This document shows, in pieces, positions 1-64,000 of a stretch of 64,000 bases of DNA. The translations under genes were made by a program, and so were the position numbers. Under the pieces are notes generated by a model. That model saw only the letters and a list, made by a program, of their open reading frames with translations, did no database searches and had not been told where the DNA came from. Numbering within the stretch: the first letter of the stretch is position 1; the number at the start of each line of letters is the position of its first letter. This stretch comes from a virus, in the IMG/VR virus record IMGVR_UViG_3300032011_003203, positions 17,265 to 81,264 of that record; one strand, given 5' to 3'.

Positions 1-3
1 GAG

Positions 4-471
4 TTGATTAGAGTTTTAGATGGAGATACAATCGATTGTTGGATTGATTTGGGTTTCAATTTAAAAGTTAAAAAAAGAATTAGGTATATGGGTATTGATA
101 CTTGGGAAAGTAGAACTCGTGACCTTGAAGAAAAAGCAAAAGGTTTAGAAGCAAAAGCTCGTAATAAAGCATTATTAGAGGCTGGAGTTTTTAAATGTAT
201 TTCACACGGAACTGGTAAGTTCGGTAGAGTGTTAGGTGAAGTTTTTGTATCACCTGAAGTAGTTGGTGAACATATACAAGAGTGTATTGCAAACAACGAC
301 CACGATATTGATTTATCACACGATGGTTGGGTAAGTGTAAATGATATTCTTATTGAAGAAGGTCATGCTTATGATTATCAAGGTGGGAAGAAAAAGGATT
401 TTAAAGCAGAAGCTAAAAAAGAAATAAATGAAGAAAAAGCAAAAGCAGAGGACAACAAAAGAGACATATAA
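4..471 (+). CDS. Staphylococcal-nuclease (SNase/thermonuclease)-like protein, probably 5'-truncated by the window
   Basis: RVLDGDTID, IRYMGIDTWE and GKFGRVLG motifs typical of the SNase fold. Confidence 0.8.
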   Translation: MIRVLDGDTIDCWIDLGFNLKVKKRIRYMGIDTWESRTRDLEEKAKGLEAKARNKALLEAGVFKCISHGTGKFGRVLGEVFVSPEVVGEHIQECIANNDHDIDLSHDGWVSVNDILIEEGHAYDYQGGKKKDFKAEAKKEINEEKAKAEDNKRDI

Positions 472-538
472 AATTGTTGTACCTTATGCTGTAGAAACAA
501 CAACAATGAGTTATAAACAAATAAGCTGGAGTCGTTAA

Positions 539-826
539 ATGGAAGAAACACGATTTATATACTTTACTGCAAAATGGTGTGGGCCATGTCAAACATTTAA
601 ACCTATAATGGAAGGTCTTGAACAAGAAGGCTATCCAATATATTTTCAAGATATTGACGATGACCCTATACTTGCAGAATCGTATCAAATTAAATCAGTA
701 CCTACAATTAAAATTGTGCAAGGTGATAAGGTATTAGAAACTATGGTTGGGATACAAGACCCAAACATTATGGTTGGTAAGTTCCAATTATATGCACCAT
801 TAGATTTTGATTCTGATGAGAGTTAA
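539..826 (+). CDS. Thioredoxin
   Basis: FTAKWCGPC active site and IKSVPT cis-Pro loop; GGAG RBS upstream. Confidence 0.92.
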   Translation: MEETRFIYFTAKWCGPCQTFKPIMEGLEQEGYPIYFQDIDDDPILAESYQIKSVPTIKIVQGDKVLETMVGIQDPNIMVGKFQLYAPLDFDSDES

Positions 827-995
827 AGTAGCATTTGATTATCCTACTATTGAGGGTATGATTTATAAAGATACTATTATAGTATGTGAAGAATCAGAAT
901 TTAATAGTAGGGTACACGATGAAAAAGTAAAAGGTAAGATGGATACTGGTAAGATAGTATGGATACCCAAAAAGTTATTAGCGAGTGGAACATAA
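816..995 (+). CDS. Hypothetical protein
   Basis: Small ORF overlapping both neighbours; ATG at 816 preferred to TTG at 807. Confidence 0.55.
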   Translation: MRVKVAFDYPTIEGMIYKDTIIVCEESEFNSRVHDEKVKGKMDTGKIVWIPKKLLASGT

Positions 996-1554
996 AAATT
1001 TAAATAAAGTATTTGTACCATTTATAGAACTACTTAAATCTCACCACCTAATTACATTGCCGTGGATGAGAACACCATACTTTTATTTTGCTGGTGGGTG
1101 TATTCGAGATACATTTGGTAATAGTAATATAAATGATTTTGATTTATATGTAACGCAAGAATCAGATTTAGATAATCTAATCACTATATTAAAAGAACTT
1201 GGATTTGTAGAATTTTATAGAACTGAATTTAGTGCTAAGTATAGATTCTTAAATTCATATGTGGATATTAGTTTGATTAACTTTTACACTCCAGAAGATT
1301 TATTTAAGACCTATGAATATACTATTAATTGTGTAGCATTAGATTCGGATTATAATTTATATTATCATAAAAACTTTTTAAGTGATTTAGAAAAAAGAAC
1401 ATTGGTTAGAGTTGAGCACGAGAATGAATGGTTCAATTCAGATGAGGGTATCTTATCATTATCATACAGAGAAATGAAGTTTTTAAATCGTGGATATACT
1501 ATTGATGATAGTAAGATTGATAAATTAGATATGAAAAAAATTAATATAAAATAG
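985..1554 (+). CDS. Nucleotidyltransferase (tRNA nucleotidyltransferase/poly(A) polymerase head-domain-like)
   Basis: AGGCIRD..NDFDLY (GG.RD..DxD) signature and YTINCVA motif. Confidence 0.75.
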   Translation: MEHKNLNKVFVPFIELLKSHHLITLPWMRTPYFYFAGGCIRDTFGNSNINDFDLYVTQESDLDNLITILKELGFVEFYRTEFSAKYRFLNSYVDISLINFYTPEDLFKTYEYTINCVALDSDYNLYYHKNFLSDLEKRTLVRVEHENEWFNSDEGILSLSYREMKFLNRGYTIDDSKIDKLDMKKINIK

Positions 1555-1575
1555 TGGTTTTTAACTATAAACCTT

Positions 1576-1584
1576 ATATTTATA
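1576..1584 (+). promoter_or_regulatory. Putative phage promoter motif ATA(T/C)TTAT(A/T)
   Basis: Same 9-mer precedes at least 11 plus-strand gene starts and both minus-strand genes, in sense orientation. Confidence 0.6.
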
Positions 1585-1694
1585 TACAGAAGTAAATTTC
1601 AACGCTCGTAAGAGGTTGATTATAAAGATAGATTATTGATGTCGAAAGAATCAATATTCAGTTAGACAAACAAGTTAACAACAGGAGAAAACAA

Positions 1695-2168
1695 ATGACT
1701 AAAGTTATCTTTAATAAAGGTATTCCTATCATCGATAGGGATAATTTCTTAACACCATTCGATAGATTATTCGACCAAATGGTATCACAACAATTTCCAG
1801 AAATTGAAAAACAAGTAGGGGTAAAACCATATCAAGGTACTGCATATCCAAAAGTAAATGTATATGAGTATGATGATAAGGTTGGTATCCTTGCAGAGAT
1901 TCCAGGTCTTGATAAAAAGGATTTATCAATAGATGTGGAAGAAGGTGTATTAACAATCGCTGGAAACAAACACGGACTGTTTGATGATAAGGGTGCAAAA
2001 GTAATTCGTAAAGAATTAAAACATTCTTCATTCTCAAGACAATTCGAATTGGGTGAATTACTAAATGGAGATAAAATAAAAGCAACATTTAAAGATGGAT
2101 TGCTTTCTATTGATATTCCTAAAGTAGAACCGAAGAAACCGAAAAAAACCGCTGTCAAAATTTCCTAA
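1695..2168 (+). CDS. Small heat-shock protein Hsp20 (alpha-crystallin domain)
   Basis: PKVNVYE, AEIPGLDK, FSRQFEL, ATFKDGLLSIDIPK motifs; AGGAG RBS. Confidence 0.93.
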   Translation: MTKVIFNKGIPIIDRDNFLTPFDRLFDQMVSQQFPEIEKQVGVKPYQGTAYPKVNVYEYDDKVGILAEIPGLDKKDLSIDVEEGVLTIAGNKHGLFDDKGAKVIRKELKHSSFSRQFELGELLNGDKIKATFKDGLLSIDIPKVEPKKPKKTAVKIS

Positions 2169-2358
2169 TATAATAGATGTAGGAAACGACAGGTATGTTG
2201 TTCTTGGAACGGCAAAGGTTGACTCTGGTTATTCTCCCGAAGAACTCAAGTCTCAGTATGGGTACGCCGATGCCGTTCTAAGGAACGGAGAAGTTTATTA
2301 TATCTGCTATAAAATAATAGAAGCAGAATTTGAAGAATTGAATCAAGAAACAGAATAG
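2152..2358 (+). CDS. Hypothetical 68-aa protein with putative CTG start (not in ORF track)
   Basis: Open frame (L)SKFPNIIDVGNDRYVVLGT...EFEELNQETE fills the gap between hsp20 and the structured RNA. Confidence 0.5.
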   Translation: MSKFPNIIDVGNDRYVVLGTAKVDSGYSPEELKSQYGYADAVLRNGEVYYICYKIIEAEFEELNQETE

Positions 2359-2359
2359 A

Positions 2360-2574
2360 GTCGTGATTTCTTGTTACCACTTCGGTGGGTTGTTGTTTTC
2401 GGATATGGAGTGAAAGGTTTGGATGAGCGACCAAACAGAAGTCCTAACTAAAAGGACATAGAGTAATATCAGTTAGGCTGGGTTGTAGACCAGAGGATAT
2501 TGCTTACCAGTAGTCTGGTACAAGTATCACTTTTGATATAGCAATTGTGAGAAGATATTGAAATAATTGACGAC
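2360..2574 (+). ncRNA. Unidentified multi-hairpin structured RNA (~215 nt)
   Basis: Ends pair (GTCGT/ACGAC). Internal hairpins CCAC-TTCG-GTGG, GTTTGG..CCAAAC, GTCCT..AGGAC, GAGTAATATC..GATATTGCTT, TACCAG..CTGGTA, TATCA..TGATA. GC-richer than flanks; strand inferred from the cUUCGg loop and G-U pairs. Confidence 0.6.
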
Positions 2575-2604
2575 ATACTACGCTAATTTGATACTTATTA
2601 CTAT

Positions 2605-3132
2605 ATGAATCTTAAACAGATTAAACAAAGAAAAGTAAGACAGAAACTTGCTTGGTTACAATCCGAATTAGAAGAAACAAAAATCATTTATAAAGATTGT
2701 ATAGAAAAGTTCAATACAGATTTCAGAAATTATCTGATGGGTAATGATGCACCAATTGAGGCTGCACCAAAAATAACCAAAGACCCACTTGATGAAATTC
2801 AATCTGATGTTGATGAGGATACATTTAAACAAGTGTATCGTAAGGTTGCAGGAAAGACACATCCAGATAAGGGTGGGGATTCAGATAAGTTTAAGGTAGC
2901 AAATGAGGCTAATAAAAATAAAGATTTTGGTAAGTTGTTAGATATGGCAGATGAATTAGGAGTTGAAGTTCCTATGGATGATAAGTTAAAATTTCAAATG
3001 GAACAACAAATAAAAGCAGTATCAGATAATATAACCAATATGAAATCCACGATGGCGTGGGTTTGGGTTCACATTGAACCAGATTCAAAAGATAATATGA
3101 AACAATATATTCTACAACAATTGAATATATAA
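2605..3132 (+). CDS. J-domain (DnaJ-like) protein
   Basis: FKQVYRKVAGKTHPDKGGDSDKFK with HPD motif. Confidence 0.8.
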   Translation: MNLKQIKQRKVRQKLAWLQSELEETKIIYKDCIEKFNTDFRNYLMGNDAPIEAAPKITKDPLDEIQSDVDEDTFKQVYRKVAGKTHPDKGGDSDKFKVANEANKNKDFGKLLDMADELGVEVPMDDKLKFQMEQQIKAVSDNITNMKSTMAWVWVHIEPDSKDNMKQYILQQLNI

Positions 3133-3164
3133 CATATTTATAACTAATACAAAGAGGTCATACT

Positions 3165-3350
3165 ATGAGAAGAAAAAATGAAGTACTCGATAAGATAAAT
3201 TATATCAAAGACGAAGTGGATAGATTACACGAAAGAACACCTGAAGATACAGGTGATGCTCGTTTTGATTTAATCTTACGAATTGTAAGAGGATTAAAAT
3301 CACAGGTAGAGGGTTTAGAAAATCTTGTTGAGTTAGAAGAAGAAGATTAA
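3165..3350 (+). CDS. Hypothetical protein
   Basis: GAGG RBS and promoter motif at 3134. Confidence 0.6.
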   Translation: MRRKNEVLDKINYIKDEVDRLHERTPEDTGDARFDLILRIVRGLKSQVEGLENLVELEEED

Positions 3351-3363
3351 ATAGGAGAACACA

Positions 3364-4311
3364 TTGGAACGCTCAAAGAATTTCCATATATGGTTGGGAA
3401 TCTCAGCATTACTTATTGCAGGTAGTGCAGGATTCTTTTCCGTATTTGGACTAAGTAAATTATTTAGTGGTGCAGCATTAAGTGTTGTGGTAATGGCAAG
3501 TGCATTGGAACTTGGTAAATTAGTTACTGCTGCATTCGTATATCGATATTGGAATATGATTAGTTGGTTTCAACGAATATATTTAAGTACCGCAGTAGTA
3601 GTATTAATTGCTATTACATCTGCTGGTATATTTGGTTATCTAAGTAATGCTTATCAAGGAGCGACTGTTGAGTTCGAAAAAGAATCTACTGCTTTATTAT
3701 ATAAGGAAGATAGATTAGACCAGTTAAAAGAGGATAAGATATTTTTAACTGAAGAGTTAGAGGTAGCAATAACAGAACTACCTGATAACTATCTTACAGC
3801 GAAGAGAAAACTTCGTGAGGAATATCAACCACAGATATCAGATATCAATAAACAAATGTTAGATTTAAAAGGTGAGATAGGGGAATTAAAAATTGCCCTG
3901 GTGGAAACTGGAGTGGATGTTGGGCCAGCAATATATCTGGCTCGAACATTCGATACTGATGTAGATTCGGTTGTGAAGTTTTTTATCTTTATTTTAATAT
4001 TTGTCTTTGACCCATTAGCTGTTATGCTTGTTATAGCATTTAATCAAGCGATAATACTTAGGGAAGAAGAAACCCAGCCAAAAAGTGGTAAGCAAAAAAG
4101 CTTGCTTACCAAGAAAGCAAAATCGTGGTGGAAGTTTTGGGAAATGTATGGTGAAGATGGAAAAGAAAAAACTCAAACAGAACATTGGAAAGATATATAC
4201 AATGAACCAATTGAAATAGAACCTGATATTGAGGATATACCAGAGATTGAAGAAGAAAAAACTTCAGAGAAAAAAAGCAGAAACCCGTTAAGAGGTGGAG
4301 TTCGAACATAG
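3364..4311 (+). CDS. Membrane protein with coiled coil
   Basis: Three N-terminal hydrophobic helices, a coiled coil and a further TM helix (FIFILIFVFDPLAV). Confidence 0.7.
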   Translation: MERSKNFHIWLGISALLIAGSAGFFSVFGLSKLFSGAALSVVVMASALELGKLVTAAFVYRYWNMISWFQRIYLSTAVVVLIAITSAGIFGYLSNAYQGATVEFEKESTALLYKEDRLDQLKEDKIFLTEELEVAITELPDNYLTAKRKLREEYQPQISDINKQMLDLKGEIGELKIALVETGVDVGPAIYLARTFDTDVDSVVKFFIFILIFVFDPLAVMLVIAFNQAIILREEETQPKSGKQKSLLTKKAKSWWKFWEMYGEDGKEKTQTEHWKDIYNEPIEIEPDIEDIPEIEEEKTSEKKSRNPLRGGVRT

Positions 4312-4377
4312 TATATATTATATTTATTAGTAAGAACCCGCGGTTAACATTTAATAAACAATAATGGGAGTGTTACT

Positions 4378-5211
4378 ATGAGTAGAAAAGCAAAAGTAGA
4401 AACGATTACAAAGGTTGTATCTAATCAAGAATGTCAAAACAAACGACAAGCTCTATCACAAATGAAACGAATTAGATGGGGTATAGATTTCAAAAATAAT
4501 AACCAAAAGAAATTTTGGGATAATATTGTATCTAATACTATTAATTTTTGTATAGGTCCTGCAGGATGTGGTAAAACATATATTGCAACATATTGGGCAT
4601 TACAACATTTGGTTGATAAACATTCAAAGTATGATGGTATCATTATAACGAAACCTTTAGTTGAGGTTGATGGTGAGAGAATGGGATATTTGCCAGGTAG
4701 TATAGATGAGAAAACAGAACCATTTATGCAATCAGTATATTATAATATGGAACAGATTATTGGTAAACAAAGAATGGAAGTTCTGAGAGCAGCAGGATTG
4801 ATTAAAGTAGTACCTTTAGCATATATGCGTGGTTTAACATTACAGAATAAAATTGTAATGTTAGATGAAGCACAAAACGCAACGATACCACAAATTAAAA
4901 CTTTCTTAACGAGAATTGGAATGGGTTCTAAATATATCGTTAGTGGAGATTTAATGCAAAGTGATTTAAAAGGAAACGGGCCTAATGCATTAGAAGATAG
5001 TATCAGAAGATTTACTGGTCTATATGGTGTAGGGTTTAGTAAGTTTGAAATGACAGATGTTGTTAGACATCCAATTGTTGCAGAACTATTATCAAGATAT
5101 GAAAGTAAATTTACTTTATCTGATAAATCAGCTGAAGTAACATTAAGTGAATGGTTAAATCATCCAACATTTGAACATCCAAAATACTCAAATTATTGGG
5201 ATAAAAATTAA
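4378..5211 (+). CDS. phoH: PhoH-family ATPase
   Basis: GPAGCGKT Walker A, GYLPG, AYMRGLT, LDEAQN, TRIG, GDLMQSD, DVVRHPIV. Confidence 0.95.
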   Translation: MSRKAKVETITKVVSNQECQNKRQALSQMKRIRWGIDFKNNNQKKFWDNIVSNTINFCIGPAGCGKTYIATYWALQHLVDKHSKYDGIIITKPLVEVDGERMGYLPGSIDEKTEPFMQSVYYNMEQIIGKQRMEVLRAAGLIKVVPLAYMRGLTLQNKIVMLDEAQNATIPQIKTFLTRIGMGSKYIVSGDLMQSDLKGNGPNALEDSIRRFTGLYGVGFSKFEMTDVVRHPIVAELLSRYESKFTLSDKSAEVTLSEWLNHPTFEHPKYSNYWDKN

Positions 5212-5224
5212 TTTAAAAAAACAC

Positions 5225-5254
5225 TTGACTTGTATAGTAAAAAAGCCTTATATT
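5225..5254 (+). promoter_or_regulatory. Sigma70-type early promoter TTGACT-N18-TATATT
   Basis: One of four copies with identical spacing; almost identical to the copy at 17628. Confidence 0.75.
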
Positions 5255-5280
5255 CATATATGATGAATAAGGAAAAAACA

Positions 5281-5790
5281 ATGAACAAGAAAACAGTCAT
5301 ATTTGATTTAGACGGTACTCTTGCTGATATCGATATTAGGAGAGATAATTCCACTAAAGCAAATGGTAAATTAAATTGGGATATATTCGCTGCACCTGAT
5401 TCTATTCTTCATTGGGATAAACCAAATGAACCAGTAATTAAGATGGCACAAATGTTCCACGCTGATGGATTCAAAATTGTTATCTTTTCAGGTAGGAATG
5501 ATAGAGGTTTCTTCGCCACCAAAGAATGGTTACAGAAACACGATGTACCCTTTGACCTTTTGGTTCTTAGACCAGATAAGTTTCAAGATAAGTCTTGGCC
5601 GATTGCTAATGGTAATCCAGCCACTTTCGATATGAGGTTTATGCCAGATGAGATTCTCAAGAAAGAAATGTTAGATACTTTCGTAGATATCGATGATGTC
5701 TTTCTTGTAGTTGACGATAGAGATAAGGTTGTAAAGATGTGGAGAGATTTAGGATTAAATACTTTTCAAGTTGCTCCAGGAGATTTTTAA
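5281..5790 (+). CDS. HAD-family phosphatase (T4 PNK/PseT 3'-phosphatase-like)
   Basis: IFDLDGTLA, FSGR, VVDDRDKVVKMWR...FQVAPGDF. Start moved downstream because the track TTG is the promoter -35 box. Confidence 0.85.
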   Translation: MNKKTVIFDLDGTLADIDIRRDNSTKANGKLNWDIFAAPDSILHWDKPNEPVIKMAQMFHADGFKIVIFSGRNDRGFFATKEWLQKHDVPFDLLVLRPDKFQDKSWPIANGNPATFDMRFMPDEILKKEMLDTFVDIDDVFLVVDDRDKVVKMWRDLGLNTFQVAPGDF

Positions 5791-5791
5791 G

Positions 5792-5911
5792 TTGAGTGAG
5801 GTAACTAAAAAAGTTTGTCCGCGGTGTAAAAAGAAACATACTGATGAGATGATACAACATCCAAAACATTGTTTCAAATGTGTTTTAGCAATACATTGTG
5901 GAGAAACATAA
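5792..5911 (+). CDS. Small Cys/His-rich (zinc-binding) peptide
   Basis: 39 aa with CPRC and HCFKC..HC, between adjacent genes. Confidence 0.4.
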   Translation: MSEVTKKVCPRCKKKHTDEMIQHPKHCFKCVLAIHCGET

Positions 5912-6113
5912 GATGTGGTATAAGATAAACGCTAAGGACATGTCGACTGGTAAACCAGATGGGATAGTTATTACATTTTCTATTTGGGCTGATGATGAAA
6001 AAAAACTCAATAATATATTAGCTGATAAAAATTGTGTTGATATAAAAATATTAGCATCAACAGAAGAAGAGTGGACACCTGAATGGGCTAAATCGGTTGA
6101 TGAAAATAAATGA
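5898..6113 (+). CDS. Hypothetical protein
   Basis: ORF track; start may be ATG 5913 after GGAG. Confidence 0.55.
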   Translation: MEKHKMWYKINAKDMSTGKPDGIVITFSIWADDEKKLNNILADKNCVDIKILASTEEEWTPEWAKSVDENK

Positions 6114-6122
6114 AAAAAACAC

Positions 6123-6152
6123 TTGACTCTTTGGCTAGTTTATACTTATATT
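6123..6152 (+). promoter_or_regulatory. Sigma70-type early promoter TTGACT-N18-TATATT
   Basis: Preceded by an A-tract; ATG follows 9 nt after the -10 box (near-leaderless). Confidence 0.7.
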
Positions 6153-6160
6153 AAAGGCAT

Positions 6161-6433
6161 ATGAATAATCAAGAATTAATAGATTTGTTAGTAGAAAAAT
6201 TTGATGGTACAATTATCGATGATAATAATTGGGAACACTATTCCATCAAAGGTAAGAAGTATGATATTATGTTTGACCCATCACGAATCGAATGGAGTTG
6301 TGATTGCCCAGCATTTATATATCGTAGAAAATTTAAAAAGAAATATTGTAAACATATTATTGAGATACAGAATAAGAAATTACAACAACGAGTGGCACAA
6401 GCAGAAGGCCGTGCAGGTGCCAGAGTTGGTTAA
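6161..6433 (+). CDS. SWIM zinc-finger protein
   Basis: WSCDCPAF...YCKHI (CxC...CxH). Confidence 0.8.
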   Translation: MNNQELIDLLVEKFDGTIIDDNNWEHYSIKGKKYDIMFDPSRIEWSCDCPAFIYRRKFKKKYCKHIIEIQNKKLQQRVAQAEGRAGARVG

Positions 6434-6484
6434 TGGGGTGGATTGCAAATCCATTATTCGCAGGTTCGAATCCTGTCCTGCACT
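6411..6484 (+). tRNA. tRNA-Cys(GCA), CCA not encoded
   Basis: Acceptor GTGCAGG/CCTGCAC, anticodon arm GTGGA-TTGCAAA-TCCAT, T arm GCAGG-TTCGAAT-CCTGT, U73 discriminator typical of tRNA-Cys. Confidence 0.93.
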
Positions 6485-6494
6485 CAAAATTTAA

Positions 6495-6731
6495 ATGGAG
6501 ATAGGAATGACTATATCAGAATTGGTAATTCGATTAGAAGAAATCGAAAATGAAACGGATGGTAACCCGAAAGCGTTATGTTCGGAATTGATTGATGATT
6601 TGATAGAGATGGAAATTACTATGGATAAAGAACTAAGGAAATTTGCAAAAGAAAATAAATTTCAATCGGATGATATTATGATGAAGTTAATACTTGAGGG
6701 TATTAAGTCAGGTTCGGTTGGAGATGCGTAA
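6495..6731 (+). CDS. Hypothetical protein
   Basis: ORF track; collinear with neighbours. Confidence 0.55.
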   Translation: MEIGMTISELVIRLEEIENETDGNPKALCSELIDDLIEMEITMDKELRKFAKENKFQSDDIMMKLILEGIKSGSVGDA

Positions 6732-6756
6732 ACAAAAGAAAAAAAAGGAGTTACAA

Positions 6757-7209
6757 ATGGAATCTAATTTTGAAAAGAATGGTGGATACTTTATTGATGG
6801 AGTTGCCTATATGGATTGTAAAATCACAGGTCAACCAGTCAAGAATGTAAGTACCGATGCTACATCCGTTATAGGTGATAGGGCATTGATGGGTAGGTTA
6901 CATAAAATGTTTCCAGAAGAATTTAACAAAGCTACTAAACCAGCATACAAACCAACAGGTCGTCCAGCAGGATGGCATTGGATGGCTGAGTTTGTAGATA
7001 AAGATGGTAATGTATTTCATAAGGGTAAAGAGATGCCTAAGTTAAAGGGTACACTAAAACCTACTAAGGTGAAACCACCTAAGAAGAAAGTGAAACGAAG
7101 AACTCGTGATGAGATATTAGTCGCCAAACATAAAGAGAAACAAGCAGCTCTTAAAAAAGCAGCTAAGAAGCAACAAGATTTTCTTAACCATATAACTGAG
7201 GATAAATAG
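6757..7209 (+). CDS. Hypothetical basic protein
   Basis: AGGAG RBS before ATG 6757; GRPAGWHWMAEFVDKDGNVFHKG core and Lys-rich tail. Confidence 0.65.
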   Translation: MESNFEKNGGYFIDGVAYMDCKITGQPVKNVSTDATSVIGDRALMGRLHKMFPEEFNKATKPAYKPTGRPAGWHWMAEFVDKDGNVFHKGKEMPKLKGTLKPTKVKPPKKKVKRRTRDEILVAKHKEKQAALKKAAKKQQDFLNHITEDK

Positions 7210-7211
7210 TT

Positions 7212-7334
7212 ATGAGTAAAAAAACCAAAGGTCAATTTGGCCACTACAAAACTTTCACATTGAAAGATGGAACTAAATTTAAAGCAAAGGATGAATCCGA
7301 TGCTAAACTTTATAAAAAAAAGGTAGGTGAGTAG
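7212..7334 (+). CDS. Small hypothetical protein (40 aa)
   Basis: MSKKTKGQFGHYKTFTLKDGTKFKAKDESDAKLYKKKVGE fills the gap; GAGG upstream. Confidence 0.5.
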   Translation: MSKKTKGQFGHYKTFTLKDGTKFKAKDESDAKLYKKKVGE

Positions 7335-7528
7335 TGGGTAAGTTAGATACAATAGTAGATTCAGTAACTACCGCAGGTGATACTGATGATGGTTTTAAAG
7401 TGAGTGAGGTACTCAAAGGTGATACACGCTTAAAAGGTGAATCCTATGAGGATTTCAAGATTCGTAGGAAAGCTGAAAAGGGTTTAGTAAGAGATTATCT
7501 CAAAGGGAGATTTATACCTAATAAATGA
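7334..7528 (+). CDS. Hypothetical protein
   Basis: ORF track; stop/start coupled on both sides. Confidence 0.55.
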   Translation: MGKLDTIVDSVTTAGDTDDGFKVSEVLKGDTRLKGESYEDFKIRRKAEKGLVRDYLKGRFIPNK

Positions 7529-8151
7529 GACAAGTAATTAATTGTTTAAAACACGATAATCCAGTTATTAATAAAAAACTAAGAGAGGTTTCAGTTGAAG
7601 AGGGAATGGCTATTGCAACAGAACTATTTCAAATACTTAACCAAAGAGGGGACGGCATTGGGTTGGCAGCTAATCAAGTGGGAATTGATGCACAAGTGGC
7701 CGTTGTCAATGTTCGTGAACCTTTGGTTCTCATTAATCCAAAAATTATCTCAAAAGAAAATGAGTTAGATTTTTACGAGGGATGTTTATCTTATAAAGGC
7801 AAGGGTGTTCATACTAAACGATATGAAACAATACATGTCCAAACTGCACAAGAAGAGAGTGGTTGGATATTTAGTGGAACACCTAATGCAAGTGAGGGTA
7901 AAGGTAGTTGGGAAAAAAATGATAAGGATGAACAAGAATTAAGATTGTTAGAAACCATATGTGTTCAACACGAGATTGACCACTTGATGGGTAAAACAAT
8001 ATTTGATAGGGAATATAAACCAAAACCTATTATTAGTGAAAAGAAATTTGGAAGAAACGAACTTGTTACAATAAAAAGAAATGATGCCGTTAAGGTATTA
8101 AAGTACAAGAAAGCAAAATCATTTTTAGATGATGGTTGGGCAATTAATTAG
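7525..8151 (+). CDS. def: Peptide deformylase
   Basis: All three PDF motifs: GIGLAANQVG, EGCLS, QHEIDHL. Confidence 0.95.
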   Translation: MRQVINCLKHDNPVINKKLREVSVEEGMAIATELFQILNQRGDGIGLAANQVGIDAQVAVVNVREPLVLINPKIISKENELDFYEGCLSYKGKGVHTKRYETIHVQTAQEESGWIFSGTPNASEGKGSWEKNDKDEQELRLLETICVQHEIDHLMGKTIFDREYKPKPIISEKKFGRNELVTIKRNDAVKVLKYKKAKSFLDDGWAIN

Positions 8152-8167
8152 TTATGGAGAAAATAAT

Positions 8168-8449
8168 ATGAGATTAAACTTATATAACAGATTCCTAAAA
8201 TTTATGGGACACAAAGTTCCAGTTTGGGTAATCTTAGTAATAATGAATTTCTATTGGTTAACTACTTCAGTATATGATGTGGTAATTCAAAAAGGTTTTC
8301 AGATGGCAATAAACCAAATGGAGAACGGAGAATTAACAGTCTTAGAGGGAAGAGTTACACCAAGTGGGAGATTAAAAAGAATAGAGGAATTTTTAGGAAT
8401 GCCTCGTAATGTACAAACAGATAAACCAATCATAAGGAAGAAAAAGTAA
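8168..8449 (+). CDS. Single-pass membrane protein
   Basis: GGAG RBS before ATG 8168; hydrophobic VPVWVILVIMNFYWL. Confidence 0.55.
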   Translation: MRLNLYNRFLKFMGHKVPVWVILVIMNFYWLTTSVYDVVIQKGFQMAINQMENGELTVLEGRVTPSGRLKRIEEFLGMPRNVQTDKPIIRKKK

Positions 8450-8691
8450 TGGCAGGATTCAGAGGTAGACCAAGTAATAAAAGACCAATAGTAGAAGCAA
8501 TCAGAAGAAAATGTGTTGGTTGTGGTAAGATTAAGGAAGTTAAATTTAAGAAGTATTGGATTCCATCTTTTACTTTAGAAAAGGATATTCCAGCTTACAG
8601 CAAGAATGGTCCGAAGAAAGAACGATTAGAACGCAAGGGTGCGACAGTTAAGTACTATTGTGAGTATGATTGTTATCAAGAGAATAGGTAA
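8449..8691 (+). CDS. Hypothetical protein, possible zinc ribbon
   Basis: CVGC ... CEYDC; TAATG coupling. Confidence 0.55.
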   Translation: MAGFRGRPSNKRPIVEAIRRKCVGCGKIKEVKFKKYWIPSFTLEKDIPAYSKNGPKKERLERKGATVKYYCEYDCYQENR

Positions 8692-8864
8692 TGTCTAAAA
8701 AGAAATCTATATACGATTCAGGAACTACCAAAGGTTCAGCACCAAGAACATCAAACAAAAAGAAGTATGATGAAAATTGGGAAAAAATCTTTGGTAAGAA
8801 GAAAGATAAAAAAGAACCAAGTCCAAATGAATATGGGGATGATGATTATGCAACACCTGATTAG
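8691..8864 (+). CDS. Small hypothetical protein (57 aa, not in track)
   Basis: TAATG coupling; MSKKKSIYDSGTTKGSAPRTSNKKKYDENWEKIFGK... Confidence 0.55.
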   Translation: MSKKKSIYDSGTTKGSAPRTSNKKKYDENWEKIFGKKKDKKEPSPNEYGDDDYATPD

Positions 8865-8972
8865 AAAAATACTTTGGTATTTGGGAAATTTGAAGCATAT
8901 ATATTTTATGTATCAATACAAGAAACACTTAAAAATGAGAATTGAAAAAAATAACTTTGGAAGAAATGAAGA

Positions 8973-9926
8973 ATGGTAAATAATAAAATCGGTTATGCGT
9001 GTATCAATATGCAACTTAGTTATCCTACTAAGTATGGTAATAAACCAAAAGGTACACAACCTATCACAACAAATCGTAGTATGATTAAAAGAACCTTTAC
9101 AGAGAAAGGTGTTGATTATGCTTCAGAACTTATCCTACAAAATGTAAAAGATTTAAACTCAATCATTAATTGGAATATATTAAATGGTTACGATTTCTAT
9201 CGTATGAGTAGTGATATCACGCCTTGGAAAACTGAGTATGAATGGAGTGACCTAAAAGATATTACAGAAATCAAACAATGGTTACATTCTGCTGGTACAC
9301 TCGCAACTACTCACGGAATTAGATTAACAACACATCCAGGCCCTTTCAATGTATTGGTTTCACCACACGAGCATGTAGTGGATAATTGTGTAAAGGACTT
9401 AACAATACACGGAGATGTTATGGATATGATGGGATTATCTCGTACACCATACAATAAAATTAATATACATCTTGGTGGTGTCTATGGTGATAAACAATCT
9501 GCTATGGATAGATTTTGTAAAAACTTTTCTAAGTTACCAATGAGTGTACAAACAAGATTGACTGTCGAGAACGACGACAAGGCATCAATGTATTCAGTAA
9601 AGGAGTTATACGATGGAATATACAAACGAATTAATATCCCTATTGTGTTTGATTATCATCACCACAGATTTTGTGATGGTGGTTTATCGGAACAAGAAGC
9701 GTTAGAATTGGCAATGTCTACTTGGGGAGATATCAAACCAGCAGTTCACTATTCTGAATCAAGAAGTATTGAACAAGAGGATACAAAAATTCGACCACAG
9801 GCACATTCAGATTATGTGTATGATTATATCGATACATATGGTAATGGTGTTGATATTATGGTTGAGGCAAAAGCTAAAGAGTTAGCAGTAAACAAATATA
9901 AACAAATACACATAAAGGAGTTATAG
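8973..9926 (+). CDS. uvsE: UV-damage endonuclease (UvsE/UVDE)
   Basis: IGYACIN, FYRMSSD, RLTTHPGPFNVL, INIHLGG, RLTVENDD, VFDYHHH, HYSES, AHSD, DIMVEAKAKE. Confidence 0.93.
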   Translation: MVNNKIGYACINMQLSYPTKYGNKPKGTQPITTNRSMIKRTFTEKGVDYASELILQNVKDLNSIINWNILNGYDFYRMSSDITPWKTEYEWSDLKDITEIKQWLHSAGTLATTHGIRLTTHPGPFNVLVSPHEHVVDNCVKDLTIHGDVMDMMGLSRTPYNKINIHLGGVYGDKQSAMDRFCKNFSKLPMSVQTRLTVENDDKASMYSVKELYDGIYKRINIPIVFDYHHHRFCDGGLSEQEALELAMSTWGDIKPAVHYSESRSIEQEDTKIRPQAHSDYVYDYIDTYGNGVDIMVEAKAKELAVNKYKQIHIKEL

Positions 9927-10130
9927 ATGTATTATGAAGTACAAGTAGTATTTACTGAGGAAATAGCAACAAAGAATAGCGTACGAGAAAAGAAAACTCG
10001 TAGAGCATTTTTAGTTGAGTGTGATTCAGTATCAGTAGCAGAAGCAAAGGTTAATGAGGATTTAAAAGATTCACCTTATCCATTTGAAGTTAAAGTGGCA
10101 AAAGAATCTAAGATAGTTGGAGTAATATAA
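9927..10130 (+). CDS. DUF4494-like small protein
   Basis: YYEVQV...EKK...FLVE.DSVS.AEA...ESKI pattern recalled from FCB-group DUF4494. Confidence 0.55.
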   Translation: MYYEVQVVFTEEIATKNSVREKKTRRAFLVECDSVSVAEAKVNEDLKDSPYPFEVKVAKESKIVGVI

Positions 10131-10264
10131 TGACATTTTTAGAAGCATGTGAACTTCTTACTGAGATTCTTGTTGGTAAAAAAACCAAGAAGAAGAACAG
10201 AAAAACTGGTAGAAGAACTGAAACAAAAACCAGAAGAAGATACACAAGGAGAAAGAGTAAATGA
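10130..10264 (+). CDS. Small Arg/Lys-rich peptide
   Basis: TAATG coupling; 44 aa with very basic C-terminal half. Confidence 0.4.
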   Translation: MTFLEACELLTEILVGKKTKKKNRKTGRRTETKTRRRYTRRKSK

Positions 10265-10410
10265 GTTATCGTGATGTTGAAACTCTTTTAGATATAATTG
10301 GAACTATACTACATCTTACTGCAGGTGGTATCTTACTATACTTTATGTATCAGTTCTCTGAGGGAATGAGTGCATGGGTTGAGTTGGATAGGATGGTACG
10401 AGGATGGTAG
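10261..10410 (+). CDS. Small membrane peptide
   Basis: ATGA overlap, AGGAG RBS, one TM segment. Confidence 0.45.
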   Translation: MSYRDVETLLDIIGTILHLTAGGILLYFMYQFSEGMSAWVELDRMVRGW

Positions 10411-10985
10411 TACAGAGTTTATTAAGTGGATTAGTTTTCTTCACATCATTTGCTATGAGAACACCAAACGATGATAGTATCACTAAGGATGATTATGAAA
10501 TAACATTCGGATTTAAAAACGAACAGATGTATTTTAAACGAGATTGGGAACGAGAGTTAGGACAGAGATATGTGGATGATGAAATATGGTTTGAATGGAA
10601 ACCAAAAAACTTTTATCTCAAACCACAATATGTAAATAAAACTTCTCGTGATTTACAATATGGTAAAACTGATATTCGTTATCGTAGTGGAGATTACTCA
10701 ATTGGATATACTGGTTTGTATGCTGATAAAGCATTTGAAAGTGGTTTATCTCTTGGTGTAAGTAAGAAGAAAGAAATCAATCACACTTTATCTTTAGAGG
10801 CAAAGTGGGATGGATATATTTTCAGAAGTGATATTACAGGCGAGAGTAGATTCGATATGGAAGATTATGCAAAGATTAACTATAAGATAAATGAACACTT
10901 AACACTAACCAATATATTTGATTATAATAATGTAAAGGGTAAAAAATATTATAAATTTAAAGTAGGATTAGAGTACGAATTATAG
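10404..10985 (+). CDS. Putative outer-membrane beta-barrel protein
   Basis: Signal-peptide-like N-terminus, alternating aromatic/hydrophobic strands, C-terminal FKVGLEYEL. Confidence 0.5.
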   Translation: MVVQSLLSGLVFFTSFAMRTPNDDSITKDDYEITFGFKNEQMYFKRDWERELGQRYVDDEIWFEWKPKNFYLKPQYVNKTSRDLQYGKTDIRYRSGDYSIGYTGLYADKAFESGLSLGVSKKKEINHTLSLEAKWDGYIFRSDITGESRFDMEDYAKINYKINEHLTLTNIFDYNNVKGKKYYKFKVGLEYEL

Positions 10986-11027
10986 TACTTACTCATACTT
11001 ATAATAATAATTTAAGGAGACATTATA

Positions 11028-11177
11028 ATGTCATTAGCGGAAATTAAAGAGAAATTAGAAAAAGCTTATAACGATGAAGATTGGAATGTCGTTGAAGAAA
11101 TTCTCGAAACATTATCATACGAGGTAGAATTAAATGACCCGTATGGGTATGAAGATGATGATGATGAAATTGATTAA
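11028..11177 (+). CDS. Small acidic protein
   Basis: AGGAG RBS and promoter motif at 10995; 49 aa with D/E-rich tail. Confidence 0.6.
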   Translation: MSLAEIKEKLEKAYNDEDWNVVEEILETLSYEVELNDPYGYEDDDDEID

Positions 11178-11180
11178 TAT

Positions 11181-11528
11181 GGGGCTGCTTGGTATCGACA
11201 GGTGCTGTTTCGTATTTGAGTGCAACGGAGTTTGAGCAAGACTCGCTACAAAAGGTTCATCTTGATTAATTGGCAATACTGCTAATTACGCTTACGCTTA
11301 ATGTGTAAGGCTCGTTCCAAGACTCAGATATTGGGTAACGGGTTCATAAATCTGAAAAGAACTCACTTTAGTTAGAGGGAAGTTAGTGATTAAAGAAACT
11401 ACCAGTTTTCAAGAGCTGTATATAACTTGACAAAGGTTGATGATAACTAAAATTTGGAATCATCTAAAGTTGTGAACGACTTGATATGATAGGTAGACTG
11501 GACGGGGGTTCGACTCCCCCCAGCTCCA
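11181..11528 (+). ncRNA. ssrA: tmRNA with tag (A)GNTANYAYA
   Basis: 5' GGGGCTG..TCGACAG; 3' GACGGGGGTTCGACTCCCCCCAGCTCCA with G3.U70 Ala identity pair; tag ORF 11272-11301; ~350 nt. Confidence 0.93.
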
Positions 11529-11532
11529 CAAT

Positions 11533-12312
11533 ATGAAAAAAATACAAATAGAATATTATATAACACTTAATTGTAATTTAGATTGTATTGCGTGTTCTTC
11601 ATTTTCACCATTGGTAAAAAAGAAAACACCACATATAGATTTTGAATATATTAAAAAAGATTTTAAAAAATTATATAAAGTAACAGAAGATGGAGAGAGA
11701 ATATCAGTATTAGTTTTGATGGGTGGAGAACCATTATTGCATCCAAACATAAATCAGATTATTCAATACTTTAGTGAGTTGGGAGTTTCATTGAGAATAG
11801 TTACAAACGGAATATTAATACCAGCAATGGATGATGAGTTCTTTAAGTTGGTTCGTAAATATTCAGTAGAAGTGATTGTATCTATTTATAAAGTATTAAA
11901 ATATGAAAAGGTATTTACAACATTAGATAGTAACAATATACCTTATAGATTATATGACCAAAAAGGAACTTTTGGACATAAGTATCTACATAATGAAAAG
12001 AGAACTCATATAATGGATTGTTGGTATAGAGATAATGTTCATATATTAAAAGATAATAAAATATATACTTGTTCAGAAACTGCATTCTTTAATATATTTG
12101 ATGCAAAATTTAAAGGATTACATAAGTTAAAAATAACTAACGATGATTATATAGATTTGGATGATGTAGAAACTTTTGAAGAGTTGATGAAGTTAAGAAG
12201 TACATCTGTGCCACCACTATGTTACAATTGTGATGGTAGTGAAAAAAGCAAAACAGAATGGGTTCGTTCAGATGGTTCAATAGAAGAATGGTTAAATATA
12301 AAAAGTACTTGA
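11533..12312 (+). CDS. Radical SAM protein with C-terminal SPASM/twitch-like cysteines
   Basis: CNLDCIAC, MGGEPLLHP, IVTNG, IYTC and CYNC. Confidence 0.85.
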   Translation: MKKIQIEYYITLNCNLDCIACSSFSPLVKKKTPHIDFEYIKKDFKKLYKVTEDGERISVLVLMGGEPLLHPNINQIIQYFSELGVSLRIVTNGILIPAMDDEFFKLVRKYSVEVIVSIYKVLKYEKVFTTLDSNNIPYRLYDQKGTFGHKYLHNEKRTHIMDCWYRDNVHILKDNKIYTCSETAFFNIFDAKFKGLHKLKITNDDYIDLDDVETFEELMKLRSTSVPPLCYNCDGSEKSKTEWVRSDGSIEEWLNIKST

Positions 12313-12338
12313 CATTAATAGTAAAAAAGTCGTATATT
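12309..12338 (+). promoter_or_regulatory. Sigma70-type early promoter TTGACA-N18-TATATT
   Basis: Consensus -35 box with the same spacing as the other three copies. Confidence 0.75.
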
Positions 12339-12372
12339 CAAACAATAAACTTAACAGAGGCATAGAAATAAA

Positions 12373-12969
12373 ATGAATTTTAATAATATAGCTCGATATT
12401 TATATACGAGTGTGAAAGATGATTCATATGAATCAATTATGGAAAACATAAGAACATATTTTGGAATTGCGTTTATGGCAATCGTTATCTTTAATGGTTT
12501 CGTATGGACAAAGATTTTTGACAATTACAAGAGTTTTCACCAAGAAACATTGGTGAATTTGACGGACGAAAATAAGAAACTAAAAGAGTTAGTTTCTGAA
12601 CATAACCTTGAGGGGATGAATGTGACAGTAACGATGTATCATCCAGTTTCGCAGCAAACAGACTCCACACCGAACATTCTCGCGGATGGAACGCGAATTA
12701 GGATACACAAAGCTAGTGAGTATCGATACATAGCGGTTAGTAGGAATCTTTTAAAGCGATATGGTGGATGGTTGAATTACGGAGATTTCATTTTACTTAA
12801 AGGTACGGATGGCAAAGATGGTATGTACCAAGTAAGAGATACAATGAACCCAAGATTTGTAAATAGAATAGACATATTGGAATCACCAGGTACTAAACCA
12901 TATAAGTTTGATGTAGCACAAATTTCTCGTTTGCCAGAAGAAAGTCTTGTAACATATAATAATAATTAA
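12373..12969 (+). CDS. Membrane-anchored 3D-domain (MltA/RlpA-like) cell-wall protein
   Basis: TM helix, coiled coil, VTVTMY..QTDSTP, IAVSRNL, VRDTMNPRFVNRIDIL; start may be 12439. Confidence 0.75.
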   Translation: MNFNNIARYLYTSVKDDSYESIMENIRTYFGIAFMAIVIFNGFVWTKIFDNYKSFHQETLVNLTDENKKLKELVSEHNLEGMNVTVTMYHPVSQQTDSTPNILADGTRIRIHKASEYRYIAVSRNLLKRYGGWLNYGDFILLKGTDGKDGMYQVRDTMNPRFVNRIDILESPGTKPYKFDVAQISRLPEESLVTYNNN

Positions 12970-12990
12970 AAAATAACAAATAGAGTATAG

Positions 12991-14610
12991 ATGAAAAAAT
13001 GGTTTTATGAGAGAAGTAAATTCTCTGAGTTTAAATCGAATACGACTTATCATAAGTTGTTAAAGATGTCAGTAGAAGAGTTTAATGATTGGGCACGATT
13101 ACTTAGACAAGAAGTTACTACTCAATGGGATGAATACGGAACACCACCCGTAATCGGTAAAGATGAAGATGGTATCATTAAGAAATTCAAAAAACTAAAA
13201 GACAATCCTTGTGATTATTTAATTGAAGATAATACTGGTGATGATGAATCACTTGGTATAATTAAGAACTTCAATAAAGATGCGAGTAGTGTTAATCAGT
13301 TCTTTCCAACAATGTTAAAAACAAAAATCAGTATTGGTGCATCAGCCGATAATGGTTTATCTATCTATGACCACTTTGGTGACCCAGAGTTAGAAGATAA
13401 GTTTGTTCACATTATGCGTAGAGCAGTAAAGAAAGATTCTATGTATAGTTGGAGTAGAAGTATCGTAACTAAGAAAGATGAGAATCCTTTTTGGAATGGT
13501 GAGACTGGTAAAGAATTTATTAAGAATGTTTATGATGGTAAAGTTTCTATTGGTAAATATTCAGATACAAGATTTGTACTTGCAAGAGTAAAGAAAAGTA
13601 CAGTCGGTAATTATGGTACTATGAATGAAGAGTTTAAAGGACACGGAAATGTTTATTTAACTGCAGAGGAAGTACAAGATTGTAAGGATAGTGGTTATTT
13701 AAATGATACACAATTAAGTAACATACCAGATATAGTTTCATCTGAAACAAGTAAGACTGGTAAAGTAACTGAGTTCTTATATCTAATTAGACACTATGAT
13801 AAAACTATTGGAATCTTTCCAAAGATATTACAAGTGTTTAGATTAGCGTGTGGACAACCTGCAGTAAACTTTCCACCACTAACAGCAAAACTTTTGTATG
13901 AAAAATTTACAGACCATATAGATAATCAAGAACAAACATTTCATATCTATGACCCATCAAGTGGTTGGGGTGGTAGAATTTTAGGAGCAATGAGTTCTCG
14001 TAAGAATATACACTATGTTGGTACAGACCCTAATCCAGATAATTTAGGTAGATATCAAGCAGTTGCTGATTTCTATAATAATAATTGTGTTGATGATTTC
14101 TCTGAAAACTTTAATAAGTTTTTTGATGTAGAAAAACAATCAAACACATATGAAGTATTTAGTGATGGTAGTGAATTAATATCTAACAATCCAGCATTTC
14201 AAAAATATAAAGGTAAGTTGGATGTAGTATTTACATCACCACCATATTTTAATCGTGAACAATATTCTCAAGATGAGAACCAGTCGTTCAAGGCCTATGG
14301 TGAGTATCAAGACTGGAGAGATAACTTCTTAGAACCCACATTACGAACCGCTTACGAGTATCTAAAGAATGATAGATATATCCTTTGGAACATCGCAAGT
14401 ATCAAAATAGGTGCAAATACTTATTATGATTTAGAGGGTGATAGTAGAAAAATCTTAGAAGAACTTGGGTGTGAATATAAAGGTAAATTAAAAATGTTAA
14501 TGACAAGAATGATTGGGTTAGACCCATCTAAGACTGGAATTTTAAATTCAGTACAACACGATAATAATGTGTATAAGTTTGAACCAATATTTGTGTACTA
14601 TAAAAGATGA
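12991..14610 (+). CDS. DNA amino-methyltransferase (SPPY type, m4C or m6A)
   Basis: Motif I YDPSSGWGGR, YVGTDPN, motif IV FTSPPYF. Confidence 0.85.
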   Translation: MKKWFYERSKFSEFKSNTTYHKLLKMSVEEFNDWARLLRQEVTTQWDEYGTPPVIGKDEDGIIKKFKKLKDNPCDYLIEDNTGDDESLGIIKNFNKDASSVNQFFPTMLKTKISIGASADNGLSIYDHFGDPELEDKFVHIMRRAVKKDSMYSWSRSIVTKKDENPFWNGETGKEFIKNVYDGKVSIGKYSDTRFVLARVKKSTVGNYGTMNEEFKGHGNVYLTAEEVQDCKDSGYLNDTQLSNIPDIVSSETSKTGKVTEFLYLIRHYDKTIGIFPKILQVFRLACGQPAVNFPPLTAKLLYEKFTDHIDNQEQTFHIYDPSSGWGGRILGAMSSRKNIHYVGTDPNPDNLGRYQAVADFYNNNCVDDFSENFNKFFDVEKQSNTYEVFSDGSELISNNPAFQKYKGKLDVVFTSPPYFNREQYSQDENQSFKAYGEYQDWRDNFLEPTLRTAYEYLKNDRYILWNIASIKIGANTYYDLEGDSRKILEELGCEYKGKLKMLMTRMIGLDPSKTGILNSVQHDNNVYKFEPIFVYYKR

Positions 14611-15293
14611 TAGTAATTAAAGCAAACTCACCAACAGATGCTTGGATAAAATCACACGAGTATCTTTTAGAAAATGGTAACAAAGATGTGATGAATGAAA
14701 GTATTAATATGTCGGTAGAGATAGAAGATAACTTTGATACAGAACCTAAGTTCGATGGATTGTTTAGAGAAATCTTTGGTGATGATAGAATAGATTATGC
14801 AAGTTCAGTTACATTTGTTAAACCAACAGAACATCCTTTTATGGATGAATTACAATTCCAACAAAATGATACTAAAGTAAAGTGGAACAAAACTTATTGG
14901 GGTAGAATGATTAATTGGGATAATAGTTTCAATCAAATAGAACAAGTTATAAAAAGATTAAAAGAACATAAGAATAGTAAAACAATTGCAATGAGTATCT
15001 ACGACCCGAAATCAGATGGTAGAAAAACAATGAGTGGAATGCCTTGTTTATTATCAATAGATTTAAAACCAAGAAAAGATGGATTGTATTTAACAGCATT
15101 CTTTCGTAGTATGAGAATTAGTAAGAGTGGTTATGCTGATTGGGTTGCGTTGTGTGAGATGGCAAAGTTCTTATGTGAACAAGCAGATTTAAAATTAAAA
15201 AGAGTTACAACAATTGGTGGTTCAGTTCATCTTGGTGATATGAATAACGAAAAGAAAAATGTCAAGGAGTTACTTAGTGTGTGGAATAGTTAG
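14607..15293 (+). CDS. Thymidylate-synthase-fold protein, dCMP-hydroxymethylase-like
   Basis: YWGR, NQIEQVI, catalytic PC, FRS, Asp at the TS Asn177 position (GYAD), GSVHL. Confidence 0.75.
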   Translation: MIVIKANSPTDAWIKSHEYLLENGNKDVMNESINMSVEIEDNFDTEPKFDGLFREIFGDDRIDYASSVTFVKPTEHPFMDELQFQQNDTKVKWNKTYWGRMINWDNSFNQIEQVIKRLKEHKNSKTIAMSIYDPKSDGRKTMSGMPCLLSIDLKPRKDGLYLTAFFRSMRISKSGYADWVALCEMAKFLCEQADLKLKRVTTIGGSVHLGDMNNEKKNVKELLSVWNS

Positions 15294-16782
15294 TACGGTC
15301 AATCATAGTGATGAAGTTGTACACGATATGTTACTTCAAATTGAACACAGAGGTAGGGATAATCGAGAGATTTTTGAGAGTGGTAATGTTCACCTGGGCC
15401 ACAATAGATTAAGTATAAATGATGTGAGTGAAGCAGGAAATCAGCCATTTGTTTGGAATGATTATGCACTTGTAGTTAATGGTGAGATATGGAACTATCC
15501 ACAATTAAGAAAAGAATATGAAGAACGAGGTTATACATTTTTTAGTAATAGTGATTCAGAAATAATTTTATATCTATACAAAGAAAATGAATTAAAAAGA
15601 TTAGAGGGTATGTTTAGTTTTGTATTGCATGATACCTTAACTAATGAGTTAGTTGTATCGAGAGATTGGGTTGGTAAGATTCCATTATACATTTATAACA
15701 ATGATACAAATATTTTAATTGCATCTGAAATGAAATCAATATTAAAAATATTACCACAAGCAGAATGTAAGTTTGTTCCAAAAAATTCAGTAGTTAGAAT
15801 AAATACAATTACTGGTTCAGTACATATTGATAAAGATTACTATTTTACTTGGACACCATTTGAGGATAAAGAGTTTGACCAAGATGAGGTTAACAAAAAA
15901 ACTTATGAGTTGTTAGATACTGCAGTAGAGAAAAGATTATTAAGTGATGTTAAGGTTGCAACTTGTTTAAGTGGTGGTATTGATTCAAGTGTAATTACTT
16001 ATTTGTTAAGTAAGAAAGTACCTGATATCGTATCTTATACAGTCAAGTTCGATGAGGATTCAAGAGATTTAATGTTTGCAAGAATGGTTGCAGAACATAT
16101 CAATGTACCATTGGTTGAGGTTGAGATACCAAGAGACCCAGAAGAATTAAAAAGAAAATTTTTAGAAACAATAAAGGTTATAGAATATCCATCAACAGTC
16201 CAAATGGAAGTTGGTATTCTACAAAGTTATGTTGCCGAGAAAATGGCAGAGGATGGTGTTAAGGTTGCGTTTAGTGGTGAGGGTTCTGATGAATCGTATG
16301 GTTCATATGGTACATTCAGAATGTTCAGTAAGAAACCAGATTGGAGTGATGTACGAAAGAAATTATTTGAGAAACAATACTATGGTAATTTACTTCGTGG
16401 GAATAATATCTTTATGAATTATGGAACAATAGAATTAAGATGTCCATTCTTTGATTTAGATTTTTTAGATTACACTACTAACCTTACACAACCAGTATTA
16501 GATAATAGTGGAAACCAATGGAAGAAACCACTTGCTGAAGCATTTCGTGGACACTTACCAGATGAGGTATGTGACCAAGAGAAACGAGCATTTCAAAAAG
16601 GAACAAACTTCAAAGAGTATATAGAAGATGTAATTCTAAATGATACAGATATAAATTTTAAAAATAGAAAAAAACTATTTCATTGTATCGGAGATAACTT
16701 TGAAAGAATATTTGGTTTCAAACATAAAGGTATGAGAGATACTTTATCTGGCACTGAAAATGGATTTGGGAAATGGATATAA
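15277..16782 (+). CDS. Asparagine-synthetase-B-like glutamine amidotransferase
   Basis: GTG start gives MCGI (Ntn nucleophile Cys2); HRGRD, LGHNRLSI, NGEIWN, LSGGIDSS, SGEGSDE, ELRCPFFD. Confidence 0.9.
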   Translation: MCGIVSTVNHSDEVVHDMLLQIEHRGRDNREIFESGNVHLGHNRLSINDVSEAGNQPFVWNDYALVVNGEIWNYPQLRKEYEERGYTFFSNSDSEIILYLYKENELKRLEGMFSFVLHDTLTNELVVSRDWVGKIPLYIYNNDTNILIASEMKSILKILPQAECKFVPKNSVVRINTITGSVHIDKDYYFTWTPFEDKEFDQDEVNKKTYELLDTAVEKRLLSDVKVATCLSGGIDSSVITYLLSKKVPDIVSYTVKFDEDSRDLMFARMVAEHINVPLVEVEIPRDPEELKRKFLETIKVIEYPSTVQMEVGILQSYVAEKMAEDGVKVAFSGEGSDESYGSYGTFRMFSKKPDWSDVRKKLFEKQYYGNLLRGNNIFMNYGTIELRCPFFDLDFLDYTTNLTQPVLDNSGNQWKKPLAEAFRGHLPDEVCDQEKRAFQKGTNFKEYIEDVILNDTDINFKNRKKLFHCIGDNFERIFGFKHKGMRDTLSGTENGFGKWI

Positions 16783-17618
16783 TACAAACACCAATAGAAA
16801 CTTATACATTAAATGGTATCGATGTTGATGTCAAGAGAGATGATTTAGTTGGTGATGGAGTTAACTTTCCACGATGGGCAAAGATAGAGGGTATAAGAAA
16901 AATATTAGAGAGTGATGATATTGATAAATCAAAACCACTAACTCACTTATCAGTTTATGGAAGTTGGACTGGATGGACATTAAGTAAGTTGTGTAAAGAG
17001 TATGGTATAGAATTTATTTCTGCTTATCCAGATACACAAAAGTTTCCACAAGTATTGTTAGAACGAGTAGAGGGTAATGGTGGTAAGTTACATCCGATGA
17101 GACCTAATATGATGGCGTTTATGCAAAACAAATTAAACACACAAGCAAAAGAAAATGGTTGGCAACAATTACCATACGCATTCAATCATCCCGCATACAT
17201 TAGTTATATGGGGGCAAGAATGAGAGAAGTTTTAAAAGATAGGGAATATGATAACCTTGTTGTTAGTATTGGTAGTGGTGTTACTGCAAGTGGATTAATA
17301 AAAGAATTTTTAGAGTACGGAGATGATTGGTGGAAGTTAAATAACGAATCAAGAAAAGTTTATTCTATTACGATGAGTGCATTCTCATCAACAAAAAAGA
17401 TTTTAAATGAGAATCACGCTGGTGATTTGAAAAATATAATACTCGAAAAATCACCATATGCATTTGATGATATGATGGATGATTATAAAGTACCATTTGA
17501 TTGTAATGAATTTTGGGACAAGAAACAATGGTATTGGTTAGAGGATAATATACAGAAACTTAAAGGGAAAACTTTATTTTGGAACATTGGTGGTTCTTAT
17601 TTAAATTCAATAAAATAA
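16773..17618 (+). CDS. PLP-dependent enzyme, fold type II (ACC deaminase/D-Cys desulfhydrase-like)
   Basis: VKRDDL, candidate PLP Lys in WAKI, VVSIGSGVTASG phosphate loop, LFWNIGG. Confidence 0.75.
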   Translation: MDIIQTPIETYTLNGIDVDVKRDDLVGDGVNFPRWAKIEGIRKILESDDIDKSKPLTHLSVYGSWTGWTLSKLCKEYGIEFISAYPDTQKFPQVLLERVEGNGGKLHPMRPNMMAFMQNKLNTQAKENGWQQLPYAFNHPAYISYMGARMREVLKDREYDNLVVSIGSGVTASGLIKEFLEYGDDWWKLNNESRKVYSITMSAFSSTKKILNENHAGDLKNIILEKSPYAFDDMMDDYKVPFDCNEFWDKKQWYWLEDNIQKLKGKTLFWNIGGSYLNSIK

Positions 17619-17627
17619 AAAAAACAC

Positions 17628-17657
17628 TTGACTTGTATAGGCAAAAAGCCTTATATT
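17628..17657 (+). promoter_or_regulatory. Sigma70-type early promoter TTGACT-N18-TATATT
   Basis: About 37-bp near-identical repeat of the 5225 promoter. Confidence 0.75.
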
Positions 17658-17690
17658 ATGGTCATATTAAATTGGAGATTTAGAAACAAT

Positions 17691-18464
17691 ATGAAAAGTT
17701 TATCAGCAGAAAAAATACAAGAGAACTATAAAACTCTTCGAAATATTATTACGATGACTTTCTCTGGTGAGAGACTAGAGAAATTAAATAAGATGTATGA
17801 TTATTTTGAAGATAGAATGATGTTAGCACCAGCAAGTGCAAAAGAACATTATCACAATGCTATGGTGGGTGGATATGTAGAGCATGTTTTACACATTGTA
17901 GATTTTTCACAATCAGTAAAAAAGTTGTGGGAAGAAAAGGGAGCAGACATTAACTTCACGGATGAAGAATTAATCTTTGCTGCATTACATCACGATTTAG
18001 GTAAGGTAGGTAATTTAGAACACGATTACTATATACCAAATGAATCAGATTGGCATCGTAAGAATCAAGGTAAGATTTATACACATAATCCAGAGTTACC
18101 TTATATGACAGTAACAGATAGAGCATTTTATTTATTACAACACTTCCAAATACCTTTAACAGAAAATGAATATATGGGATTGATGTTAACAGATGGAATG
18201 TATGAAGATGCAAATAAAAAATATTTAATGACCTTCTTACCAGAGACTGGATTGAGAAGTCATATATCACGAATACTACACCAAGCAGATATGATGGCAA
18301 CATTTATCGAATCGGATGAGTGGAAGCGTGGAGATAAAAAAGAGACTAAACGAGTTCTTAAATCAGTAGGTAATATCAAAGATGCCGTTAAGTCAGAAGT
18401 AGAAACTAAACTCACGGGTGAATCACCAAAAGATTTATTTAATGAGTTATTTGGAGATAAGTAA
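17691..18464 (+). CDS. HD-domain phosphohydrolase
   Basis: APAS..HYHNA..GGYVEH, ALHHDLGK, LHQAD; start placed downstream of the promoter. Confidence 0.85.
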   Translation: MKSLSAEKIQENYKTLRNIITMTFSGERLEKLNKMYDYFEDRMMLAPASAKEHYHNAMVGGYVEHVLHIVDFSQSVKKLWEEKGADINFTDEELIFAALHHDLGKVGNLEHDYYIPNESDWHRKNQGKIYTHNPELPYMTVTDRAFYLLQHFQIPLTENEYMGLMLTDGMYEDANKKYLMTFLPETGLRSHISRILHQADMMATFIESDEWKRGDKKETKRVLKSVGNIKDAVKSEVETKLTGESPKDLFNELFGDK

Positions 18465-18724
18465 TGATATTAGAAATATTTGCAGTAGTATGTTTTATAT
18501 TAAGTTTTACACTTGCGTGGACTTCATATAATCAAATACAAAAAGTAGAAAGATTAGAAGAGTGGGTTGAGAACTTCTCAGCTCAAATCATTCTAACACA
18601 ACGAACACTTGATGAATTAGATTCAGAGGGTAAGTTCAAATCCGATGATGAAATCGGAACAGTCTTTACAGCAATTAAAGACACTGTCAATGATTTAAAC
18701 AAAATAACAGAAGAGGATATATAA
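18464..18724 (+). CDS. Membrane-anchored hypothetical protein
   Basis: N-terminal TM helix; coupled start. Confidence 0.6.
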   Translation: MILEIFAVVCFILSFTLAWTSYNQIQKVERLEEWVENFSAQIILTQRTLDELDSEGKFKSDDEIGTVFTAIKDTVNDLNKITEEDI

Positions 18725-19446
18725 TGCCAAGAAAAGCAAAAAAGGGTTCACCACGATATTACTTTCATCAAGGAACTGAAGATGCAATCATTCGCTTGAA
18801 TAAAGAAACTCGTGCTCATATGAAAGAACGAATTTATAATGAACATATTCGTACACCATTTGAGAAACTTGCTGAGAATATAATTCATACATTTAAGTTT
18901 TATTACTTTGATGTTCCAAGTGAGGATGTTAAACACGAAGTGGTTTCATTCTTATATATGAATATTCACAAATTTGCTGAGGGTAAGGGAAAGGCATTTA
19001 GTTATTTCAGTATTGTTGCTAAGAACTATTTGATTCTACACAACAACAATAATTACAAGAAGATGAAACAACACGATAGTGAGGATGTGATGGATTATAA
19101 AAGAGACCCAGTCACAGAACTTCGTGGTAAAGAATCTCGTAGTATGAAGATGGAGTACATCGAACAACTTGCTGATTATTGGAGAAATAATTTAACTACA
19201 GTCTTTAAACGAAAGAAAGATTTGGATGTTGCTAATTCGGTAGTAGAGTTAATTGATATGAGACATAATATCGATAACTTTAATAAGAAAGCATTATACA
19301 TTCTTATTCGTGAAATGACTGGTTCTAATACACAACACATAACTCGTGTAATTAATGTGATGAAGAAACATCATAACAATTTACACAAGGCATATTTAAC
19401 TACTGGCTCGGTTGATACTAAACGAACTGGTAGTTGGTTTGAGTGA
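18724..19446 (+). CDS. Phage RNA polymerase sigma-like factor (gp55-like)
   Basis: KLAENII, HKFAEGKGKAFSYFSIVAKNYL resembles sigma region 2 of T4-like late sigma factors. Confidence 0.65.
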   Translation: MPRKAKKGSPRYYFHQGTEDAIIRLNKETRAHMKERIYNEHIRTPFEKLAENIIHTFKFYYFDVPSEDVKHEVVSFLYMNIHKFAEGKGKAFSYFSIVAKNYLILHNNNNYKKMKQHDSEDVMDYKRDPVTELRGKESRSMKMEYIEQLADYWRNNLTTVFKRKKDLDVANSVVELIDMRHNIDNFNKKALYILIREMTGSNTQHITRVINVMKKHHNNLHKAYLTTGSVDTKRTGSWFE

Positions 19447-20261
19447 AGTTATATCAACAAGATTGGAATTATCGGAAAAACAATACCGATAAATATCCAG
19501 AGTTAAAAGCTATTACATCATATCCAAATTCTTTTTGGTTAACAAGGAATCCTAAGAAACCAAAACTTGGTAGAAAGTTAACTCATAGTATTCGAAGATT
19601 GTGTAGAAGAGCACATCCAGCTCAACCAGTTATAGTTTTATATGCTATACCTGGTAGAGATATGGGTGGACATTCAAAGGGTGGTTTAACAGAAAAACAA
19701 TATCTAAAATATGTTGGTGATATTGCTTTAGGTATTGGAAATTTTAAACCAATAATTATTTTTGAACCAGATGCAATTCCACATATGAGAAAGATGAATT
19801 TCTTTCAACGAACTAATCGTACAAGGTTGATTAAAAAAGCTTTAGGTTTATTATCAAATACCAATGCACAAGTATATCTTGATATTGGACATCCAAATTG
19901 GTTAAAGAAAACAGATGCTGCAACTTATCTTAATTTATTTAACAAAGGTGATATAAAGGGTTTTTCTATTAATGTGAGTAATTTCGTAACAACAGATAAG
20001 TGTTTACGATATGGTGATAAAATATCTGAAGAAACAAATTTAAATTATGTTATAGATACATCAAGAAATGGTAACGAGGTTTGGGAAACATTCAATCCAC
20101 AAGATATGAAACTTGGTGAAGAACCTACTATCAGAACTAATTCAAGAAAGTGTGATGCTTATCTTTGGATTAAAACACCAGGTGAAAGTGATGGTGCTGT
20201 AAATGGTTGGCCTAAAGCTGGTAGATTTAATGCTAAAAAAACCTTATCTCTTATAAATTAA
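19443..20261 (+). CDS. Glycoside hydrolase family 6 (cellulase-like)
   Basis: YAIPGRD, SKGG, IFEPDA, YLDIGH, GFSINVSNF, YVIDTSRNG, DAYLWIKTPGESDG. Confidence 0.88.
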   Translation: MKLYQQDWNYRKNNTDKYPELKAITSYPNSFWLTRNPKKPKLGRKLTHSIRRLCRRAHPAQPVIVLYAIPGRDMGGHSKGGLTEKQYLKYVGDIALGIGNFKPIIIFEPDAIPHMRKMNFFQRTNRTRLIKKALGLLSNTNAQVYLDIGHPNWLKKTDAATYLNLFNKGDIKGFSINVSNFVTTDKCLRYGDKISEETNLNYVIDTSRNGNEVWETFNPQDMKLGEEPTIRTNSRKCDAYLWIKTPGESDGAVNGWPKAGRFNAKKTLSLIN

Positions 20262-20295
20262 AAAGGGGGAACTCGGATAAGCTCCCCCTTTATTT
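20261..20295. terminator. Bidirectional intrinsic terminator
   Basis: AAAAGGGGGA..TCCCCCTTTATTT hairpin between convergent genes. Confidence 0.75.
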
Positions 20296-20312
20296 AGTCA
20301 TCCGATATAGTA

Positions 20313-20534
20313 CTACTTACGGAATAAACCCACCAACACCAATAATGCGACTAATCCAGCGAAACCAGATTCGCCGAAATTATTAATAATTGCTGTTAGG
20401 TTACCAATAACATTAACGCCGAAGATACCGCTTCCGAATATAATTTCAGAAACCGCACCAATGGCTACCAGCGATAACATCAGTTGAGCTAAGTCATCTG
20501 CGTATCCTTTTACGAGTGTTATGATTTCCTTCAT
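20313..20534 (-). CDS. Small hydrophobic membrane protein
   Basis: Two hydrophobic helices; GGGAG RBS and promoter motif (20592-20600) on the minus strand. Confidence 0.75.
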   Translation of the reverse strand: MKEIITLVKGYADDLAQLMLSLVAIGAVSEIIFGSGIFGVNVIGNLTAIINNFGESGFAGLVALLVLVGLFRK

Positions 20535-20693
20535 ATGGTTATATCTCCCGTTAGTTAATCAATTTAGTCGGAGTTTTATTTACCGACAAATAATAACTAT
20601 TGTATATATTAGGAAAAATTGATTCATATATATTTATATACACCAATTTTTTAAGAATTTGATATTTATTATTGTAACAATATAGGTAAAATT

Positions 20694-21074
20694 ATGGCGA
20701 TAGATTTCGAAGTTTTCGAGGGTAAAACCTTATCAGATGTATTTAAGGACATTTATGATAACTCAAACAAGAACAAGACTCAGTTAGAAGTACTGATGAA
20801 AGAGGTGGTTGGGTTTATCAAGGATGGCGATACGGCCGTACAAATAATTCCTATGTTGAAAGAGTATTTAGAAATCAATGTAAAGAATGATGAACAACTT
20901 GTTAAGTTGGCAACCATTGTACAGAGAATGGCAACTGCTGGTAATAAGGGTGATGATGATGATAACTTTATGTTGAGTGATAGAGAAAAAGAACAATTAA
21001 TGAATAACATTCAAAGCACGGTCGAAGAACTTCAAGACCATTCGGATAACATAACTGCAAAATTAGATAGCTAA
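20694..21074 (+). CDS. Hypothetical protein heading the structural operon
   Basis: Helical ORF after promoter motif at 20662. Confidence 0.7.
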   Translation: MAIDFEVFEGKTLSDVFKDIYDNSNKNKTQLEVLMKEVVGFIKDGDTAVQIIPMLKEYLEINVKNDEQLVKLATIVQRMATAGNKGDDDDNFMLSDREKEQLMNNIQSTVEELQDHSDNITAKLDS

Positions 21075-22207
21075 TGTCATACAATATCAAACCTAAAAGT
21101 GGAACTAAATCTGGTCCAATAACGGGTAATAGAGTACAAAATGTTGAATCTACATTAAGATTAATAAAAGAAATATCAGATGAACCTGGTCAGTTTTATG
21201 AATTAGAACCTTTAGAAGTATTAGAGGTACATTTAGATGATACAAAAAACTCTTTCCCACAAGGAAGTGATGGGCCTGATTATACTTATCTTGGTGGAGT
21301 TAAGGGTAGGTTAGTAATTTCAGAGACTGGAAAAAACATTGATAAGTTAAGTGATTACAAACCATTAAATCCAAATATACAAACTACACCAGTGATTGGT
21401 GAAATTGTAATTGGTGTAAAATATCTTGGACAATTATTCTATACAACACAAGTAAATTTTTTTGGTAATCCCAATTTTAATACACAACACGGATTAAGTA
21501 AAGGTAAATCAAAAGATACTTTAGTATCTGATAATATCGATACTGCAAACGAACAAGATGATACAGGTGTAAAAGTTGGTTACTATTTAGAACCAACGCA
21601 AGATGTAAGAAGATTATTACCACAAGAGGGTGATGTTTTAATTGAGGGTAGGTTTGGAAACACTATTAGAATTGGTAGTGATATAAAAAATGATAATCAA
21701 GATTCACCAAATATTATTTTAAATGCTGGACAATCAAAAGATGATTTTCCAAATCCAAAACAACCAGTAGAAGAAAAAATTGATACAGATGGTTCGAGTG
21801 TTTACATAACCACAAATCAACCATTAACATTTACACCTGGTATAGAAAGTAAATTATCACCACCACCATATGAGGGAAAAAATATATTACTTAGTTCAGA
21901 TAGAATTATTTTTAATACAAAGAATGGTGGGGATATAGTTTTTGGTAGTAATAATAATATTTCTATTTGTGCACCAAAGGAAGTTGTGATAGAAGCAGAT
22001 ACTACCAAGATAGGAAGTGTTGAAGCATCAGAACCATTAGTGTTAGGTGCGATATTAGAAAGTAAGTTAAATGATATACTAACATTAATTGAGACTGGTT
22101 TGTTAGCACCGACAGGGCCAGTAGTAGTTGGACCTGGTGCAGGATTATTAGCTAGTTTAAAATCAACACTCTCACAAATAAAGAGTCCTAAGAATTTGGT
22201 AGAGTAA
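21074..22207 (+). CDS. Putative baseplate hub/central spike (gp5-like)
   Basis: PVIGEIV OB-fold-like N-terminus, EGDVLIEGRFGNTIRIGS, beta-helix-like C-terminus; lies upstream of the gp25/gp6-like genes. Confidence 0.55.
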   Translation: MSYNIKPKSGTKSGPITGNRVQNVESTLRLIKEISDEPGQFYELEPLEVLEVHLDDTKNSFPQGSDGPDYTYLGGVKGRLVISETGKNIDKLSDYKPLNPNIQTTPVIGEIVIGVKYLGQLFYTTQVNFFGNPNFNTQHGLSKGKSKDTLVSDNIDTANEQDDTGVKVGYYLEPTQDVRRLLPQEGDVLIEGRFGNTIRIGSDIKNDNQDSPNIILNAGQSKDDFPNPKQPVEEKIDTDGSSVYITTNQPLTFTPGIESKLSPPPYEGKNILLSSDRIIFNTKNGGDIVFGSNNNISICAPKEVVIEADTTKIGSVEASEPLVLGAILESKLNDILTLIETGLLAPTGPVVVGPGAGLLASLKSTLSQIKSPKNLVE

Positions 22208-22479
22208 TGAAGAATGATACTATTAAAGTTATCTTGAGTACGATAACTGCTTTAGGTGGTATTGGTGGGACATATAAAACTATGGAAAATAGAGTTTCAG
22301 ATTTAGAAAATAAATTACAAGCACAAGAAGAGTATTTAAGAATTGAACTTCAAGTAGAGAAGTTACGACAAGAAGAACTTATCAATGAGATGAAACATAA
22401 AAATAAAATGGATTCACTTACATTTGATATGGCAATGAAGCAACAAGAATATTTAATAAAATTAAGTCAAATGGAATAG
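22207..22479 (+). CDS. Hypothetical protein (TM plus coiled coil)
   Basis: ORF track; coupled start. Confidence 0.55.
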   Translation: MKNDTIKVILSTITALGGIGGTYKTMENRVSDLENKLQAQEEYLRIELQVEKLRQEELINEMKHKNKMDSLTFDMAMKQQEYLIKLSQME

Positions 22480-22494
22480 TTTTTAGAGGAAATT

Positions 22495-22947
22495 ATGAGT
22501 TGGGATATATTTAAAGCTGAGTATAAAAAGGGTTTAGATGCAGGAGATGATATGGCAAAAGTAATTGCTGAATCATATGATAAGTGTATTAAACTTGGAA
22601 TGACTGTAGGAGCAGCACCACCCGCACCATTAGCAAGTGGTAATGTTGCAGCATTAGAAGCAATGTTAAAAATTGCTTTTAAATCTTACGGAGTAACACC
22701 ATTTCCACTACAACTCGATACAGGTTTAAAATTGTATTGGTTGGGTGGAGTTACTGCAGCAGGAGCGACTGTAATAGTTCCAGGAATAACTGCAGCATAT
22801 GTTCCTTTGGGAGCAGCAAATAAAGATGTTGATGATTTTGTAGAACAATTAATAAAAAGTTTTAAAACGCACTTAGGTCAGGTGAGTGGACTGTTTCCAG
22901 CAGCACCATCACCTTTACCATTTGCAGGTTATAATGTACCAGGATAA
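22495..22947 (+). CDS. Hypothetical virion protein
   Basis: Ala/Pro/Gly-rich; GAGG RBS. Confidence 0.6.
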   Translation: MSWDIFKAEYKKGLDAGDDMAKVIAESYDKCIKLGMTVGAAPPAPLASGNVAALEAMLKIAFKSYGVTPFPLQLDTGLKLYWLGGVTAAGATVIVPGITAAYVPLGAANKDVDDFVEQLIKSFKTHLGQVSGLFPAAPSPLPFAGYNVPG

Positions 22948-22958
22948 AGGAGTTAGAA

Positions 22959-23447
22959 ATGACTAAAAAGCAATTAGTAAAAATAATACAAGAAGTAGTA
23001 CGAATAGAAGTACAAAAAGAGGTCAAACAGATATTTATTAATGAGGGAATAAATAGCTTAAAGACTAAAAGAAGTACTACTCTCAAATCAACCGCACCAA
23101 TCGCGAAGAAAAAGGTTCGAAAAATCGTAAAGAAGAAACCAGTTGTTAAACAATATACATCTAATGAATCTCTAAATAGTATTCTTAATGAAACTGCTAA
23201 TATGGAAACGGATGAATATCCAACAATGGGTGGAGGAGCTTTTGATTCAAGTAGAGCAGCAGAACTATTAGGATATGCAGATGCTGGATTTGGTGGTGAT
23301 AAAGAAACTGCAAGAAAAGTTGCAGCGGTACAAACAATGAAAGAAGCTGGAGTTAGTTCAGACCAAGTACCTGAGAGTGTAGTAGATGCCCTAACAAAAG
23401 ATTATAGTGCTTTAATGAAACACGATAAGATGAAGAGTAAAAGATAA
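22959..23447 (+). CDS. Hypothetical protein
   Basis: AGGAG RBS. Confidence 0.65.
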   Translation: MTKKQLVKIIQEVVRIEVQKEVKQIFINEGINSLKTKRSTTLKSTAPIAKKKVRKIVKKKPVVKQYTSNESLNSILNETANMETDEYPTMGGGAFDSSRAAELLGYADAGFGGDKETARKVAAVQTMKEAGVSSDQVPESVVDALTKDYSALMKHDKMKSKR

Positions 23448-23899
23448 TGCCTGAAAATGTCAACCTAACGAATAATCCATCTGTCCAACAGATTAATGAG
23501 GATGAAGATTCTTTCTTCGGTTGTACATTTCCATTAACTTATCAAGGTGATAATGTAGGATTTTTTCCAAGAGCAAAAACAGTCAAGGAACAAGCATTTT
23601 CAAATATAAAAAATCTTTTATTAACTATGAAAGGTGAGCGAGTTGGTCAACCAGATTTTGGTAGTAATTTACCAGCATTAATATTTGAACAAGTTGGGCC
23701 AGAATTAAGTGATAGTATTGAAGAAACTATACACGAAGCATTAGAACAATGGTTACCTTATATAAAAGCACAAAATGTTTTTGTGGTACAAGATGAAGCA
23801 AACCCAAACCAAATAGTAGTTACATTAGAATTTATTGTGACAGTTGATGACCCAGATTCACCTGAAACAATAACTTTTAATTTTAACGCAGGAGAGTAA
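23447..23899 (+). CDS. Baseplate wedge protein, gp25/GPW-like
   Basis: NIKNLLLTMKGERVGQPDFGS...LEQWLPYI. Confidence 0.88.
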   Translation: MPENVNLTNNPSVQQINEDEDSFFGCTFPLTYQGDNVGFFPRAKTVKEQAFSNIKNLLLTMKGERVGQPDFGSNLPALIFEQVGPELSDSIEETIHEALEQWLPYIKAQNVFVVQDEANPNQIVVTLEFIVTVDDPDSPETITFNFNAGE

Positions 23900-23900
23900 A

Positions 23901-25871
23901 ATGGCTAATGATGTAGATTATGGTCTAAATAAGAAAAAAGAAAAAAGAGATATTAGATATATTGGTAGAGAGTTTTCTACTATTAGAGCTAATCTATTAG
24001 AATACGCCAAATCATATTATCCTACAGCATACAATGATTTTAACGAATCATCACCAGGTATGATGTTTATTGAAATGGCAAGTTATGTTGGGGATACTTT
24101 ATCATTTTATATCGACACTCAATACAGAGAAACCTTATTACACGCTGCAGAAGAAACAAAGAATATTTATAAAATTGCACAATCATTTGGATATAAACCA
24201 AAACTATCTCATCCAGCATCAGTACTTAGTGAGATAACAATTGAAGTACCAGCAGAAGATGATGGTACAAGTGTAACACCTGATTTAGATTATGCATTAA
24301 TGGTAAATGCAGATAGTATATTTTCATCCAAAAGTGGAAGAACTTTTAGATTATTAGATGATGTTAATTTTAAAACATCATCATCACTTGATTCACGAGT
24401 AGAAAAAATATCACAATATGATTCAGATACACCAACACACTTTACATTAACTAAAAAATGTTTATTAGAATCTGGTACAAAAACTACTGAGAATTTTACA
24501 TTCGGTGCAGGAATTAAATTTGACAAAGTTATTTTAAGTAAAGAAAAGGTAATACAAATTTTAAGTGTTGTTGATGATGATGGAAATACTTGGTACGAAG
24601 TTCCTTTCTTAGCACAAGATACAGTCTTTGCATCAACCGAAAATAATGCAACAACCACACCTGATGTATCTGCTAATGCAGCAGATGCACCTTATATGTT
24701 GAAGTTAATTAAAACTGCAAATAGATTTACAACCTACACGAGAAGTGATGGTAAATCAGAATTACGATTTGGTGCAGGAACATCAACAAATGCAGATGAA
24801 GAAATAATTCCAAATCCAGATAATGTTGGTTCATCATTAGGAACTGGTGTTAGTAAACTTGATGCATCATTTGACCCAAGTAATTTTTTAAAAACAAAAG
24901 CATTTGGACAAGCACCAAGTAATATTACATTAACTATAACTTACACATATGGTGGAGCAATAGAAGATAATATTCTTACTAATGAATTAAAAAATAATGA
25001 TAGTCTTTCCACTACATTAAATGAAGAGGGATTAGATTCTGATAAAGTTGGTGAAACAAAAGATAGTATTAGTATTACAAACAAAGAACCTGCTACTGGT
25101 GGAAGTGGTGGAGAATCACCTGAAGAAATTAGACAAAATGCTTTAGCATATTTTAATTCACAAAATAGAGCAGTTACTAAAGAGGATTATATTACAAGAG
25201 TTTATTCATTACCACAAAAGTATGGTAACATTGCTAAAGTACATATTGTACAAGATGAACAATTAGAACAAAATACACAGACAATTATAAAAGATGGTAA
25301 GATTAAAAAAGAAAAAAATATAACAACAATACCCAATCCATTAGCATTGAATATGTATGTGTTGGGTTATGATAGAACTAAAAAATTAGTTGCATTAAAT
25401 GATGCGGTTAAACAAAACCTTAGAGTTTATTTATCTCAATACAGAGTATTAACAGATGCAATAAATATTAAAGATGGTTACACAATTAATATTGGGTGTA
25501 GATTCTCAATCATAACTCAGAGAGGACATAACAAAAATGCAGTTTTACTTAAATGTATTGATGCGGTAAAGAATCATTTTGATATAACTAAATGGCAAAT
25601 CAATCAACCAATAATTTTAAGTGATATTGCTTATGTGATATCTTTAGTTGATGGTGTAGCAAGTGTTGTTCCACCTGAAGATGATAATCCACAGAAACAA
25701 ATGGTTGTTGTTGAGAATAAGTGGAGAACTGAGAGTGGATATAGTGGACATGTCTATGATTTACAATCTGCAACAAAAGATGGAATTATTTACTCATCAC
25801 TTGACCCAAGTATATTTGAACTTAAATACCCGAACTTAGATATCGAGGGTAGAGTAGTAGGAGACATTTAA
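23901..25871 (+). CDS. Baseplate wedge protein, T4 gp6/BplJ-like
   Basis: DFNESSPGMMFIEMASYVGD, ATGGSGGES.EEIRQNA, QNRAVTKEDY. Confidence 0.88.
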   Translation: MANDVDYGLNKKKEKRDIRYIGREFSTIRANLLEYAKSYYPTAYNDFNESSPGMMFIEMASYVGDTLSFYIDTQYRETLLHAAEETKNIYKIAQSFGYKPKLSHPASVLSEITIEVPAEDDGTSVTPDLDYALMVNADSIFSSKSGRTFRLLDDVNFKTSSSLDSRVEKISQYDSDTPTHFTLTKKCLLESGTKTTENFTFGAGIKFDKVILSKEKVIQILSVVDDDGNTWYEVPFLAQDTVFASTENNATTTPDVSANAADAPYMLKLIKTANRFTTYTRSDGKSELRFGAGTSTNADEEIIPNPDNVGSSLGTGVSKLDASFDPSNFLKTKAFGQAPSNITLTITYTYGGAIEDNILTNELKNNDSLSTTLNEEGLDSDKVGETKDSISITNKEPATGGSGGESPEEIRQNALAYFNSQNRAVTKEDYITRVYSLPQKYGNIAKVHIVQDEQLEQNTQTIIKDGKIKKEKNITTIPNPLALNMYVLGYDRTKKLVALNDAVKQNLRVYLSQYRVLTDAINIKDGYTINIGCRFSIITQRGHNKNAVLLKCIDAVKNHFDITKWQINQPIILSDIAYVISLVDGVASVVPPEDDNPQKQMVVVENKWRTESGYSGHVYDLQSATKDGIIYSSLDPSIFELKYPNLDIEGRVVGDI

Positions 25872-27049
25872 TGTTTTATTTTGAATACCCAACAACAGAC
25901 ACAACAATTTATGAAGGTAGTATTACATCATCAATCAATACAGGTTTAGATGAAATATTAGAGGTTTCAAAAAATGTTAACTCTTCAGGCACTACAATTA
26001 GTGTATCAAGAGCATTATTAAAATTTGATTATAGTTATATCTCATCATCAGTACAAAGTGGAATTATTCCAAGTGATGCAAAGTATTATTTAAATCTATA
26101 TGATGCTAGTTCTACAGAACTTGCGATAGAACAAACTTTAGAAACATATATGATTAGTGGAAGTTGGAATGGTGGAACTGGTACAATCGATAGAGACCCA
26201 GCATTAAGTGATGGGGCAAGTTGGAAGTATCGTGATAATGATACTGATAAAACAGAATGGGTAAGTGGTAGTACTACACAAGGTGGTACTTGGTACACTT
26301 CAAGTTTAGATAGTTCATATAATATTTCATCATCATTTAATTTAGTTTACGAAACAAGAGATATAAGAATGGATGTAACCGATTTAGTTAAGAATCATAT
26401 CTATTCCAGTTCAGTATTTCCAAACAATGGATTTATTGTAAAAAGAAATAATACTGCAACCAGTCAAAGTTTACATTCTATATTTGACCCCACAACCGCA
26501 ACTGGTTCTGCAGAGGGTAATTCAACACCACTTGGTAATTTGAAATTCTTTTCAAGAGAAACCCACACTATCTTTCCGCCAAAGTTAGAAGTAGAGTGGG
26601 ATGATTCAACTTGGAACACAGGCAGTTTAAGTGAATTAAGTTCAACAGATTTAGAGAGGTTGACTGTTTATTTTCAAAATATGAAACCAGAATACAAAGA
26701 AAAATCAAAAGTAAAATTTAGAGTAGTGGGTAGAGAATTATATCCAACACGAGGATTTGAAACTACACCAGCAGCATTAACAATCAAAACACTACCAAGT
26801 GGTAGTAGAACTATAGAACAAGGAACTTACTATTCAATAAAAGATGCACATACAGAAGATGTGATAATACCATTTAGTACAGGTTCAATTGTTAGTTGTG
26901 ATTCAAGTGGTAATTACTTTAATGTGTGGATGAATGGGTTTCAACCTGAAAGATTCTACAGATTTGAAATTAAAGTTGTTAGTGGTAGTGGAGTAGACCA
27001 AACTTCTATGATATATGATGATGATTATGAATTTAAAGTGGTGAGGTAA
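25871..27049 (+). CDS. Virion structural protein
   Basis: Coupled to the baseplate gene; beta-rich, S/T-rich. Confidence 0.65.
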   Translation: MFYFEYPTTDTTIYEGSITSSINTGLDEILEVSKNVNSSGTTISVSRALLKFDYSYISSSVQSGIIPSDAKYYLNLYDASSTELAIEQTLETYMISGSWNGGTGTIDRDPALSDGASWKYRDNDTDKTEWVSGSTTQGGTWYTSSLDSSYNISSSFNLVYETRDIRMDVTDLVKNHIYSSSVFPNNGFIVKRNNTATSQSLHSIFDPTTATGSAEGNSTPLGNLKFFSRETHTIFPPKLEVEWDDSTWNTGSLSELSSTDLERLTVYFQNMKPEYKEKSKVKFRVVGRELYPTRGFETTPAALTIKTLPSGSRTIEQGTYYSIKDAHTEDVIIPFSTGSIVSCDSSGNYFNVWMNGFQPERFYRFEIKVVSGSGVDQTSMIYDDDYEFKVVR

Positions 27050-27050
27050 A

Positions 27051-27677
27051 ATGCCATTAACTTACGAACAAGCAAAGAAAAAAGATTTTTATCGTAATAT
27101 TCAAGATGCAGATGAACGAAAACATTTAAAAGCACTTGAAGAAGAAAAGAACAGAGCCGCAATAAGTGGTTCTGCACTTGATGCATTAAATCCATTACGA
27201 GATGAAAATGGTTTCTTATTATCTTACGAGGACCCAAAGAATCCAGGTGAAACTTTAACAGAAGAATATCAATATGTTCGAATTGGCGTTGAACAAAAAG
27301 CATCTATAACAGCAGATGTTATACGACACTTTGGTGATGATTTACAATTCTTAGAACTTATGCCAAAAGAGATTGAAGAAGCCACAACAACACAAGAAGA
27401 ATTAAATCAACTTAAAAAAGATTTACAAGGTAAAATAGAAGAACAAGATTTATTAAATCAAGAATTAGATATAACAGGTAAAAAATTACAAAATACTATT
27501 GCAATTCAAAATGAACAAGAAATACCATTTCCGAATTTAGATGAAGAAACAGAACAACTTCAAGCAGATAGAGATGCTGCAAGAGAAAAGATTGCAAAAA
27601 TATTTGGTAAAGGTAAACTTGCAAAAAAGATAGCAGATAAAGTAGCAAAAGAAATCAAAAAAACTACTGGAGAGTAA
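27051..27677 (+). CDS. Hypothetical coiled-coil protein
   Basis: ORF track. Confidence 0.6.
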   Translation: MPLTYEQAKKKDFYRNIQDADERKHLKALEEEKNRAAISGSALDALNPLRDENGFLLSYEDPKNPGETLTEEYQYVRIGVEQKASITADVIRHFGDDLQFLELMPKEIEEATTTQEELNQLKKDLQGKIEEQDLLNQELDITGKKLQNTIAIQNEQEIPFPNLDEETEQLQADRDAAREKIAKIFGKGKLAKKIADKVAKEIKKTTGE

Positions 27678-27680
27678 TGA

Positions 27681-30600
27681 ATGTTACAATATGGTTTAAC
27701 AGATAAAGACAGAGAACAATTAGAATATCCTAAACAATTGTATAGTGGTTTTGGTAGAGATGCTAATGACTTCATACATTTCTATGTCTATGATATGGAG
27801 GATAATTTATTAGAAGATGATATCCTAAAACCAGGTGATGTTTTATTCAGAGACGATAATACTATTGATTTAGATATTGGTGGACACGTCAGAGATTTAG
27901 GTTATGAAGAAGGTCAATTTAAAGTTAAGTATCTTTTTCTTAGACGATTAGCTGGTAAAAAAGAAACCATTATGGTGAACGATGAGGGATTCATCAATAT
28001 GGGAAAAATTTCTACTAAAGTTATTAATGGTAAGACAAGATATTTTAAAGGTGGAATGAAACCTACTAACCAAACATTAGAAGAAGTATTTCCAAAAGAA
28101 ATGAAGTATGTGGTGAAAGAAGTATCACCATCAAAGAATGAAGTAAAAGTAGATGTCCAATTAATTAATAATGTTTCTTATCGTAAAAACTTTGCTGGTA
28201 TAAATAAAGATTTTGTTTATGTACCAAAAAGAATTGGTGGTGCAAATGCAGGAACAGTCAGATGGGATAAAACTGATGGTAATGTTTTAATAATGACACC
28301 AGGTGTTGGTGAACGAGGATTTACAGATGCAATGGTTGGTGGTGAAGTTGTTGTTAAGGGTATGTATGAATACACTTTAACAGAAACTAAAATGGTAGAG
28401 ACACTTGTTAGAAAAGAAACAGAAGTTTTAATTAATAGACCTACGAAAAGCATACCACCAAGACCAGATGAAAAGAAAGAGTTCTTTGATGATATTGTAA
28501 AAACTACAGTCGATAAAGAACCTGTCGGAGTAAAAGAAATATTAGAAAAGACACCAGGCCCAGACCAAGATTATGATGATTATAGAGATAGGGATGATTA
28601 TGGAAGTGTTTGTTTTACTGGTGATACAAAAATTAAATTAAGTAACAATCGTACCATTCCAATTAAAATGATGAGACCTGGTATGAAAGTTAAAACCGAA
28701 CAAGGTTATGCAAAAGTATTAAAGGTAGTTAAAGATAACAGACCTTACGGAGATAAATTAGTTCGTTATAAAAATCTTACCACTACAGACCATCACCCGA
28801 TTAAACATCAAGGTAAATGGTATTTAGCAAATGAAGTTGGTACAGAATTTAAAGCTGAGGCATTAGATGTTTGGAATCTAATACTGGACAAACACCACAC
28901 TATCATTGCTAACAATATAACATCTGCAACACTTGGTAAGTGGAATAGTATTGAACATTTCTTAGGTGTTAGAGATAGAAGAATTAATATGTTGAGGGTT
29001 GCAGAAGATTTTGAAGATACTGGTGGAGGTGGTGGTTCATATGTACCACCAGCAGACCCATCACCATCAGACTCAGTAATAGAAGAGATAATGACTGAGG
29101 TAGGAGATAATATACAAACAGATGATGAGGTTGTTGATGAAAGAGGATATGCAAAAGGATTAGAACCTACTAATGAATATATTGTTGATAGGAGACCAAA
29201 AGCTTTTACAAAAGAAATAATTGAAGATTTTGCTACTGATGAAGATTCAATAGCAAAATATAAAACAGTCGTTACATTTGATACTGAATTAGTTCCAATT
29301 GATGTATTTAAACAAGTACCAGTTGATTATGTTGGTAAGGTTGTTGAAATTTTAGATTTCGATAGAATACGAGTTGATACATCTTACGAAGAGGGAGCAA
29401 ACAAATCAGACCATAGTGGGCCAGATAGATTCAATGATATCTTTACAGATTCATTTGTAACATATAGAAAAAACAAGATAACAAGATTAAATACTTATAT
29501 GGTTACTAAAGAGGGATATCATTTATGTATTAATATGTTAGATGCCCCAACACAAACTTTACCTGATAGTGATAAAAAATTACCAATAAGAGATGTAGCA
29601 GATAGAACTGCTCGTTATGTTAAAACTTATAAACCATTACCAGATACAATTGAACAAAATGATTTAGTTTATTTCGTAGAAGAAAAAATGGAGCCATACG
29701 AAGATATGGTTAAGATAACTAAATTTGTAGAAGAGGACCCCGTAGCATTATTTTTAAGAGTTCCAAATTTAAATTCAACAACCAATCCAATTAATTTTAG
29801 AAGTACTAATTTTAAAAAGTATGATGATTTAATTGGAACTGATACTTCAGTTCAAGATGATATAACGAATCACATACACTCAAGTAGTTTATTAGATGTA
29901 CAATTGGGTATTGATTATTCCATACGAACTGATGCACTTGGTAGTGATAGAACTGATTATGGATTTGGAAACTTTGTTAATTTTGGTGGAGCGGAAAATA
30001 GAATAAGAAACTTTAAAAAGAAGATAAAATTAATTGAGGGTTATAAAACTGATTCACATGCATTGATAAATATTACATCATCTGCAGATACTCGTGCAAA
30101 TATTAATATGAGAAAACGAGAAGTTATAAATAGTTTTGACCCATATGAAAATTATCTATATACAGTCTCATCAAGTTATGCAACAAGTTCTCTTGGTGAG
30201 TTCTATGATGCATCTTGGCCTAAGACAAGTGGTTCAAGAGAAGATGGCACAAACTTTATATTAGAACATACAAGTGGTTCAACATTTACTACTTGGTTTG
30301 ATACTTGGACTGGATACGCAAAAGATTTCGATACATACAATCAGAATAGATTGGTAAATAATTTACCACTGCATGTAGCAAGTGATACTGAGAATAAAGT
30401 ATTCTTAGATTTTATGGATATGACAGGACAACAATTTGATGAGATATGGGGATACATAAGACACTTTACAGATATCAATGAACGAAGTAATAAATTATCA
30501 GAGGGTATCTCTAAAGATATAGTTCGTGAAGTTGCAAAGAGTATGGGTTTTGAAGTTGATAGTGGAAATGATTTAGTTATTTTACCAGAATACTTATTAG

Positions 30601-32717
30601 GTAAAACAGCAGATGGTCAAGATAAATACGAATCACCACAAGAAGCCGTAACCGAAGAAATATGGAAAAGAATTTTAGCTAATATGCCATTCTTTATGAA
30701 GAACAAAGGTAACCAACGAGCAATGAAAGGTTTGATAAATTGTTATGGTATTCCAAGTTCTATTTTAAGAATTAGAGAATATGGTGGACCAGATTTAAAT
30801 GATAGAGTTAGTCACGAAATAAAAAGAAAGTTTAGTTACGCTGCTGATTTTAAATCAAGTGAGTATTTACAATTTCCTTGGCAAGATGATAGTACAAGTG
30901 GAATCAAACCAGAAACTTTAGAATTTAGATTTAGAGCACCAACATCAAAGGATATGACATTAGTTCAAAAGGGTGTTGGTAATCATAGTTTTGCAATTCA
31001 AATACAAGATAATGGATTAACTGATGCTTATGGTAAATTAAAATTTAGTGTATCTGCATCAACAGGTATTCAATTTATGACATCATCACTACAACCATAT
31101 TATAATAATGATATGTGGAGTGTGATGTTAACACGAGTATCACAAAGTGGGTTAGATTTAACTGCAGATGGAAATGCACAAGATATAACATATCAGTTAA
31201 CATCAAAACAATATGATGCTACAAGACAAGTTATTTTATATCAAACAAGTGAAAGTGTAAATATAGATGGAAATGCTTCAGCAGGAGCAGCGTTTAATAA
31301 ATCAGTACACGATGATGGTACATTTTATATAGGTGGTAACGGAGAGTTTGGTACAAGATTTAGTGGTTCAATGCAAGAGTTTAGATTGTGGAGTGAACCA
31401 TTATCACAAAGTGTATTTGATAATCATGTCCAAGCACCAAAGAGTTATAATGGTAATACAACAAGTTCTGCATATGATAATTTAATATTTAGATTACCAT
31501 TAAATGATAATACTGATTTAAATACTTTACCAGAATCACTTGATGATAAATCTTACACTACAAGTTATTTTCCAAGTGCGAGTGCAGTTGGATTTAGTGG
31601 TAATCCATTTAGAAGTTTAGTAGACCAAGAAAAACTAAGAGTTCCAAATGTAGGACCGTCTCGTAGAAATGCAACAAAGATTAGAACTGAGGCAACAAAA
31701 CTAACTGGTAACTTATCTTCTAATATTAGAGTTGAAGCATCATCGTTAGATTTTGCACCAATAGATAGTAATAAACTTGGAGTATTCTTCTCACCTACAG
31801 ATGTAGTAAATGAAGATATAATGTATTCATTAGCAGATATAAATCTTGATAATGAAATTGGAGACCCAAGAGACCAATATTCTGATTACTATCGTGGATT
31901 AGATAGAGTACAAAGAGATTATTGGAAAAAATATAATCGTTCAAATAACTTTTGGGATTATATGAGAATTATAGAATTTTTTGATGGTAGTATATGGAAA
32001 CAATTAAGAGCAATGATTCCAGCAAGAACAAATGCAACACTTGGTTTATTAATAGAACCAAATATTTTAGAACGAAGTAAACAAGTTGTAGGAAAAATAC
32101 CAGAGTTTGAAAATACATATTATGAAAATGCTGGACACTTTGCAGATGGAATACAATTATCAAGTAGATTAAGTAGTTCCGATTCACCAAATCCATATTC
32201 ACTATCTGGAGAATATCCAGTATATGAAAGTGAAATAATATTATACACAATGGATAGTGGTTCGGTTGGAATATTAGGAAATCCAACATTGAACAAAATA
32301 GATGAGATAGACCCACGAACACCATTCTTATCATTATACGCAACAGCAAGTATTACATTTGGTGATATAGATACAACATTTGAAGAGACAGTTCAACCCT
32401 TTATAACTGCTTCTCGTTTATCAGAACACAACGATATTAAAGTTCCTTACTATACGAGTTCATTATCAGATTCGATAGCAAAAGGATATGGATATCACAC
32501 AGAATTTAATGGAAACTATCAATTTAGTGCATCATTCGAGAGAAGTTCATTTACAAGTGTAGCACTCGATTCTTCACTATTTAGATTGTTTTATAAAGGT
32601 AGTAATTTAACAAAAGATAACACAATAGATGGACTAGACCCAGTCGAAATAACAATTACCACACCTACTAAGTTGGTAACACAAGAACCTGGTGATTCTA
32701 AGTTAAAAGTTGAGTAA
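27681..32717 (+). CDS. Large virion/baseplate protein with internal Hint domain and LamG-like domain
   Basis: KNKGNQRAMKGLINCYGIP..REYGG baseplate-type segment; FSGSMQEFRLWS LamG-like motif; Hint domain at 28611-28937. Confidence 0.7.
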   Translation: MLQYGLTDKDREQLEYPKQLYSGFGRDANDFIHFYVYDMEDNLLEDDILKPGDVLFRDDNTIDLDIGGHVRDLGYEEGQFKVKYLFLRRLAGKKETIMVNDEGFINMGKISTKVINGKTRYFKGGMKPTNQTLEEVFPKEMKYVVKEVSPSKNEVKVDVQLINNVSYRKNFAGINKDFVYVPKRIGGANAGTVRWDKTDGNVLIMTPGVGERGFTDAMVGGEVVVKGMYEYTLTETKMVETLVRKETEVLINRPTKSIPPRPDEKKEFFDDIVKTTVDKEPVGVKEILEKTPGPDQDYDDYRDRDDYGSVCFTGDTKIKLSNNRTIPIKMMRPGMKVKTEQGYAKVLKVVKDNRPYGDKLVRYKNLTTTDHHPIKHQGKWYLANEVGTEFKAEALDVWNLILDKHHTIIANNITSATLGKWNSIEHFLGVRDRRINMLRVAEDFEDTGGGGGSYVPPADPSPSDSVIEEIMTEVGDNIQTDDEVVDERGYAKGLEPTNEYIVDRRPKAFTKEIIEDFATDEDSIAKYKTVVTFDTELVPIDVFKQVPVDYVGKVVEILDFDRIRVDTSYEEGANKSDHSGPDRFNDIFTDSFVTYRKNKITRLNTYMVTKEGYHLCINMLDAPTQTLPDSDKKLPIRDVADRTARYVKTYKPLPDTIEQNDLVYFVEEKMEPYEDMVKITKFVEEDPVALFLRVPNLNSTTNPINFRSTNFKKYDDLIGTDTSVQDDITNHIHSSSLLDVQLGIDYSIRTDALGSDRTDYGFGNFVNFGGAENRIRNFKKKIKLIEGYKTDSHALINITSSADTRANINMRKREVINSFDPYENYLYTVSSSYATSSLGEFYDASWPKTSGSREDGTNFILEHTSGSTFTTWFDTWTGYAKDFDTYNQNRLVNNLPLHVASDTENKVFLDFMDMTGQQFDEIWGYIRHFTDINERSNKLSEGISKDIVREVAKSMGFEVDSGNDLVILPEYLLGKTADGQDKYESPQEAVTEEIWKRILANMPFFMKNKGNQRAMKGLINCYGIPSSILRIREYGGPDLNDRVSHEIKRKFSYAADFKSSEYLQFPWQDDSTSGIKPETLEFRFRAPTSKDMTLVQKGVGNHSFAIQIQDNGLTDAYGKLKFSVSASTGIQFMTSSLQPYYNNDMWSVMLTRVSQSGLDLTADGNAQDITYQLTSKQYDATRQVILYQTSESVNIDGNASAGAAFNKSVHDDGTFYIGGNGEFGTRFSGSMQEFRLWSEPLSQSVFDNHVQAPKSYNGNTTSSAYDNLIFRLPLNDNTDLNTLPESLDDKSYTTSYFPSASAVGFSGNPFRSLVDQEKLRVPNVGPSRRNATKIRTEATKLTGNLSSNIRVEASSLDFAPIDSNKLGVFFSPTDVVNEDIMYSLADINLDNEIGDPRDQYSDYYRGLDRVQRDYWKKYNRSNNFWDYMRIIEFFDGSIWKQLRAMIPARTNATLGLLIEPNILERSKQVVGKIPEFENTYYENAGHFADGIQLSSRLSSSDSPNPYSLSGEYPVYESEIILYTMDSGSVGILGNPTLNKIDEIDPRTPFLSLYATASITFGDIDTTFEETVQPFITASRLSEHNDIKVPYYTSSLSDSIAKGYGYHTEFNGNYQFSASFERSSFTSVALDSSLFRLFYKGSNLTKDNTIDGLDPVEITITTPTKLVTQEPGDSKLKVE
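28611..28937 (+). other. Hint (Vint-like) autoprocessing domain
   Basis: CFTGDTKI N-terminal block, TTDHHPI (TxxH), VWNLILDKHHTIIANNITSATLG; no terminal His-Asn. Confidence 0.75.
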
Positions 32718-32787
32718 AAACTTTGGATTCTTATATTTATATAATGAACGCAATCCATCTTAGTTCAAATCAATAGGAGTAAAAACA

Positions 32788-33555
32788 ATGGGATTTTTAA
32801 ATAACACAAGCGTAACCGTCGATGCCGTTCTTACGAAGAAAGGTCGAGAATTACTCGCAAGAGGTCAAGACGAGTTCAAAATAACGAAATTTGCTTTAGC
32901 AGACGATGAAGTAGATTATCGTTTATGGGATACAGCTCATCCTAATGGGTCTAATTATTACGGAGCAGTAATAGAAAACATGCCGTTATTAGAAGCATTT
33001 GTAGATGAGAACCAAATATTAAGATATAAATTAGTATCTCTTCCAAAGAATACTGCAAAACTTCCAATCTTGGAAGTTCCATCACCATCATTGGTTTTTA
33101 ATGGACCTGGTATTACACAGACCATTACACCAAATACAAGAAATGGTAGTGATGCAGAAGCAGGATATAGTTTCGTATTACACGATGCTACTATCGCTAA
33201 CTTAACACCAGTAATTGTTAAGAAGAAAAAGAAGAAGATGAAAGCTAAGGGTAAGAAGAAATTCTTTAAATTAGGTGCAGCACAAAAGTTAGGTGCAGCA
33301 GCATTAATGGAAGAATTTGATTTTATTCAAAAAGAAGATATAGATGATTTACAAGTCAACACTGGTGCAACAACACCAGTATTCCTAAACGAAGAAGAGA
33401 GAAAGCGTTCAATCACTCTACAAGGTAGGTCAGTAAATCTTGTATCTCGTTCAGTAACAGCAGATACTTCAACCAACATAACGGTCGTGGGATTATCAAC
33501 AGGTGCAACATTTAATGTAGCAGTTACGATAAAAGCCGACCAAAGTACATTATAG
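32788..33555 (+). CDS. Virion structural protein
   Basis: MGFLNNTSVTVDAVLTKKGRELLA..FALADDEVDY N-terminus recalled from large aquatic myoviruses; Lys-rich insert. Confidence 0.65.
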   Translation: MGFLNNTSVTVDAVLTKKGRELLARGQDEFKITKFALADDEVDYRLWDTAHPNGSNYYGAVIENMPLLEAFVDENQILRYKLVSLPKNTAKLPILEVPSPSLVFNGPGITQTITPNTRNGSDAEAGYSFVLHDATIANLTPVIVKKKKKKMKAKGKKKFFKLGAAQKLGAAALMEEFDFIQKEDIDDLQVNTGATTPVFLNEEERKRSITLQGRSVNLVSRSVTADTSTNITVVGLSTGATFNVAVTIKADQSTL

Positions 33556-33564
33556 GAGTAAGAG

Positions 33565-34575
33565 ATGTCAGTATTTACAAGATTCGATTTTTCAAATGAT
33601 GTAGTGGAGAACCAAAGAGTAAAAATCTCAAGTGGTATCTTTAGTGGTGGAAGTGGAACTTTAACTTCTTTCTTTACTGCATCTTCACAAGGACAGGTAA
33701 CTGGTTCACATTTATCTATTTATCATCAAGACCCTGCAACAAGTGCAGCAACTGCTGAGATACAATTCTCATTAGGATATGCACACTTCAATGGAAGTGG
33801 TTCTGCTGGTAATACTACAAAATTAACTACGGGTGGACAAGATTCTAAAGCAATGTATAGACAATTTTCTAATGTGTTGTTACCACCATTAACAGAAAAG
33901 TTTTCTTTTACAAGTGCACCATCTGCATCTGATGATTTCTACTTTATTACTTTTAATAGAGCAAGAATGAGAGAAAAGATTGACCCAGGTAATTGGGAAT
34001 TAAAAGTTGGTACAACACACTTGATAGATGATAGTGGTGCTACAAATAATCCAACTGTCAATGAGGGTGGTAGAGTTTACAATGTTGTTACTGGTTCATT
34101 AGAGACTGGTACAGGAGTTGTAAATACTGCTGCAACATCACAGACAGGTGGTTCGATTGGTTCATTTTTTCCAGATTTAGGAATCATATTATTAAATGCA
34201 ACTCATATGGATGATATTGCTGGAATGGCTACTGCAAGAAGTGCAGATGCGTTTGATGATAATCCTAAAAAGTTTTTTAATAAAATTGTAACTGGTGGAA
34301 AGTTTCAAGTAAGAAGAGAAGAGGAGATTAATTCTACTAATTTCTTTTGTAGGGTTAATAACAAAAAGTATAACTTTAGTGCTAATCCAACATTCTTTAC
34401 TGGTTCAGATGGTTCATTAACAAACTCAACATTCTTTAAAGACCCTAAAGTGTACATTACACAAGTAGGACTTTATAATGATGATAATGAATTGTTAGCA
34501 GTTGCAAAATTGAGTAAACCAATATTAAAATCATATTCAAGAGAAGCTATAATAAAAGTAAAACTTGATTTTTAG
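33565..34575 (+). CDS. Virion structural protein
   Basis: C-terminal YITQVGLYNDDNELLAVAKLSKP..VKLDF; paralogous to the next gene. Confidence 0.7.
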   Translation: MSVFTRFDFSNDVVENQRVKISSGIFSGGSGTLTSFFTASSQGQVTGSHLSIYHQDPATSAATAEIQFSLGYAHFNGSGSAGNTTKLTTGGQDSKAMYRQFSNVLLPPLTEKFSFTSAPSASDDFYFITFNRARMREKIDPGNWELKVGTTHLIDDSGATNNPTVNEGGRVYNVVTGSLETGTGVVNTAATSQTGGSIGSFFPDLGIILLNATHMDDIAGMATARSADAFDDNPKKFFNKIVTGGKFQVRREEEINSTNFFCRVNNKKYNFSANPTFFTGSDGSLTNSTFFKDPKVYITQVGLYNDDNELLAVAKLSKPILKSYSREAIIKVKLDF

Positions 34576-34584
34576 GGGTAAGTA

Positions 34585-35592
34585 ATGTTAAAGAACATTG
34601 ACCCATCAGATAAGTCAATCAGACCTTTTAAAGTATTTAAAGATTTCACTCTTACTAATATTAGTAGTGGGAGTGGACATCTTGTTTTAAAAGCAGTTAG
34701 TGGTTCTATTCATAATTTTATGACTGGTTCAGCTGCATCACAAAGTTTTGGAAAATATGTTCCTGCAAGTGGTGGATTTGAATTTGGTACATACTACGAT
34801 ATTCCAAATTACTTTATGATTAAGAATGCGTATTATGAAAATGATGAACCACTTAGAACTTTCGGTAGTAACAATTATACAAAAACAAAAAAAGTATTAC
34901 ACGGAAGTGCAAGAGTATTCACAATACCAAGAAACTTATTTGGTGAAAAAGTAAAACCTGGTAGTATCCAAATGGATGTAACTACTGGTGGAATCACTTA
35001 TGATTTACGAGATGATGGTGATGGTAATATTTACGATTACAATTACTCATCAAGTTTTGCAGCTTACAAATCAAGTTCTTTTGATTATGATAAAGCAGAT
35101 GCAAACGGAAGTGGTTCACAAGTAGGAAATGCTTTTTATGAGCATGGTGTGATAGTAATCACAGATACGGGTTCATTATCAAATGCTGGAACTGATACTG
35201 GTCACGATTTAAAATATAAATCTACTCAAACAATTTATGAGTATGAATATGTAGTTACTTTAGAACCTAATGAATATAATGCTACAACAAATATAAGTTC
35301 AACATTTGAACGAAGTGGTAGTATTTCAGTAGGTAAAGGTAGTAACAATATATCACAATTTTTTCCACCTGGTTCAGACCCATCTGGACAAGGGACTGGG
35401 AGTTATAAAGAAGAATATAATGCAGCAACAAAGTATGAGGGATTCGTAACACATTCAGCGTTCGAACCTTATCTAACAACAGTCGGTTTGTATAATGATA
35501 GTAATGAGTTATTGGTGGTTGGTAAATTAGCTAAACCAGTCAAATTATCAAAAGAAACACAAACTTCGATAGTTGTTAGATTTGATGTATAA
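34585..35592 (+). CDS. Virion structural protein (paralogue of 33565-34575)
   Basis: YLTTVGLYNDSNELLVVGKLAKP..VRFDV. Confidence 0.7.
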   Translation: MLKNIDPSDKSIRPFKVFKDFTLTNISSGSGHLVLKAVSGSIHNFMTGSAASQSFGKYVPASGGFEFGTYYDIPNYFMIKNAYYENDEPLRTFGSNNYTKTKKVLHGSARVFTIPRNLFGEKVKPGSIQMDVTTGGITYDLRDDGDGNIYDYNYSSSFAAYKSSSFDYDKADANGSGSQVGNAFYEHGVIVITDTGSLSNAGTDTGHDLKYKSTQTIYEYEYVVTLEPNEYNATTNISSTFERSGSISVGKGSNNISQFFPPGSDPSGQGTGSYKEEYNAATKYEGFVTHSAFEPYLTTVGLYNDSNELLVVGKLAKPVKLSKETQTSIVVRFDV

Positions 35593-35708
35593 TTTGTAAA
35601 TATATTATATTTATTATTGGAACGAAGAGTTCCAAAATTTAATCCGTAGCATACCCGCGAGCGGAAGGTTAACATAGAGATAGAATAACAACATATAAGG
35701 AATTTTAA

Positions 35709-38342
35709 ATGTCCAATTATTTAAAATCTTTGGTTCTATTATTGGTACTTTCCCTATCGTGGGCACAAGAGCCGATAATCCGAATCAAACAAACAGGCGA
35801 ATATAATTTACCAAAAACTTGGTGGAGAGAATCGGAAACTTTCCAACTACAAACATACCTTGCAGATGATAAAGATAATCCTGCATTGTATAACAATAAC
35901 TTTGATGCATTTAGAGATAGTGTGATGACAATGGAAGTTACACTTGATGATAATGGTGCAGATATAACAGCATTTAGATTAGATATAGTTTTTGACAATG
36001 ATTTAATTGATTGGGACCACGATGATACAGAAGTATTAAAGGGTTCTCACTTATCAAGTGCAACAGAGGGAGATTCAACTGCAGGAGCAGATTACTCATA
36101 TGAAGTTGTACACTATTCTAATGTAGGATATATTGATTCACTTCAAACTGCAGATGGTGAAATATCTGAAAACAATAATAGATATGATTGGTTAAGAATC
36201 ACTATGGTATCACACAATGGAAATACTTTTGAATTTGGTGGTGGTGATGGTGTACAAAAACAATTAATAAAATTAAATTTTAAAATAGAAGATGTAGTAG
36301 ATAATTTTTCACCACAATCGTTTAGAGTTCCAACATTATACAATGGTGGTTTTGGGTACTACACATACGCTTCAGATGATTATCTTTTAGATTACAAGGT
36401 TTACATCGATGGTAATTGGGGAACGGAAGAAACTGATGATGGTGGTGCTCGTGGAGATATCACACTACATCCAAAACTTTTAGATGTTGAGGGATTCTTT
36501 AGATACGCACAAAGAAATGGTACTAATGATGATAGAACTTATCCTTATTGGAAAGTTGTATTTGAACTTGACCAAAGTAATCCAGGTAGTGTTTCTAATT
36601 GGTATAACATTGAGGATATAGATGATGAGACAAGTAATACTGATGAAACCACTACTGATGATGTTATCGGTGATGGAACATCTACATTTTGGTTTGATGA
36701 CCAAGGAACTACTGCAGCACAAACTTTACCAGGTGAGGGTTTCTTAGGAATTAGTTATTATGATTCTACATTTGTTGATGATAGAGGATATTTTAATATT
36801 CAATTACCAAGAAATAATTACTATCGTGTATCGTTTTATCCACCAGATGCAGATGATGATATAGGTACACATACACAATACGAACTTGATAGATATGCAA
36901 TTACAAATATTAATGATGCTATTGCTGCATTTAATTTTCAAAGTAACAAATGGAAATCAGTAACAGGTGTTGATACTTTAGATGCAGTTGAATATTTTAT
37001 TGGTGATGTTGATGGTGATGATGTATTTCAATTAAATGATGCTTATTTCTTATGGGCATATACTTCAGGTATATTTGAAAACTATACACACTTAAATGGA
37101 AACTCATATGAGAATTGGAGTACGATTGATACATTAAAAGAAAATGGTAATCCATTTCCATATGAATGGTATGAAGATTTAGGAGCACAGAAATACGAAT
37201 TTACAGTCTTTGAGGATGATGATTTTGACCAATCCGAAGAATTAAATTTTGGAGTAATAGAAGTTACTAATCCATTGATGAATACAATTCAGACTGGGTT
37301 AGATACTTTGGGTGTAACATTAGGTGCAGGTAACTCTACATATGGTAGTGATGCTAATCCAGATTTAACTTTACCTGATTGGGGATATTTCTTTACAGGA
37401 GATATTAATAATACTGGTACTAAAGTACAAGAACCAGGTAATGATGCAGATGGGTATATAGATGTAAATGGAACAACATTCTATCGTTGGGGTAACGGAA
37501 GTGCACCAGGTACTTGGGCAAATAAAATTGCTACTCAAACTCCAGATGTATTTTTCTCAATGCCAGCAGATTCAACTGTCAGAGTACAAAGTGGTGACCA
37601 AATAGAAGTACCATTTTATATTACACCAGACCAATTAAAAAATATTGATGTTGCTGGATTTGAGTTCGAGGTGTTATTCAATACCAATCAGTTAACATTT
37701 ATTGATATGAAAACAGATGTTCTTCCAGGCCCGTGGTTTACTTATGTAAATGTACACGAACCTGATGATATAGGGTATCAGAAAGTATCGTTTGGTGGTA
37801 TGGATTATTCACCAGGTAATGCACCACAACAATATTGGATTAATGAACCTATGATTGCATTGAATATGATTTTCCAAGCAGATTTTCCTGATTCAGAGTG
37901 GACTGAAGCAGATGTACAATTTGTTGGTAAAGGTGTAGCTGGTAATCCAAGTGGTCAAGATTTATTAGTAAATAAACAAGATGGTAAAATATTAGTATGG
38001 AATAAGTATTGGGCATTCGGTGGTGGAGAACCAGATGATGATGAGATAACTTATAACTATCCTAATCCATTTAATGAAACTACAAAGTTCCAATTTTATG
38101 TAGATGAGTTAACTGATGTTAAAATCTACATCTTAAATTCAATGGGACAGTATATTGGTAAATTATTAGATGAACCAGTTTCACAAGGTATTCATACATT
38201 TGATTTTAGTAACACACCAGGTGCGTGGTTACCAGAAGAAAGTGTTTATCAAGAGCATAAAGTATTAGAACCAGGTGTTTATATATTTGTTCTTGAAACA
38301 GATAAGAGAATTAAAGCTAACAAATTCACGGTCGTGAAGTAG
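35709..38342 (+). CDS. Secreted acidic protein with two cohesin-like domains, a dockerin/EF-hand-like motif and a T9SS-type C-terminal sorting domain
   Basis: Sec signal peptide; ITAFRLDIVFD and VAGFEFEVLFN cohesin-like strands; GDVDGDDVFQLND; NYPNPFN...PGVYIFVL...KFTVVK C-terminal domain. Confidence 0.78.
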   Translation: MSNYLKSLVLLLVLSLSWAQEPIIRIKQTGEYNLPKTWWRESETFQLQTYLADDKDNPALYNNNFDAFRDSVMTMEVTLDDNGADITAFRLDIVFDNDLIDWDHDDTEVLKGSHLSSATEGDSTAGADYSYEVVHYSNVGYIDSLQTADGEISENNNRYDWLRITMVSHNGNTFEFGGGDGVQKQLIKLNFKIEDVVDNFSPQSFRVPTLYNGGFGYYTYASDDYLLDYKVYIDGNWGTEETDDGGARGDITLHPKLLDVEGFFRYAQRNGTNDDRTYPYWKVVFELDQSNPGSVSNWYNIEDIDDETSNTDETTTDDVIGDGTSTFWFDDQGTTAAQTLPGEGFLGISYYDSTFVDDRGYFNIQLPRNNYYRVSFYPPDADDDIGTHTQYELDRYAITNINDAIAAFNFQSNKWKSVTGVDTLDAVEYFIGDVDGDDVFQLNDAYFLWAYTSGIFENYTHLNGNSYENWSTIDTLKENGNPFPYEWYEDLGAQKYEFTVFEDDDFDQSEELNFGVIEVTNPLMNTIQTGLDTLGVTLGAGNSTYGSDANPDLTLPDWGYFFTGDINNTGTKVQEPGNDADGYIDVNGTTFYRWGNGSAPGTWANKIATQTPDVFFSMPADSTVRVQSGDQIEVPFYITPDQLKNIDVAGFEFEVLFNTNQLTFIDMKTDVLPGPWFTYVNVHEPDDIGYQKVSFGGMDYSPGNAPQQYWINEPMIALNMIFQADFPDSEWTEADVQFVGKGVAGNPSGQDLLVNKQDGKILVWNKYWAFGGGEPDDDEITYNYPNPFNETTKFQFYVDELTDVKIYILNSMGQYIGKLLDEPVSQGIHTFDFSNTPGAWLPEESVYQEHKVLEPGVYIFVLETDKRIKANKFTVVK

Positions 38343-38348
38343 GAAAAG

Positions 38349-46319: not shown

Positions 46320-49300
46320 TTCAAGAAAAAGTTAAAGTTCCCTTTCGTAAATTAAAGCATATACACCATATTTCCGACATACAAATTAGGAACTTGAAAA
46401 GACACAGAGAGTACGAAGAAGTATTCAATGGGTTGTATGAGGAAGTAAAAAAGAATCCAAATAATGCGGTTGCATATATTGGTGGTGATATTGCTCATTC
46501 TAAATGTGAGATGTCACCAGAATTGATAGACCAATTGTCAAGGTTATTTAAAAACCTTGCAGATATTGTACCTACAATTATTATCGCTGGTAATCACGAT
46601 TGTAATTTAAATAATCTAAATAGAATGGATTGTTTAACACCAATCGTAGAAAATCTAAATCATCCAAATCTACACTACCTAAAACGAACAGGTGTTTATA
46701 CATTTGCAGATACTGATTTTATAGTGTGGGATGTTTGGGATAAAGAAGAAGATTATATTAAAGCAAAAGATGTTCCAGGTGATAGAAACAAAGTTGTATT
46801 ATTTCACGGAACAGTCGATAGGAGTGAAACTGATTTAGGTTTCAAACTACCAAGTAAAGTAAAGATGAGTATGTTCAAAGGATATGATTTAGGATTACTT
46901 GGAGATATACACAAACGACAACATCTTAATAAAGAAGAAACTATATCTTATTGTGGTTCATTAGTACAGCAAAATCACGGAGAGGATATAGGTAAGGGTT
47001 ATTTACTTTGGGATGTTCCTGCCCGCAAATCGGAGTATATAGAGATACATAATGATTATGGTTATTATACTATTAATATTGATGATGGTAAGTTACCAGA
47101 TTTAAGTGATTTACCAAATAAACCACGAGTTCGTGTACGAGTAAGTAATACGAAACCTGCTCAATTAAAACGATTAATGACTAAAGTTCAAAAGATGGCT
47201 AAGATTCAAGAATCAGTTATCACAAGAGTAGACGGATTATCAACAGATAAGATTCGTGATAATAAAGTTAACATTGGTGATGTATCTAATGTTGGTTATC
47301 AGTTTGATTTAATTAGTGAGTATTTAAAGAACAATTATATTGTTGATGATAATACTATGATTAAGATTAAAAAAGTACTTACTGATTTAAACGCGGTTGT
47401 ACCAGAAGCTGATATACAAAGAAATGTACATTGGAAGTTAAAGAGATTTGAATTTAGTAATCTATTCAGTTATGGTGAAGATAATGTAGTTGATTTCACT
47501 AAATTAAATGGTATGATTGGATTGTTTGCTCCAAACGCAAGTGGTAAATCAGCACTATTAGATGCATTATGTTTTAACTTATTTGATTTAAGTTCTCGTA
47601 CATTTAAAGCAGATAACATTATTAATAAAGCAAAAACTACATTACATTGTAAAGTTAATTTTGAGATAGATGGTATAGATTATTTTATTGAGAAAAAAGG
47701 TAAAAAGAATCTAAGGACTGGACATGTCAAAGTTGATATAGATTTTTGGATGGTAGATGACACAGGTGAAAGTATATCATTAAATGGAGACCAAAGAAGA
47801 ACCACACAAAATAACATCAAACGAGTTATTGGTAACTACGAGGATTTTATTTTAACATCTATGAGTTCACAGAATAACTCTACAGTCTTTATTGATAAAA
47901 CTCAAAAGGAAAGAAAAGAGTTGTTATCTCAATTTATGGGATTAAAGATATTTGATACTTTATGGCAACAAGCATCTGAGGATATTAAAGAAGTAAATAC
48001 ACTACTTAATGATTTTAAAAAAGCAGATTATGATAGTGAGTTAGCAAAGATAACTGATGATTTAATTCTACTTGAATCTAAAGAAAAAGATTTTAAGAAA
48101 GATGAGAAAGAATTAAAGAAATCAATCAAAGATATAATGAATAGTATTAAACAAGAAACTCTAAGATTAAAACCAGTTGATACTACACTTAAACCAATTA
48201 AAACATTGGAAGATGAACACTCTAAGTTAACAACATTACGAGACAATGTCAAGGAAAAACTTAACGAACTTTCAACCGAACAATATGATTTTGAAAAAGC
48301 AGTAAAAGAGATTGAGAATAAGATTGTAATATACCAACAAGATGGTGTAGAAGAAAAGTATTATCAATTAGAAAAGTTAGAAGAAGAACGAGATTTATTT
48401 CAAATAGAATTAGATAAATTAAAATCTGAAGTACGAGTTAAATTAGATAAGATTGATAAACTTGGTAATTTGACACACGATGAGGATTGTGAACATTGTA
48501 TGAGTAATCCATTTACATTGGATGCTATTGAAACTAAAACAAATCTTGATAAAGATAAACTTCTTGCACAACAATATGTTCAGAAAAAACAATTGATGGA
48601 AGATGAGATACAGAAACAATTTAAGGTTCGTGCGTTTAAAAAAGATTTAGATGAATTAGAAGGTAAGTTAAGTGAAAAACAAAGATATCAAGAAAACATT
48701 ATATCTAATATAAATCTTATAAAAGAAAAACAGAAGAATATAACTACTCAGTTTAATCTTATTACAAGTGATATTGAGAAATCAAAAGCTCAAGAAAAAA
48801 ATGTAGTGTTTAATGAACAGATTGCACAAGCAATTGACCACCTACAAAACAACAATGATGATTTAGATTATCAGTTAGATATGGTTAGTAAGAAATTAAC
48901 TTCCATTCACGGAGATATAAAAGTTCTTAAAACTAAAGAAAATCAAATCAACACTAATATAGATAAAGTAGAAGAACTTGAGGGAGACCATCAAGCATAT
49001 CAATACTTACTTGAGGCAATCAAACGAGATGGTGTACCATATGATTTGATTAGTAAATCATTACCAACAGTCGAGGGTGCAGTAAATGATATTCTTGCAC
49101 AGATAGTTGATTTTAGTATTGTGTTTAATATGGATGGTAAACAAATAGATACTCACATTGTTTATGATGATGATAGAGTATGGCCTTTAGAGTTATCAAG
49201 TGGTATGGAACGATTCATTAGTTCACTTGCAATAAGAGTTGGTTTAATGAATGTAAGTAATCTACCAAGAAGTAACTTCCTTGCTATTGATGAGGGATGG

Positions 49301-49477
49301 GGAACGATGGATAATGAAAACTTAAATTCAGTTTCACAATTGTTTCAATATTTGAAATCAGAATTTCAATTCTCATTGGTTGTTTCTCATATAGAATCTA
49401 TGAGAGATTTTGTTGATACTTTATTAGAAATTAAAAAGGTTAATGGAAGTTCATCCGTTAGGTTTAGTAGAGATTGA
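46316..49477 (+). CDS. Fused Mre11/SbcD nuclease and Rad50/SbcC ATPase (T4 gp47-gp46 equivalent)
   Basis: HISDIQ, GGDI, AGNHD, FHG, GDIH phosphoesterase motifs; APNASGKS Walker A, coiled coil with CEHC hook, LSSGME signature, IDEG, VSH. Confidence 0.92.
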   Translation: MIQEKVKVPFRKLKHIHHISDIQIRNLKRHREYEEVFNGLYEEVKKNPNNAVAYIGGDIAHSKCEMSPELIDQLSRLFKNLADIVPTIIIAGNHDCNLNNLNRMDCLTPIVENLNHPNLHYLKRTGVYTFADTDFIVWDVWDKEEDYIKAKDVPGDRNKVVLFHGTVDRSETDLGFKLPSKVKMSMFKGYDLGLLGDIHKRQHLNKEETISYCGSLVQQNHGEDIGKGYLLWDVPARKSEYIEIHNDYGYYTINIDDGKLPDLSDLPNKPRVRVRVSNTKPAQLKRLMTKVQKMAKIQESVITRVDGLSTDKIRDNKVNIGDVSNVGYQFDLISEYLKNNYIVDDNTMIKIKKVLTDLNAVVPEADIQRNVHWKLKRFEFSNLFSYGEDNVVDFTKLNGMIGLFAPNASGKSALLDALCFNLFDLSSRTFKADNIINKAKTTLHCKVNFEIDGIDYFIEKKGKKNLRTGHVKVDIDFWMVDDTGESISLNGDQRRTTQNNIKRVIGNYEDFILTSMSSQNNSTVFIDKTQKERKELLSQFMGLKIFDTLWQQASEDIKEVNTLLNDFKKADYDSELAKITDDLILLESKEKDFKKDEKELKKSIKDIMNSIKQETLRLKPVDTTLKPIKTLEDEHSKLTTLRDNVKEKLNELSTEQYDFEKAVKEIENKIVIYQQDGVEEKYYQLEKLEEERDLFQIELDKLKSEVRVKLDKIDKLGNLTHDEDCEHCMSNPFTLDAIETKTNLDKDKLLAQQYVQKKQLMEDEIQKQFKVRAFKKDLDELEGKLSEKQRYQENIISNINLIKEKQKNITTQFNLITSDIEKSKAQEKNVVFNEQIAQAIDHLQNNNDDLDYQLDMVSKKLTSIHGDIKVLKTKENQINTNIDKVEELEGDHQAYQYLLEAIKRDGVPYDLISKSLPTVEGAVNDILAQIVDFSIVFNMDGKQIDTHIVYDDDRVWPLELSSGMERFISSLAIRVGLMNVSNLPRSNFLAIDEGWGTMDNENLNSVSQLFQYLKSEFQFSLVVSHIESMRDFVDTLLEIKKVNGSSSVRFSRD

Positions 49478-49627
49478 TGGCATTTTAGCCTTTGGTGGTA
49501 AACCACCTTTCATCTTACCTAATGTTTGATTTATAAAAGAAGAACAATTAGTTCTATTCTCTTTGCAGTAATATTTCAACCATTCCATAACATCTTCATC
49601 TAATGTAAAGTTATATCTTTTTTTCAT
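49451..49627 (-). CDS. Ribbon-helix-helix DNA-binding protein
   Basis: MKKRYNFTLDEDVMEWL...NCSSFINQ; own promoter motif at 49663-49671 on the minus strand. Confidence 0.65.
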   Translation of the reverse strand: MKKRYNFTLDEDVMEWLKYYCKENRTNCSSFINQTLGKMKGGLPPKAKMPSISTKPNG

Positions 49628-49731
49628 AATTATACTTACCTTATACACACTTTATATATATAAATAAGTATCATTATTTTAAATTTTAATATTTATATAA
49701 GAATACTTTTATAACGGAGTAGAACATTTAA

Positions 49732-52700
49732 ATGGCAATCTTAAAAAGAATCAACAAATATCAAGGTTTAAAAGATATAGATATTCTTGTAGAAGAGGTT
49801 GGGTTAACTTCCCAATACTTCCAAGTTTACGATTTTCCAGACCAAGTACCACAAGGTAAATCATCATTCTTAGTTGCAGGTTCACCTTTCTTAGCAGACA
49901 ATGTAGAACTTAAAGTTGAAATTATAGATGCAGGTGGAAACACAGTCTATACTGAAGCAATAACAGATTATCTTGAGGGGAACGCACGTCGTGTATCAGT
50001 AGAGGTATATGATGATGTTGTACCTGGTGATGGTTTTATGTATATAGTAGGTGAACTCAAACCTAACTATAAACAAATATCTGGCTTAGAAGCAAATCAA
50101 GATAATATAACCGATACTCAAATAATAGACCCGGCAAGTTTTGGGCCTGGACTTGGTGCGGGTAATATACCCGATGAATTTATAGAACAAGTTAATGCAC
50201 AGAATGCTCAAGATGTGCCAGAAGAATTTCAAGGTGTTTATAATGTACGATATGTAAGACCAGTATTTATTAATGCTGCATTACCTAATTCACAACCAAT
50301 CTTTTTTTACCAACAACCAAGAATAACAGTCACGGAAGTTGTTAAACCTTTTATAGAACAATTAGCACCAAGTGGTTCAGTCGTATTAAGTGGTAGTATA
50401 GAAGCTAATCCCGCACCTGATTTGGCACCATTACCAGCACCAATAGACCCACCACCAGGTTTTCCAAAAAATCCCGCAGCAGAGGGATTGGGTAAAATTG
50501 GTCAGATAAACGAAATATTTAAATCAAGTAAAAAAGCAAAAGCTAATCCATTTAGAAATTCTGGTTTTAGGTCAAGGGGGAGATTAATACGAAGAGCATC
50601 ACCTGAACAAGATAGATTCTCAATGAAAATACACGCACTTGAAGAATCAAATGAAACCACAAAGGATAAAGCATCAAGTGCATTAGTAGGTGCAACTCTT
50701 AAAATTAAATCACCAAAGATTGATTTAGTTAAATTTCCTGCAGCTGATTTTGATATACCCGAAGTATTTGAAACAAGTGTTAAAAAAGTTTTAAATGAAG
50801 AAACAATTGTACCAGTAGATGATTTTTACATTACAAGAAAAGATACAAAAGAACAGATACCAGTACCTATTATAGCAGATGAAGTTGCTGGTGGTGGACA
50901 ATCTGAAGTTACAATGTCTTATACACCTTTTCCTGAACAATCACTTAGTGCAACACACAATCGTTCTTTTGCAGATATAACAGTCGCAAACCTAAGAACC
51001 TTTAGTGGTGATGTGTATAAAACAAAAATTTATGGTAAGAGTCAAGGTTCACTTGGAGATTTTGAATTATTACACGAGGGTACAATTGAATCACCACAAA
51101 CATTAATAGACCCATTTAGTCCAGATGGATTTTTAAATATTGGTTATTTCCACACACAGAGTATAGTGGATAGTTATTGGTTAGTAAGTGGTGGTGCTGT
51201 TACAAGAGATGATACCAAAATATTAGATGGTGTTCAAATTAGTGGTTCTAATTATGGTGTAAGTGATTCGGTTGAGTTTACAACATCAGGTAGTTTTTCA
51301 TTAGAAAAAGGTGTACCTTATTCCATTACATTTAATGCACATTATTTTAAAGAAGATAAAGTAAAATCAGATGGTAGTGTAGGAAAAGATTTTGAATTAG
51401 ATGTATTGGTAGATGAGGCAGCATTAATAGGTGGTTCGTTAGATGGTAAATACCAATCGGTTGGTAAAGTAGATTTAGATGGGTTAACTGAATTTGAAGG
51501 TACAATTCCAGGCATTTACACAACATTTTTAACACCAAGTGATGTAGGACCAACTCTTAAATTAAAATTTAAATTAAATTCTGGTAGAGCAATTATTAAT
51601 GATATAGTTGTTCGTCCACATGCAGAAACAAACTTTAATCCAGATTTCTTTAGGGTGGTATTACCAATGGCATATCCATTACCTAAACAGCCAGATTTGT
51701 ATGATTTCTTAGTTGAGTTCTATGATGTAAATAATAATATTGCAGAAACATTCACGATAGGACAAAATATAGAATTTACAGGTGCACCATTAAATATTGA
51801 TGGTGAGGATAACCTACTTAGTGGTTCGATGTTTATTGGTTCTGCACAAGGTAGTGGTTTTGAAATGGCGGGTGTATCATCTGCGTTTCTAAGGTCTATT
51901 GGATATAATGGATTTGATAAAACAATTGCAGAAAACAAGGGTGGATTTTTACTCTTTAGTGGTTCAATTGGGGATAGATTAACTGCAAGTGAAGCATATG
52001 AGGGTGTTGGATTAGAGATTGTAGATGCCCATACTTCACAAGATAGATATTTAAAATTCAGAACAAATCCAAGTACATTTGAAGTTGTTACCGACCAGTT
52101 CTTTTTAGGACAAGCTGGTAATTCTTTTGTTAGTGGTGCAAATGGTAACATAGAAATATTTTCATCAGGTACTACAACACTAAGTGGTAGTAATGTTGAT
52201 ATACTTACACCTAATTTTTATCTTGGTGGTGATAGTAATTTTATAAGTGGTAGTGGTGGAAACATAGAAATATTTAATAGTGGTACTACAACATTAAGTG
52301 GTAGTGCAGTTGATATTTTAACACCATCATTTTTCTTAGGTGGACAAAGTGCATTTGTAAGTGGTAGTGGTGGTAATGTAGAAATAAGTTCAAGTAATTT
52401 TCATTTAACTGCAGGTGGTGATGTAACGATGAGTGGTACAATTACTGCAACTGCGGGTAATATTGGAGATTTCCAAATTATAGATGGTCAGATTAGTGGT
52501 AGTAATATCACAATGAATGCAACCAATTCCACAATATTTAAAACAGACCAAGGACCTGGTTCTGATAGTGGAGAATCTTTTAGACAATTAAAAGATGAGT
52601 ATTATATTGATTTTACACCAGAGGATGAAAGTCCTGATAATTTCCATGTCAAGTTCGGACCAAACTTTTCGGTAGATAAAGATGGTGTACTTTTTGCAAG

Positions 52701-55700
52701 TGGTGCAAGATTTGAGGGTAGTATTACAGCATCACAAGGTTTGATTGGTGGATTCACTACAGATAGTAGTTCTTTCCATAGTGCACACATATTCATAAGT
52801 GGTTCACCAGCAGTTGGTGGAGCACCAAACGATAGAAATATGTTCATCTCATCTTCAAATTTCAATGTAAAAGAAGATGGTAGTATCACAGGTTCAAGTG
52901 CAAGATTTGATGGTAACACGGATATAAGTGGAACAACCACAATCGGTGGAAACTTGACTGTAGATGGAACTGGTACGATTGCATCATTTGGATTAACAGA
53001 AACAGCAATCTCAAGTTCTAATGATAATTTAATTTTAAAATCAACTGGTGAGATAACCGCATCAGCAGCAAAGATTTCTGGTGATAGTGTTGATATAGAT
53101 GTTTCACAATTTGAATTGGATGCAACTGATGTAGCAATATCATCACAACACGCATCAATGAGTTTAGGACACGATGCAGATACAAATGGTGGTGTACGAT
53201 TAGTTGGAACTAATGGTGGTAGTATTGTAATGGGAGATAACCTACCTGCAAACTTATCTGATAATGGTATCTTTATGAGTGGTAGTGGAGATTTTAATTT
53301 TCAAGGTGATACATCTAACTTTATTAGAAAGATAGGAACTGCAGTTACAATCGCATCTGAAACATTTGGATTAGATGCTGGTTCACTTATTATCAGTAGT
53401 TCAATGGATAGTGGAAAGGGAGTTATACGATTAGGTACAAGTGGTGGACCAAACTCACCAACAAGTACAACCGCAGGAATCTATATGGATGGTGGTGGTG
53501 CATTAAATGTAGTTGGAAACTCTACAAACTTTTTACGAACAGATGAGGGTTCATTAACAGTCAATACCGATACCTTAGATTTAAAAACAAGTACATTAAG
53601 AGTATCATCATCTAATGGTGGAGTAATTGCTTTAGGTGAAACCATACCACAAAAACTTGAAGCAGCTGGATTATTTTTAAGTGGTAGTGGACAATTTAGT
53701 TTTTACTCATCATCAAGGGGACACATAGTATTTGATGGTACAGATTTTAAAATAGCATCAGAAAATTTAACAATTGATACATCAACACTTGATATCAATA
53801 CTGCAGGTGGTGGTAATATCGCACTTGGTAGTGGTTCACCATCATTAACTGCAGCAGGTATTTTCCTAAGTGGTAGTGGTGATTTCAATTTTATGAAAGA
53901 TGCCAATAACTTTATACGACAAAGTGGTGGTACATTCCAAATAAAAGCTGATACATTTGATTTAGCAACTTCAACATTAATAATTGATTCAGCAGCAAAT
54001 AATGGAAAGATTGCTTTAGGTGCAACACCTAACACAAGTGTGGGTGGGACTAATAAAGGTATCTATATGGATGGTACTGGTGATTTCTTAGTAAGAGGGG
54101 ATGGTAATAACTTCTTTAAATTTGATGCAAGTGGAGCTTCGATAGAAATAAAATCAGATACATTTGATTTAGCAACAACCACATTGATATTAGATAGTTC
54201 AACAAATAGTGGTAAGTTAGCTTTAGGACAAACACCACCATCTGCACATAATAGTGGTAATGGTATATATTTTGATGGAACGGCTAAGTTCTTAATTGGT
54301 AGTGCAAGTGGAGACCATTTACAATATGATGGTGATAACTTTGATATTAAAGTTGGTTCATTAGAATTAGATGCAAGTAACATTGAGATTAGTTCAACCA
54401 ACGCATCTATGTCATTAGGAGAGGGTAACATAATACTCGATGGTGCTAATAATAAAATTAAAGTTGGTAAAACTTCTAATAAACAAGTTGAGATAGTTGG
54501 TTCATCCACACAAGGATATATTGCAACAGGTAAAACAAGTGCAACATCAACTACTGCAGGATTTTGGTTAGCAAACAACAACACAGACACAGAATTTCAT
54601 GTCGGTAATTCTTCTAATTTCTTAAAATTTGATGGTGGAGATTTCTCGATTGCATCAGACCAATTAGAAGTATCTGCTTCAACATTACAAATATCTACAG
54701 CAAATGTTTCTATGAGTTTAGGACATTCAAATGATGACCCATTTGGTACATTGATAATGAAAGGTGGTAGTACACCAACATTTGCAATGGGTAGAGGTGC
54801 AGTTAGTATGAGTTTAAATTCTGGTAGTGGTATCTTCTTTGATGGAGATGGTAACTTCAGAATGGGTGATGATGATGGTAGTTTATCAATGCAAAATGGT
54901 AACTTTAGTATTACAGGTTCTGATGTTGATATTAATGTAACTGATTTAAATATTACTTCGACTGGATTTAGATTATCATCCACAAATGCTTCGATGTCAT
55001 TAGGTACAAATGACCAATTATTTATGCACGCAAATAGTTCAAGTCCATTCCTTAGTGTTGGACAATCTACAAAAGGTTACGGACAGACAGGAACTTTCTT
55101 AGGATTTGTAAATTCAGTATCAAGACCACGAGTTTCTTTTGTGGGAAGTGCTGGACATTTTAAATTTGATACTGGTTTAGATATACAAACAGATACATTC
55201 GAACTTGATGCAAATAGTGGTGATTTACAAATATCAAGTGCTCATAAATCAATGTCATTAAATGATGGAACTATTGTATTTGATGGACCAAACAAAAAAA
55301 TAACAGTCGGTACAAGTAATGCTGTTACTATTCAAGGTGGTAGTACAGATAACTTTATTGCAATGGGTAGTAAAACTAATTTTGGTGATGAGGGAAGTGG
55401 TACTGCTGGGATATTAATCGGAATGGATTCATCAAATCCACAAGCAGAATTTGTAAAGAGTTCTACAGAATATATTATTTTTGATAATGGCGTAGATATG
55501 AAAACACTCAATTTTGAGTTGGATGCAAATGGTGGAGATTTACAAATATCATCTGCACATAAATCTATGAGTTTGGGTGGTGAAGTTAAATTAGATGGAA
55601 CAAACACAAAGATAGAAGTTGGTTCAAGTAATAAAATTACTATTCAAGGTGGAAGTACTGATAACTTTATCACTATGGGTAGTAAAACAAGTTTCACACA

Positions 55701-58700
55701 CGAGGGTAGTGGAACTGCAGGTATATTAATTGGAATGGATGGAAGTAATCCACAAGCAGAATTTGTAAAGAGTGCAACTGATTACTTTATATTCGATGAT
55801 GGTTTAGATATTAAAACTACTAAACTTGAATTAGATGCTGGTTCACTACAATTATCCAATACACAAAATTCTATGAGTTTAAGTCCTGATGGAAGTAATC
55901 CTATCAGAATGGTTGGTGATGGTACAGATGCATTTATTACAATGGGTAGTAAAGCAAGTTTTGGTAATGAGGGTAGTGGAACTGCTGGTATTATTATCGG
56001 TATGGATGGTGCTAATCCACAAGCAGAGTTTGTTAAAAACTCTACAAATTATTTTATATTCGATGATGGTATTGATATTAAAACCGATACATTCAAACTC
56101 GATACAACAAATCTCGATATAGATTCATCAACCAGTAGGATTCAAATTCATAATGGTAGTAATGAAGTTGTAAGATTAGGAGAGATAAGTGATAGTGCAT
56201 CAGATTTATATGGATTAAAGATTTATGATGGAAGTGGAACTGCATCAAGTAATACACTTGTAAAACTTGGTGGAGAGGGTAACACAATTGCTGGTTGGAC
56301 AATCAGTAATACTGCACTAACGGGTGGTAATATGATTATCCGTCAAGATGGTACAATTGAATCTGCAGGATTTGCAAGTAATGTTGCTGGAAGTGGATTT
56401 AGATTAACTGCAGCACAAGGTGGATTTTTAGAAGTAGAAAATGCTAAGATTCGTGGAACATTAGCAACTGCAGTATTTGAAAAAGAAAGTGTAAATGCGG
56501 TTGGTGGACAATTATATGTAGCAAACTCTACAGTCTTAACATCAAGTGCATTTAATCCAAATGGAATACATACTGCAGCACAAACCACAATGTCAGTTGA
56601 AAATGTTACTGGTTTTGCTAGTGGTGAAATTTTATCTTTAAAGAGAGTATCTAATACAGGTTTCTCTACTGAATATGTAAAGGTTGCAAGTTCATCAAGA
56701 ACTGATACATCAAGTGATACAAATTTTTCTGGAGAACTTTATGTTTCTCGTGGATTAGGAAATGGTGTAGCAGGAGATAGTGGTTCATTGGGAGAATCAC
56801 CTGGTGCAGCACAAGCATATAGTGGTTCACAAGTAATAGTTTCTACTGGTAAATTAAATACTGGTTACATAAGATTAAACGCAAATCCAAATGATGAAAC
56901 AACACCATATATGGATATTGTTGAAAGAACAGGTAGTAACATTTATGATGTACAATTAAAAGCTCGTTTAGGAGATTTAAGTGGATTAAGTAGTGGATTA
57001 CTATTTGGTGAAACAGACCCAGGTTTTGGATTATTTACGGAAAATGTATTCTTGAAAGGAGCAATCACTGCAACTACTGGTTCGATAACTGGTCAGTTAT
57101 TTGTAAACACAACCGATTCAGAAAGATTAATTTTAGGTGTTGATATAAGTGGTACTAACGATGGTTTACATATAAATGATAATAACTATTGGTACACGAC
57201 TGGTGCATTAAAAGTTGGTTCATCAAATTATTATTTACAAAATGATTCAAGTGGTAATTTAACACTAAGACCAAAAGAACTTGATATTAGAGTTGGTAGT
57301 GTTGATTTTGAATTATCATCTACACAACAATCTATGTCATTTGCAGATAAAGATATTTTAATAAAGAAAGATGGAAGTGATGCAAGTATTACAGTCGGTG
57401 GAACTACAAGTAAACAAATTACAATTAAGGGTAGTAATACTCAAGGATATATCGCAAGTGGTAAAACATCTGCTGCTTCATTAACAGAGGGATTTTGGAT
57501 TGCTAATAACAATACGGATGCGGAGTTCCATATTGGTGATGGTACAAGTGCAATTAAATTTGATGATAATCAATTACACATAACTTCTTCAAAATTTGAA
57601 CTTGATGTTAATGAGGGTGATTTACAAATATCATCACAACATAAATCAGCATCATATGGAAATAAAGCAATTGTAATTGATGGTTCGAAAGCATTGATTA
57701 GTGTTGGTACTACTGCAAACAAACAAATTTTTATAAGTGGTAGTACATCTCAAGGTTTAATTTATAGTGGTAAAACATCTGCTGCTTCTACAACAGAGGG
57801 ATTTTGGTTAGCAAACAATAACCAAGATATAGAATTTGTAGTTGGAGATGCAACAGATTTTATAAAGTTTGATGATAACGCATTATCATTATCTACAAGA
57901 ACTTTTGAATTAAATGCAGGTGATGGTGATTTACAAATATCAAGTGGACACACATCAATGTCATTAGCAGATGATATGATTTTATTAAAAGCAGCAGGTA
58001 ATGCAGGAAGTATTCAAGTAGGACAACATTCATCAAATAATATTATGATAACTGGTAGTACTACTGCTGGTGTTATAAAGAGTGGTAAATCAAGTGTTAA
58101 TGATTTAACTTCAGGTTTCTACATAGCAAATGATGCTGGTACAGAACAATTCCATATTGGGGATGGTACTAATGCATTAAAATATGATGGAAGTAATCTA
58201 CACATAACTGCATCACAAGTAAATTTAACTGGTGAGGGTGTAACTATAGATGTAAGCACATTTGAATTAGAAGCAGCAAATGTAGAGATATCATCTGGTC
58301 AAGCTTCAATGAGTGTTGGTTATGATGATAATCTTGCAGGTGGTATAAACATCGCAGGTGGAGCAACATCTACTATTGGGTTTGGAAGTAAAGCATCACC
58401 ACGAATGAAATTATCAAGTACCGCAACTGATTCATTTTTACAAATTGGTTCACCAACATTTGCTAATCCTGCACAAAGTGGTATTCTGATTGGTAGTGAT
58501 GGTGGAACTGCTGAATTTCACATTTATAATGCTGCAAATAAAAAGATTTCATTTGATGGTAGTGATTTTGATATAAGAACTACAAAACTTTATTTAGAAA
58601 CCACAGGTTTAAAACTAAGTGGTGATAGTGGAACTGGTACAAGTAATTACTTAGCATTAGGTTCTGCAACAAGTGCAACTGCTGGAAGTGGTATTTGGTT

Positions 58701-61700
58701 AGATGGTGGTGGAAACGCAAGATTTGGTACTGCAACCAATAGTGATAATTTTATATACTTTAATGGAAGTACACTACAAATTAAAGCAGATGATATTGAT
58801 ATTTCATCTACTGCATTTAATTTAAATGCTAATGGTGGTGATTTAATAATTTCAAGTTCAGACCATCGTATTTCATTAGCAAATGAAAATATTATATTAG
58901 ATGGTACTTCGACTGGATTTATGTCAATAGGAACTGTCACAGGTGTTACAGATACAGGTGGAAGTAACAAAGGATTTTATGCAGAGGGTGATGGAGATTT
59001 CATAACTAAAGCAGCTGCAAATAAATATATACAATTCAATGGTGGTGATTTAGATATTAAAACAGGTATCTTCAAACTTGATACCGCAAAACTCGATATT
59101 GATTCATCCGCTGGTGGAAGTGGTAGTATTGCATTAGGTGCAACACCACCAACACAATACAATAGTGGAACAGGTTTCTTTGTAGATGGTGCTGGTAAAT
59201 TCCTATTAGGAAATTCAGGTGGTAACAAAGTTCAATTCGATGGAAGTACATTGACCGTTGCTGGTACGATTAATATTATTAGTGGTGATTTGGCAGGTGT
59301 AACTTCCAATACAATTAGTGGTTCATATCCACCAGCATCTGCTTCACAAGATTTAGGTTTTGCAACACAAGTTGTGTTGGATTCTGATGGTATGAGTTTA
59401 AAGAATGCTGATGCAAGTAAAACATTAGCAACTTATGGAAAAACAGCAAAAATATTTGATGGTTTAAATTCCAACACTTATGTAGAGGTTGGTGGTAAAG
59501 GAATAACACAAGTTAGTGGAAGTGTAACGGGTAGTTTATTAACCAATGGAGTGATGAGTTTATTTGGTGCTGGTGCAGAAAAAGCAGTATTCAGTAGTAC
59601 AGGTTCATTATTCAGAGGTGATGCACAAAACACATTCACAAGAGTAGATTCAAATGGATTAACAATTGTGGATAACGGAAGTGTACAAGGTACATTCACT
59701 AATGGTACAATTAATCTTTATGGAAACAATGGTACGGATAGAAAAGTAACGATTGATTCAGATGGATTCAAGGCTTATTATGATTCAAATAATTACATAA
59801 ATGTAAATTCATCCACGATGGACATATATGCGGGTAGTAGTACTGCTGCAGCATCATTTGGAACGACTGTTACACTTCGTGGAAATAATAGTGATGCTGA
59901 TAAGATTACTATTAATAGTGGTGGAATTAAAATAACTGAGGGTAGTGCAACAATTGCAACCTTTGGTAGTAACATACATTTAAATGATGGACAAATATAT
60001 GTAGGGGTTACAGGTTCAAGTGGAGATTGGTTAGAGATTGATTCAAGTGGAATTGACATTATGAGAAATAATGTTAGTGTTGGACAATGGCAAGATTCTG
60101 CATTACGATTAGGAAAAGTATCAAACGAGCATGTTACAATCAATGATGCGGGTATGAAAGTAATGGATGGAACTACTCTGAAAGCACATTTTGGTAGTGA
60201 CATACACTTAAATGATGGGCAGATATATGTTGGTGTAACTGGTTCTGATTGGTTAGAAATTGATTCAACATCTATTGATATCAACAGAAACAATGTAAGT
60301 GTTGGTCAGTTCACAGATTCAGCTATGAGAATAGGGCGATTATCAAATGAGCATGTCATAGTCAATGATTCGGGTATGAAAGTAATGGATGGAACTACAT
60401 TGAAGGCACACTTCGGAAGTGATATCCATTTAAATGATGGGCAAATATATGTGGGAGTTACAGGTTCTGATTGGTTGGAGATTGATTCAACATCTATTGA
60501 TATATTTAGAAATAATACAAGTGTAATCAATCTAACAGATTCAGACTTTAGAATTGGTGCAGTTGCCAAAGACCATACCATCATCAATAATAGTGGTTTG
60601 AAAGTTATGGATGGTACTGCAATGAGAGCAACATTTGGAGCTGATGCTCACATTAATGGTGGGACTATTTATGTTGGTGTAACTGGTTCAAGTGGGGATT
60701 GGGTAGAGATTGATTCTAGCGGAATTGATATTATGAGAAATAATGTTAGTACTGCTAAATTTGAAGATTCTACAATTACATTAGCACCAAACACAGGTGC
60801 AGCAACAGATGATGCAGTTGTTATTTCATCAACTAATGGTGTAAAAATTTATGATAATAGTACAGACTATGTACATCTGGCTTCAGATGGTATGAGTGTT
60901 TATGCTGGACATGCAAGTAATAAATCAGCACACTTTGGTAGTACTATTTCATTATACTCAGATGGAGCGTTAGGTTCTCATAATAGAACTCTACACATAA
61001 CAGACCACGGAATAAATATTGGACAAAATACAACTGGTCCATCAGGTGCAAATACACCAAGTGCAATTATTAATAATGTAAGTATTACGGGTGCGGGTGT
61101 AAGAGTTTATGGAGATGCTACCAATACTTACGCAGATGTAGGTTCTTCTGGTTTAGATATTGTTAAAACTGGAACTAATGTTGCGAACTTTGGTGCTACG
61201 GTCAGAGTTGGTGAAGATGATAATGCCAAATCTGCATTTAGAGTTGATGGAAGTGGTAATGTTACAGTCGGAACTGGAAACACAACAAACTTTCAAGTAT
61301 TCGCAGATGGAACAGTCAGTTCATCAAACGCTATATTTGCTAAAGGTAAAATTACAGATGCTACAGCGGTTGAGGGTCTTATACAAGGATTTGTTAATAT
61401 GAAGTACACATCATCAAATGCTTCTGCAGTAGCACACACTGCATATGATTGGTATTCATCACTTGTTAAAGACAGTGCAGCTGGTGCATATACACAATAT
61501 GATAATCAATATCTAATTGATATTGGTGGTGGTTTTTCTTCAACACATAGTACAAGAGCAATTGCAGTTAACTTTATGAGATTTGATTCATCTTTTTGGA
61601 ATGATAAAGCAATTGGACATATTAGATTTCCAAGAACAGGTACTGATGCACATTTTGGTAGTGCACAAGTGTTTTTCGAGGGTGGTTCAGGTGGAGCACC

Positions 61701-62721
61701 ATACATCAATGATGCTTCCGATTTTGGTGGTAATAAATATGTATATAATAGTTCAACGCCTGCTTGGGAACAAGTTTGGTTAGATAATTTCCACATTCAT
61801 GTCGACACTGAAGATTTTGCAAAACCATTTTATCAATCTAATACCATCGGTGGAAATTCTTATGGTAATTCTTGGAGAATAACAAGTGGTATGAGAGTTA
61901 TGTTTGTAGCAAACACTTTAGATTGGAAAGTAATGCCAAACATTCAAAAGTTTGAAGGTATTAGACCTAAATTTTATAGTGGATTAAATGTAGGAAACAC
62001 CAATACAGCACACGCAACTTATGAATTATATGTTGCAGGTGATATTGGAGCAACTGGTAATGTTACAGCATATGCTGACTATGTTTGTGATGATTGTGGT
62101 TGGCATCACGCTGCAAAACCACTTGATAATATATGTCCAAGTTGTGGTGGAACAAATGTTAACTATCACGATGATGTAGCATTATTAAAACAAATTATTG
62201 ATACTACTGCAGCACATCCTACTGATATGGAGAAACAATATCAAGCATATGAAAAACTTGCAAAACTTGGGGTGATAGACATAAATATAGATAATCAAGA
62301 TGATAGGTTAGGACTAAGAGAAAAGGATATACAAGTTACTCATAATTTACATGCGTTAAACAATTATTTAATATCAGGTTTAGTTCAAGAACGAAAAAGA
62401 ACTGAGGGATTGGAAGATAGAATTGAAAAGATGGAAACAATTATTAAAACTTTTGGTGGTGAACCAGGTAAAGGAGTTGCCCACAATTTTAAAGATGGGA
62501 AGATTCAACCTTTTAATGGTGATTATTCAAAAGATGATGGTAGGGTTATTAAAATGATAAGAAATAAGGGTGTTAAGGTTTATCATAATTTTAATAAAAT
62601 GAAAGAAAGATATTGGAAGTGGGGACAAAAAGACGATATAATGAAAGAAGATTACAAACAAAATAAAGATGGTAGTGTAAACACAAAAAAACAACCAAAA
62701 CCAAAAATAACGGAGTTATAA
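49732..62721 (+). CDS. Giant (4329 aa) repetitive tail-fibre/adhesin-like virion protein
   Basis: G/S/T-rich beta-repeats; GNIGDF/IGGF/IAGW fibre motifs; several internal repeat families; tip motif LYVAGDIGATGNVTAY followed by a coiled coil. Confidence 0.75.
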   Translation: MAILKRINKYQGLKDIDILVEEVGLTSQYFQVYDFPDQVPQGKSSFLVAGSPFLADNVELKVEIIDAGGNTVYTEAITDYLEGNARRVSVEVYDDVVPGDGFMYIVGELKPNYKQISGLEANQDNITDTQIIDPASFGPGLGAGNIPDEFIEQVNAQNAQDVPEEFQGVYNVRYVRPVFINAALPNSQPIFFYQQPRITVTEVVKPFIEQLAPSGSVVLSGSIEANPAPDLAPLPAPIDPPPGFPKNPAAEGLGKIGQINEIFKSSKKAKANPFRNSGFRSRGRLIRRASPEQDRFSMKIHALEESNETTKDKASSALVGATLKIKSPKIDLVKFPAADFDIPEVFETSVKKVLNEETIVPVDDFYITRKDTKEQIPVPIIADEVAGGGQSEVTMSYTPFPEQSLSATHNRSFADITVANLRTFSGDVYKTKIYGKSQGSLGDFELLHEGTIESPQTLIDPFSPDGFLNIGYFHTQSIVDSYWLVSGGAVTRDDTKILDGVQISGSNYGVSDSVEFTTSGSFSLEKGVPYSITFNAHYFKEDKVKSDGSVGKDFELDVLVDEAALIGGSLDGKYQSVGKVDLDGLTEFEGTIPGIYTTFLTPSDVGPTLKLKFKLNSGRAIINDIVVRPHAETNFNPDFFRVVLPMAYPLPKQPDLYDFLVEFYDVNNNIAETFTIGQNIEFTGAPLNIDGEDNLLSGSMFIGSAQGSGFEMAGVSSAFLRSIGYNGFDKTIAENKGGFLLFSGSIGDRLTASEAYEGVGLEIVDAHTSQDRYLKFRTNPSTFEVVTDQFFLGQAGNSFVSGANGNIEIFSSGTTTLSGSNVDILTPNFYLGGDSNFISGSGGNIEIFNSGTTTLSGSAVDILTPSFFLGGQSAFVSGSGGNVEISSSNFHLTAGGDVTMSGTITATAGNIGDFQIIDGQISGSNITMNATNSTIFKTDQGPGSDSGESFRQLKDEYYIDFTPEDESPDNFHVKFGPNFSVDKDGVLFASGARFEGSITASQGLIGGFTTDSSSFHSAHIFISGSPAVGGAPNDRNMFISSSNFNVKEDGSITGSSARFDGNTDISGTTTIGGNLTVDGTGTIASFGLTETAISSSNDNLILKSTGEITASAAKISGDSVDIDVSQFELDATDVAISSQHASMSLGHDADTNGGVRLVGTNGGSIVMGDNLPANLSDNGIFMSGSGDFNFQGDTSNFIRKIGTAVTIASETFGLDAGSLIISSSMDSGKGVIRLGTSGGPNSPTSTTAGIYMDGGGALNVVGNSTNFLRTDEGSLTVNTDTLDLKTSTLRVSSSNGGVIALGETIPQKLEAAGLFLSGSGQFSFYSSSRGHIVFDGTDFKIASENLTIDTSTLDINTAGGGNIALGSGSPSLTAAGIFLSGSGDFNFMKDANNFIRQSGGTFQIKADTFDLATSTLIIDSAANNGKIALGATPNTSVGGTNKGIYMDGTGDFLVRGDGNNFFKFDASGASIEIKSDTFDLATTTLILDSSTNSGKLALGQTPPSAHNSGNGIYFDGTAKFLIGSASGDHLQYDGDNFDIKVGSLELDASNIEISSTNASMSLGEGNIILDGANNKIKVGKTSNKQVEIVGSSTQGYIATGKTSATSTTAGFWLANNNTDTEFHVGNSSNFLKFDGGDFSIASDQLEVSASTLQISTANVSMSLGHSNDDPFGTLIMKGGSTPTFAMGRGAVSMSLNSGSGIFFDGDGNFRMGDDDGSLSMQNGNFSITGSDVDINVTDLNITSTGFRLSSTNASMSLGTNDQLFMHANSSSPFLSVGQSTKGYGQTGTFLGFVNSVSRPRVSFVGSAGHFKFDTGLDIQTDTFELDANSGDLQISSAHKSMSLNDGTIVFDGPNKKITVGTSNAVTIQGGSTDNFIAMGSKTNFGDEGSGTAGILIGMDSSNPQAEFVKSSTEYIIFDNGVDMKTLNFELDANGGDLQISSAHKSMSLGGEVKLDGTNTKIEVGSSNKITIQGGSTDNFITMGSKTSFTHEGSGTAGILIGMDGSNPQAEFVKSATDYFIFDDGLDIKTTKLELDAGSLQLSNTQNSMSLSPDGSNPIRMVGDGTDAFITMGSKASFGNEGSGTAGIIIGMDGANPQAEFVKNSTNYFIFDDGIDIKTDTFKLDTTNLDIDSSTSRIQIHNGSNEVVRLGEISDSASDLYGLKIYDGSGTASSNTLVKLGGEGNTIAGWTISNTALTGGNMIIRQDGTIESAGFASNVAGSGFRLTAAQGGFLEVENAKIRGTLATAVFEKESVNAVGGQLYVANSTVLTSSAFNPNGIHTAAQTTMSVENVTGFASGEILSLKRVSNTGFSTEYVKVASSSRTDTSSDTNFSGELYVSRGLGNGVAGDSGSLGESPGAAQAYSGSQVIVSTGKLNTGYIRLNANPNDETTPYMDIVERTGSNIYDVQLKARLGDLSGLSSGLLFGETDPGFGLFTENVFLKGAITATTGSITGQLFVNTTDSERLILGVDISGTNDGLHINDNNYWYTTGALKVGSSNYYLQNDSSGNLTLRPKELDIRVGSVDFELSSTQQSMSFADKDILIKKDGSDASITVGGTTSKQITIKGSNTQGYIASGKTSAASLTEGFWIANNNTDAEFHIGDGTSAIKFDDNQLHITSSKFELDVNEGDLQISSQHKSASYGNKAIVIDGSKALISVGTTANKQIFISGSTSQGLIYSGKTSAASTTEGFWLANNNQDIEFVVGDATDFIKFDDNALSLSTRTFELNAGDGDLQISSGHTSMSLADDMILLKAAGNAGSIQVGQHSSNNIMITGSTTAGVIKSGKSSVNDLTSGFYIANDAGTEQFHIGDGTNALKYDGSNLHITASQVNLTGEGVTIDVSTFELEAANVEISSGQASMSVGYDDNLAGGINIAGGATSTIGFGSKASPRMKLSSTATDSFLQIGSPTFANPAQSGILIGSDGGTAEFHIYNAANKKISFDGSDFDIRTTKLYLETTGLKLSGDSGTGTSNYLALGSATSATAGSGIWLDGGGNARFGTATNSDNFIYFNGSTLQIKADDIDISSTAFNLNANGGDLIISSSDHRISLANENIILDGTSTGFMSIGTVTGVTDTGGSNKGFYAEGDGDFITKAAANKYIQFNGGDLDIKTGIFKLDTAKLDIDSSAGGSGSIALGATPPTQYNSGTGFFVDGAGKFLLGNSGGNKVQFDGSTLTVAGTINIISGDLAGVTSNTISGSYPPASASQDLGFATQVVLDSDGMSLKNADASKTLATYGKTAKIFDGLNSNTYVEVGGKGITQVSGSVTGSLLTNGVMSLFGAGAEKAVFSSTGSLFRGDAQNTFTRVDSNGLTIVDNGSVQGTFTNGTINLYGNNGTDRKVTIDSDGFKAYYDSNNYINVNSSTMDIYAGSSTAAASFGTTVTLRGNNSDADKITINSGGIKITEGSATIATFGSNIHLNDGQIYVGVTGSSGDWLEIDSSGIDIMRNNVSVGQWQDSALRLGKVSNEHVTINDAGMKVMDGTTLKAHFGSDIHLNDGQIYVGVTGSDWLEIDSTSIDINRNNVSVGQFTDSAMRIGRLSNEHVIVNDSGMKVMDGTTLKAHFGSDIHLNDGQIYVGVTGSDWLEIDSTSIDIFRNNTSVINLTDSDFRIGAVAKDHTIINNSGLKVMDGTAMRATFGADAHINGGTIYVGVTGSSGDWVEIDSSGIDIMRNNVSTAKFEDSTITLAPNTGAATDDAVVISSTNGVKIYDNSTDYVHLASDGMSVYAGHASNKSAHFGSTISLYSDGALGSHNRTLHITDHGINIGQNTTGPSGANTPSAIINNVSITGAGVRVYGDATNTYADVGSSGLDIVKTGTNVANFGATVRVGEDDNAKSAFRVDGSGNVTVGTGNTTNFQVFADGTVSSSNAIFAKGKITDATAVEGLIQGFVNMKYTSSNASAVAHTAYDWYSSLVKDSAAGAYTQYDNQYLIDIGGGFSSTHSTRAIAVNFMRFDSSFWNDKAIGHIRFPRTGTDAHFGSAQVFFEGGSGGAPYINDASDFGGNKYVYNSSTPAWEQVWLDNFHIHVDTEDFAKPFYQSNTIGGNSYGNSWRITSGMRVMFVANTLDWKVMPNIQKFEGIRPKFYSGLNVGNTNTAHATYELYVAGDIGATGNVTAYADYVCDDCGWHHAAKPLDNICPSCGGTNVNYHDDVALLKQIIDTTAAHPTDMEKQYQAYEKLAKLGVIDINIDNQDDRLGLREKDIQVTHNLHALNNYLISGLVQERKRTEGLEDRIEKMETIIKTFGGEPGKGVAHNFKDGKIQPFNGDYSKDDGRVIKMIRNKGVKVYHNFNKMKERYWKWGQKDDIMKEDYKQNKDGSVNTKKQPKPKITEL
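55340..56090 (+). repeat. Three intragenic copies of a ~90-100-aa module
   Basis: FI(A/T)MGSK..F..EGSGTAGI.IGMD..NPQAEFVK..T.Y.IFD.G.D.KT occurs three times. Confidence 0.85.
59962..60760 (+). repeat. Four tandem intragenic repeats of ~74-76 aa
   Basis: FGS.IHLNDGQIYVGVTGS..DWLEIDS..IDI.RNN.S units starting near 59962, 60190, 60412, 60634. Confidence 0.88.
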
Positions 62722-62722
62722 T

Positions 62723-63151
62723 ATGAGTACAAAGTTTATATATGAAGCTGATATTAATTTAAATATTTTAAATGATACAATACAAGGTGGTGAAATTCAT
62801 TATAAATTTCACGAAGATGTTGATGGTTGGTATTATGATGAAATGAAATGGAAAGGTGGACAATTTAAAATTGACCTTAATGTAAATAAAAATACAACAA
62901 ATCTTAGACATGTATATGATTGGATAAATCTACCTTTATCACAATCAAATTGGTATAATGATTTTGTAAAAACTAATTATAATTTAGCTACTGGTTCATT
63001 TACAATTAAATCACAAGAACCAGATGATTTTAATTCAAGTCTTTTTAAAACCCACGGCGGTGCATTTCCATCAATGTCTACATCACCATATAGTGGACGA
63101 TGGGGATTTGGTTTTGGTAGTGGTTCATTTTCAGTAGTGGAGTATCCATAA
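62723..63151 (+). CDS. Hypothetical protein (fibre-associated)
   Basis: ORF track; starts immediately after the giant gene. Confidence 0.6.
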   Translation: MSTKFIYEADINLNILNDTIQGGEIHYKFHEDVDGWYYDEMKWKGGQFKIDLNVNKNTTNLRHVYDWINLPLSQSNWYNDFVKTNYNLATGSFTIKSQEPDDFNSSLFKTHGGAFPSMSTSPYSGRWGFGFGSGSFSVVEYP

Positions 63152-64000
63152 TGGCAAGAAGTAGTGGAGAAGCTTTGGGTTTGGGACAATTAGGTTATGC
63201 AACAGGCCATAATGCTAATTCAACAACATCAACATCAATGAATACAGTCTCTGGTGGTACTTCAACAGTCTCAATAGATGATTTTGGAATAGATAGTCTT
63301 GATGTAATTGGTGTCGAGGATACAACACCAGATGAGGGTAGTACGATGGCAGTTACTCTTGGGTTTGATGGTAAGGGTAGTTTATTTTTAACCAAGATAG
63401 GTAATCAAACTCGAAACTTTACTTGGGGTGGAACTGCAGGTGGTAGTTATGCAAGTGCAGATTATTCAGCACAATGGACTGCTCCTTCAGTAACTTCTAA
63501 TGCTGCAGGAAATTTAAGTTGTACATTTCACGATGGATTTAATGACCATGTCACAAATTATAATTCTGCACAGACAGTTAACATTACTGTCCAAGAAACA
63601 GGTGGGGGTGGTACTGGTGGTGGTGGTAGTTGTTTTATAGCTGGTACGGAAATATTAATGAGTGATAATACTTGGAAACGAATCGAAACCATAACATTCG
63701 ATGATGTTGTTAAATCAGTTCAAATTCCAACATTACCTGATGCTGATGAATATGCAGTTTATGCTACTTGGCAAGCAACTACACTTAATAATATGGTGAG
63801 TTCATCTGCAGAGGTAGTGTTGAATCAAGGAGATTATTACTATGACCACTATGAAATAATTGATGCAGAAAATAATGTTATAAAAGCAACACACGAACAC
63901 CCGTTATTAATTCAAAGATATCACGATGAAGTAGATGTTGATGGTACAAGTAGAATGATTTATAGATGGGTAAGGGTTCGTGAATTATTAGCAAGTGATA
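63151..64000 (+). CDS. Virion protein with C-terminal Hint domain, truncated by the window end (not in track)
   Basis: ATG 63151 with TAATG coupling and GGAG; frame open to 64000; GGGGTGGGGS linker then CFIAGTEI at 63631 and ATHEHPL. Confidence 0.8.
   Translation, partial: MARSSGEALGLGQLGYATGHNANSTTSTSMNTVSGGTSTVSIDDFGIDSLDVIGVEDTTPDEGSTMAVTLGFDGKGSLFLTKIGNQTRNFTWGGTAGGSYASADYSAQWTAPSVTSNAAGNLSCTFHDGFNDHVTNYNSAQTVNITVQETGGGGTGGGGSCFIAGTEILMSDNTWKRIETITFDDVVKSVQIPTLPDADEYAVYATWQATTLNNMVSSSAEVVLNQGDYYYDHYEIIDAENNVIKATHEHPLLIQRYHDEVDVDGTSRMIYRWVRVRELLASD

What the first reader, a model, noticed from the sequence alone, without database searches (positions are those of the whole stretch)
1..64000. 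Palindromic sites are tolerated only where a C sits in a 5'-GC or 5'-GAC context: footprint of context-specific cytosine modification
Seen (manual read, approximate counts): no GATC anywhere, and Asp codons switch from the usual GAT to GAC before C. All ~29 CATG found are GCATG/CATGC or GACATG/CATGTC (e.g. 364, 585, 62907). All 8 CTAG found are GCTAG/CTAGC or GACTAG (6134, 17773, 60716). Both ACGT found are ACGTC (27886, 49986). All ~60 ACNGT found are GACNGT or ACNGTC (5293, 8643), which forces otherwise rare GTC Val codons after Thr. The single CCGG found is CCGGC (50131). GC-containing palindromes such as TGCA and AGCT are abundant. Established: phages purge host restriction sites, and hemimethylation of a base inside a site usually blocks cutting. 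Inference: this phage modifies C in GC and GAC, so sites overlapping those contexts are protected and kept, while the rest are purged. The base must be the C, because the A of GAC lies outside CATG and CTAG. GATC can never be covered, which explains its absence. The SPPY-type methyltransferase at 12991 and its operon are candidate writers.
Basis: partly seen in the sequence, partly recalled or inferred. Interest (0 to 1): 0.9.

Follow-up and report, generated by a model that had tools for sequence, protein, structure and literature searches.

The report
Context-specific DNA modification footprint, marine phage
This uncultured marine phage has removed every short restriction-type palindrome from its DNA except copies sitting next to a G or GA. 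That is the footprint of a phage-made, sequence-context-specific DNA modification that has not yet been described.

Summary
The 64-kb window has 0 GATC. All 29 CATG, 8 CTAG, 2 ACGT, 63 ACNGT and the single CCGG have G or GA directly 5' of the site's C on at least one strand. Against synonymous-codon shuffles of the 81-kb contig, about 415 sites outside these contexts are expected and 0 are found; control words behave normally. The rule recurs in a 169-kb relative (1 exception in 180) and in dozens of related marine viral contigs. Those contigs avoid different site sets but keep the same context rule, so the protection belongs to the phage.

The best reading is a phage-encoded covalent modification at 5'-GC and 5'-GAC that blocks host restriction enzymes even when present on one strand only.

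- At GAC the protected base is probably the A, not the C.
- The SPPY methyltransferase-fold gene is a reasonable writer candidate but is unproven. Relatives carry a Mom-like GNAT (DruA family) in the same slot, never both, and still show the rule.

The thymidylate-synthase-like, AsnB-like and PLP genes were absent within about 10 kb of the methyltransferase gene in relatives that keep the rule. GCGC and GACGC are avoided although they always contain the context; this is unexplained.

The parts
1..64000 (.). Genome-wide footprint. GATC is absent. CATG, CTAG, ACGT, ACNGT, CCGG (and mostly CASTG) survive only where G or GA precedes the site's C on at least one strand.
   Evidence: Exact counts and contexts are, synonymous-codon shuffles, and codon contexts.
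12991..14610 (+). 539-aa amino-methyltransferase-fold protein (P0001). It has an N-terminal extension of about 260 aa, motif I DPSSGWGGR near residue 321 and motif IV TSPPY at 415-419. It is the lead gene of the variable island and the best, but unproven, candidate writer.
   Evidence: - Pfam PF01555 scores 28.1 bits against a cutoff of 26.7 and covers only half the profile.
- The motifs are read from the translation.
- Motif residues are invariant in 52 relatives.
- The AlphaFold2 model has pLDDT 91.
- Nearest solved folds are tRNA m2G methyltransferases Trm11, TrmN and Trm14, Z 16-17.
- The nearest Atlas clusters are 100% viral; the representative library holds 3774 relatives.
- It is the only recognisable DNA-methyltransferase-like gene in this contig and in the 95%-complete relative G002.
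14607..15293 (+). 228-aa thymidylate-synthase-fold protein whose start overlaps the P0001 stop (ATGA). It is a possible accessory or tailoring enzyme and is not needed for the context rule.
   Evidence: - Pfam PF00303, E 3e-8.
- The closest solved sequence is the CMP 5-hydroxymethylase MilA, which is weak at E 0.05.
- It is absent within about 10 kb of the methyltransferase in rule-obeying relatives such as L095, L101 and L110.
15259..16782 (+). 507-aa AsnB-type glutamine amidotransferase in the same overlapping gene string.
   Evidence: Pfam Asn_synthase E 1.7e-42 and GATase_7 E 1.8e-33. It co-varies with the thymidylate-synthase-like gene across relatives.
16773..17618 (+). 281-aa fold-type II PLP enzyme (threonine-dehydratase-like) in the same gene string.
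   Evidence: PHROG 7093, E 5.9e-25. The Pfam PALP match is weak.
17628..18464 (+). 278-aa HD-domain phosphohydrolase-like protein. It is the conserved right-hand neighbour of the variable island in all island types.
   Evidence: PHROG 28876/5889. The HD domain is seen in the orthologue on L141. Synteny is shown.
12373..12969 (+). 198-aa protein of unknown function. It is the conserved left-hand boundary of the variable island.
   Evidence: No Pfam family. PHROG 21574, function unknown. Synteny with either the methyltransferase or the DruA-like gene downstream is shown.
18724..19446 (+). 240-aa highly conserved protein of undetermined function, used as the marker for the right side of the island. 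At least 594 related stretches exist in viral contigs.
11533..12312 (+). 259-aa radical SAM protein just upstream of the island. It was not found in any fetched relative locus, so it is not part of the conserved system.
   Evidence: Pfam PF04055, E 1.9e-9. No tblastn match in L002-L052 or L072-L151, nor in G002 or G009.

Best explanation
The virion DNA of this uncultured marine myovirus-like phage carries a phage-encoded, post-replicative covalent base modification with a very short context: 5'-GC-3' and 5'-GAC-3' (with its complement 5'-GTC-3').
- At GC the mark sits on the C:G pair. The C is the natural target, probably at its exocyclic N4.
- At GAC the mark more likely sits on the A than on the C.

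One modified strand is enough to block the host's frequent-cutting type II restriction enzymes. Sites that overlap such a context are therefore tolerated. Sites that do not (and GATC, which never can) have been purged by selection, down to synonymous codon choice.

The most likely writer is the lead enzyme of a variable modification island. In this window that is the 539-aa SPPY amino-methyltransferase-fold protein at 12991-14610. In sister lineages a Mom-like GNAT of the DruA family occupies the same position.

The thymidylate-synthase-like, AsnB-like and PLP genes that follow may elaborate or supply the transferred group, but they do not set the context.

Shown: the sequence footprint, its statistics, its recurrence and the gene content. 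Inferred: that a modification exists, its chemistry and its writer.
For: 1. Footprint.
   - 0 of about 415 expected sites lie outside the contexts. Sites inside the contexts are kept at or above expectation, and control words are normal.
   - One-sided contexts suffice (37 one-sided and 8 two-sided CATG).
2. Replication in an independent genome, G002 (169 kb, island proteins 49-86% identical by tblastn).
   - CATG outside the contexts 1 against 198, inside them 105 one-sided against 102.
   - CTAG 0 against 191 and ACGT 0 against 130.
   - CCGG, CASTG and CTNAG are also context-bound.
3. Property of the phage clade, not of one host enzyme. Relatives avoid different motif subsets but with the same context rule.
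   - L002/L035 restrict ACNGT and CTAG but not CATG or ACGT.
   - G002 restricts CATG, CTAG and ACGT but not ACNGT.
   - TGCA, which always contains GC, is not avoided in any of 49 loci (ratio 0.81-1.11).
4. Writer candidates.
   - No C5-methyltransferase, D12 or gamma N6 methyltransferase, or TGT/DpdA was found in G000-G004.
   - The P0001 homologue is the only PF01555 match in G000 and in the 95%-complete G002.
   - Motif I and S416-P-P-Y are invariant.
5. The island slot holds either the methyltransferase (27 loci) or a DruA-family protein (21), never both, and neither in one locus.
   - The DruA-like model has a GNAT fold. Phage Mu Mom is its top hit (Z 8.7, 165 residues aligned, rmsd 3.8), effectively tied with other GNATs.
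   - Mom is a post-replicative, motif-specific (SAS) modifier of the adenine exocyclic amine that protects against restriction (PMC13219725).
6. Fine specificity and strength track island type or clade.
   - GA-CTAG stands at 0.64 of expectation in DruA clade 2 and 0.17 in methyltransferase-type loci.
   - DruA clade 1 favours AG/CG.
   - GCGC is avoided only in methyltransferase-type lineages.
7. A rather than C at GAC. ACNGT in GACT context is 80 against 26 expected, while GACTAG is 2 against 17.1 and GCTAG is 36 against 63.
Against: - No direct chemical or sequencing evidence exists. Only assembled contigs of public runs were available.
- The same core GC rule appears in lineages whose slot enzyme is a non-homologous GNAT. 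If the slot enzymes are the writers, their specificities have converged. A shared, unidentified writer elsewhere would be simpler.
- G009, which lacks the P0001 family, has two ordinary DPPY methyltransferases.
- The nearest solved folds to P0001 are tRNA m2G methyltransferases, not DNA methyltransferases. Its PF01555 match is marginal and partial.
- GCGC, GACGC and, in G000, GAAGAC always contain the contexts yet are avoided.
- ACGT in GAC context is still about 5- to 10-fold depleted.
- TCGAC is not enriched among surviving TCGA, which a G-A*-C adenine mark might predict.
- Cultured phages with distant P0001 homologues (Bacteroides DAC16, Staphylococcus Alsa_2) show no such context rule.
Confidence: 0.6

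Rival explanations
1. A context-specific modification exists, but its writer is a conserved, unrecognised enzyme elsewhere in the genome. This contig is only about 46% of the genome. On this view the island enzymes (the SPPY methyltransferase here, the DruA-like GNAT in relatives) add a second, different mark or serve another counter-defence role.
For: - The core G-C rule is shared by methyltransferase-type and DruA-type lineages whose slot enzymes are unrelated in fold.
- The contig is estimated at 46% complete.
- GCGC avoidance tracks methyltransferase presence, as if the methyltransferase did something additional.
Against: - In the 95%-complete G002 no C5, D12 or gamma-N6 methyltransferase or TGT family was found, and the slot methyltransferase is the only PF01555 match. 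The TET/JBP search proved nothing because its control was silent.
- Strict mutual exclusivity of the methyltransferase and DruA-like genes in one slot suggests equivalent roles.
- Fine specificity differs by island type.
Confidence: 0.2
2. One reading: a single cytosine modification (for example N4-methylcytosine made by the SPPY enzyme) on the C of both GC and GAC.
For: - It is the simplest statement that covers all survivors.
- GA-only CATG and CASTG are at expectation although the A lies outside those sites (14 against 13.8; 20 against 21.2; 7 against 8.6).
- From general knowledge of these enzymes, not tested here, SPPY is the motif IV variant typical of N4-cytosine methyltransferases.
Against: - Within the same genomes GACT protects ACNGT (80 against 26) but GACTAG is purged (2 against 17.1) while GCTAG is kept.
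- In G002, GA-only CTAG is 0 against 17.6 and GA-only CTNAG is 2 against 17.9.
- If the C of GAC carried the same mark as the C of GC, GACTAG should survive as GCTAG does.
Confidence: 0.12
3. The protection comes from a host-encoded promiscuous methyltransferase acting at GC and GAC on replicating phage DNA, and no phage gene is involved.
For: The rule does not depend on which enzyme sits in the phage island.
Against: - More than 130 tolerated sites in half a genome must all be modified in every progeny genome. That calls for a highly expressed dedicated enzyme (inference).
- Fine specificity differs between phage clades.
- A host enzyme that disarms its own restriction systems would be selected against (general reasoning).
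- No dinucleotide-specific enzyme of this kind is known to me in bacteria; only M.CviPI and M.SssI are cited in PMC8256090.
Confidence: 0.05
4. There is no modification. The pattern reflects flank preferences of the host restriction enzymes, or a mutational or repair bias.
For: None specific. CTAG is mildly depleted regardless of context in some relatives (for example L008 and L013), so part of the CTAG deficit is not caused by restriction.
Against: - Five to seven different recognition sequences share the same flank rule. Different lineages apply it to different sites.
- Depletion outside the contexts is absolute and reaches synonymous codon choice.
Confidence: 0.03

Closest known systems
Phage Mu Mom (GNAT fold): N6-carbamoylmethyl-adenine at SAS motifs
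   Same: - It is a post-replicative, phage-encoded mark with a very short motif that covers only a fraction of a base.
- It protects only those restriction sites that overlap the motif (PMC13219725).
- GAC is one of the four SAS words.
- Sister lineages of this phage carry a GNAT-fold protein in the same slot, with Mom as its top structural match.
   Different: - This window encodes no GNAT. Its slot enzyme has a methyltransferase fold.
- The dominant context here is GC, which contains no adenine.
- The chemistry is unknown, and the DruA-like protein matches Mom only at fold level (Z 8.7, 12% identity).
Phage GpC-specific C5-methyltransferase with TET and glycosyltransferase hypermodification (Burke et al. 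2021, PMC8256090); M.CviPI GpC methyltransferase of chlorella virus
   Same: It is a virus-encoded cytosine modification with GpC dinucleotide specificity. The lead enzyme is followed by variable tailoring genes, and a role against restriction is proposed.
   Different: - No PF00145 C5-methyltransferase was found in ten related contigs, including two judged complete or nearly so. No TET/JBP was found in G000-G004, though that control was silent.
- The candidate enzyme is an amino-methyltransferase fold with SPPY.
- There is a second context, GAC.
- The accessory genes differ (thymidylate-synthase-like, AsnB-like, PLP).
Partial, context-dependent thymidine hypermodifications (phages ViI, M6, PhiW-14, SP10) and T-even glucosyl-hydroxymethylcytosine
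   Same: A thymidylate-synthase-family enzyme together with PLP or radical SAM tailoring genes sits in one cluster, and type II restriction is blocked (PMC6449724 and PMC7653180 listed; details from general knowledge).
   Different: - Those systems start from complete replacement at the nucleotide level. Here protection is strictly context-bound and involves the C:G (and possibly A:T) pair.
- The thymidylate-synthase-like gene is dispensable for the rule.
Classical restriction-site avoidance in phages (for example GATC-free Staphylococcus Twort-like phages)
   Same: Host restriction sites are purged completely. GATC is 0 here, as in Staphylococcus phage Alsa_2.
   Different: Here avoidance depends on flanking bases, which plain avoidance does not predict.

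Membership tests
Amino (N6-adenine / N4-cytosine) DNA methyltransferases, PF01555-type | SAM-binding motif I (acidic residue followed by a glycine-rich loop) | tested here: met
   DPSSGWGGR lies at residues 321-329. D321, G325 and R329 are invariant and S323, G327 and G328 are at least 90% conserved in 52 relatives.
Amino (N6-adenine / N4-cytosine) DNA methyltransferases, PF01555-type | Catalytic motif IV (S/D/N)PP(Y/F) | tested here: met
   TSPPYF lies at residues 415-420. S416 is invariant and P417, P418 and Y419 are at least 90% conserved.
Amino (N6-adenine / N4-cytosine) DNA methyltransferases, PF01555-type | Profile match above the curated threshold over the whole domain | tested here: inconclusive
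   The score is 28.1 bits against a cutoff of 26.7, but only profile positions 2-106 of 221 are matched. Motif order here is I then IV, unlike the beta-class order of the profile.
Amino (N6-adenine / N4-cytosine) DNA methyltransferases, PF01555-type | Structural kinship with solved DNA methyltransferases rather than RNA or protein methyltransferases | tested here: inconclusive
   The best matches are tRNA m2G enzymes Trm11, TrmN and Trm14 (Z 15.8-16.9, 176-182 residues aligned, rmsd 2.5-3.0). Generic class I methyltransferases follow at Z 13-15, and no DNA methyltransferase is among the top 50.
Amino (N6-adenine / N4-cytosine) DNA methyltransferases, PF01555-type | Demonstrated methyl transfer to DNA at a defined motif | not testable with these tools
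   This needs expression plus SMRT or nanopore sequencing, or LC-MS.
Phage GpC C5-methyltransferase / TET hypermodification systems | C5-cytosine methyltransferase (PF00145) in the genome | tested here: not met
   There is no match in G000-G004 or G009-G013, which include the 95%-complete G002 and the 100%-complete G001 and G009. The control genomes did give matches.
Phage GpC C5-methyltransferase / TET hypermodification systems | TET/JBP dioxygenase (PF12851) | tested here: inconclusive
   There is no match, but the control search matched nothing anywhere either.
Phage GpC C5-methyltransferase / TET hypermodification systems | GpC target context | tested here: met
   This is inferred from the footprint. 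All four NG flanks protect CATG and CTAG.
Mom-type GNAT DNA hypermodification | GNAT-fold enzyme of the Mom kind encoded by the phage | tested here: not met
   None is present in this window or contig, where the slot holds the methyltransferase-fold gene. Sister lineages carry a DruA-family GNAT instead.
Mom-type GNAT DNA hypermodification | Adenine in an SAS context as the target | tested here: inconclusive
   GAC is an SAS word, and the A of GAC is the better-supported target. However, GC has no adenine, and CAG, CAC and GAG could not be tested.
7-deazaguanine (DpdA) DNA modification | TGT-family transglycosylase | tested here: not met
   PF01702 is absent from G000-G004, and the controls matched in 14 of 14 genomes.
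T-even-type complete cytosine replacement | Protection independent of sequence context | tested here: not met
   Protection is strictly context-bound. A thymidylate-synthase-like gene is present but resembles the CMP hydroxymethylase MilA only weakly.

The most novel reading that the evidence does not exclude
A large, abundant clade of marine phages carries an interchangeable 'exocyclic-amine writer' cassette. It holds either a virus-only SPPY methyltransferase-fold enzyme with thymidylate-synthase-like, AsnB-like and PLP (or dioxygenase) partners, or a Mom-like GNAT of the DruA family. Both would install a previously undescribed mark on the base that follows G (C in GC, A in GAC). If true, this would define a new dinucleotide-level DNA modification. 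It would also assign a biochemical role, as a DNA-base-modifying GNAT, to the DruA family that names type I Druantia defence. In addition, the methyltransferase-fold route with an amidotransferase might converge on a Mom-like amide-bearing adduct rather than a simple methyl group.
Probability: 0.25. Interest if true: 0.9.

Novelty: new variant of a known kind. Interest (0 to 1): 0.78.

Why it matters
- The specificity of an unknown DNA modification (GC plus GAC, effective when present on one strand) can be read from raw sequence alone. This holds for phages that have never been cultured but occur in marine metagenomes from at least 14 studies.
- It nominates two uncharacterised, largely virus-borne enzyme families as short-motif DNA modifiers, and both can be tested by simple heterologous expression.
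- It shows that flank-resolved site avoidance can find partial DNA modifications in metagenomic viral contigs.
- It links the DruA family of Druantia defence to a Mom-like fold.
- Enzymes with two- or three-base specificity are also useful tools for footprinting and epigenomic labelling, as M.CviPI already is.

Tried and rejected
- A nucleotide search of an 8-kb stretch against cultured phages gave no match. PhoH and P0001 protein searches found only distant relatives.
- Cultured phages with distant P0001 homologues showed no context rule. Bacteroides DAC16 (40 kb examined) has none. Staphylococcus Alsa_2 simply lacks GATC and GGNCC. The family as a whole cannot be tied to the rule.
- Public runs holding this DNA are available only as assembled contigs, so no modification signal could be read.
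- Foldseek on the P0001 model returned only generic class I methyltransferases. A sequence search of solved structures returned nothing meaningful for P0001 or for the DruA-like protein.
- The TET/JBP profile search proved nothing because the control matched nowhere.
- TCGAC as a test of adenine marking at GAC showed no enrichment. TCGA depletion is only partial and may not be driven by restriction, so the test is inconclusive.
- The idea that the SAM-supply genes (MetK, MtnN-like, phosphoribosyltransferase) prove heavy methylation was rejected as general evidence. They are specific to this contig and absent from G002 and G009, which also obey the rule.
- The idea that the conserved flanking genes (198-aa and 240-aa proteins) supply specificity has no domain evidence. 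Neither has a Pfam family.
- The giant 4329-aa ORF was checked for methyltransferase or helicase domains, and none was found.
- The Druantia literature held in the library gave no function for DruA.
Full report
**What the window is.**
- The window is bases 17265-81264 of a single 81,264-bp viral contig.
- It is 32% G+C, all long ORFs lie on the + strand, and the coding strand is purine-rich.
- CheckV rates the contig about 46% complete.
- Gene content points to a large tailed phage: a gp25-like baseplate protein, primase, SbcC-like nuclease, PhoH, Hsp20, peptide deformylase and UvdE.
- No cultured phage matches at nucleotide level.
- Near-identical DNA occurs in marine and viral metagenomes of at least 14 studies.
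- Earlier notes of this scan suggest a Bacteroidota host. I did not test that.

**The observation.**
  - GATC is 0.
  - There are 29 CATG, 8 CTAG, 2 ACGT, 63 ACNGT and 1 CCGG.
  - Each has G or GA directly 5' of the site's C on at least one strand.
- The rule holds without exception over the whole contig: 45 CATG, 18 CTAG, 2 ACGT, 72 ACNGT and 1 CCGG.
- The null model was 100 shuffles that permute synonymous codons among all genes, keeping proteins and codon usage.

| Site | Expected outside the contexts | Observed outside |
|---|---|---|
| CATG | 101 | 0 |
| CTAG | 93 | 0 |
| ACGT | 86 | 0 |
| ACNGT | 115 | 0 |
| CCGG | 20 | 0 |

- GATC is expected 217 times against 0 observed.
- Sites inside the contexts are near expectation for CATG (45 against 54) and enriched for ACNGT (72 against 40).
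- Four control words (CAATTG, CCWGG, CTNAG, CANTG) match expectation.
- The effect reaches codon choice.
  - Asp is GAT 1338 to GAC 52 in general, but GAC 85 to GAT 0 before a C.
  - Val after Thr is GTC in 40 of 52 cases, against 36 of 1174 elsewhere.
- CASTG is also largely context-bound.
- Other words that can never carry the context are absent: GAATTC, GGTACC, GGWWCC and TGATCA.

**It is a property of a phage clade.**
- A search with the methyltransferase-fold protein P0001 found 51 related viral loci at 66-94% identity, plus one at 37%.
- One relative, G002, is a 169-kb contig rated 95% complete. I fetched it whole.
  - 112 of 113 CATG, 60 of 60 CTAG and 7 of 7 ACGT obey the rule.
  - Outside the contexts, CATG is 1 against 198 expected, CTAG 0 against 191 and ACGT 0 against 130.
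  - CATG inside the contexts sits at expectation (105 one-sided against 102).
  - ACNGT is not avoided at all in G002.
- Other relatives restrict other subsets.
  - L002/L035 keep CATG and ACGT freely, but all 16 and 17 of their ACNGT and all of their CTAG are in context.
  - L003/L004 have no ACGT, and all their CTAG and ACNGT are in context.
- Different hosts therefore impose different restriction enzymes, while the protecting context stays the same.
- TGCA, which always contains GC, is not avoided in any of 49 loci.
- This is what a phage-borne, context-specific protective mark predicts. It is hard to obtain from enzyme flank preferences or mutation bias.

**Refining the context.**
- All four NG flanks protect. 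GT, GG and GC followed by the site's C do not.
- Protection is weaker where the C is followed by G.
  - ACGT in GAC context is still depleted (2 against 24; 7 against 44).
  - ACNGT in GACG context is 4 against 12.8.
- GCGC and GACGC are avoided although they always contain the contexts. GCGC is 0 against 13 and 2 against 22. GACGC is 0 against 16 and 4 against 28.
- GAC behaves differently from GC.
  - In G002, GA-only CTAG is 0 against 17.6 and GA-only CTNAG is 2 against 17.9. GA-only CATG (20 against 21) and CASTG (7 against 8.6) are kept.
  - In five lineages that avoid both ACNGT and CTAG, ACNGT in GACT context is 80 against 26 expected. GACTAG is 2 against 17.1, and GCTAG is 36 against 63.
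  - The same four bases protect when the A is inside the site and fail when only the C is inside.
- At GAC the protecting group therefore more likely sits on the A.
  - CATG and CASTG would then be blocked from position -1. That is plausible for enzymes that cut at or beyond the site edge. This step is inference.
- A further test with TCGAC was inconclusive.
- About 15% of all cytosines lie in GC or GAC, roughly 48 per kb counting both strands.

**Who writes it.**
- No C5-methyltransferase, D12 or gamma-class N6 methyltransferase, or TGT/DpdA was found in G000-G004. The TET/JBP search was uninformative because its control matched nothing.
- The only PF01555 match in G000 and in G002 is P0001 or its homologue.
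- P0001 has an intact motif I and an invariant SPPY motif IV. Its model is confident (pLDDT 91). Its nearest Atlas clusters are 100% viral, and the representative library holds 3774 relatives.
- However, its nearest solved folds are tRNA m2G methyltransferases (Z 16-17), and the Pfam match is marginal.
- I then searched with the conserved 240-aa neighbour and found at least 594 related stretches. This showed that the stretch between the 198-aa gene and the HD gene is a variable island. Its forms are:
  - methyltransferase, thymidylate-synthase-like, AsnB-like and PLP genes (this phage and G002);
  - methyltransferase plus an AspH-like dioxygenase and two small genes;
  - a more divergent methyltransferase at about 50% identity;
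  - a 392-aa DruA-family protein (PF14236), alone or with a glycosyltransferase;
  - in one locus, an unassigned 500-aa ORF.
- Across all fetched loci the slot holds the methyltransferase in 27, the DruA-like protein in 21, both in 0 and neither in 1.
- The DruA-like model has a GNAT fold, and phage Mu Mom is its top match (Z 8.7, 165 residues, rmsd 3.8). It is effectively tied with other GNATs.
- Mom is the classic post-replicative, motif-specific (SAS) modifier of the adenine exocyclic amine (PMC13219725).

**The complication.** Lineages without the methyltransferase also obey a G-C rule.
- In DruA clade 2, for example, L165 has CTAG 7 in context against 6.6 expected and 0 out of context against 21.6. 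L178 has 10 against 14.7 and 0 against 31.8.
- In DruA clade 1, pooled CATG is 5 in context and 0 out, and CTAG is 32 in context and 11 out, 10 of the 11 coming from the locus with neither enzyme.
- G009 is a 266-kb genome rated complete. It lacks any P0001 homologue.
  - CATG in context is at expectation (186 against 170, and 35 against 40). CATG out of context is halved (169 against 326).
  - G009 does carry two ordinary DPPY methyltransferases.
- So P0001 is not required for the rule. Three readings remain:
  - the two slot enzymes are non-homologous alternatives with convergent context;
  - a shared writer lies elsewhere;
  - less likely, the host does it.
- Several details favour the slot.
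  - GA-CTAG stands at 0.64 of expectation in DruA clade 2 and 0.17 in methyltransferase-type loci.
  - DruA clade 1 favours AG and CG over TG.
  - GCGC is avoided only in methyltransferase-type lineages (pooled 9 against 82, against about expectation in DruA types).
- Relatives that keep the methyltransferase but have no thymidylate-synthase-like, AsnB-like or PLP genes within about 10 kb still have zero out-of-context CTAG. Examples are L095, L101-L103 and L110. These three genes are therefore at most tailoring or supply functions.
- The SAM-supply genes upstream of the window are specific to this contig.

**Verdict.**
- The inference of a phage-encoded, context-specific modification is strong but indirect. 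I put it at about 0.8.
- That the writer is the SPPY enzyme is plausible, at about 0.45.
- That the C is the target at GAC is doubtful.
- The nearest known systems are Mom (SAS adenine) and the phage GpC C5-methyltransferase/TET systems (PMC8256090). This case differs from both in enzyme family and in its two-part context.
- I class it as a new variant of a known kind, with clear and inexpensive experiments to settle it.

Noticed in passing
window 12373-18464; relatives L072-L206: The stretch between the 198-aa gene and the HD gene is a variable island across a very large marine phage clade. It holds either the SPPY methyltransferase-fold gene with differing partner genes or a DruA-family gene, never both. 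One locus (L149 1882-3384) has an unassigned 500-aa ORF instead.
   Followed up: yes
L141 7793-8971 (P0154): A phage DruA-family protein (PF14236, the family that names Druantia DruA) is predicted to have a GNAT fold, with phage Mu Mom as its top structural match. This suggests that DruA proteins may modify DNA bases.
   Followed up: partly
whole contig and relatives: GCGC and GACGC are strongly avoided although they always contain the protecting context. GCGC avoidance is seen only in lineages carrying the methyltransferase, not in DruA-type lineages. This is unexplained.
   Followed up: partly
L001 5201-7570 (upstream of the window): A phosphoribosyltransferase, SAM synthetase and MTA/SAH-nucleosidase-like gene set is present in this contig but absent from the related genomes G002 and G009.
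   Followed up: partly
window 11533-12312: A radical SAM gene next to the island has no counterpart in any fetched relative. It looks like a recent insertion.
   Followed up: partly
window 49732-62721: A 4329-aa ORF has no Pfam family at all. Only short stretches align to G002 and G009.
   Followed up: partly
window 19443-20261: A 272-aa protein has a clear glycosyl hydrolase family 6 domain (E 1.7e-43), which is unusual in a phage. It is present only in the closest relatives.
   Followed up: no
window 27681-32717: A 1678-aa protein in the baseplate/tail region contains a Vint-type Hint domain (residues 310-419).
   Followed up: no
whole contig: Many six-base and asymmetric words are also absent or rare: GAATTC, GGTACC, GGWWCC, CTTAAG, GTATAC, TGATCA, CCTTC, CAGGG and GAAGAC. 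The host therefore seems to have an unusually large restriction repertoire.
   Followed up: partly
L001 1010-3366 and 7573-11968: Carbamoyltransferase, UDP-glucose dehydrogenase-like, GT25 glycosyltransferase and sulfotransferase genes are mostly specific to this contig. Whether they act on the cell surface or on DNA is unknown.
   Followed up: no

What the first reader, a model, noticed from the sequence alone, without database searches (positions are those of the whole stretch)
2360..2574. Unidentified ~215-nt multibranch structured RNA
Seen: a GC-richer non-coding island closed by long-range pairings (GTCGT 2360/ACGAC 2570; GTTGTTGT/ATAGCAAT). It holds at least six helices, including a cUUCGg tetraloop hairpin (2377-2388) and a compound arm (2461-2504). 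It is not a tRNA, tmRNA, 6S-like rod or recognisable riboswitch. The next gene has its own promoter, so a cis-leader role is unlikely. Inference: a candidate novel phage ncRNA.
Basis: partly seen in the sequence, partly recalled or inferred. Interest (0 to 1): 0.7.

Follow-up and report, generated by a model that had tools for sequence, protein, structure and literature searches.

The report
New pseudoknotted phage RNA cassette
About 245 bases between two chaperone-type genes of an uncultured marine phage encode a real folded RNA with a pseudoknot; the fold is supported by compensatory changes, matches no catalogued RNA family, comes and goes as a self-contained cassette among related phages, and has no known job.

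Summary
The flagged stretch is a genuine structured RNA on the + strand. It is somewhat longer than stated, at 2350-2602. A fixed 16- or 19-base word found about 48 distinct homologues in marine viral and metagenome contigs. On these, about 90% of cells in nine helices form pairs, against 26-54% for slid controls, and 23 pairs show compensatory double changes. The fold has four parts: a 5' stem with a large U-rich internal loop, a conserved hairpin, an H-type pseudoknot presenting an invariant GUUGUAGA loop, and a hairpin presenting an invariant UGAUAUAGCA loop. Its UUCG hairpin and compound arm are. Rfam 15 has no match, even at E<=10 or for the longer relatives. The nearest cultured phages and 185,579 prokaryote species genomes showed no copy.

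The RNA is an accessory cassette. Five of 13 syntenic relatives lack it, and it sits before three different genes. Contigs from RNA libraries of three studies cover it, but they do not show its ends. My best reading, at about 45%, is a trans-acting, probably protein-binding ncRNA. A cis leader or insulator role is the main rival. A resemblance to a permuted RNase P core is only a long shot. The scan has earlier noted other uncatalogued pseudoknotted RNAs beside hsp20 in marine phages on other DNA. They share no sequence words with this one.

The parts
2350..2602 (+). Whole RNA element as matched end to end by covariance model R1. It is the only significant copy in the window and in the 81-kb record.
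   Evidence: 277 bits, E 7.7e-61; the only significant hit in G000.
2341..2360 (+). 5' flank of the cassette: the last codons and stop of the upstream ORF (..N Q E T E *). Relatives that lack the RNA do not have these codons. In relatives the flank holds a -10-like CATAAT 8-11 nt before helix H1; the window has GAATAG.
   Evidence: ORFx ends ..EFEDIT*..EYEDV* or ..EFDEL* in RNA-less loci and ..EFEEL-NQET* in RNA-bearing loci. That this flank is a promoter is inference only.
2361..2402 (+). 5' domain. Helix H1 is TCGTGA 2361-2366 with TTTCGG 2397-2402. It encloses a large internal loop with two U-rich strands (2367-2376 and 2389-2396) and hairpin H2 (CCAC 2377-2380 / GTGG 2385-2388, UUCG loop).
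   Evidence: The middle H1 pair is C-G in 31 sequences and G-C in 10. H2 pairs in 95.7% of cells, with 3 of 4 pairs showing double changes. Both loop strands stay U-rich in every subfamily although their sequence differs.
2417..2436 (+). Hairpin H3: GTTTGG 2417-2422 with CCAAAC 2431-2436. The loop ATGAGCGA is conserved (consensus RKNAGYGA). It is preceded by a conserved GAGTGARAGG.
   Evidence: About 98% of cells pair, with U-A changing to C-G at two positions in 3 sequences each. The L002 group has GUUAG/CUAAC instead.
2437..2448 (+). A-rich joiner AGAAGT, then the 5' strand of pseudoknot helix S1 (CCTAAC 2443-2448). Long-form relatives carry an extra domain of 85-150 nt inserted between AAAGT and CCTAAC.
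   Evidence: helix 1: 98.9% paired. The L002 group has CCTAT(T)/(A)ATAGG, which gives 2 pairs with double changes. The insertions are seen.
2463..2503 (+). Pseudoknot arm. Helix P-D is GTAATATC 2463-2470 with GATATTGC 2496-2503. It encloses the S1 3' strand (GTTAGG 2472-2477) and hairpin H6 (CTGG 2478-2481 / CCAG 2490-2493) with the invariant loop GTTGTAGA 2482-2489. The 19-mer TAGGCTGGGTTGTAGACCA was the word used to find the metagenome homologues, so its constancy among them is built in.
   Evidence: P-D: 5 of 7 pairs with double changes; RNAalifold finds P-D; word searches.
2505..2520 (+). Optional hairpin H7 (TACCAG-TAGT-CTGGTA). It is variable or absent in relatives.
   Evidence: This region could not be aligned across subfamilies.
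2527..2550 (+). Hairpin P-E: TCAC 2527-2530 with GTGA 2547-2550. It presents the near-invariant loop word TGATATAGCA (2534-2543).
   Evidence: helix 4: all 7 pairs next to the loop show double changes. Stem sequences include GAUUUGA/UCAAGUC, AUAGAUU/AAUUUAU and UUCGGU/AUCGGA.
2549..2590 (+). Purine-rich tail (GAGAAGATATTGAAATAA; most subfamilies have GGAAGAAnnTGAAATAA) and a last weak hairpin P-F (AATTGACG 2565-2572 / CGCTAATT 2581-2588). The P-F stem differs between subfamilies (GACGG/CCGUC, CACG/CGUG, CGGC/GCCG).
   Evidence: read by eye and not counted on an alignment. One search lists no canonical terminator here.
2591..2604 (+). ATACTTAT and the short spacer before the ATG of the J-domain gene. 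This belongs to the downstream gene's own upstream region, not to the inserted RNA.
   Evidence: RNA-less L110 has ..TAG ATACTTATTTAT ATG directly after ORFx.
2152..2358 (+). Context: a conserved small ORF (ORFx, about 68 codons) with no ATG, GTG or TTG in frame. It overlaps the end of hsp20 (1695-2168) in the +1 frame. The likely start is the invariant CTG at 2152-2154.
2605..3132 (+). Context: the downstream J-domain-like gene.
   Evidence: Pfam DnaJ, E 2.9e-5, 24.5 bits, below the curated cut-off of 27.8.

Best explanation
2350-2602 is a self-contained accessory ncRNA cassette of a clade of uncultured marine myophages. By baseplate protein, the nearest cultured relatives are Microcystis phage Mel-JY01 and the Flavobacterium phage Immutovirus.

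SHOWN
- The + strand folds into four parts: (i) a stem with a large two-sided U-rich internal loop capped by a hairpin, (ii) a conserved hairpin, (iii) an H-type pseudoknot (S1 crossing P-D) that displays a sequence-invariant small hairpin with loop GUUGUAGA, and (iv) a hairpin displaying UGAUAUAGCA. A purine-rich tail follows.
- The cassette is present or absent among close relatives.
- It stands in front of different genes in different relatives.

INFERRED
- It is made early, either from a weak sigma70-like promoter carried in its own 5' flank or by processing of read-through transcripts.
- It acts in trans as a scaffold or decoy for a protein, through its invariant loops.
- A GUUGUAG-like loop occurs a second time in long-form relatives and twice in the divergent L101 variant. 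This is the pattern expected for repeated protein-binding sites.

The partner, and the benefit to the phage, are unknown.
For: - Structure and strand. More than 150 G-U cells in the supported helices would be A-C mismatches on the other strand.
- No known family.
- Single copy per genome.
- Accessory status: 8 of 13 syntenic loci have the RNA. L104, L107, L108, L109 and L110 gave no match, and in the four I read (L104, L107, L109, L110) ORFx is followed directly by the J-domain gene.
- Different neighbours: upstream is ORFx or the J-domain gene. Downstream is the J-domain gene, the membrane-protein gene, or in L027 a gene starting MKCLKCK.
- Conservation exceeds that of the neighbouring genes. 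In L003, where the J-domain protein is 55% identical, the 5' block, the hairpin and the 19-base word are nearly unchanged.
- Stem bases of H6 never vary, which indicates sequence-specific recognition rather than mere pairing.
- Repeated GUUGUAG-type loops.
- Contigs of RNA libraries from three studies cover the locus at about 100% identity.
Against: - No discrete transcript, 5' end, 3' end or strand has been shown.
- The RNA-library contigs bridge into ORFx (2152-2446) and into the J-domain gene (2418-2734 and 2447-2689). This fits read-through mRNA or DNA carry-over.
- The window's own 5' flank has a poor -10 (GAATAG).
- No canonical intrinsic terminator is called at the 3' end.
- No partner protein is identified, and no co-occurring gene was tested.
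- The RNA always ends a short, fixed distance before a start codon, which also fits a leader.
Confidence: 0.45

Rival explanations
1. Cis-acting leader or insulator. The RNA is the 5' untranslated region of whichever gene follows it. It controls that gene's transcription or translation, for example as a sensor in a chaperone-gene cluster. Alternatively it uncouples the gene from the upstream operon.
For: - The RNA always ends 15-45 nt before a start codon.
- It lies in an hsp20 / J-domain cluster.
- RNA-library contigs run from the RNA into the next gene.
- Earlier notes of this scan read other hsp20-adjacent phage RNAs as leaders (unchecked).
Against: - Three unrelated downstream genes follow it.
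- Relatives express the same J-domain gene without it.
- No helix with covariation sequesters the start region. The AATAA/TTATT and tail pairings are no better than chance.
- The most conserved parts are displayed loops far from the start codon.
Confidence: 0.25
2. A recombination cassette without a trans function. The element persists as a PeSL-like composite of terminator and promoter, which shuffles between hyperplastic regions of T4-like genomes. Its structure serves only termination and re-initiation.
For: - Presence or absence, and two to three insertion contexts.
- A last hairpin overlaps a sigma70-like -35/-10 match.
- PeSLs are described as small composite terminator/promoter sequences that mediate indels in T4-like phages (PMC4122927, PMC2839356).
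Against: - PeSLs are described as small. This element has 245-390 nt, nine helices and a pseudoknot.
- Two loops are invariant across hosts of the cassette.
- Purifying selection on displayed loops is not explained by termination.
Confidence: 0.12
3. A catalytic RNA, either a self-cleaving or trans-cleaving ribozyme. This includes a minimal, circularly permuted RNase P-like core.
For: - The joiner plus S1 reads GAAAGUCC..., paired with ...GGCU with one bulged U, flanked by A-rich joiners.
- The order is hairpin, S1 5' strand, P-D 5' strand, S1 3' strand, capped hairpin, P-D 3' strand. This equals P3, P4, P2', P4', P1, P2 of RNase P read from a different starting point.
- The sequence basis is. 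The RNase P features are from established knowledge of the family and were not computed here.
Against: - No RNase P, intron or ribozyme model matches at E<=10.
- Short forms have only 14 nt between the two strands, leaving no room for P5, P15 or the specificity domain.
- The divergent variant L101 lacks the GAAAGUCC/GGCU helix altogether.
- An 8-base coincidence is not rare.
Confidence: 0.06
4. Not an RNA: a DNA-level element such as an origin or a protein-binding array, or a decayed gene.
For: The minus strand also folds better than its shuffles (z -3.5).
Against: - Compensatory changes, with many G-U pairs that only work on the + strand.
- No conserved reading frame.
- No repeat array.
Confidence: 0.03

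Closest known systems
Orphan complex-folded ncRNAs of phages and prophages (GOLLD, ROOL) and the T4 'species I/II' stable RNAs
   Same: They are phage-borne and stand-alone, with many helices and strong covariation. They are accessory in distribution and have no assigned biochemical function.
   Different: There is no sequence or model similarity. This RNA is much smaller (245-390 nt) than GOLLD or ROOL. It is not next to tRNA genes. It is built around a pseudoknot with two invariant displayed loops.
manA and wcaG RNA motifs of marine phages (Rfam RF01745, RF01761; PMC2864571)
   Same: They are pseudoknotted RNAs carried by marine myophages, and they are sometimes free-standing.
   Different: Neither model matches the window or eight relatives at E<=10 or E<=5. 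The conserved words and the helix order differ.
RNase P RNA catalytic core (P2-P3-P4)
   Same: A long-range helix forms from GAAAGUCC-type and GGCU-type strands with a bulged U. The joiners are A-rich. The helix crosses a second helix to form a pseudoknot next to a hairpin.
   Different: The strand order fits only after circular permutation. There is no P5, P15, P18 or specificity domain, and no model match. The helix is missing in variant L101. The resemblance rests on recalled family features.
PeSL cassettes of T4-like phages (PMC2839356, PMC4122927)
   Same: The element is an indel-type cassette in a variable early region. It is bordered by a hairpin plus a promoter-like word, and it brings a stop codon for the upstream ORF.
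   Different: PeSLs are short regulatory borders around protein genes. Here the cargo itself is a structured RNA.

Membership tests
Any Rfam 15 family (4227 models) | A match at the family's gathering score, or at least a suggestive E-value | tested here: not met
   only tmRNA 11181-11531 and a tRNA 6411-6484 in the window; the best hits in 2100-2700 have E 4.7 and 6.1; nothing on the RNA in eight relatives, long forms included.
RNase P RNA | P4 helix built from the CR-I (GAAAGUCC) and CR-V (GGCU) strands, with a bulged U | tested here: inconclusive
   The words and a bulged U are present in most members. The helix only covaries in its distal part, in one subclade. The words are absent in L101.
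RNase P RNA | Helix order P1-P2-P3-P4...P2'-P4'-P1', with P5/P15 and a specificity domain between the P4 strands | tested here: not met
   The order fits only if permuted. Only 14 nt separate the S1 5' strand from the P-D 5' strand in the window.
RNase P RNA | Cleaves pre-tRNA 5' leaders | not testable with these tools
   This needs an in vitro assay.
Group I intron | Interrupts a gene whose exons join into one frame, and has P4-P6 and a G-binding P7 | tested here: not met
   The flanking ORFs are complete, and they are the same in RNA-less relatives. Short forms have no domain where P4-P6 would lie. There is no Intron_gpI match.
Riboswitch / RNA thermometer / other 5' leader | Constant association with one downstream gene or gene class | tested here: not met
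   The downstream gene is the J-domain gene, the membrane-protein gene, or an MKCLKCK.. gene.
Riboswitch / RNA thermometer / other 5' leader | An expression platform: a terminator or a start-site-sequestering helix supported by covariation | tested here: inconclusive
   The last hairpin differs between subfamilies (read by eye) but is weak, and one search does not call it a terminator. The AATAA/TTATT pairing shows no covariation.
PeSL-type mobile regulatory cassette | Presence/absence polymorphism between close relatives at the borders of a terminator-promoter composite | tested here: inconclusive
   The polymorphism is shown. The composite is only a 9-of-12 promoter match overlapping a weak hairpin.
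tRNA / tmRNA | Cloverleaf or tRNA-like domain recognised by ARAGORN or Rfam | tested here: not met
   ARAGORN lists only tRNA-Cys 6411-6485. Rfam places the tmRNA at 11181-11531. Neither finds anything at 2350-2602.

The most novel reading that the evidence does not exclude
The pseudoknot core is a natural, circularly permuted and drastically reduced relative of the RNase P catalytic core. It has a GAAAGUCC/GGCU helix with a bulged U, A-rich joiners, and flanking P2- and P3-like helices. On this reading the RNA is either a phage ribozyme or a decoy that captures the host RNase P protein.
Probability: 0.04. Interest if true: 0.95.

Novelty: new variant of a known kind. Interest (0 to 1): 0.6.

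Why it matters
Phage genomes are still read almost entirely as protein genes. This is a complex, pseudoknotted RNA with dozens of natural variants. It has strong covariation, modular insertions and two invariant displayed loops. It is kept or lost as a unit in abundant marine phages.

It is a well-defined new RNA family that could be submitted to Rfam. Its loops offer a handle for finding an unknown RNA-protein interaction in phage-host biology, such as takeover, anti-defence or chaperone control.

With the other uncatalogued RNAs that this scan has noted beside hsp20 in marine phages, it suggests that early chaperone-gene regions are hot spots for RNA genes.

Tried and rejected
GTCGT/ACGAC and GTTGTTGT/ATAGCAAT are no better than shuffled columns.
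- **My own long-range idea.** I tested whether the 5' U-rich strand (GAUUUCUU) pairs with the purine tail (GAGAAG, AAGGAAUC or GAAAAC). The duplex energies equal those of composition-preserving shuffles (mean z -0.09 over 37 sequences). An ENE-like triple-helix clamp was considered. I dropped it because the second U-rich strand cannot pair with the tail.
- **Antisense targets.** The complement of the GUUGUAGA loop occurs at chance frequency in the window (3 against 2.7 expected). There is no significant duplex with the phage tmRNA or tRNA-Cys.
- **Cultured relatives.** Model R1 gives only E>=0.07 hits, and those I checked (in immuto) lie inside annotated protein genes, in Flavobacterium phage immuto, Microcystis phage Mel-JY01 and a 484-kb uncultured phage.
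- **Host origin.** A 22-base two-block pattern found only two stretches, in MAGs labelled Methylocystis and Streptomycetaceae, among one genome each of 185,579 prokaryote species. Model R1 matches neither, so I take them for chance.
- **Phage nucleotide database.** There is no similar DNA.
- **HDV-like and group I topologies.** I compared them by hand and rejected both: no P3/L3, no P4-P6.
- **Cas12a repeat.** The GUUGUAGA loop resembles the 3' end of Cas12a repeats. This is recalled from memory only. The complementary half of the repeat hairpin is absent, so I did not pursue it.
- **CM alignment A3.** It mis-places the 3' strand of H3 in long forms. I therefore counted helices on separate MAFFT alignments, A4 and A5.
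- **Catalogue of viral structured RNAs (PMC10690425).** No supplementary files are held, so I could not check whether this RNA is among its 10,006 unnamed candidates.
- **RNA-library contigs.** They show presence only. Uncovered parts and depth were not interpreted.

Full report
**WHAT IS THERE**

The finding lies between a small conserved ORF (ORFx, ending at TAG 2356-2358) and a J-domain-like gene (ATG 2605). The surrounding cluster is thioredoxin, a nucleotidyltransferase, hsp20, ORFx, then the RNA, the J-domain gene, a small ORF, a membrane protein and phoH. The + strand has no ORF of 30 codons or more in 2360-2604.

Rfam 15 finds only a tmRNA and a tRNA elsewhere in the window. With permissive filters it finds nothing better than E 4.7 in 2100-2700. 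Taken alone the sequence folds only slightly better than shuffles (z -2.3), so the single-sequence observation is weak.

**HOMOLOGUES**

The neighbouring J-domain protein led to two related viral contigs. From these I read conserved blocks. A 16-base word from one block found 10 true homologues in IMG/VR, and a 19-base word found 63 stretches in metagenome contigs.

A covariance model built from 13 short forms matched 56 places in 55 sources end to end. It matched the window exactly once, at 2350-2602 with 277 bits, and gave no other significant match in the 81-kb record.

There are about 48 distinct sequences, in two size classes:
- Short forms of 240-260 nt, which include the window.
- Long forms of 325-390 nt, with an extra domain of 85-150 nt inserted between AAAGU and CCUAAC.

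**STRUCTURE**

I derived helices from compensatory differences between subfamilies. I then counted them on two MAFFT alignments that were not fitted to the structure.

On the 3' two thirds (45 sequences, 24 pairs):
- 90.1% of cells pair, against 31-44% when partners are slid.
- 14 pairs show changes on both sides.
- No shuffle of 500 reaches the covariation score.

On the 5' third (41 sequences, 16 pairs):
- 90.5% of cells pair, against 26-54% when partners are slid.
- 9 pairs show double changes.

RNAalifold independently returns helix P-D.

The supported elements, with coordinates, are:
- **H1** 2361-2366/2397-2402. Its middle pair is C-G in 31 sequences and G-C in 10.
- **H2**, the UUCG hairpin, 2377-2388.
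- **H3** 2417-2436, with a conserved 8-nt loop.
- **S1** CCUAAC 2443-2448 / GUUAGG 2472-2477.
- **P-D** 2463-2470/2496-2503.
- **H6** 2478-2493.
- **P-E** 2527-2550.
- **H7** (2505-2520) is a variable hairpin.
- **A last hairpin** (2565-2588) has stems that differ between subfamilies. I read it only by eye.

S1 crosses P-D, so the core is an H-type pseudoknot. Its support is near-invariance plus two compensated positions in the L002 subclade, which is probably one evolutionary event.

The many G-U cells place the structure on the + strand.

A duplex between the 5' U-rich strand and the purine tail is no better than shuffles.

**WHAT IS INVARIANT**

- The word UAGGCUGGGUUGUAGACCA. This is the S1 3' strand plus H6 with its loop GUUGUAGA. 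It is constant in the set because it was the search word. The stem of H6 never covaries.
- The P-E loop word UGAUAUAGCA is nearly invariant, although it was not used for the search.
- Both strands of the large internal loop between H1 and H2 stay U-rich in every subfamily.
- The tail is purine-rich; most subfamilies have GGAAGAAnnUGAAAUAA.
- Long forms carry a second GUUGUAGA inside the inserted domain.

A divergent member found by synteny, L101 (54.8 bits), keeps the 5' domain, the P-E loop and the tail. Its pseudoknot is replaced by other helices whose loops read GUUGUG and UAUUGUAGGUG. The family is therefore modular, and a UUGUAG-type loop is its recurring displayed motif.

**DISTRIBUTION AND CONTEXT**

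Of 13 syntenic loci fetched with the membrane protein, 8 carry the RNA. In four of the five others, ORFx is followed directly by the J-domain gene. L108 gave no match but I did not read it.

The inserted unit includes the last codons and the stop of whichever ORF lies upstream:
- ..NQET* after ORFx.
- ..DKENE* after either ORFx or the J-domain gene.
- ..KTKN* after the J-domain gene.

Downstream genes are the J-domain gene, the membrane-protein gene, or another gene in L027. The word ATACTTAT before the J-domain start is native to that gene, because RNA-less L110 has it too.

The RNA is thus an accessory cassette that moves within this early region. This recalls the PeSL-bordered cassettes of T4-like phages (PMC4122927).

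The nearest cultured phages by baseplate protein are Microcystis phage Mel-JY01 (46% identity) and Flavobacterium phage immuto (41%). They have no copy. A two-block pattern scan of one genome per prokaryote species gave only two stretches that model R1 does not match.

**EXPRESSION**

Contigs assembled from RNA libraries of three studies cover the locus at about 100% identity. Some bridge ORFx and the RNA (2152-2446), and some bridge the RNA and the J-domain gene (2418-2734 and 2447-2689). Contigs cannot show strand, ends or level, and DNA carry-over is possible. This is presence only.

Promoter-like words exist in the 5' flank: TTGAAG-18-CATAAT in L003 (17-18 in relatives), and TTAACA-18-TAAAAT in the other arrangement. 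The window's own -10 is poor, and no canonical terminator is called. Independent transcription is therefore inference.

**HOW IT MOST LIKELY WORKS**

Shown:
- A conserved, pseudoknotted + strand RNA.
- Invariant displayed loops.
- Accessory and mobile distribution.
- Independence from the identity of the next gene.

Inferred: a trans-acting RNA that binds a host or phage protein through the GUUGUAGA and UGAUAUAGCA loops, acting as a scaffold or decoy. I put this at about 0.45.

A cis leader or insulator role is the main rival (0.25), because the element always ends just before a start codon. A purely structural PeSL-like cassette (0.12), a ribozyme (0.06) and a DNA-level element (0.03) follow.

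**COMPARISON WITH KNOWN FAMILIES**

No catalogued family matches. The joiner-plus-S1 helix resembles RNase P's P4, and the helix order fits a permuted P2-P3-P4 core. The defining features of RNase P are otherwise not met: there is no model match, no P5/P15 or specificity domain, and the helix is missing in L101. I keep this only as the most novel reading that is not excluded (about 0.04).

In kind, the RNA belongs with the orphan complex-folded phage ncRNAs (GOLLD, ROOL, manA/wcaG, T4 species I/II), but it is unrelated to them in sequence and architecture. Earlier notes of this scan describe other uncatalogued pseudoknotted RNAs beside hsp20 in marine phages on other DNA. A word search with this RNA finds none of them, so any link is untested.

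**VERDICT**

This is a real, new RNA family with unknown function.

Noticed in passing
window 2152-2358 (+), overlapping the hsp20 end at 2166-2168: ORFx is a conserved small ORF (about 68 codons, ..VGNDRYVVLGTAKVDSGYSPEELK..) with many synonymous differences between relatives. It has no ATG, GTG or TTG in frame and lies in the +1 frame over the last codons of hsp20. More distant homologues start with ATG at the matching place (MPKFVEVGKDRY.., MKIISANDDRY..). In all 24 clade members read, the only start-like codon is an invariant CTG (2152-2154). The hsp20 Ser/Ala codon that supplies its C and T always ends in T. The likely explanations are CUG initiation or termination-coupled re-initiation. 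A +1 shift at the conserved UCC UAA is less likely.
   Followed up: partly
window 2264-2279 (+), inside ORFx: A perfect 6-bp hairpin, CCGTTC-TAAG-GAACGG, lies over the codons for (A/T)VLRNG. Relatives keep the pairing through wobble changes (CTGTTC..GAACGG, CTGTTC..GAATGG), including RNA-less loci. This may be coincidence of codons or a small structure within the coding region.
   Followed up: no
window 985-1554 (+): A 189-aa nucleotidyltransferase has a GG..RD...DxD head motif. It gives weak matches to the poly(A) polymerase / tRNA nucleotidyltransferase head domain (PHROG 1614 and 2244; Pfam PF01743, below cut-off). It is present between the small ORF and hsp20 in this phage but absent at that place in L002, L003 and L004.
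   Followed up: partly
L101:2309-2635 (IMGVR_UViG_3300017758_002682): A divergent variant of the RNA lacks the 16-base search word. It has the same 5' U-rich-loop domain, P-E loop and tail, but a different central domain with loops GTTGTG and TATTGTAGGTG. The family is therefore wider than the word-based search shows.
   Followed up: partly
window, whole length, + strand: Words within one mismatch of TGATATAGC, the P-E loop word, are about twice as frequent as in shuffles: 35 against 17.0, and no shuffle of 100 is as high. 28 of the 35 are on the + strand. This may be a codon-usage effect. It was not examined.
   Followed up: no
long-form relatives, e.g. L013:1433-1567, L003:2727-2822: Two types of inserted domain (about 96 nt and about 118-139 nt) lie between AAAGT and CCTAAC. 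Their helices differ compensatorily between subfamilies: CCCGAUGA/UCAUCGGG against UCUGAUGA/UCAUCAGA, and UCAC/GUGA against CUAC/GUAG against UCC/GGA. They contain a constant hairpin AGUUCC-loop-GGAACU. This was read by eye only.
   Followed up: partly
window 11181-11531 and 6411-6485: A phage-encoded tmRNA (Rfam 95 bits) and a tRNA-Cys(GCA). Neither shows significant complementarity to the RNA's loops.
   Followed up: partly

Follow-up and report, generated by a model that had tools for sequence, protein, structure and literature searches.

A four-gene viral module that probably serves cytosine hypermodification: TS-fold enzyme, AsnB-type amidotransferase, gp52-family PLP enzyme and SPPY methyltransferase

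Organization of the locus

The window, that is, the whole stretch of DNA analysed, comprises 64,000 nucleotides (positions 17,265 to 81,264 of IMG/VR virus record IMGVR_UViG_3300032011_003203). It contains four consecutive open reading frames, all verified on the plus strand by an ORF check; as the preliminary description had it, they are followed by the gene of an HD-type phosphohydrolase. The features are:

12931..12960, plus strand: promoter-like site (TTGCCA, 18-nt spacer, TATAAT), 31 nt 5' of the methyltransferase start, 11/12 consensus
12991..14610, plus strand: MT1, SPPY amino-methyltransferase-like protein, 539 aa (PF01555, 28.1 bits)
14607..15293, plus strand: TS-fold enzyme, 228 aa (PF00303, 33.6 bits; TIGR03283, 78.6 bits)
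15277..16782, plus strand: AsnB-type glutamine-dependent amidotransferase, 501 aa (Ntn glutaminase and PP-loop adenylating domains)
16773..17618, plus strand: gp52-family fold-type II PLP enzyme, 281 aa (homology to M6 gp52, Schiff-base K37)
17628..18464, plus strand: HD-domain phosphohydrolase (phrog_28876, E 5e-13), an adjacent lineage gene outside the conserved module

The overlap of stop and start codons described earlier is found at all three junctions. The methyltransferase and TS genes share 4 nt (14607-14610), the TS stop codon (15291-15293) lies in a 17-nt overlap with the AsnB-like gene started at GTG 15277, and the AsnB-like and PLP genes share 10 nt (16773-16782). The longest AsnB-like frame, from ATG 15259, overlaps the TS gene by 35 nt; GTG 15277 is the true start, with AGGAG (15264-15268) 8 nt 5' and an N-terminus that reads M-C-G-I-V, and 45 of 53 orthologues start with MCGI or MMCGI. 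Contigs from RNA libraries match exactly across the three junctions; they possibly come from DNA carry-over and are no proof of transcription.

The flanking sigma-70 promoters of the preliminary description are weakly supported. The site just 5' of the methyltransferase gene ties with one other for the best consensus match in 10 kb (both 11/12); the other (12309-12338) precedes the upstream 198-aa gene, and a 10/12 match is located at 17628-17657, before the HD gene. However, there is no overall excess of promoter-like sites (41 observed versus 57 +/- 7 in shuffles), and 12931-12960 is thus considered a consensus match only.

The TS-fold enzyme

The AF2 model of this protein (pLDDT 90.8) has the fold of the TS superfamily, with Z scores of 17-20 to TS, MilA and AfhB over about 197-204 residues. 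AfhB (9iqu) has the highest score (Z 20.2, 198 residues aligned), followed by MilA (Z 19.4) and classical TS (about Z 17.5); on the model, therefore, the nearest structures are dCMP- or CMP-acting enzymes. The catalytic C147 and the phosphate-binding R167/S168 are invariant in an alignment of 20 sequences, and Y97 and H208 are also present. The previous assignment as a dCMP-type TS homologue is supported by D178, which occupies the ThyA N177 position and is invariant in the family alignment; in profile alignments to 9iqu, MilA and T4 TS, it corresponds to Asp in MilA and AfhB and to Asn in T4 TS.

The cofactor region is different from those of both described dCMP-modifying types, when the diagnostic residues of PMC13326640 (D169, L143 and D169N) are considered. 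The ThyA D169 position (residue 170) is Arg in 16/20 sequences, including this protein, and Ala in 4/20, while the ThyA L143 position, three residues before the Cys, is Gly here and Gly or Lys in the family. Of the folate-dependent dCMP hydroxymethylase features, the Asp at N177 is found, and Asp169 and the Asp/Glu at L143 are absent. The Asn169 of the flavin type is absent as well, and the RSQN of AfhB reads RS[MQTS][RA] in the TS-like family. Moreover, where the hydrophobic cofactor pocket FLGLPF would be expected, the family has SKSGYA, in which Lys and Tyr are invariant. The earlier suggestion of a T4 gp42-type hydroxymethylase must thus be abandoned, since both Asp169 and the acidic residue 143 are missing and the nearest structure is a flavin-dependent dCMP 5-hydroxylase. 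A relative, G001, additionally encodes a canonical ThyA (316 bits), indicating that dTMP synthesis is not the role of the TS-like gene. The protein was also searched for in longer, fused versions; none was found, which is weak evidence.

The AsnB-type and PLP enzymes

A domain search of the AsnB-like protein identified GATase_7 (E 1e-33) and Asn_synthase (E 1e-42). Cys1, R49, N74, E76, D98, the SGGxDS and SGEGSDE motifs and the C-terminal Lys (K449) are invariant in 53 orthologues; in ASNS, the acidic SGEGSDE cluster binds the substrate ammonium group (PMC6748925). Both glutaminase and adenylation sites are therefore intact, as expected for the carboxylate adenylation and amide formation previously attributed to this fold. 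The protein scores 292.5 bits against TIGR01536 (asparagine synthase), over the 267.1 cut-off, and thus could be a plain asparagine synthetase; it also matches 1CT9 (E 3.7e-46), while the score against NF006949, the AsnB equivalog, is 261.6, under the cut-off of 499. In E. coli AsnB, T322, T323, R325 and C523 were assigned to aspartate/ATP binding (PMC5775275). The first three correspond to V314/Q315/E317 here, in a single pairwise alignment over a divergent stretch, and the protein ends before the C523 region. Its best match in a cultured phage is TurkishDelight gp124 (31% identity), found in a C5-MTase/AsnB/MTase (CmoX/CmoY/CmoA-type) cluster. Some phages have a bare PP-loop enzyme in place of AsnB; this form lacks the acidic cluster, so the two may not share the same chemistry.

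The PLP protein is, from its sequence, a gp52-family enzyme and a full-length homologue of M6 gp52 (28% identity over 273-290 residues, E 1e-28). K37, the Schiff-base Lys, is aligned with gp52 K36 and, like the phosphate loop G167/T171/G174, is invariant in 61 family members; a C-terminal segment, PFxCNxF(W/Y)DxKxWxWL, is common to both proteins. Domain searches gave phrog_7093 (E 6e-25), PALP at only 17.7 bits (below cut-off) and no match in NCBIfam. The members of known function are M6 gp52 and ViI gp226, decarboxylases of amino-acid adducts on DNA (PMC8989533), and the proposed adduct-trimming type of PLP enzyme is supported by this family membership and by the conserved Lys.

Conservation of the module

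The survey of gene neighbourhoods called for in the preliminary description was performed on IMG/VR loci, considering the 35 non-identical loci in which the TS-like gene is flanked by 4.5 kb or more on each side (fully flanked). The set is co-conserved: in 30 of the 35, an AsnB or PP-loop gene, a PLP gene and a methyltransferase gene are all located within 4.5 kb of the TS-like gene. Only the methyltransferase is missing in two loci, and three have a radical SAM gene instead of the PLP gene. The protein encoded by the latter, about 450 aa, is not similar to M6 gp53 or to the product of the window's radical SAM gene, and its sole PDB match is AprD4 (E 4e-4). The genes are kept together down to about 45% identity while their order changes: the methyltransferase can be upstream, downstream or in up to four copies, but a member of the MT1 family is found within 4.5 kb of the TS-like gene in 33/35 loci despite this shuffling. 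The surroundings also differ by lineage, with structural genes here and RNR, thioredoxin and PolB in most lineages elsewhere. The module is present in many unrelated phages and in 59 or more distinct viral contigs, among them complete genomes of 169-376 kb; its recurrence in dozens of diverged contigs indicates an arrangement far beyond chance. Megablast with the operon and tblastn with the TS-like protein gave no match in 50,697 phage records, so no cultured phage in that collection carries the module.

Neighbouring genes were also evaluated. The HD gene, previously tied to the pathway, was rejected as a module member, since it adjoins the module in only 5/35 fully flanked loci and its homologue in G001 (45% identity) is about 157 kb away. 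The HD protein has no similarity to gp59, the HD protein of M6; its orthologues in relatives start at an internal MKSL.... The radical SAM gene of the window (11533-12312), earlier proposed for co-expression with the four genes, was excluded because no homologue is present in 53 related loci and the contig of a relative skips the gene. An upstream carbamoyltransferase, which would fit a 5-carbamoyloxymethyl-C model, was set aside because it is missing in another relative, G002, and lies beside a sugar dehydrogenase-like gene; likewise, the metK/mtnN/apt cluster is not common to G002. Neither 5-HMUDK (PF18748) nor ADDT (PF18724) was detected in the record itself (G000), G001 (100% complete), G002 (95%), G003 and G004; M6 gp51 was recovered at 159.7 bits as control of the ADDT search, the HMUDK search having no positive control. 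The lack of a 5hmdU kinase and of an amino-acid:DNA transferase, initially seen in the window, thus extends to the whole record and two near-complete relatives. The same five genomes gave no match to CmoA (TIGR00740) or C5-MTase (PF00145) profiles.

The methyltransferase and the GC/GAC context

MT1 is composed of an N-terminal part of about 290 aa and a C-terminal class I SAM-methyltransferase domain, with motif I D321-x-S-x-GWG-x-R329 and motif IV FTSPPYF (414-420). It thus belongs to the (D/N/S)PP(Y/F) amino-methyltransferase class, by its class I SAM fold and motifs I and IV. F[TS]SPPYF is kept in 77/79 family members, and D321, G325 and G327 are invariant. The PF01555 score is above the 26.7 cut-off and covers profile positions 2-106 only; in the AF2 model (pLDDT 78), the nearest structures are TrmN (Z 16.1), Trm11 (Z 15.7) and Trm14 (Z 15.0). 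The N-terminal part has no structural match; in the ESM Atlas it has only viral hypothetical look-alikes (0.83, a lead only). Sequence-only searches of the PDB with the methyltransferase and HD proteins gave nothing useful. Homologues of the methyltransferase domain in cultured phages of Staphylococcus, Bacteroides and Vibrio stand alone, annotated either as DNA methylases or as N4-cytosine methylases; MT1 may therefore be an orphan m4C methylase beside the other three genes.

The genomes carry a marked context signature. In all four genomes with MT1 upstream of the TS-like gene, CTAG is kept only in GC/GAC context (142/142 sites, baseline 0.29), and the same context is found in 157/158 CATG sites of G000 and G002. 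In G002, MT1 is the sole PF01555-type gene and there is no C5-MTase. Loci of the MT1 type are enriched for the signature (75/104 versus 259/531, p 1.4e-5). However, G001 has the trio of TS-like, AsnB-like and PLP genes and a 73%-identical MT1, yet it shows no CATG context rule and a weak CTAG one; in G005, 33/91 CATG sites are in context, so the rule depends on the site. A pooled CATG and CTAG test on short loci, which gave no link to the operon, was overturned by a whole-contig analysis with the sites separated. GATC, CATG, CTAG, ACGT and CCGG are strongly avoided, which makes it less likely that every cytosine carries a bulky protective group. As for the proposed link between the genes and the GC/GAC signal, the signature is real and loosely associated with the MT1 subfamily, and the link is correlative. 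Context survival and subfamily association indirectly suggest that MT1 may methylate an exocyclic nitrogen of a DNA base with sequence specificity.

Proposed pathway and alternative explanations

Taken together, the enzyme classes point to a phage DNA hypermodification module that probably acts on cytosine through the putative steps given below. Most likely, the product of the four genes is a cytosine in viral DNA that bears an amide or amine and has not been described before, and no published pathway matches the route to it. What stands of the earlier interpretation is the module, the cytosine-type TS and the PLP and AsnB classes, while the gp42 type and the HD and radical SAM genes are lost; the aminated or amidated cytosine product is, also for us, what we infer.

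In the proposed pathway, Cys147 of the TS-fold enzyme would attack C6 of dCMP and a substituent would be placed at C5, using a cofactor or electrophile that differs from both the classical folate and the described flavin types. The modified dCMP could then enter DNA by means of the phage replication genes that usually lie beside the module. After replication, the AsnB-type enzyme would adenylate a carboxylate of the adduct, forming a primary amide with glutamine-derived ammonia; the bare PP-loop enzyme may take this step in some phages. The gp52-type enzyme would decarboxylate or otherwise process an alpha-amino-acid-like part of the adduct, and may be replaced by a radical SAM enzyme in a few phages. 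Since amidation and alpha-decarboxylation cannot both take place on one carboxylate, two carboxylates or alternative branches would be needed. The SPPY methyltransferase would act on a planar nitrogen, either the N4 of cytosine or the nitrogen of the newly formed amide or amine, and would probably supply the context (5'-GC and 5'-GAC here), only such cytosines being fully restriction-protected. A bolder and rather doubtful proposal is that the TS-fold protein represents a third cofactor class of the superfamily, with a cationic polar pocket (Arg170, Lys173, Tyr176), which puts a C5 carboxyl- or amino-acid handle on dCMP; on-DNA amidation (AsnB-type), decarboxylation (gp52-type) and N-methylation or context-gating (SPPY methyltransferase) would then give a new hypermodified cytosine, restricted to 5'-GC/5'-GAC and widespread in marine phages, including jumbo phages.

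Other explanations can be considered. SPPY is a motif typical of m4C methylases. MT1 could be an ordinary orphan N4-cytosine/N6-adenine methylase that alone provides GC/GAC protection, like its standalone homologues annotated as DNA or N4-cytosine methylases, with the trio representing metabolic genes that accompany replication genes, tailor no DNA and serve to derivatize dCMP for the dNTP pool, to synthesize asparagine and to convert amino acids. The AsnB-like protein passes the TIGR01536 cut-off and keeps the core AsnB residues, G001 has the trio without the CATG signature, and the trio lacks a nearby methyltransferase in 2/35 loci. However, a methyltransferase of the MT1 family is within 4.5 kb in the other 33, and the PLP enzyme is specifically of the gp52 family, sharing its C-terminal segment and matching nothing in NCBIfam, rather than a housekeeping fold-type II protein. 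Furthermore, AsnB is swapped at the same position for a PP-loop-only protein, which cannot be a glutamine-dependent asparagine synthetase, and the Asp-site T322/T323/R325 and C523 region are not conserved. This explanation is thus considered unlikely.

Less likely still, the product of the trio could be a small molecule, a modified nucleotide or nucleoside in free form, as in the first steps of the mildiomycin or bacimethrin pathways, in which MilA-type enzymes act; it would serve host takeover or counter-defence and would not be incorporated into DNA. Indeed, the CMP hydroxymethylase MilA, which belongs to an antibiotic pathway, is one of the closest relatives of the TS-like protein by both structure and sequence, R167/S168 point to a mononucleotide substrate, and a non-exhaustive search identified no dCTPase or dedicated dNMP kinase here. 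Conversely, in most lineages the neighbours of the module are RNR, thioredoxin and PolB, the module has a constant DNA-methylase-like partner, gp52 and CmoY homologues are known only as acting on DNA, and no export or resistance genes are linked. A variant of M6/ViI thymidine hypermodification on 5-hydroxymethyl-dU would account for the gp52-family enzyme and for the combination of a TS homologue with an HD gene, also found in M6; such clusters were moreover reported to include amidoligase and glutaminotransferase genes that are uncharacterised (Lee et al. 2021, PMC8989533). It is nonetheless highly improbable, given the invariant Asp, not Asn, at the N177 position, the lack of 5-HMUDK and ADDT in the record and in the 100%- and 95%-complete relatives (M6 gp51 control, 160 bits), and a genome signature that concerns cytosine contexts.

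The arms race between phages and restriction or CRISPR systems is shaped by DNA hypermodification, which also supplies enzymes for use in DNA labelling and sequencing chemistry. To our knowledge, all well-described amino-acid-type hypermodifications are on thymine and need a DNA kinase and a dedicated transferase; the module described here has neither and points to cytosine. It joins two classes only recently linked to DNA or its precursors, AsnB-type amide ligases (2025) and non-folate TS-fold enzymes (2025-26), and, through the TS-like family, one of the most thoroughly studied enzyme folds may prove to have new chemistry. The base that the module would produce is probably common in the ocean, because of the at least 59 viral contigs and of the presence of this phage in many marine metagenomes.

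Comparison with known systems

Thymidine hypermodification was described for Pseudomonas phage M6 and Salmonella phage ViI (Lee et al. 2018, 2021; PMC5889632, PMC8989533). The module shares with these systems a TS-fold enzyme that would make a pyrimidine nucleotide functionalised at C5, a PLP enzyme of the gp52 family (28% identity, same Lys) that would tailor an amino-acid adduct on DNA, and the occurrence of tailoring genes in combinatorial variants, radical SAM enzymes included. Differently from them, it is of the cytosine type (Asp at N177) and not of the uracil type; the 5-hmdU DNA kinase and the amino-acid:DNA transferase are absent, the module having instead an SPPY methyltransferase and either AsnB or a PP-loop enzyme, and the radical SAM protein of its variant loci has no similarity to gp53.

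In Synechococcus phage S-B43, the AsnB homologue CmoY amidates 5-carboxymethylcytosine in DNA, and a second, glutaminase-bearing CmoY cluster is uncharacterised (PMC12783734). The module also has an AsnB-family enzyme, with a glutaminase domain as in the second cluster, which would likewise adenylate a carboxylate borne by C5 of cytosine in DNA and turn it into an amide. However, the Cx-SAM synthase CmoA and the C5-MTase CmoX are absent, the handle would come from the TS-fold enzyme, possibly with the SPPY methyltransferase, and there is in addition a PLP enzyme.

Flavin-dependent 5-hydroxy-dCMP synthases include HY126 AfhB (PDB 9IQU/9IQC), RB69 gp48 and DLP3 gp80 (PMC13326640). They are likewise short TS-fold proteins (217-234 aa versus 228 aa) with the catalytic Cys and N177D, and AfhB gives the Z score of 20.2; in the module enzyme, however, the diagnostic D169N is replaced by Arg/Ala, identity is about 20%, and no glycosyltransferases or arabinose genes are linked. 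With respect to the folate-dependent dCMP/CMP hydroxymethylases T4 gp42 and MilA and to 5hmC carbamoyltransferase clusters (PMC8670742), the module enzyme lacks Asp169 and the acidic residue 143 and has a replaced FLGLPF pocket, but it shares the TS fold, the Cys nucleophile and the Asp at N177, and MilA is a near-tie by structure (Z 19.4) and by profile (E 9e-8).

Organization and conservation of the gene module

The preliminary description had recognized a candidate base-modification operon of four open reading frames, which were all found, at exactly the positions proposed, on the plus strand:

12991-14610, + strand, SPPY amino-methyltransferase (MT), 539 aa
14607-15293, + strand, thymidylate-synthase-fold enzyme (TS-like), 228 aa
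15277 (GTG start), + strand, glutamine-dependent amidotransferase (AsnB-like); the longest ORF, from ATG 15259, has 507 aa
16773-17618, + strand, gp52-family PLP enzyme, 281 aa

They lie on G000, the IMG/VR record that includes the window, an 81-kb viral contig with 32% G+C and about 46% complete. Several public studies contain this marine phage in abundance. Overlaps between consecutive genes are 4, 17 and 10 nt. Judging from its sequence, the true start of the AsnB-like gene is GTG 15277 and not ATG 15259: an AGGAG is found 8 nt 5' of the GTG, and the product begins with M-C-G-I-V, a type of start that is the obligatory N-terminus of Ntn amidotransferases; MCGI or MMCGI is also the N-terminus of 45 of 53 orthologues. 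The flanking promoters proposed in the preliminary description correspond to consensus matches upstream of MT (11/12 positions) and of the following HD gene (10/12), sites that show no excess over shuffled sequence. Each of the three gene junctions is spanned without mismatch by RNA-library contigs from one study, which is compatible with a single transcript, though DNA carry-over may also account for it. The phage also has a cellulase-type gene of glycoside hydrolase family 6 (19443-20261; PF01341, E 2e-43), two genes 3' of HD.

IMG/VR was scanned with the TS-like protein, the PLP protein and a TS-like profile, giving more than 100 loci with 59 distinct TS-like sequences. Neighbours were counted, after ORF calling and clustering of all proteins, in the 35 distinct loci with at least 4.5 kb on each side. 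AsnB or a PP-loop protein, PLP and an MT of the same family are present together in 30 of these; MT alone is missing in two, and in three a radical SAM protein of about 450 aa is found in place of PLP. The association is kept down to 36-50% TS-like identity, with shuffled gene order: MT can be upstream, immediately after PLP or after PolB, in up to four paralogues. The surroundings are UvdE and late genes in G000 and RNR/thioredoxin/PolB in most other loci. HD adjoins the module in only 5/35 loci, and in G001, a complete related genome of 276 kb, its homologue is about 157 kb away. No related locus has a homologue of the window radical SAM gene (11533-12312), and in the contig of one relative 11531-12603 is replaced by 243 other letters, exactly omitting this gene; it is a strain-specific cassette. 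Because the co-occurrence counts hold, while HD is rarely adjacent and the window radical SAM gene has no homologues, the conserved module consists of TS-like, AsnB/PP-loop, PLP (or radical SAM) and MT, and the other two genes were rejected as members. No description of this gene set was found in the literature searched.

Some variants were also observed. The radical SAM protein of about 450 aa (L068:4966-6309, with homologues in L005, L096, L113, L115, L116, L122 and L123) replaces or accompanies PLP; its similarity to AprD4 is weak, and it shows none to gp53 of the Pseudomonas phage M6. The jumbo-phage relatives G006 (376 kb, via L064) and G007 (290 kb, via L082) encode 8-9 methyltransferases of PF01555 type, and several of the genes surround the module in tandem (MT401-MT387-MT401-TS-PPloop-PLP-MT391). 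In L048, PLP and a divergent AsnB-like gene (28% identity) are separated by a D-2-hydroxyacid dehydrogenase-like gene (2101-2958), hinting at a keto/hydroxy-acid intermediate. The window radical SAM gene, which adjoins tmRNA, encodes 259 aa with a viperin/QueE-like N-terminal match.

Features of the encoded proteins

The TS-like protein scores 33.6 bits against Pfam TS; among NCBIfam models it comes closest to the short methanogen-type TS, with a below-cut-off score of 78.6 bits. Across 20 diverse members there is no variation at the Pro-Cys nucleophile, R167/S168, Y97, H208 or D178. In profile alignments D178 corresponds to ThyA N177, the residue that switches the preference from dUMP to dCMP, in agreement with the dCMP type initially assigned. 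At the ThyA D169 position, folate enzymes have Asp and the recently described flavin-dependent 5-hydroxy-dCMP synthases have Asn (PMC13326640), while this family has Arg (16/20) or Ala (4/20). The L143 position, Asp/Glu in hydroxymethylases, is instead Gly or Lys, and the hydrophobic FLGLPF pocket is changed to SKSGYA, in which Lys and Tyr do not vary. The closest structure to the AF2 model (pLDDT 90.8) is the flavin dCMP hydroxylase AfhB (9IQU; Z 20.2, 198/217 residues), followed by MilA (Z 19.4), versus about 17.5 for classical TS. Sequence and model thus point to a cytidylate-acting TS-fold enzyme, in a clade that appears to match neither the folate nor the flavin cofactor class as described. 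G001 additionally carries a canonical ThyA (316 bits); therefore, the TS-like gene serves another role.

AsnB-like orthologues show no change in glutaminase residues, PP-loop, SGEGSDE or C-terminal Lys, and the score of the protein is above the TIGR01536 cut-off and below that of the AsnB equivalog. The acidic SGEGSDE cluster is where ASNS binds the ammonium group of its substrate (PMC6748925). For E. coli T322/T323/R325 and C523, residues to which aspartate/ATP binding is assigned (PMC5775275), the pairwise alignment shows V/Q/E or no counterpart. In about one quarter of loci the gene position is occupied by a PP-loop protein of about 305 aa, homologous to AsnB-like residues 227-391 (E 5e-13), without glutaminase domain and acidic cluster.

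The PLP protein, below the cut-off for Pfam PALP, can be aligned over its full length to M6 gp52 (E 1e-28), with which it shares a C-terminal PFxCNxF(W/Y)DxKxWxWL segment. The proposed Schiff-base K36 of gp52 corresponds to K37, which is invariant, together with the glycine-rich phosphate loop, in 61 family members. M6 gp52 and gp226 of the Salmonella phage ViI were experimentally shown to decarboxylate DNA-borne amino-acid adducts (PMC8989533).

Of 79 MT members, 77 keep motifs I and IV, the latter reading F(T/S)SPPYF. The protein has a class I MTase as its C-terminal half, and the closest structures are those of TrmN, Trm11 and Trm14, exocyclic-amine enzymes of the (D/N)PPY type, which at Z 15-16 are only slightly ahead of other MTases; no known relative was found for the N-terminal 290 aa or so.

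Cytosine context and candidate methylase

GATC, ACGT, CCGG, GCGC, CTAG and CATG are extremely avoided over the whole window (1-64000), as well as in G000 and the related G002, G003 and G005. Observed/expected counts in G000 are 0/359 for GATC, 2/108 for ACGT, 1/25 for CCGG, 18/154 for CTAG and 45/295 for CATG. TGCA and AGCT, where C always follows G, are not avoided in G000; GCGC is absent despite its GC context. Of the CATG and CTAG sites that survive in G000, all 63 have a C in 5'-GC or 5'-GAC on at least one strand (chance 0.29). The CTAG rule holds in every genome with the window-type methyltransferase subfamily, MT1, upstream of TS (G002 60/60, G003 36/36, G005 28/28; 142/142 with G000), and the CATG rule is limited to genomes with the strongest CATG avoidance (G002 112/113, against G005 33/91 and G003 87/270). 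Distant carriers pooled have 293/571 CTAG sites in context, versus a baseline of 0.34; loci with an MT1-type gene have 75/104 and the others 259/531 (p 1.4e-5, relatedness ignored). G001 lacks the CATG rule and follows the CTAG rule weakly (74/185). The GC/GAC signal that the preliminary description had tentatively tied to these genes is real, concerns cytosine within sequence context and is loosely associated with MT1; linking it to the TS-like/AsnB-like/PLP trio would be speculative. Among the families searched (PF01555-type, C5-MTase), MT1 is the only candidate methylase for the signal; in G002 (95% complete) it is the sole PF01555-type gene, and no C5-MTase was found there.

Separately, CAGTG/CACTG are 4- to 8-fold under-represented in G000, G001 and G002, which may be a further context-dependent avoidance, and GACTG/CAGTC are 3-fold over-represented in G000.

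Upstream of the window, next to a gene resembling UDP-glucose dehydrogenase, G000 encodes a NodU/CmcH-type carbamoyltransferase (L145:1016-2509; Carbam_trans_N plus C), an enzyme class that in other phages produces 5-carbamoyloxymethylcytosine. G001 has a homologue and G002 has none. Consecutive apt, metK and mtnN-like genes, also upstream of the window (L145:5201-7570), are suited to supplying SAM and removing by-products; metK alone has a counterpart in G001, and G002 lacks counterparts of all three.

Possible pathway and comparison with known systems

The most likely reading, which we consider reasonably probable, is that the module encodes a pathway for hypermodifying cytosine. A C5-modified dCMP would be the product of the TS-fold enzyme; after incorporation, the AsnB-type enzyme would amidate the adduct, the gp52-type PLP enzyme would process it and the SPPY MT would methylate or context-gate it.

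Homologues of the MT catalytic domain are found as stand-alone proteins in cultured phages, annotated as DNA or N4-cytosine methylases, and an ordinary m4C methylase adjoining metabolic genes is an unlikely, still conceivable, explanation. Synthesis of a free nucleotide-derived metabolite seems quite improbable. A variant of the thymidine pathway is hardly tenable, since PF18724 (amino-acid:DNA transferase) and PF18748 (5-hmdU DNA kinase) had no match in G000 and in relatives 100%, 95%, 66% and 59% complete, in a search where M6 gp51 was recovered as control for the transferase. The absence of both genes, already proposed for the window, extends to these relatives; thus, the M6/ViI pathway itself was rejected as the identity of the module.

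The top cultured-phage match to the AsnB-like protein is Streptomyces phage TurkishDelight gp124 (31% identity over 93%), flanked by a C5-MTase and a class I MTase as in the CmoX/CmoY/CmoA layout. CmoY, an AsnB homologue, acts on DNA, where it joins glycine to 5-carboxymethylcytosine; a CmoY cluster with a glutaminase is as yet uncharacterised (PMC12783734). That system has CmoA and a C5-MTase, whereas neither was found in the module-carrying phages examined. Since unprotected sites are strongly avoided, a bulky group on every cytosine is disfavoured and any full hypermodification must be context-limited, as it is in the M6/ViI systems.
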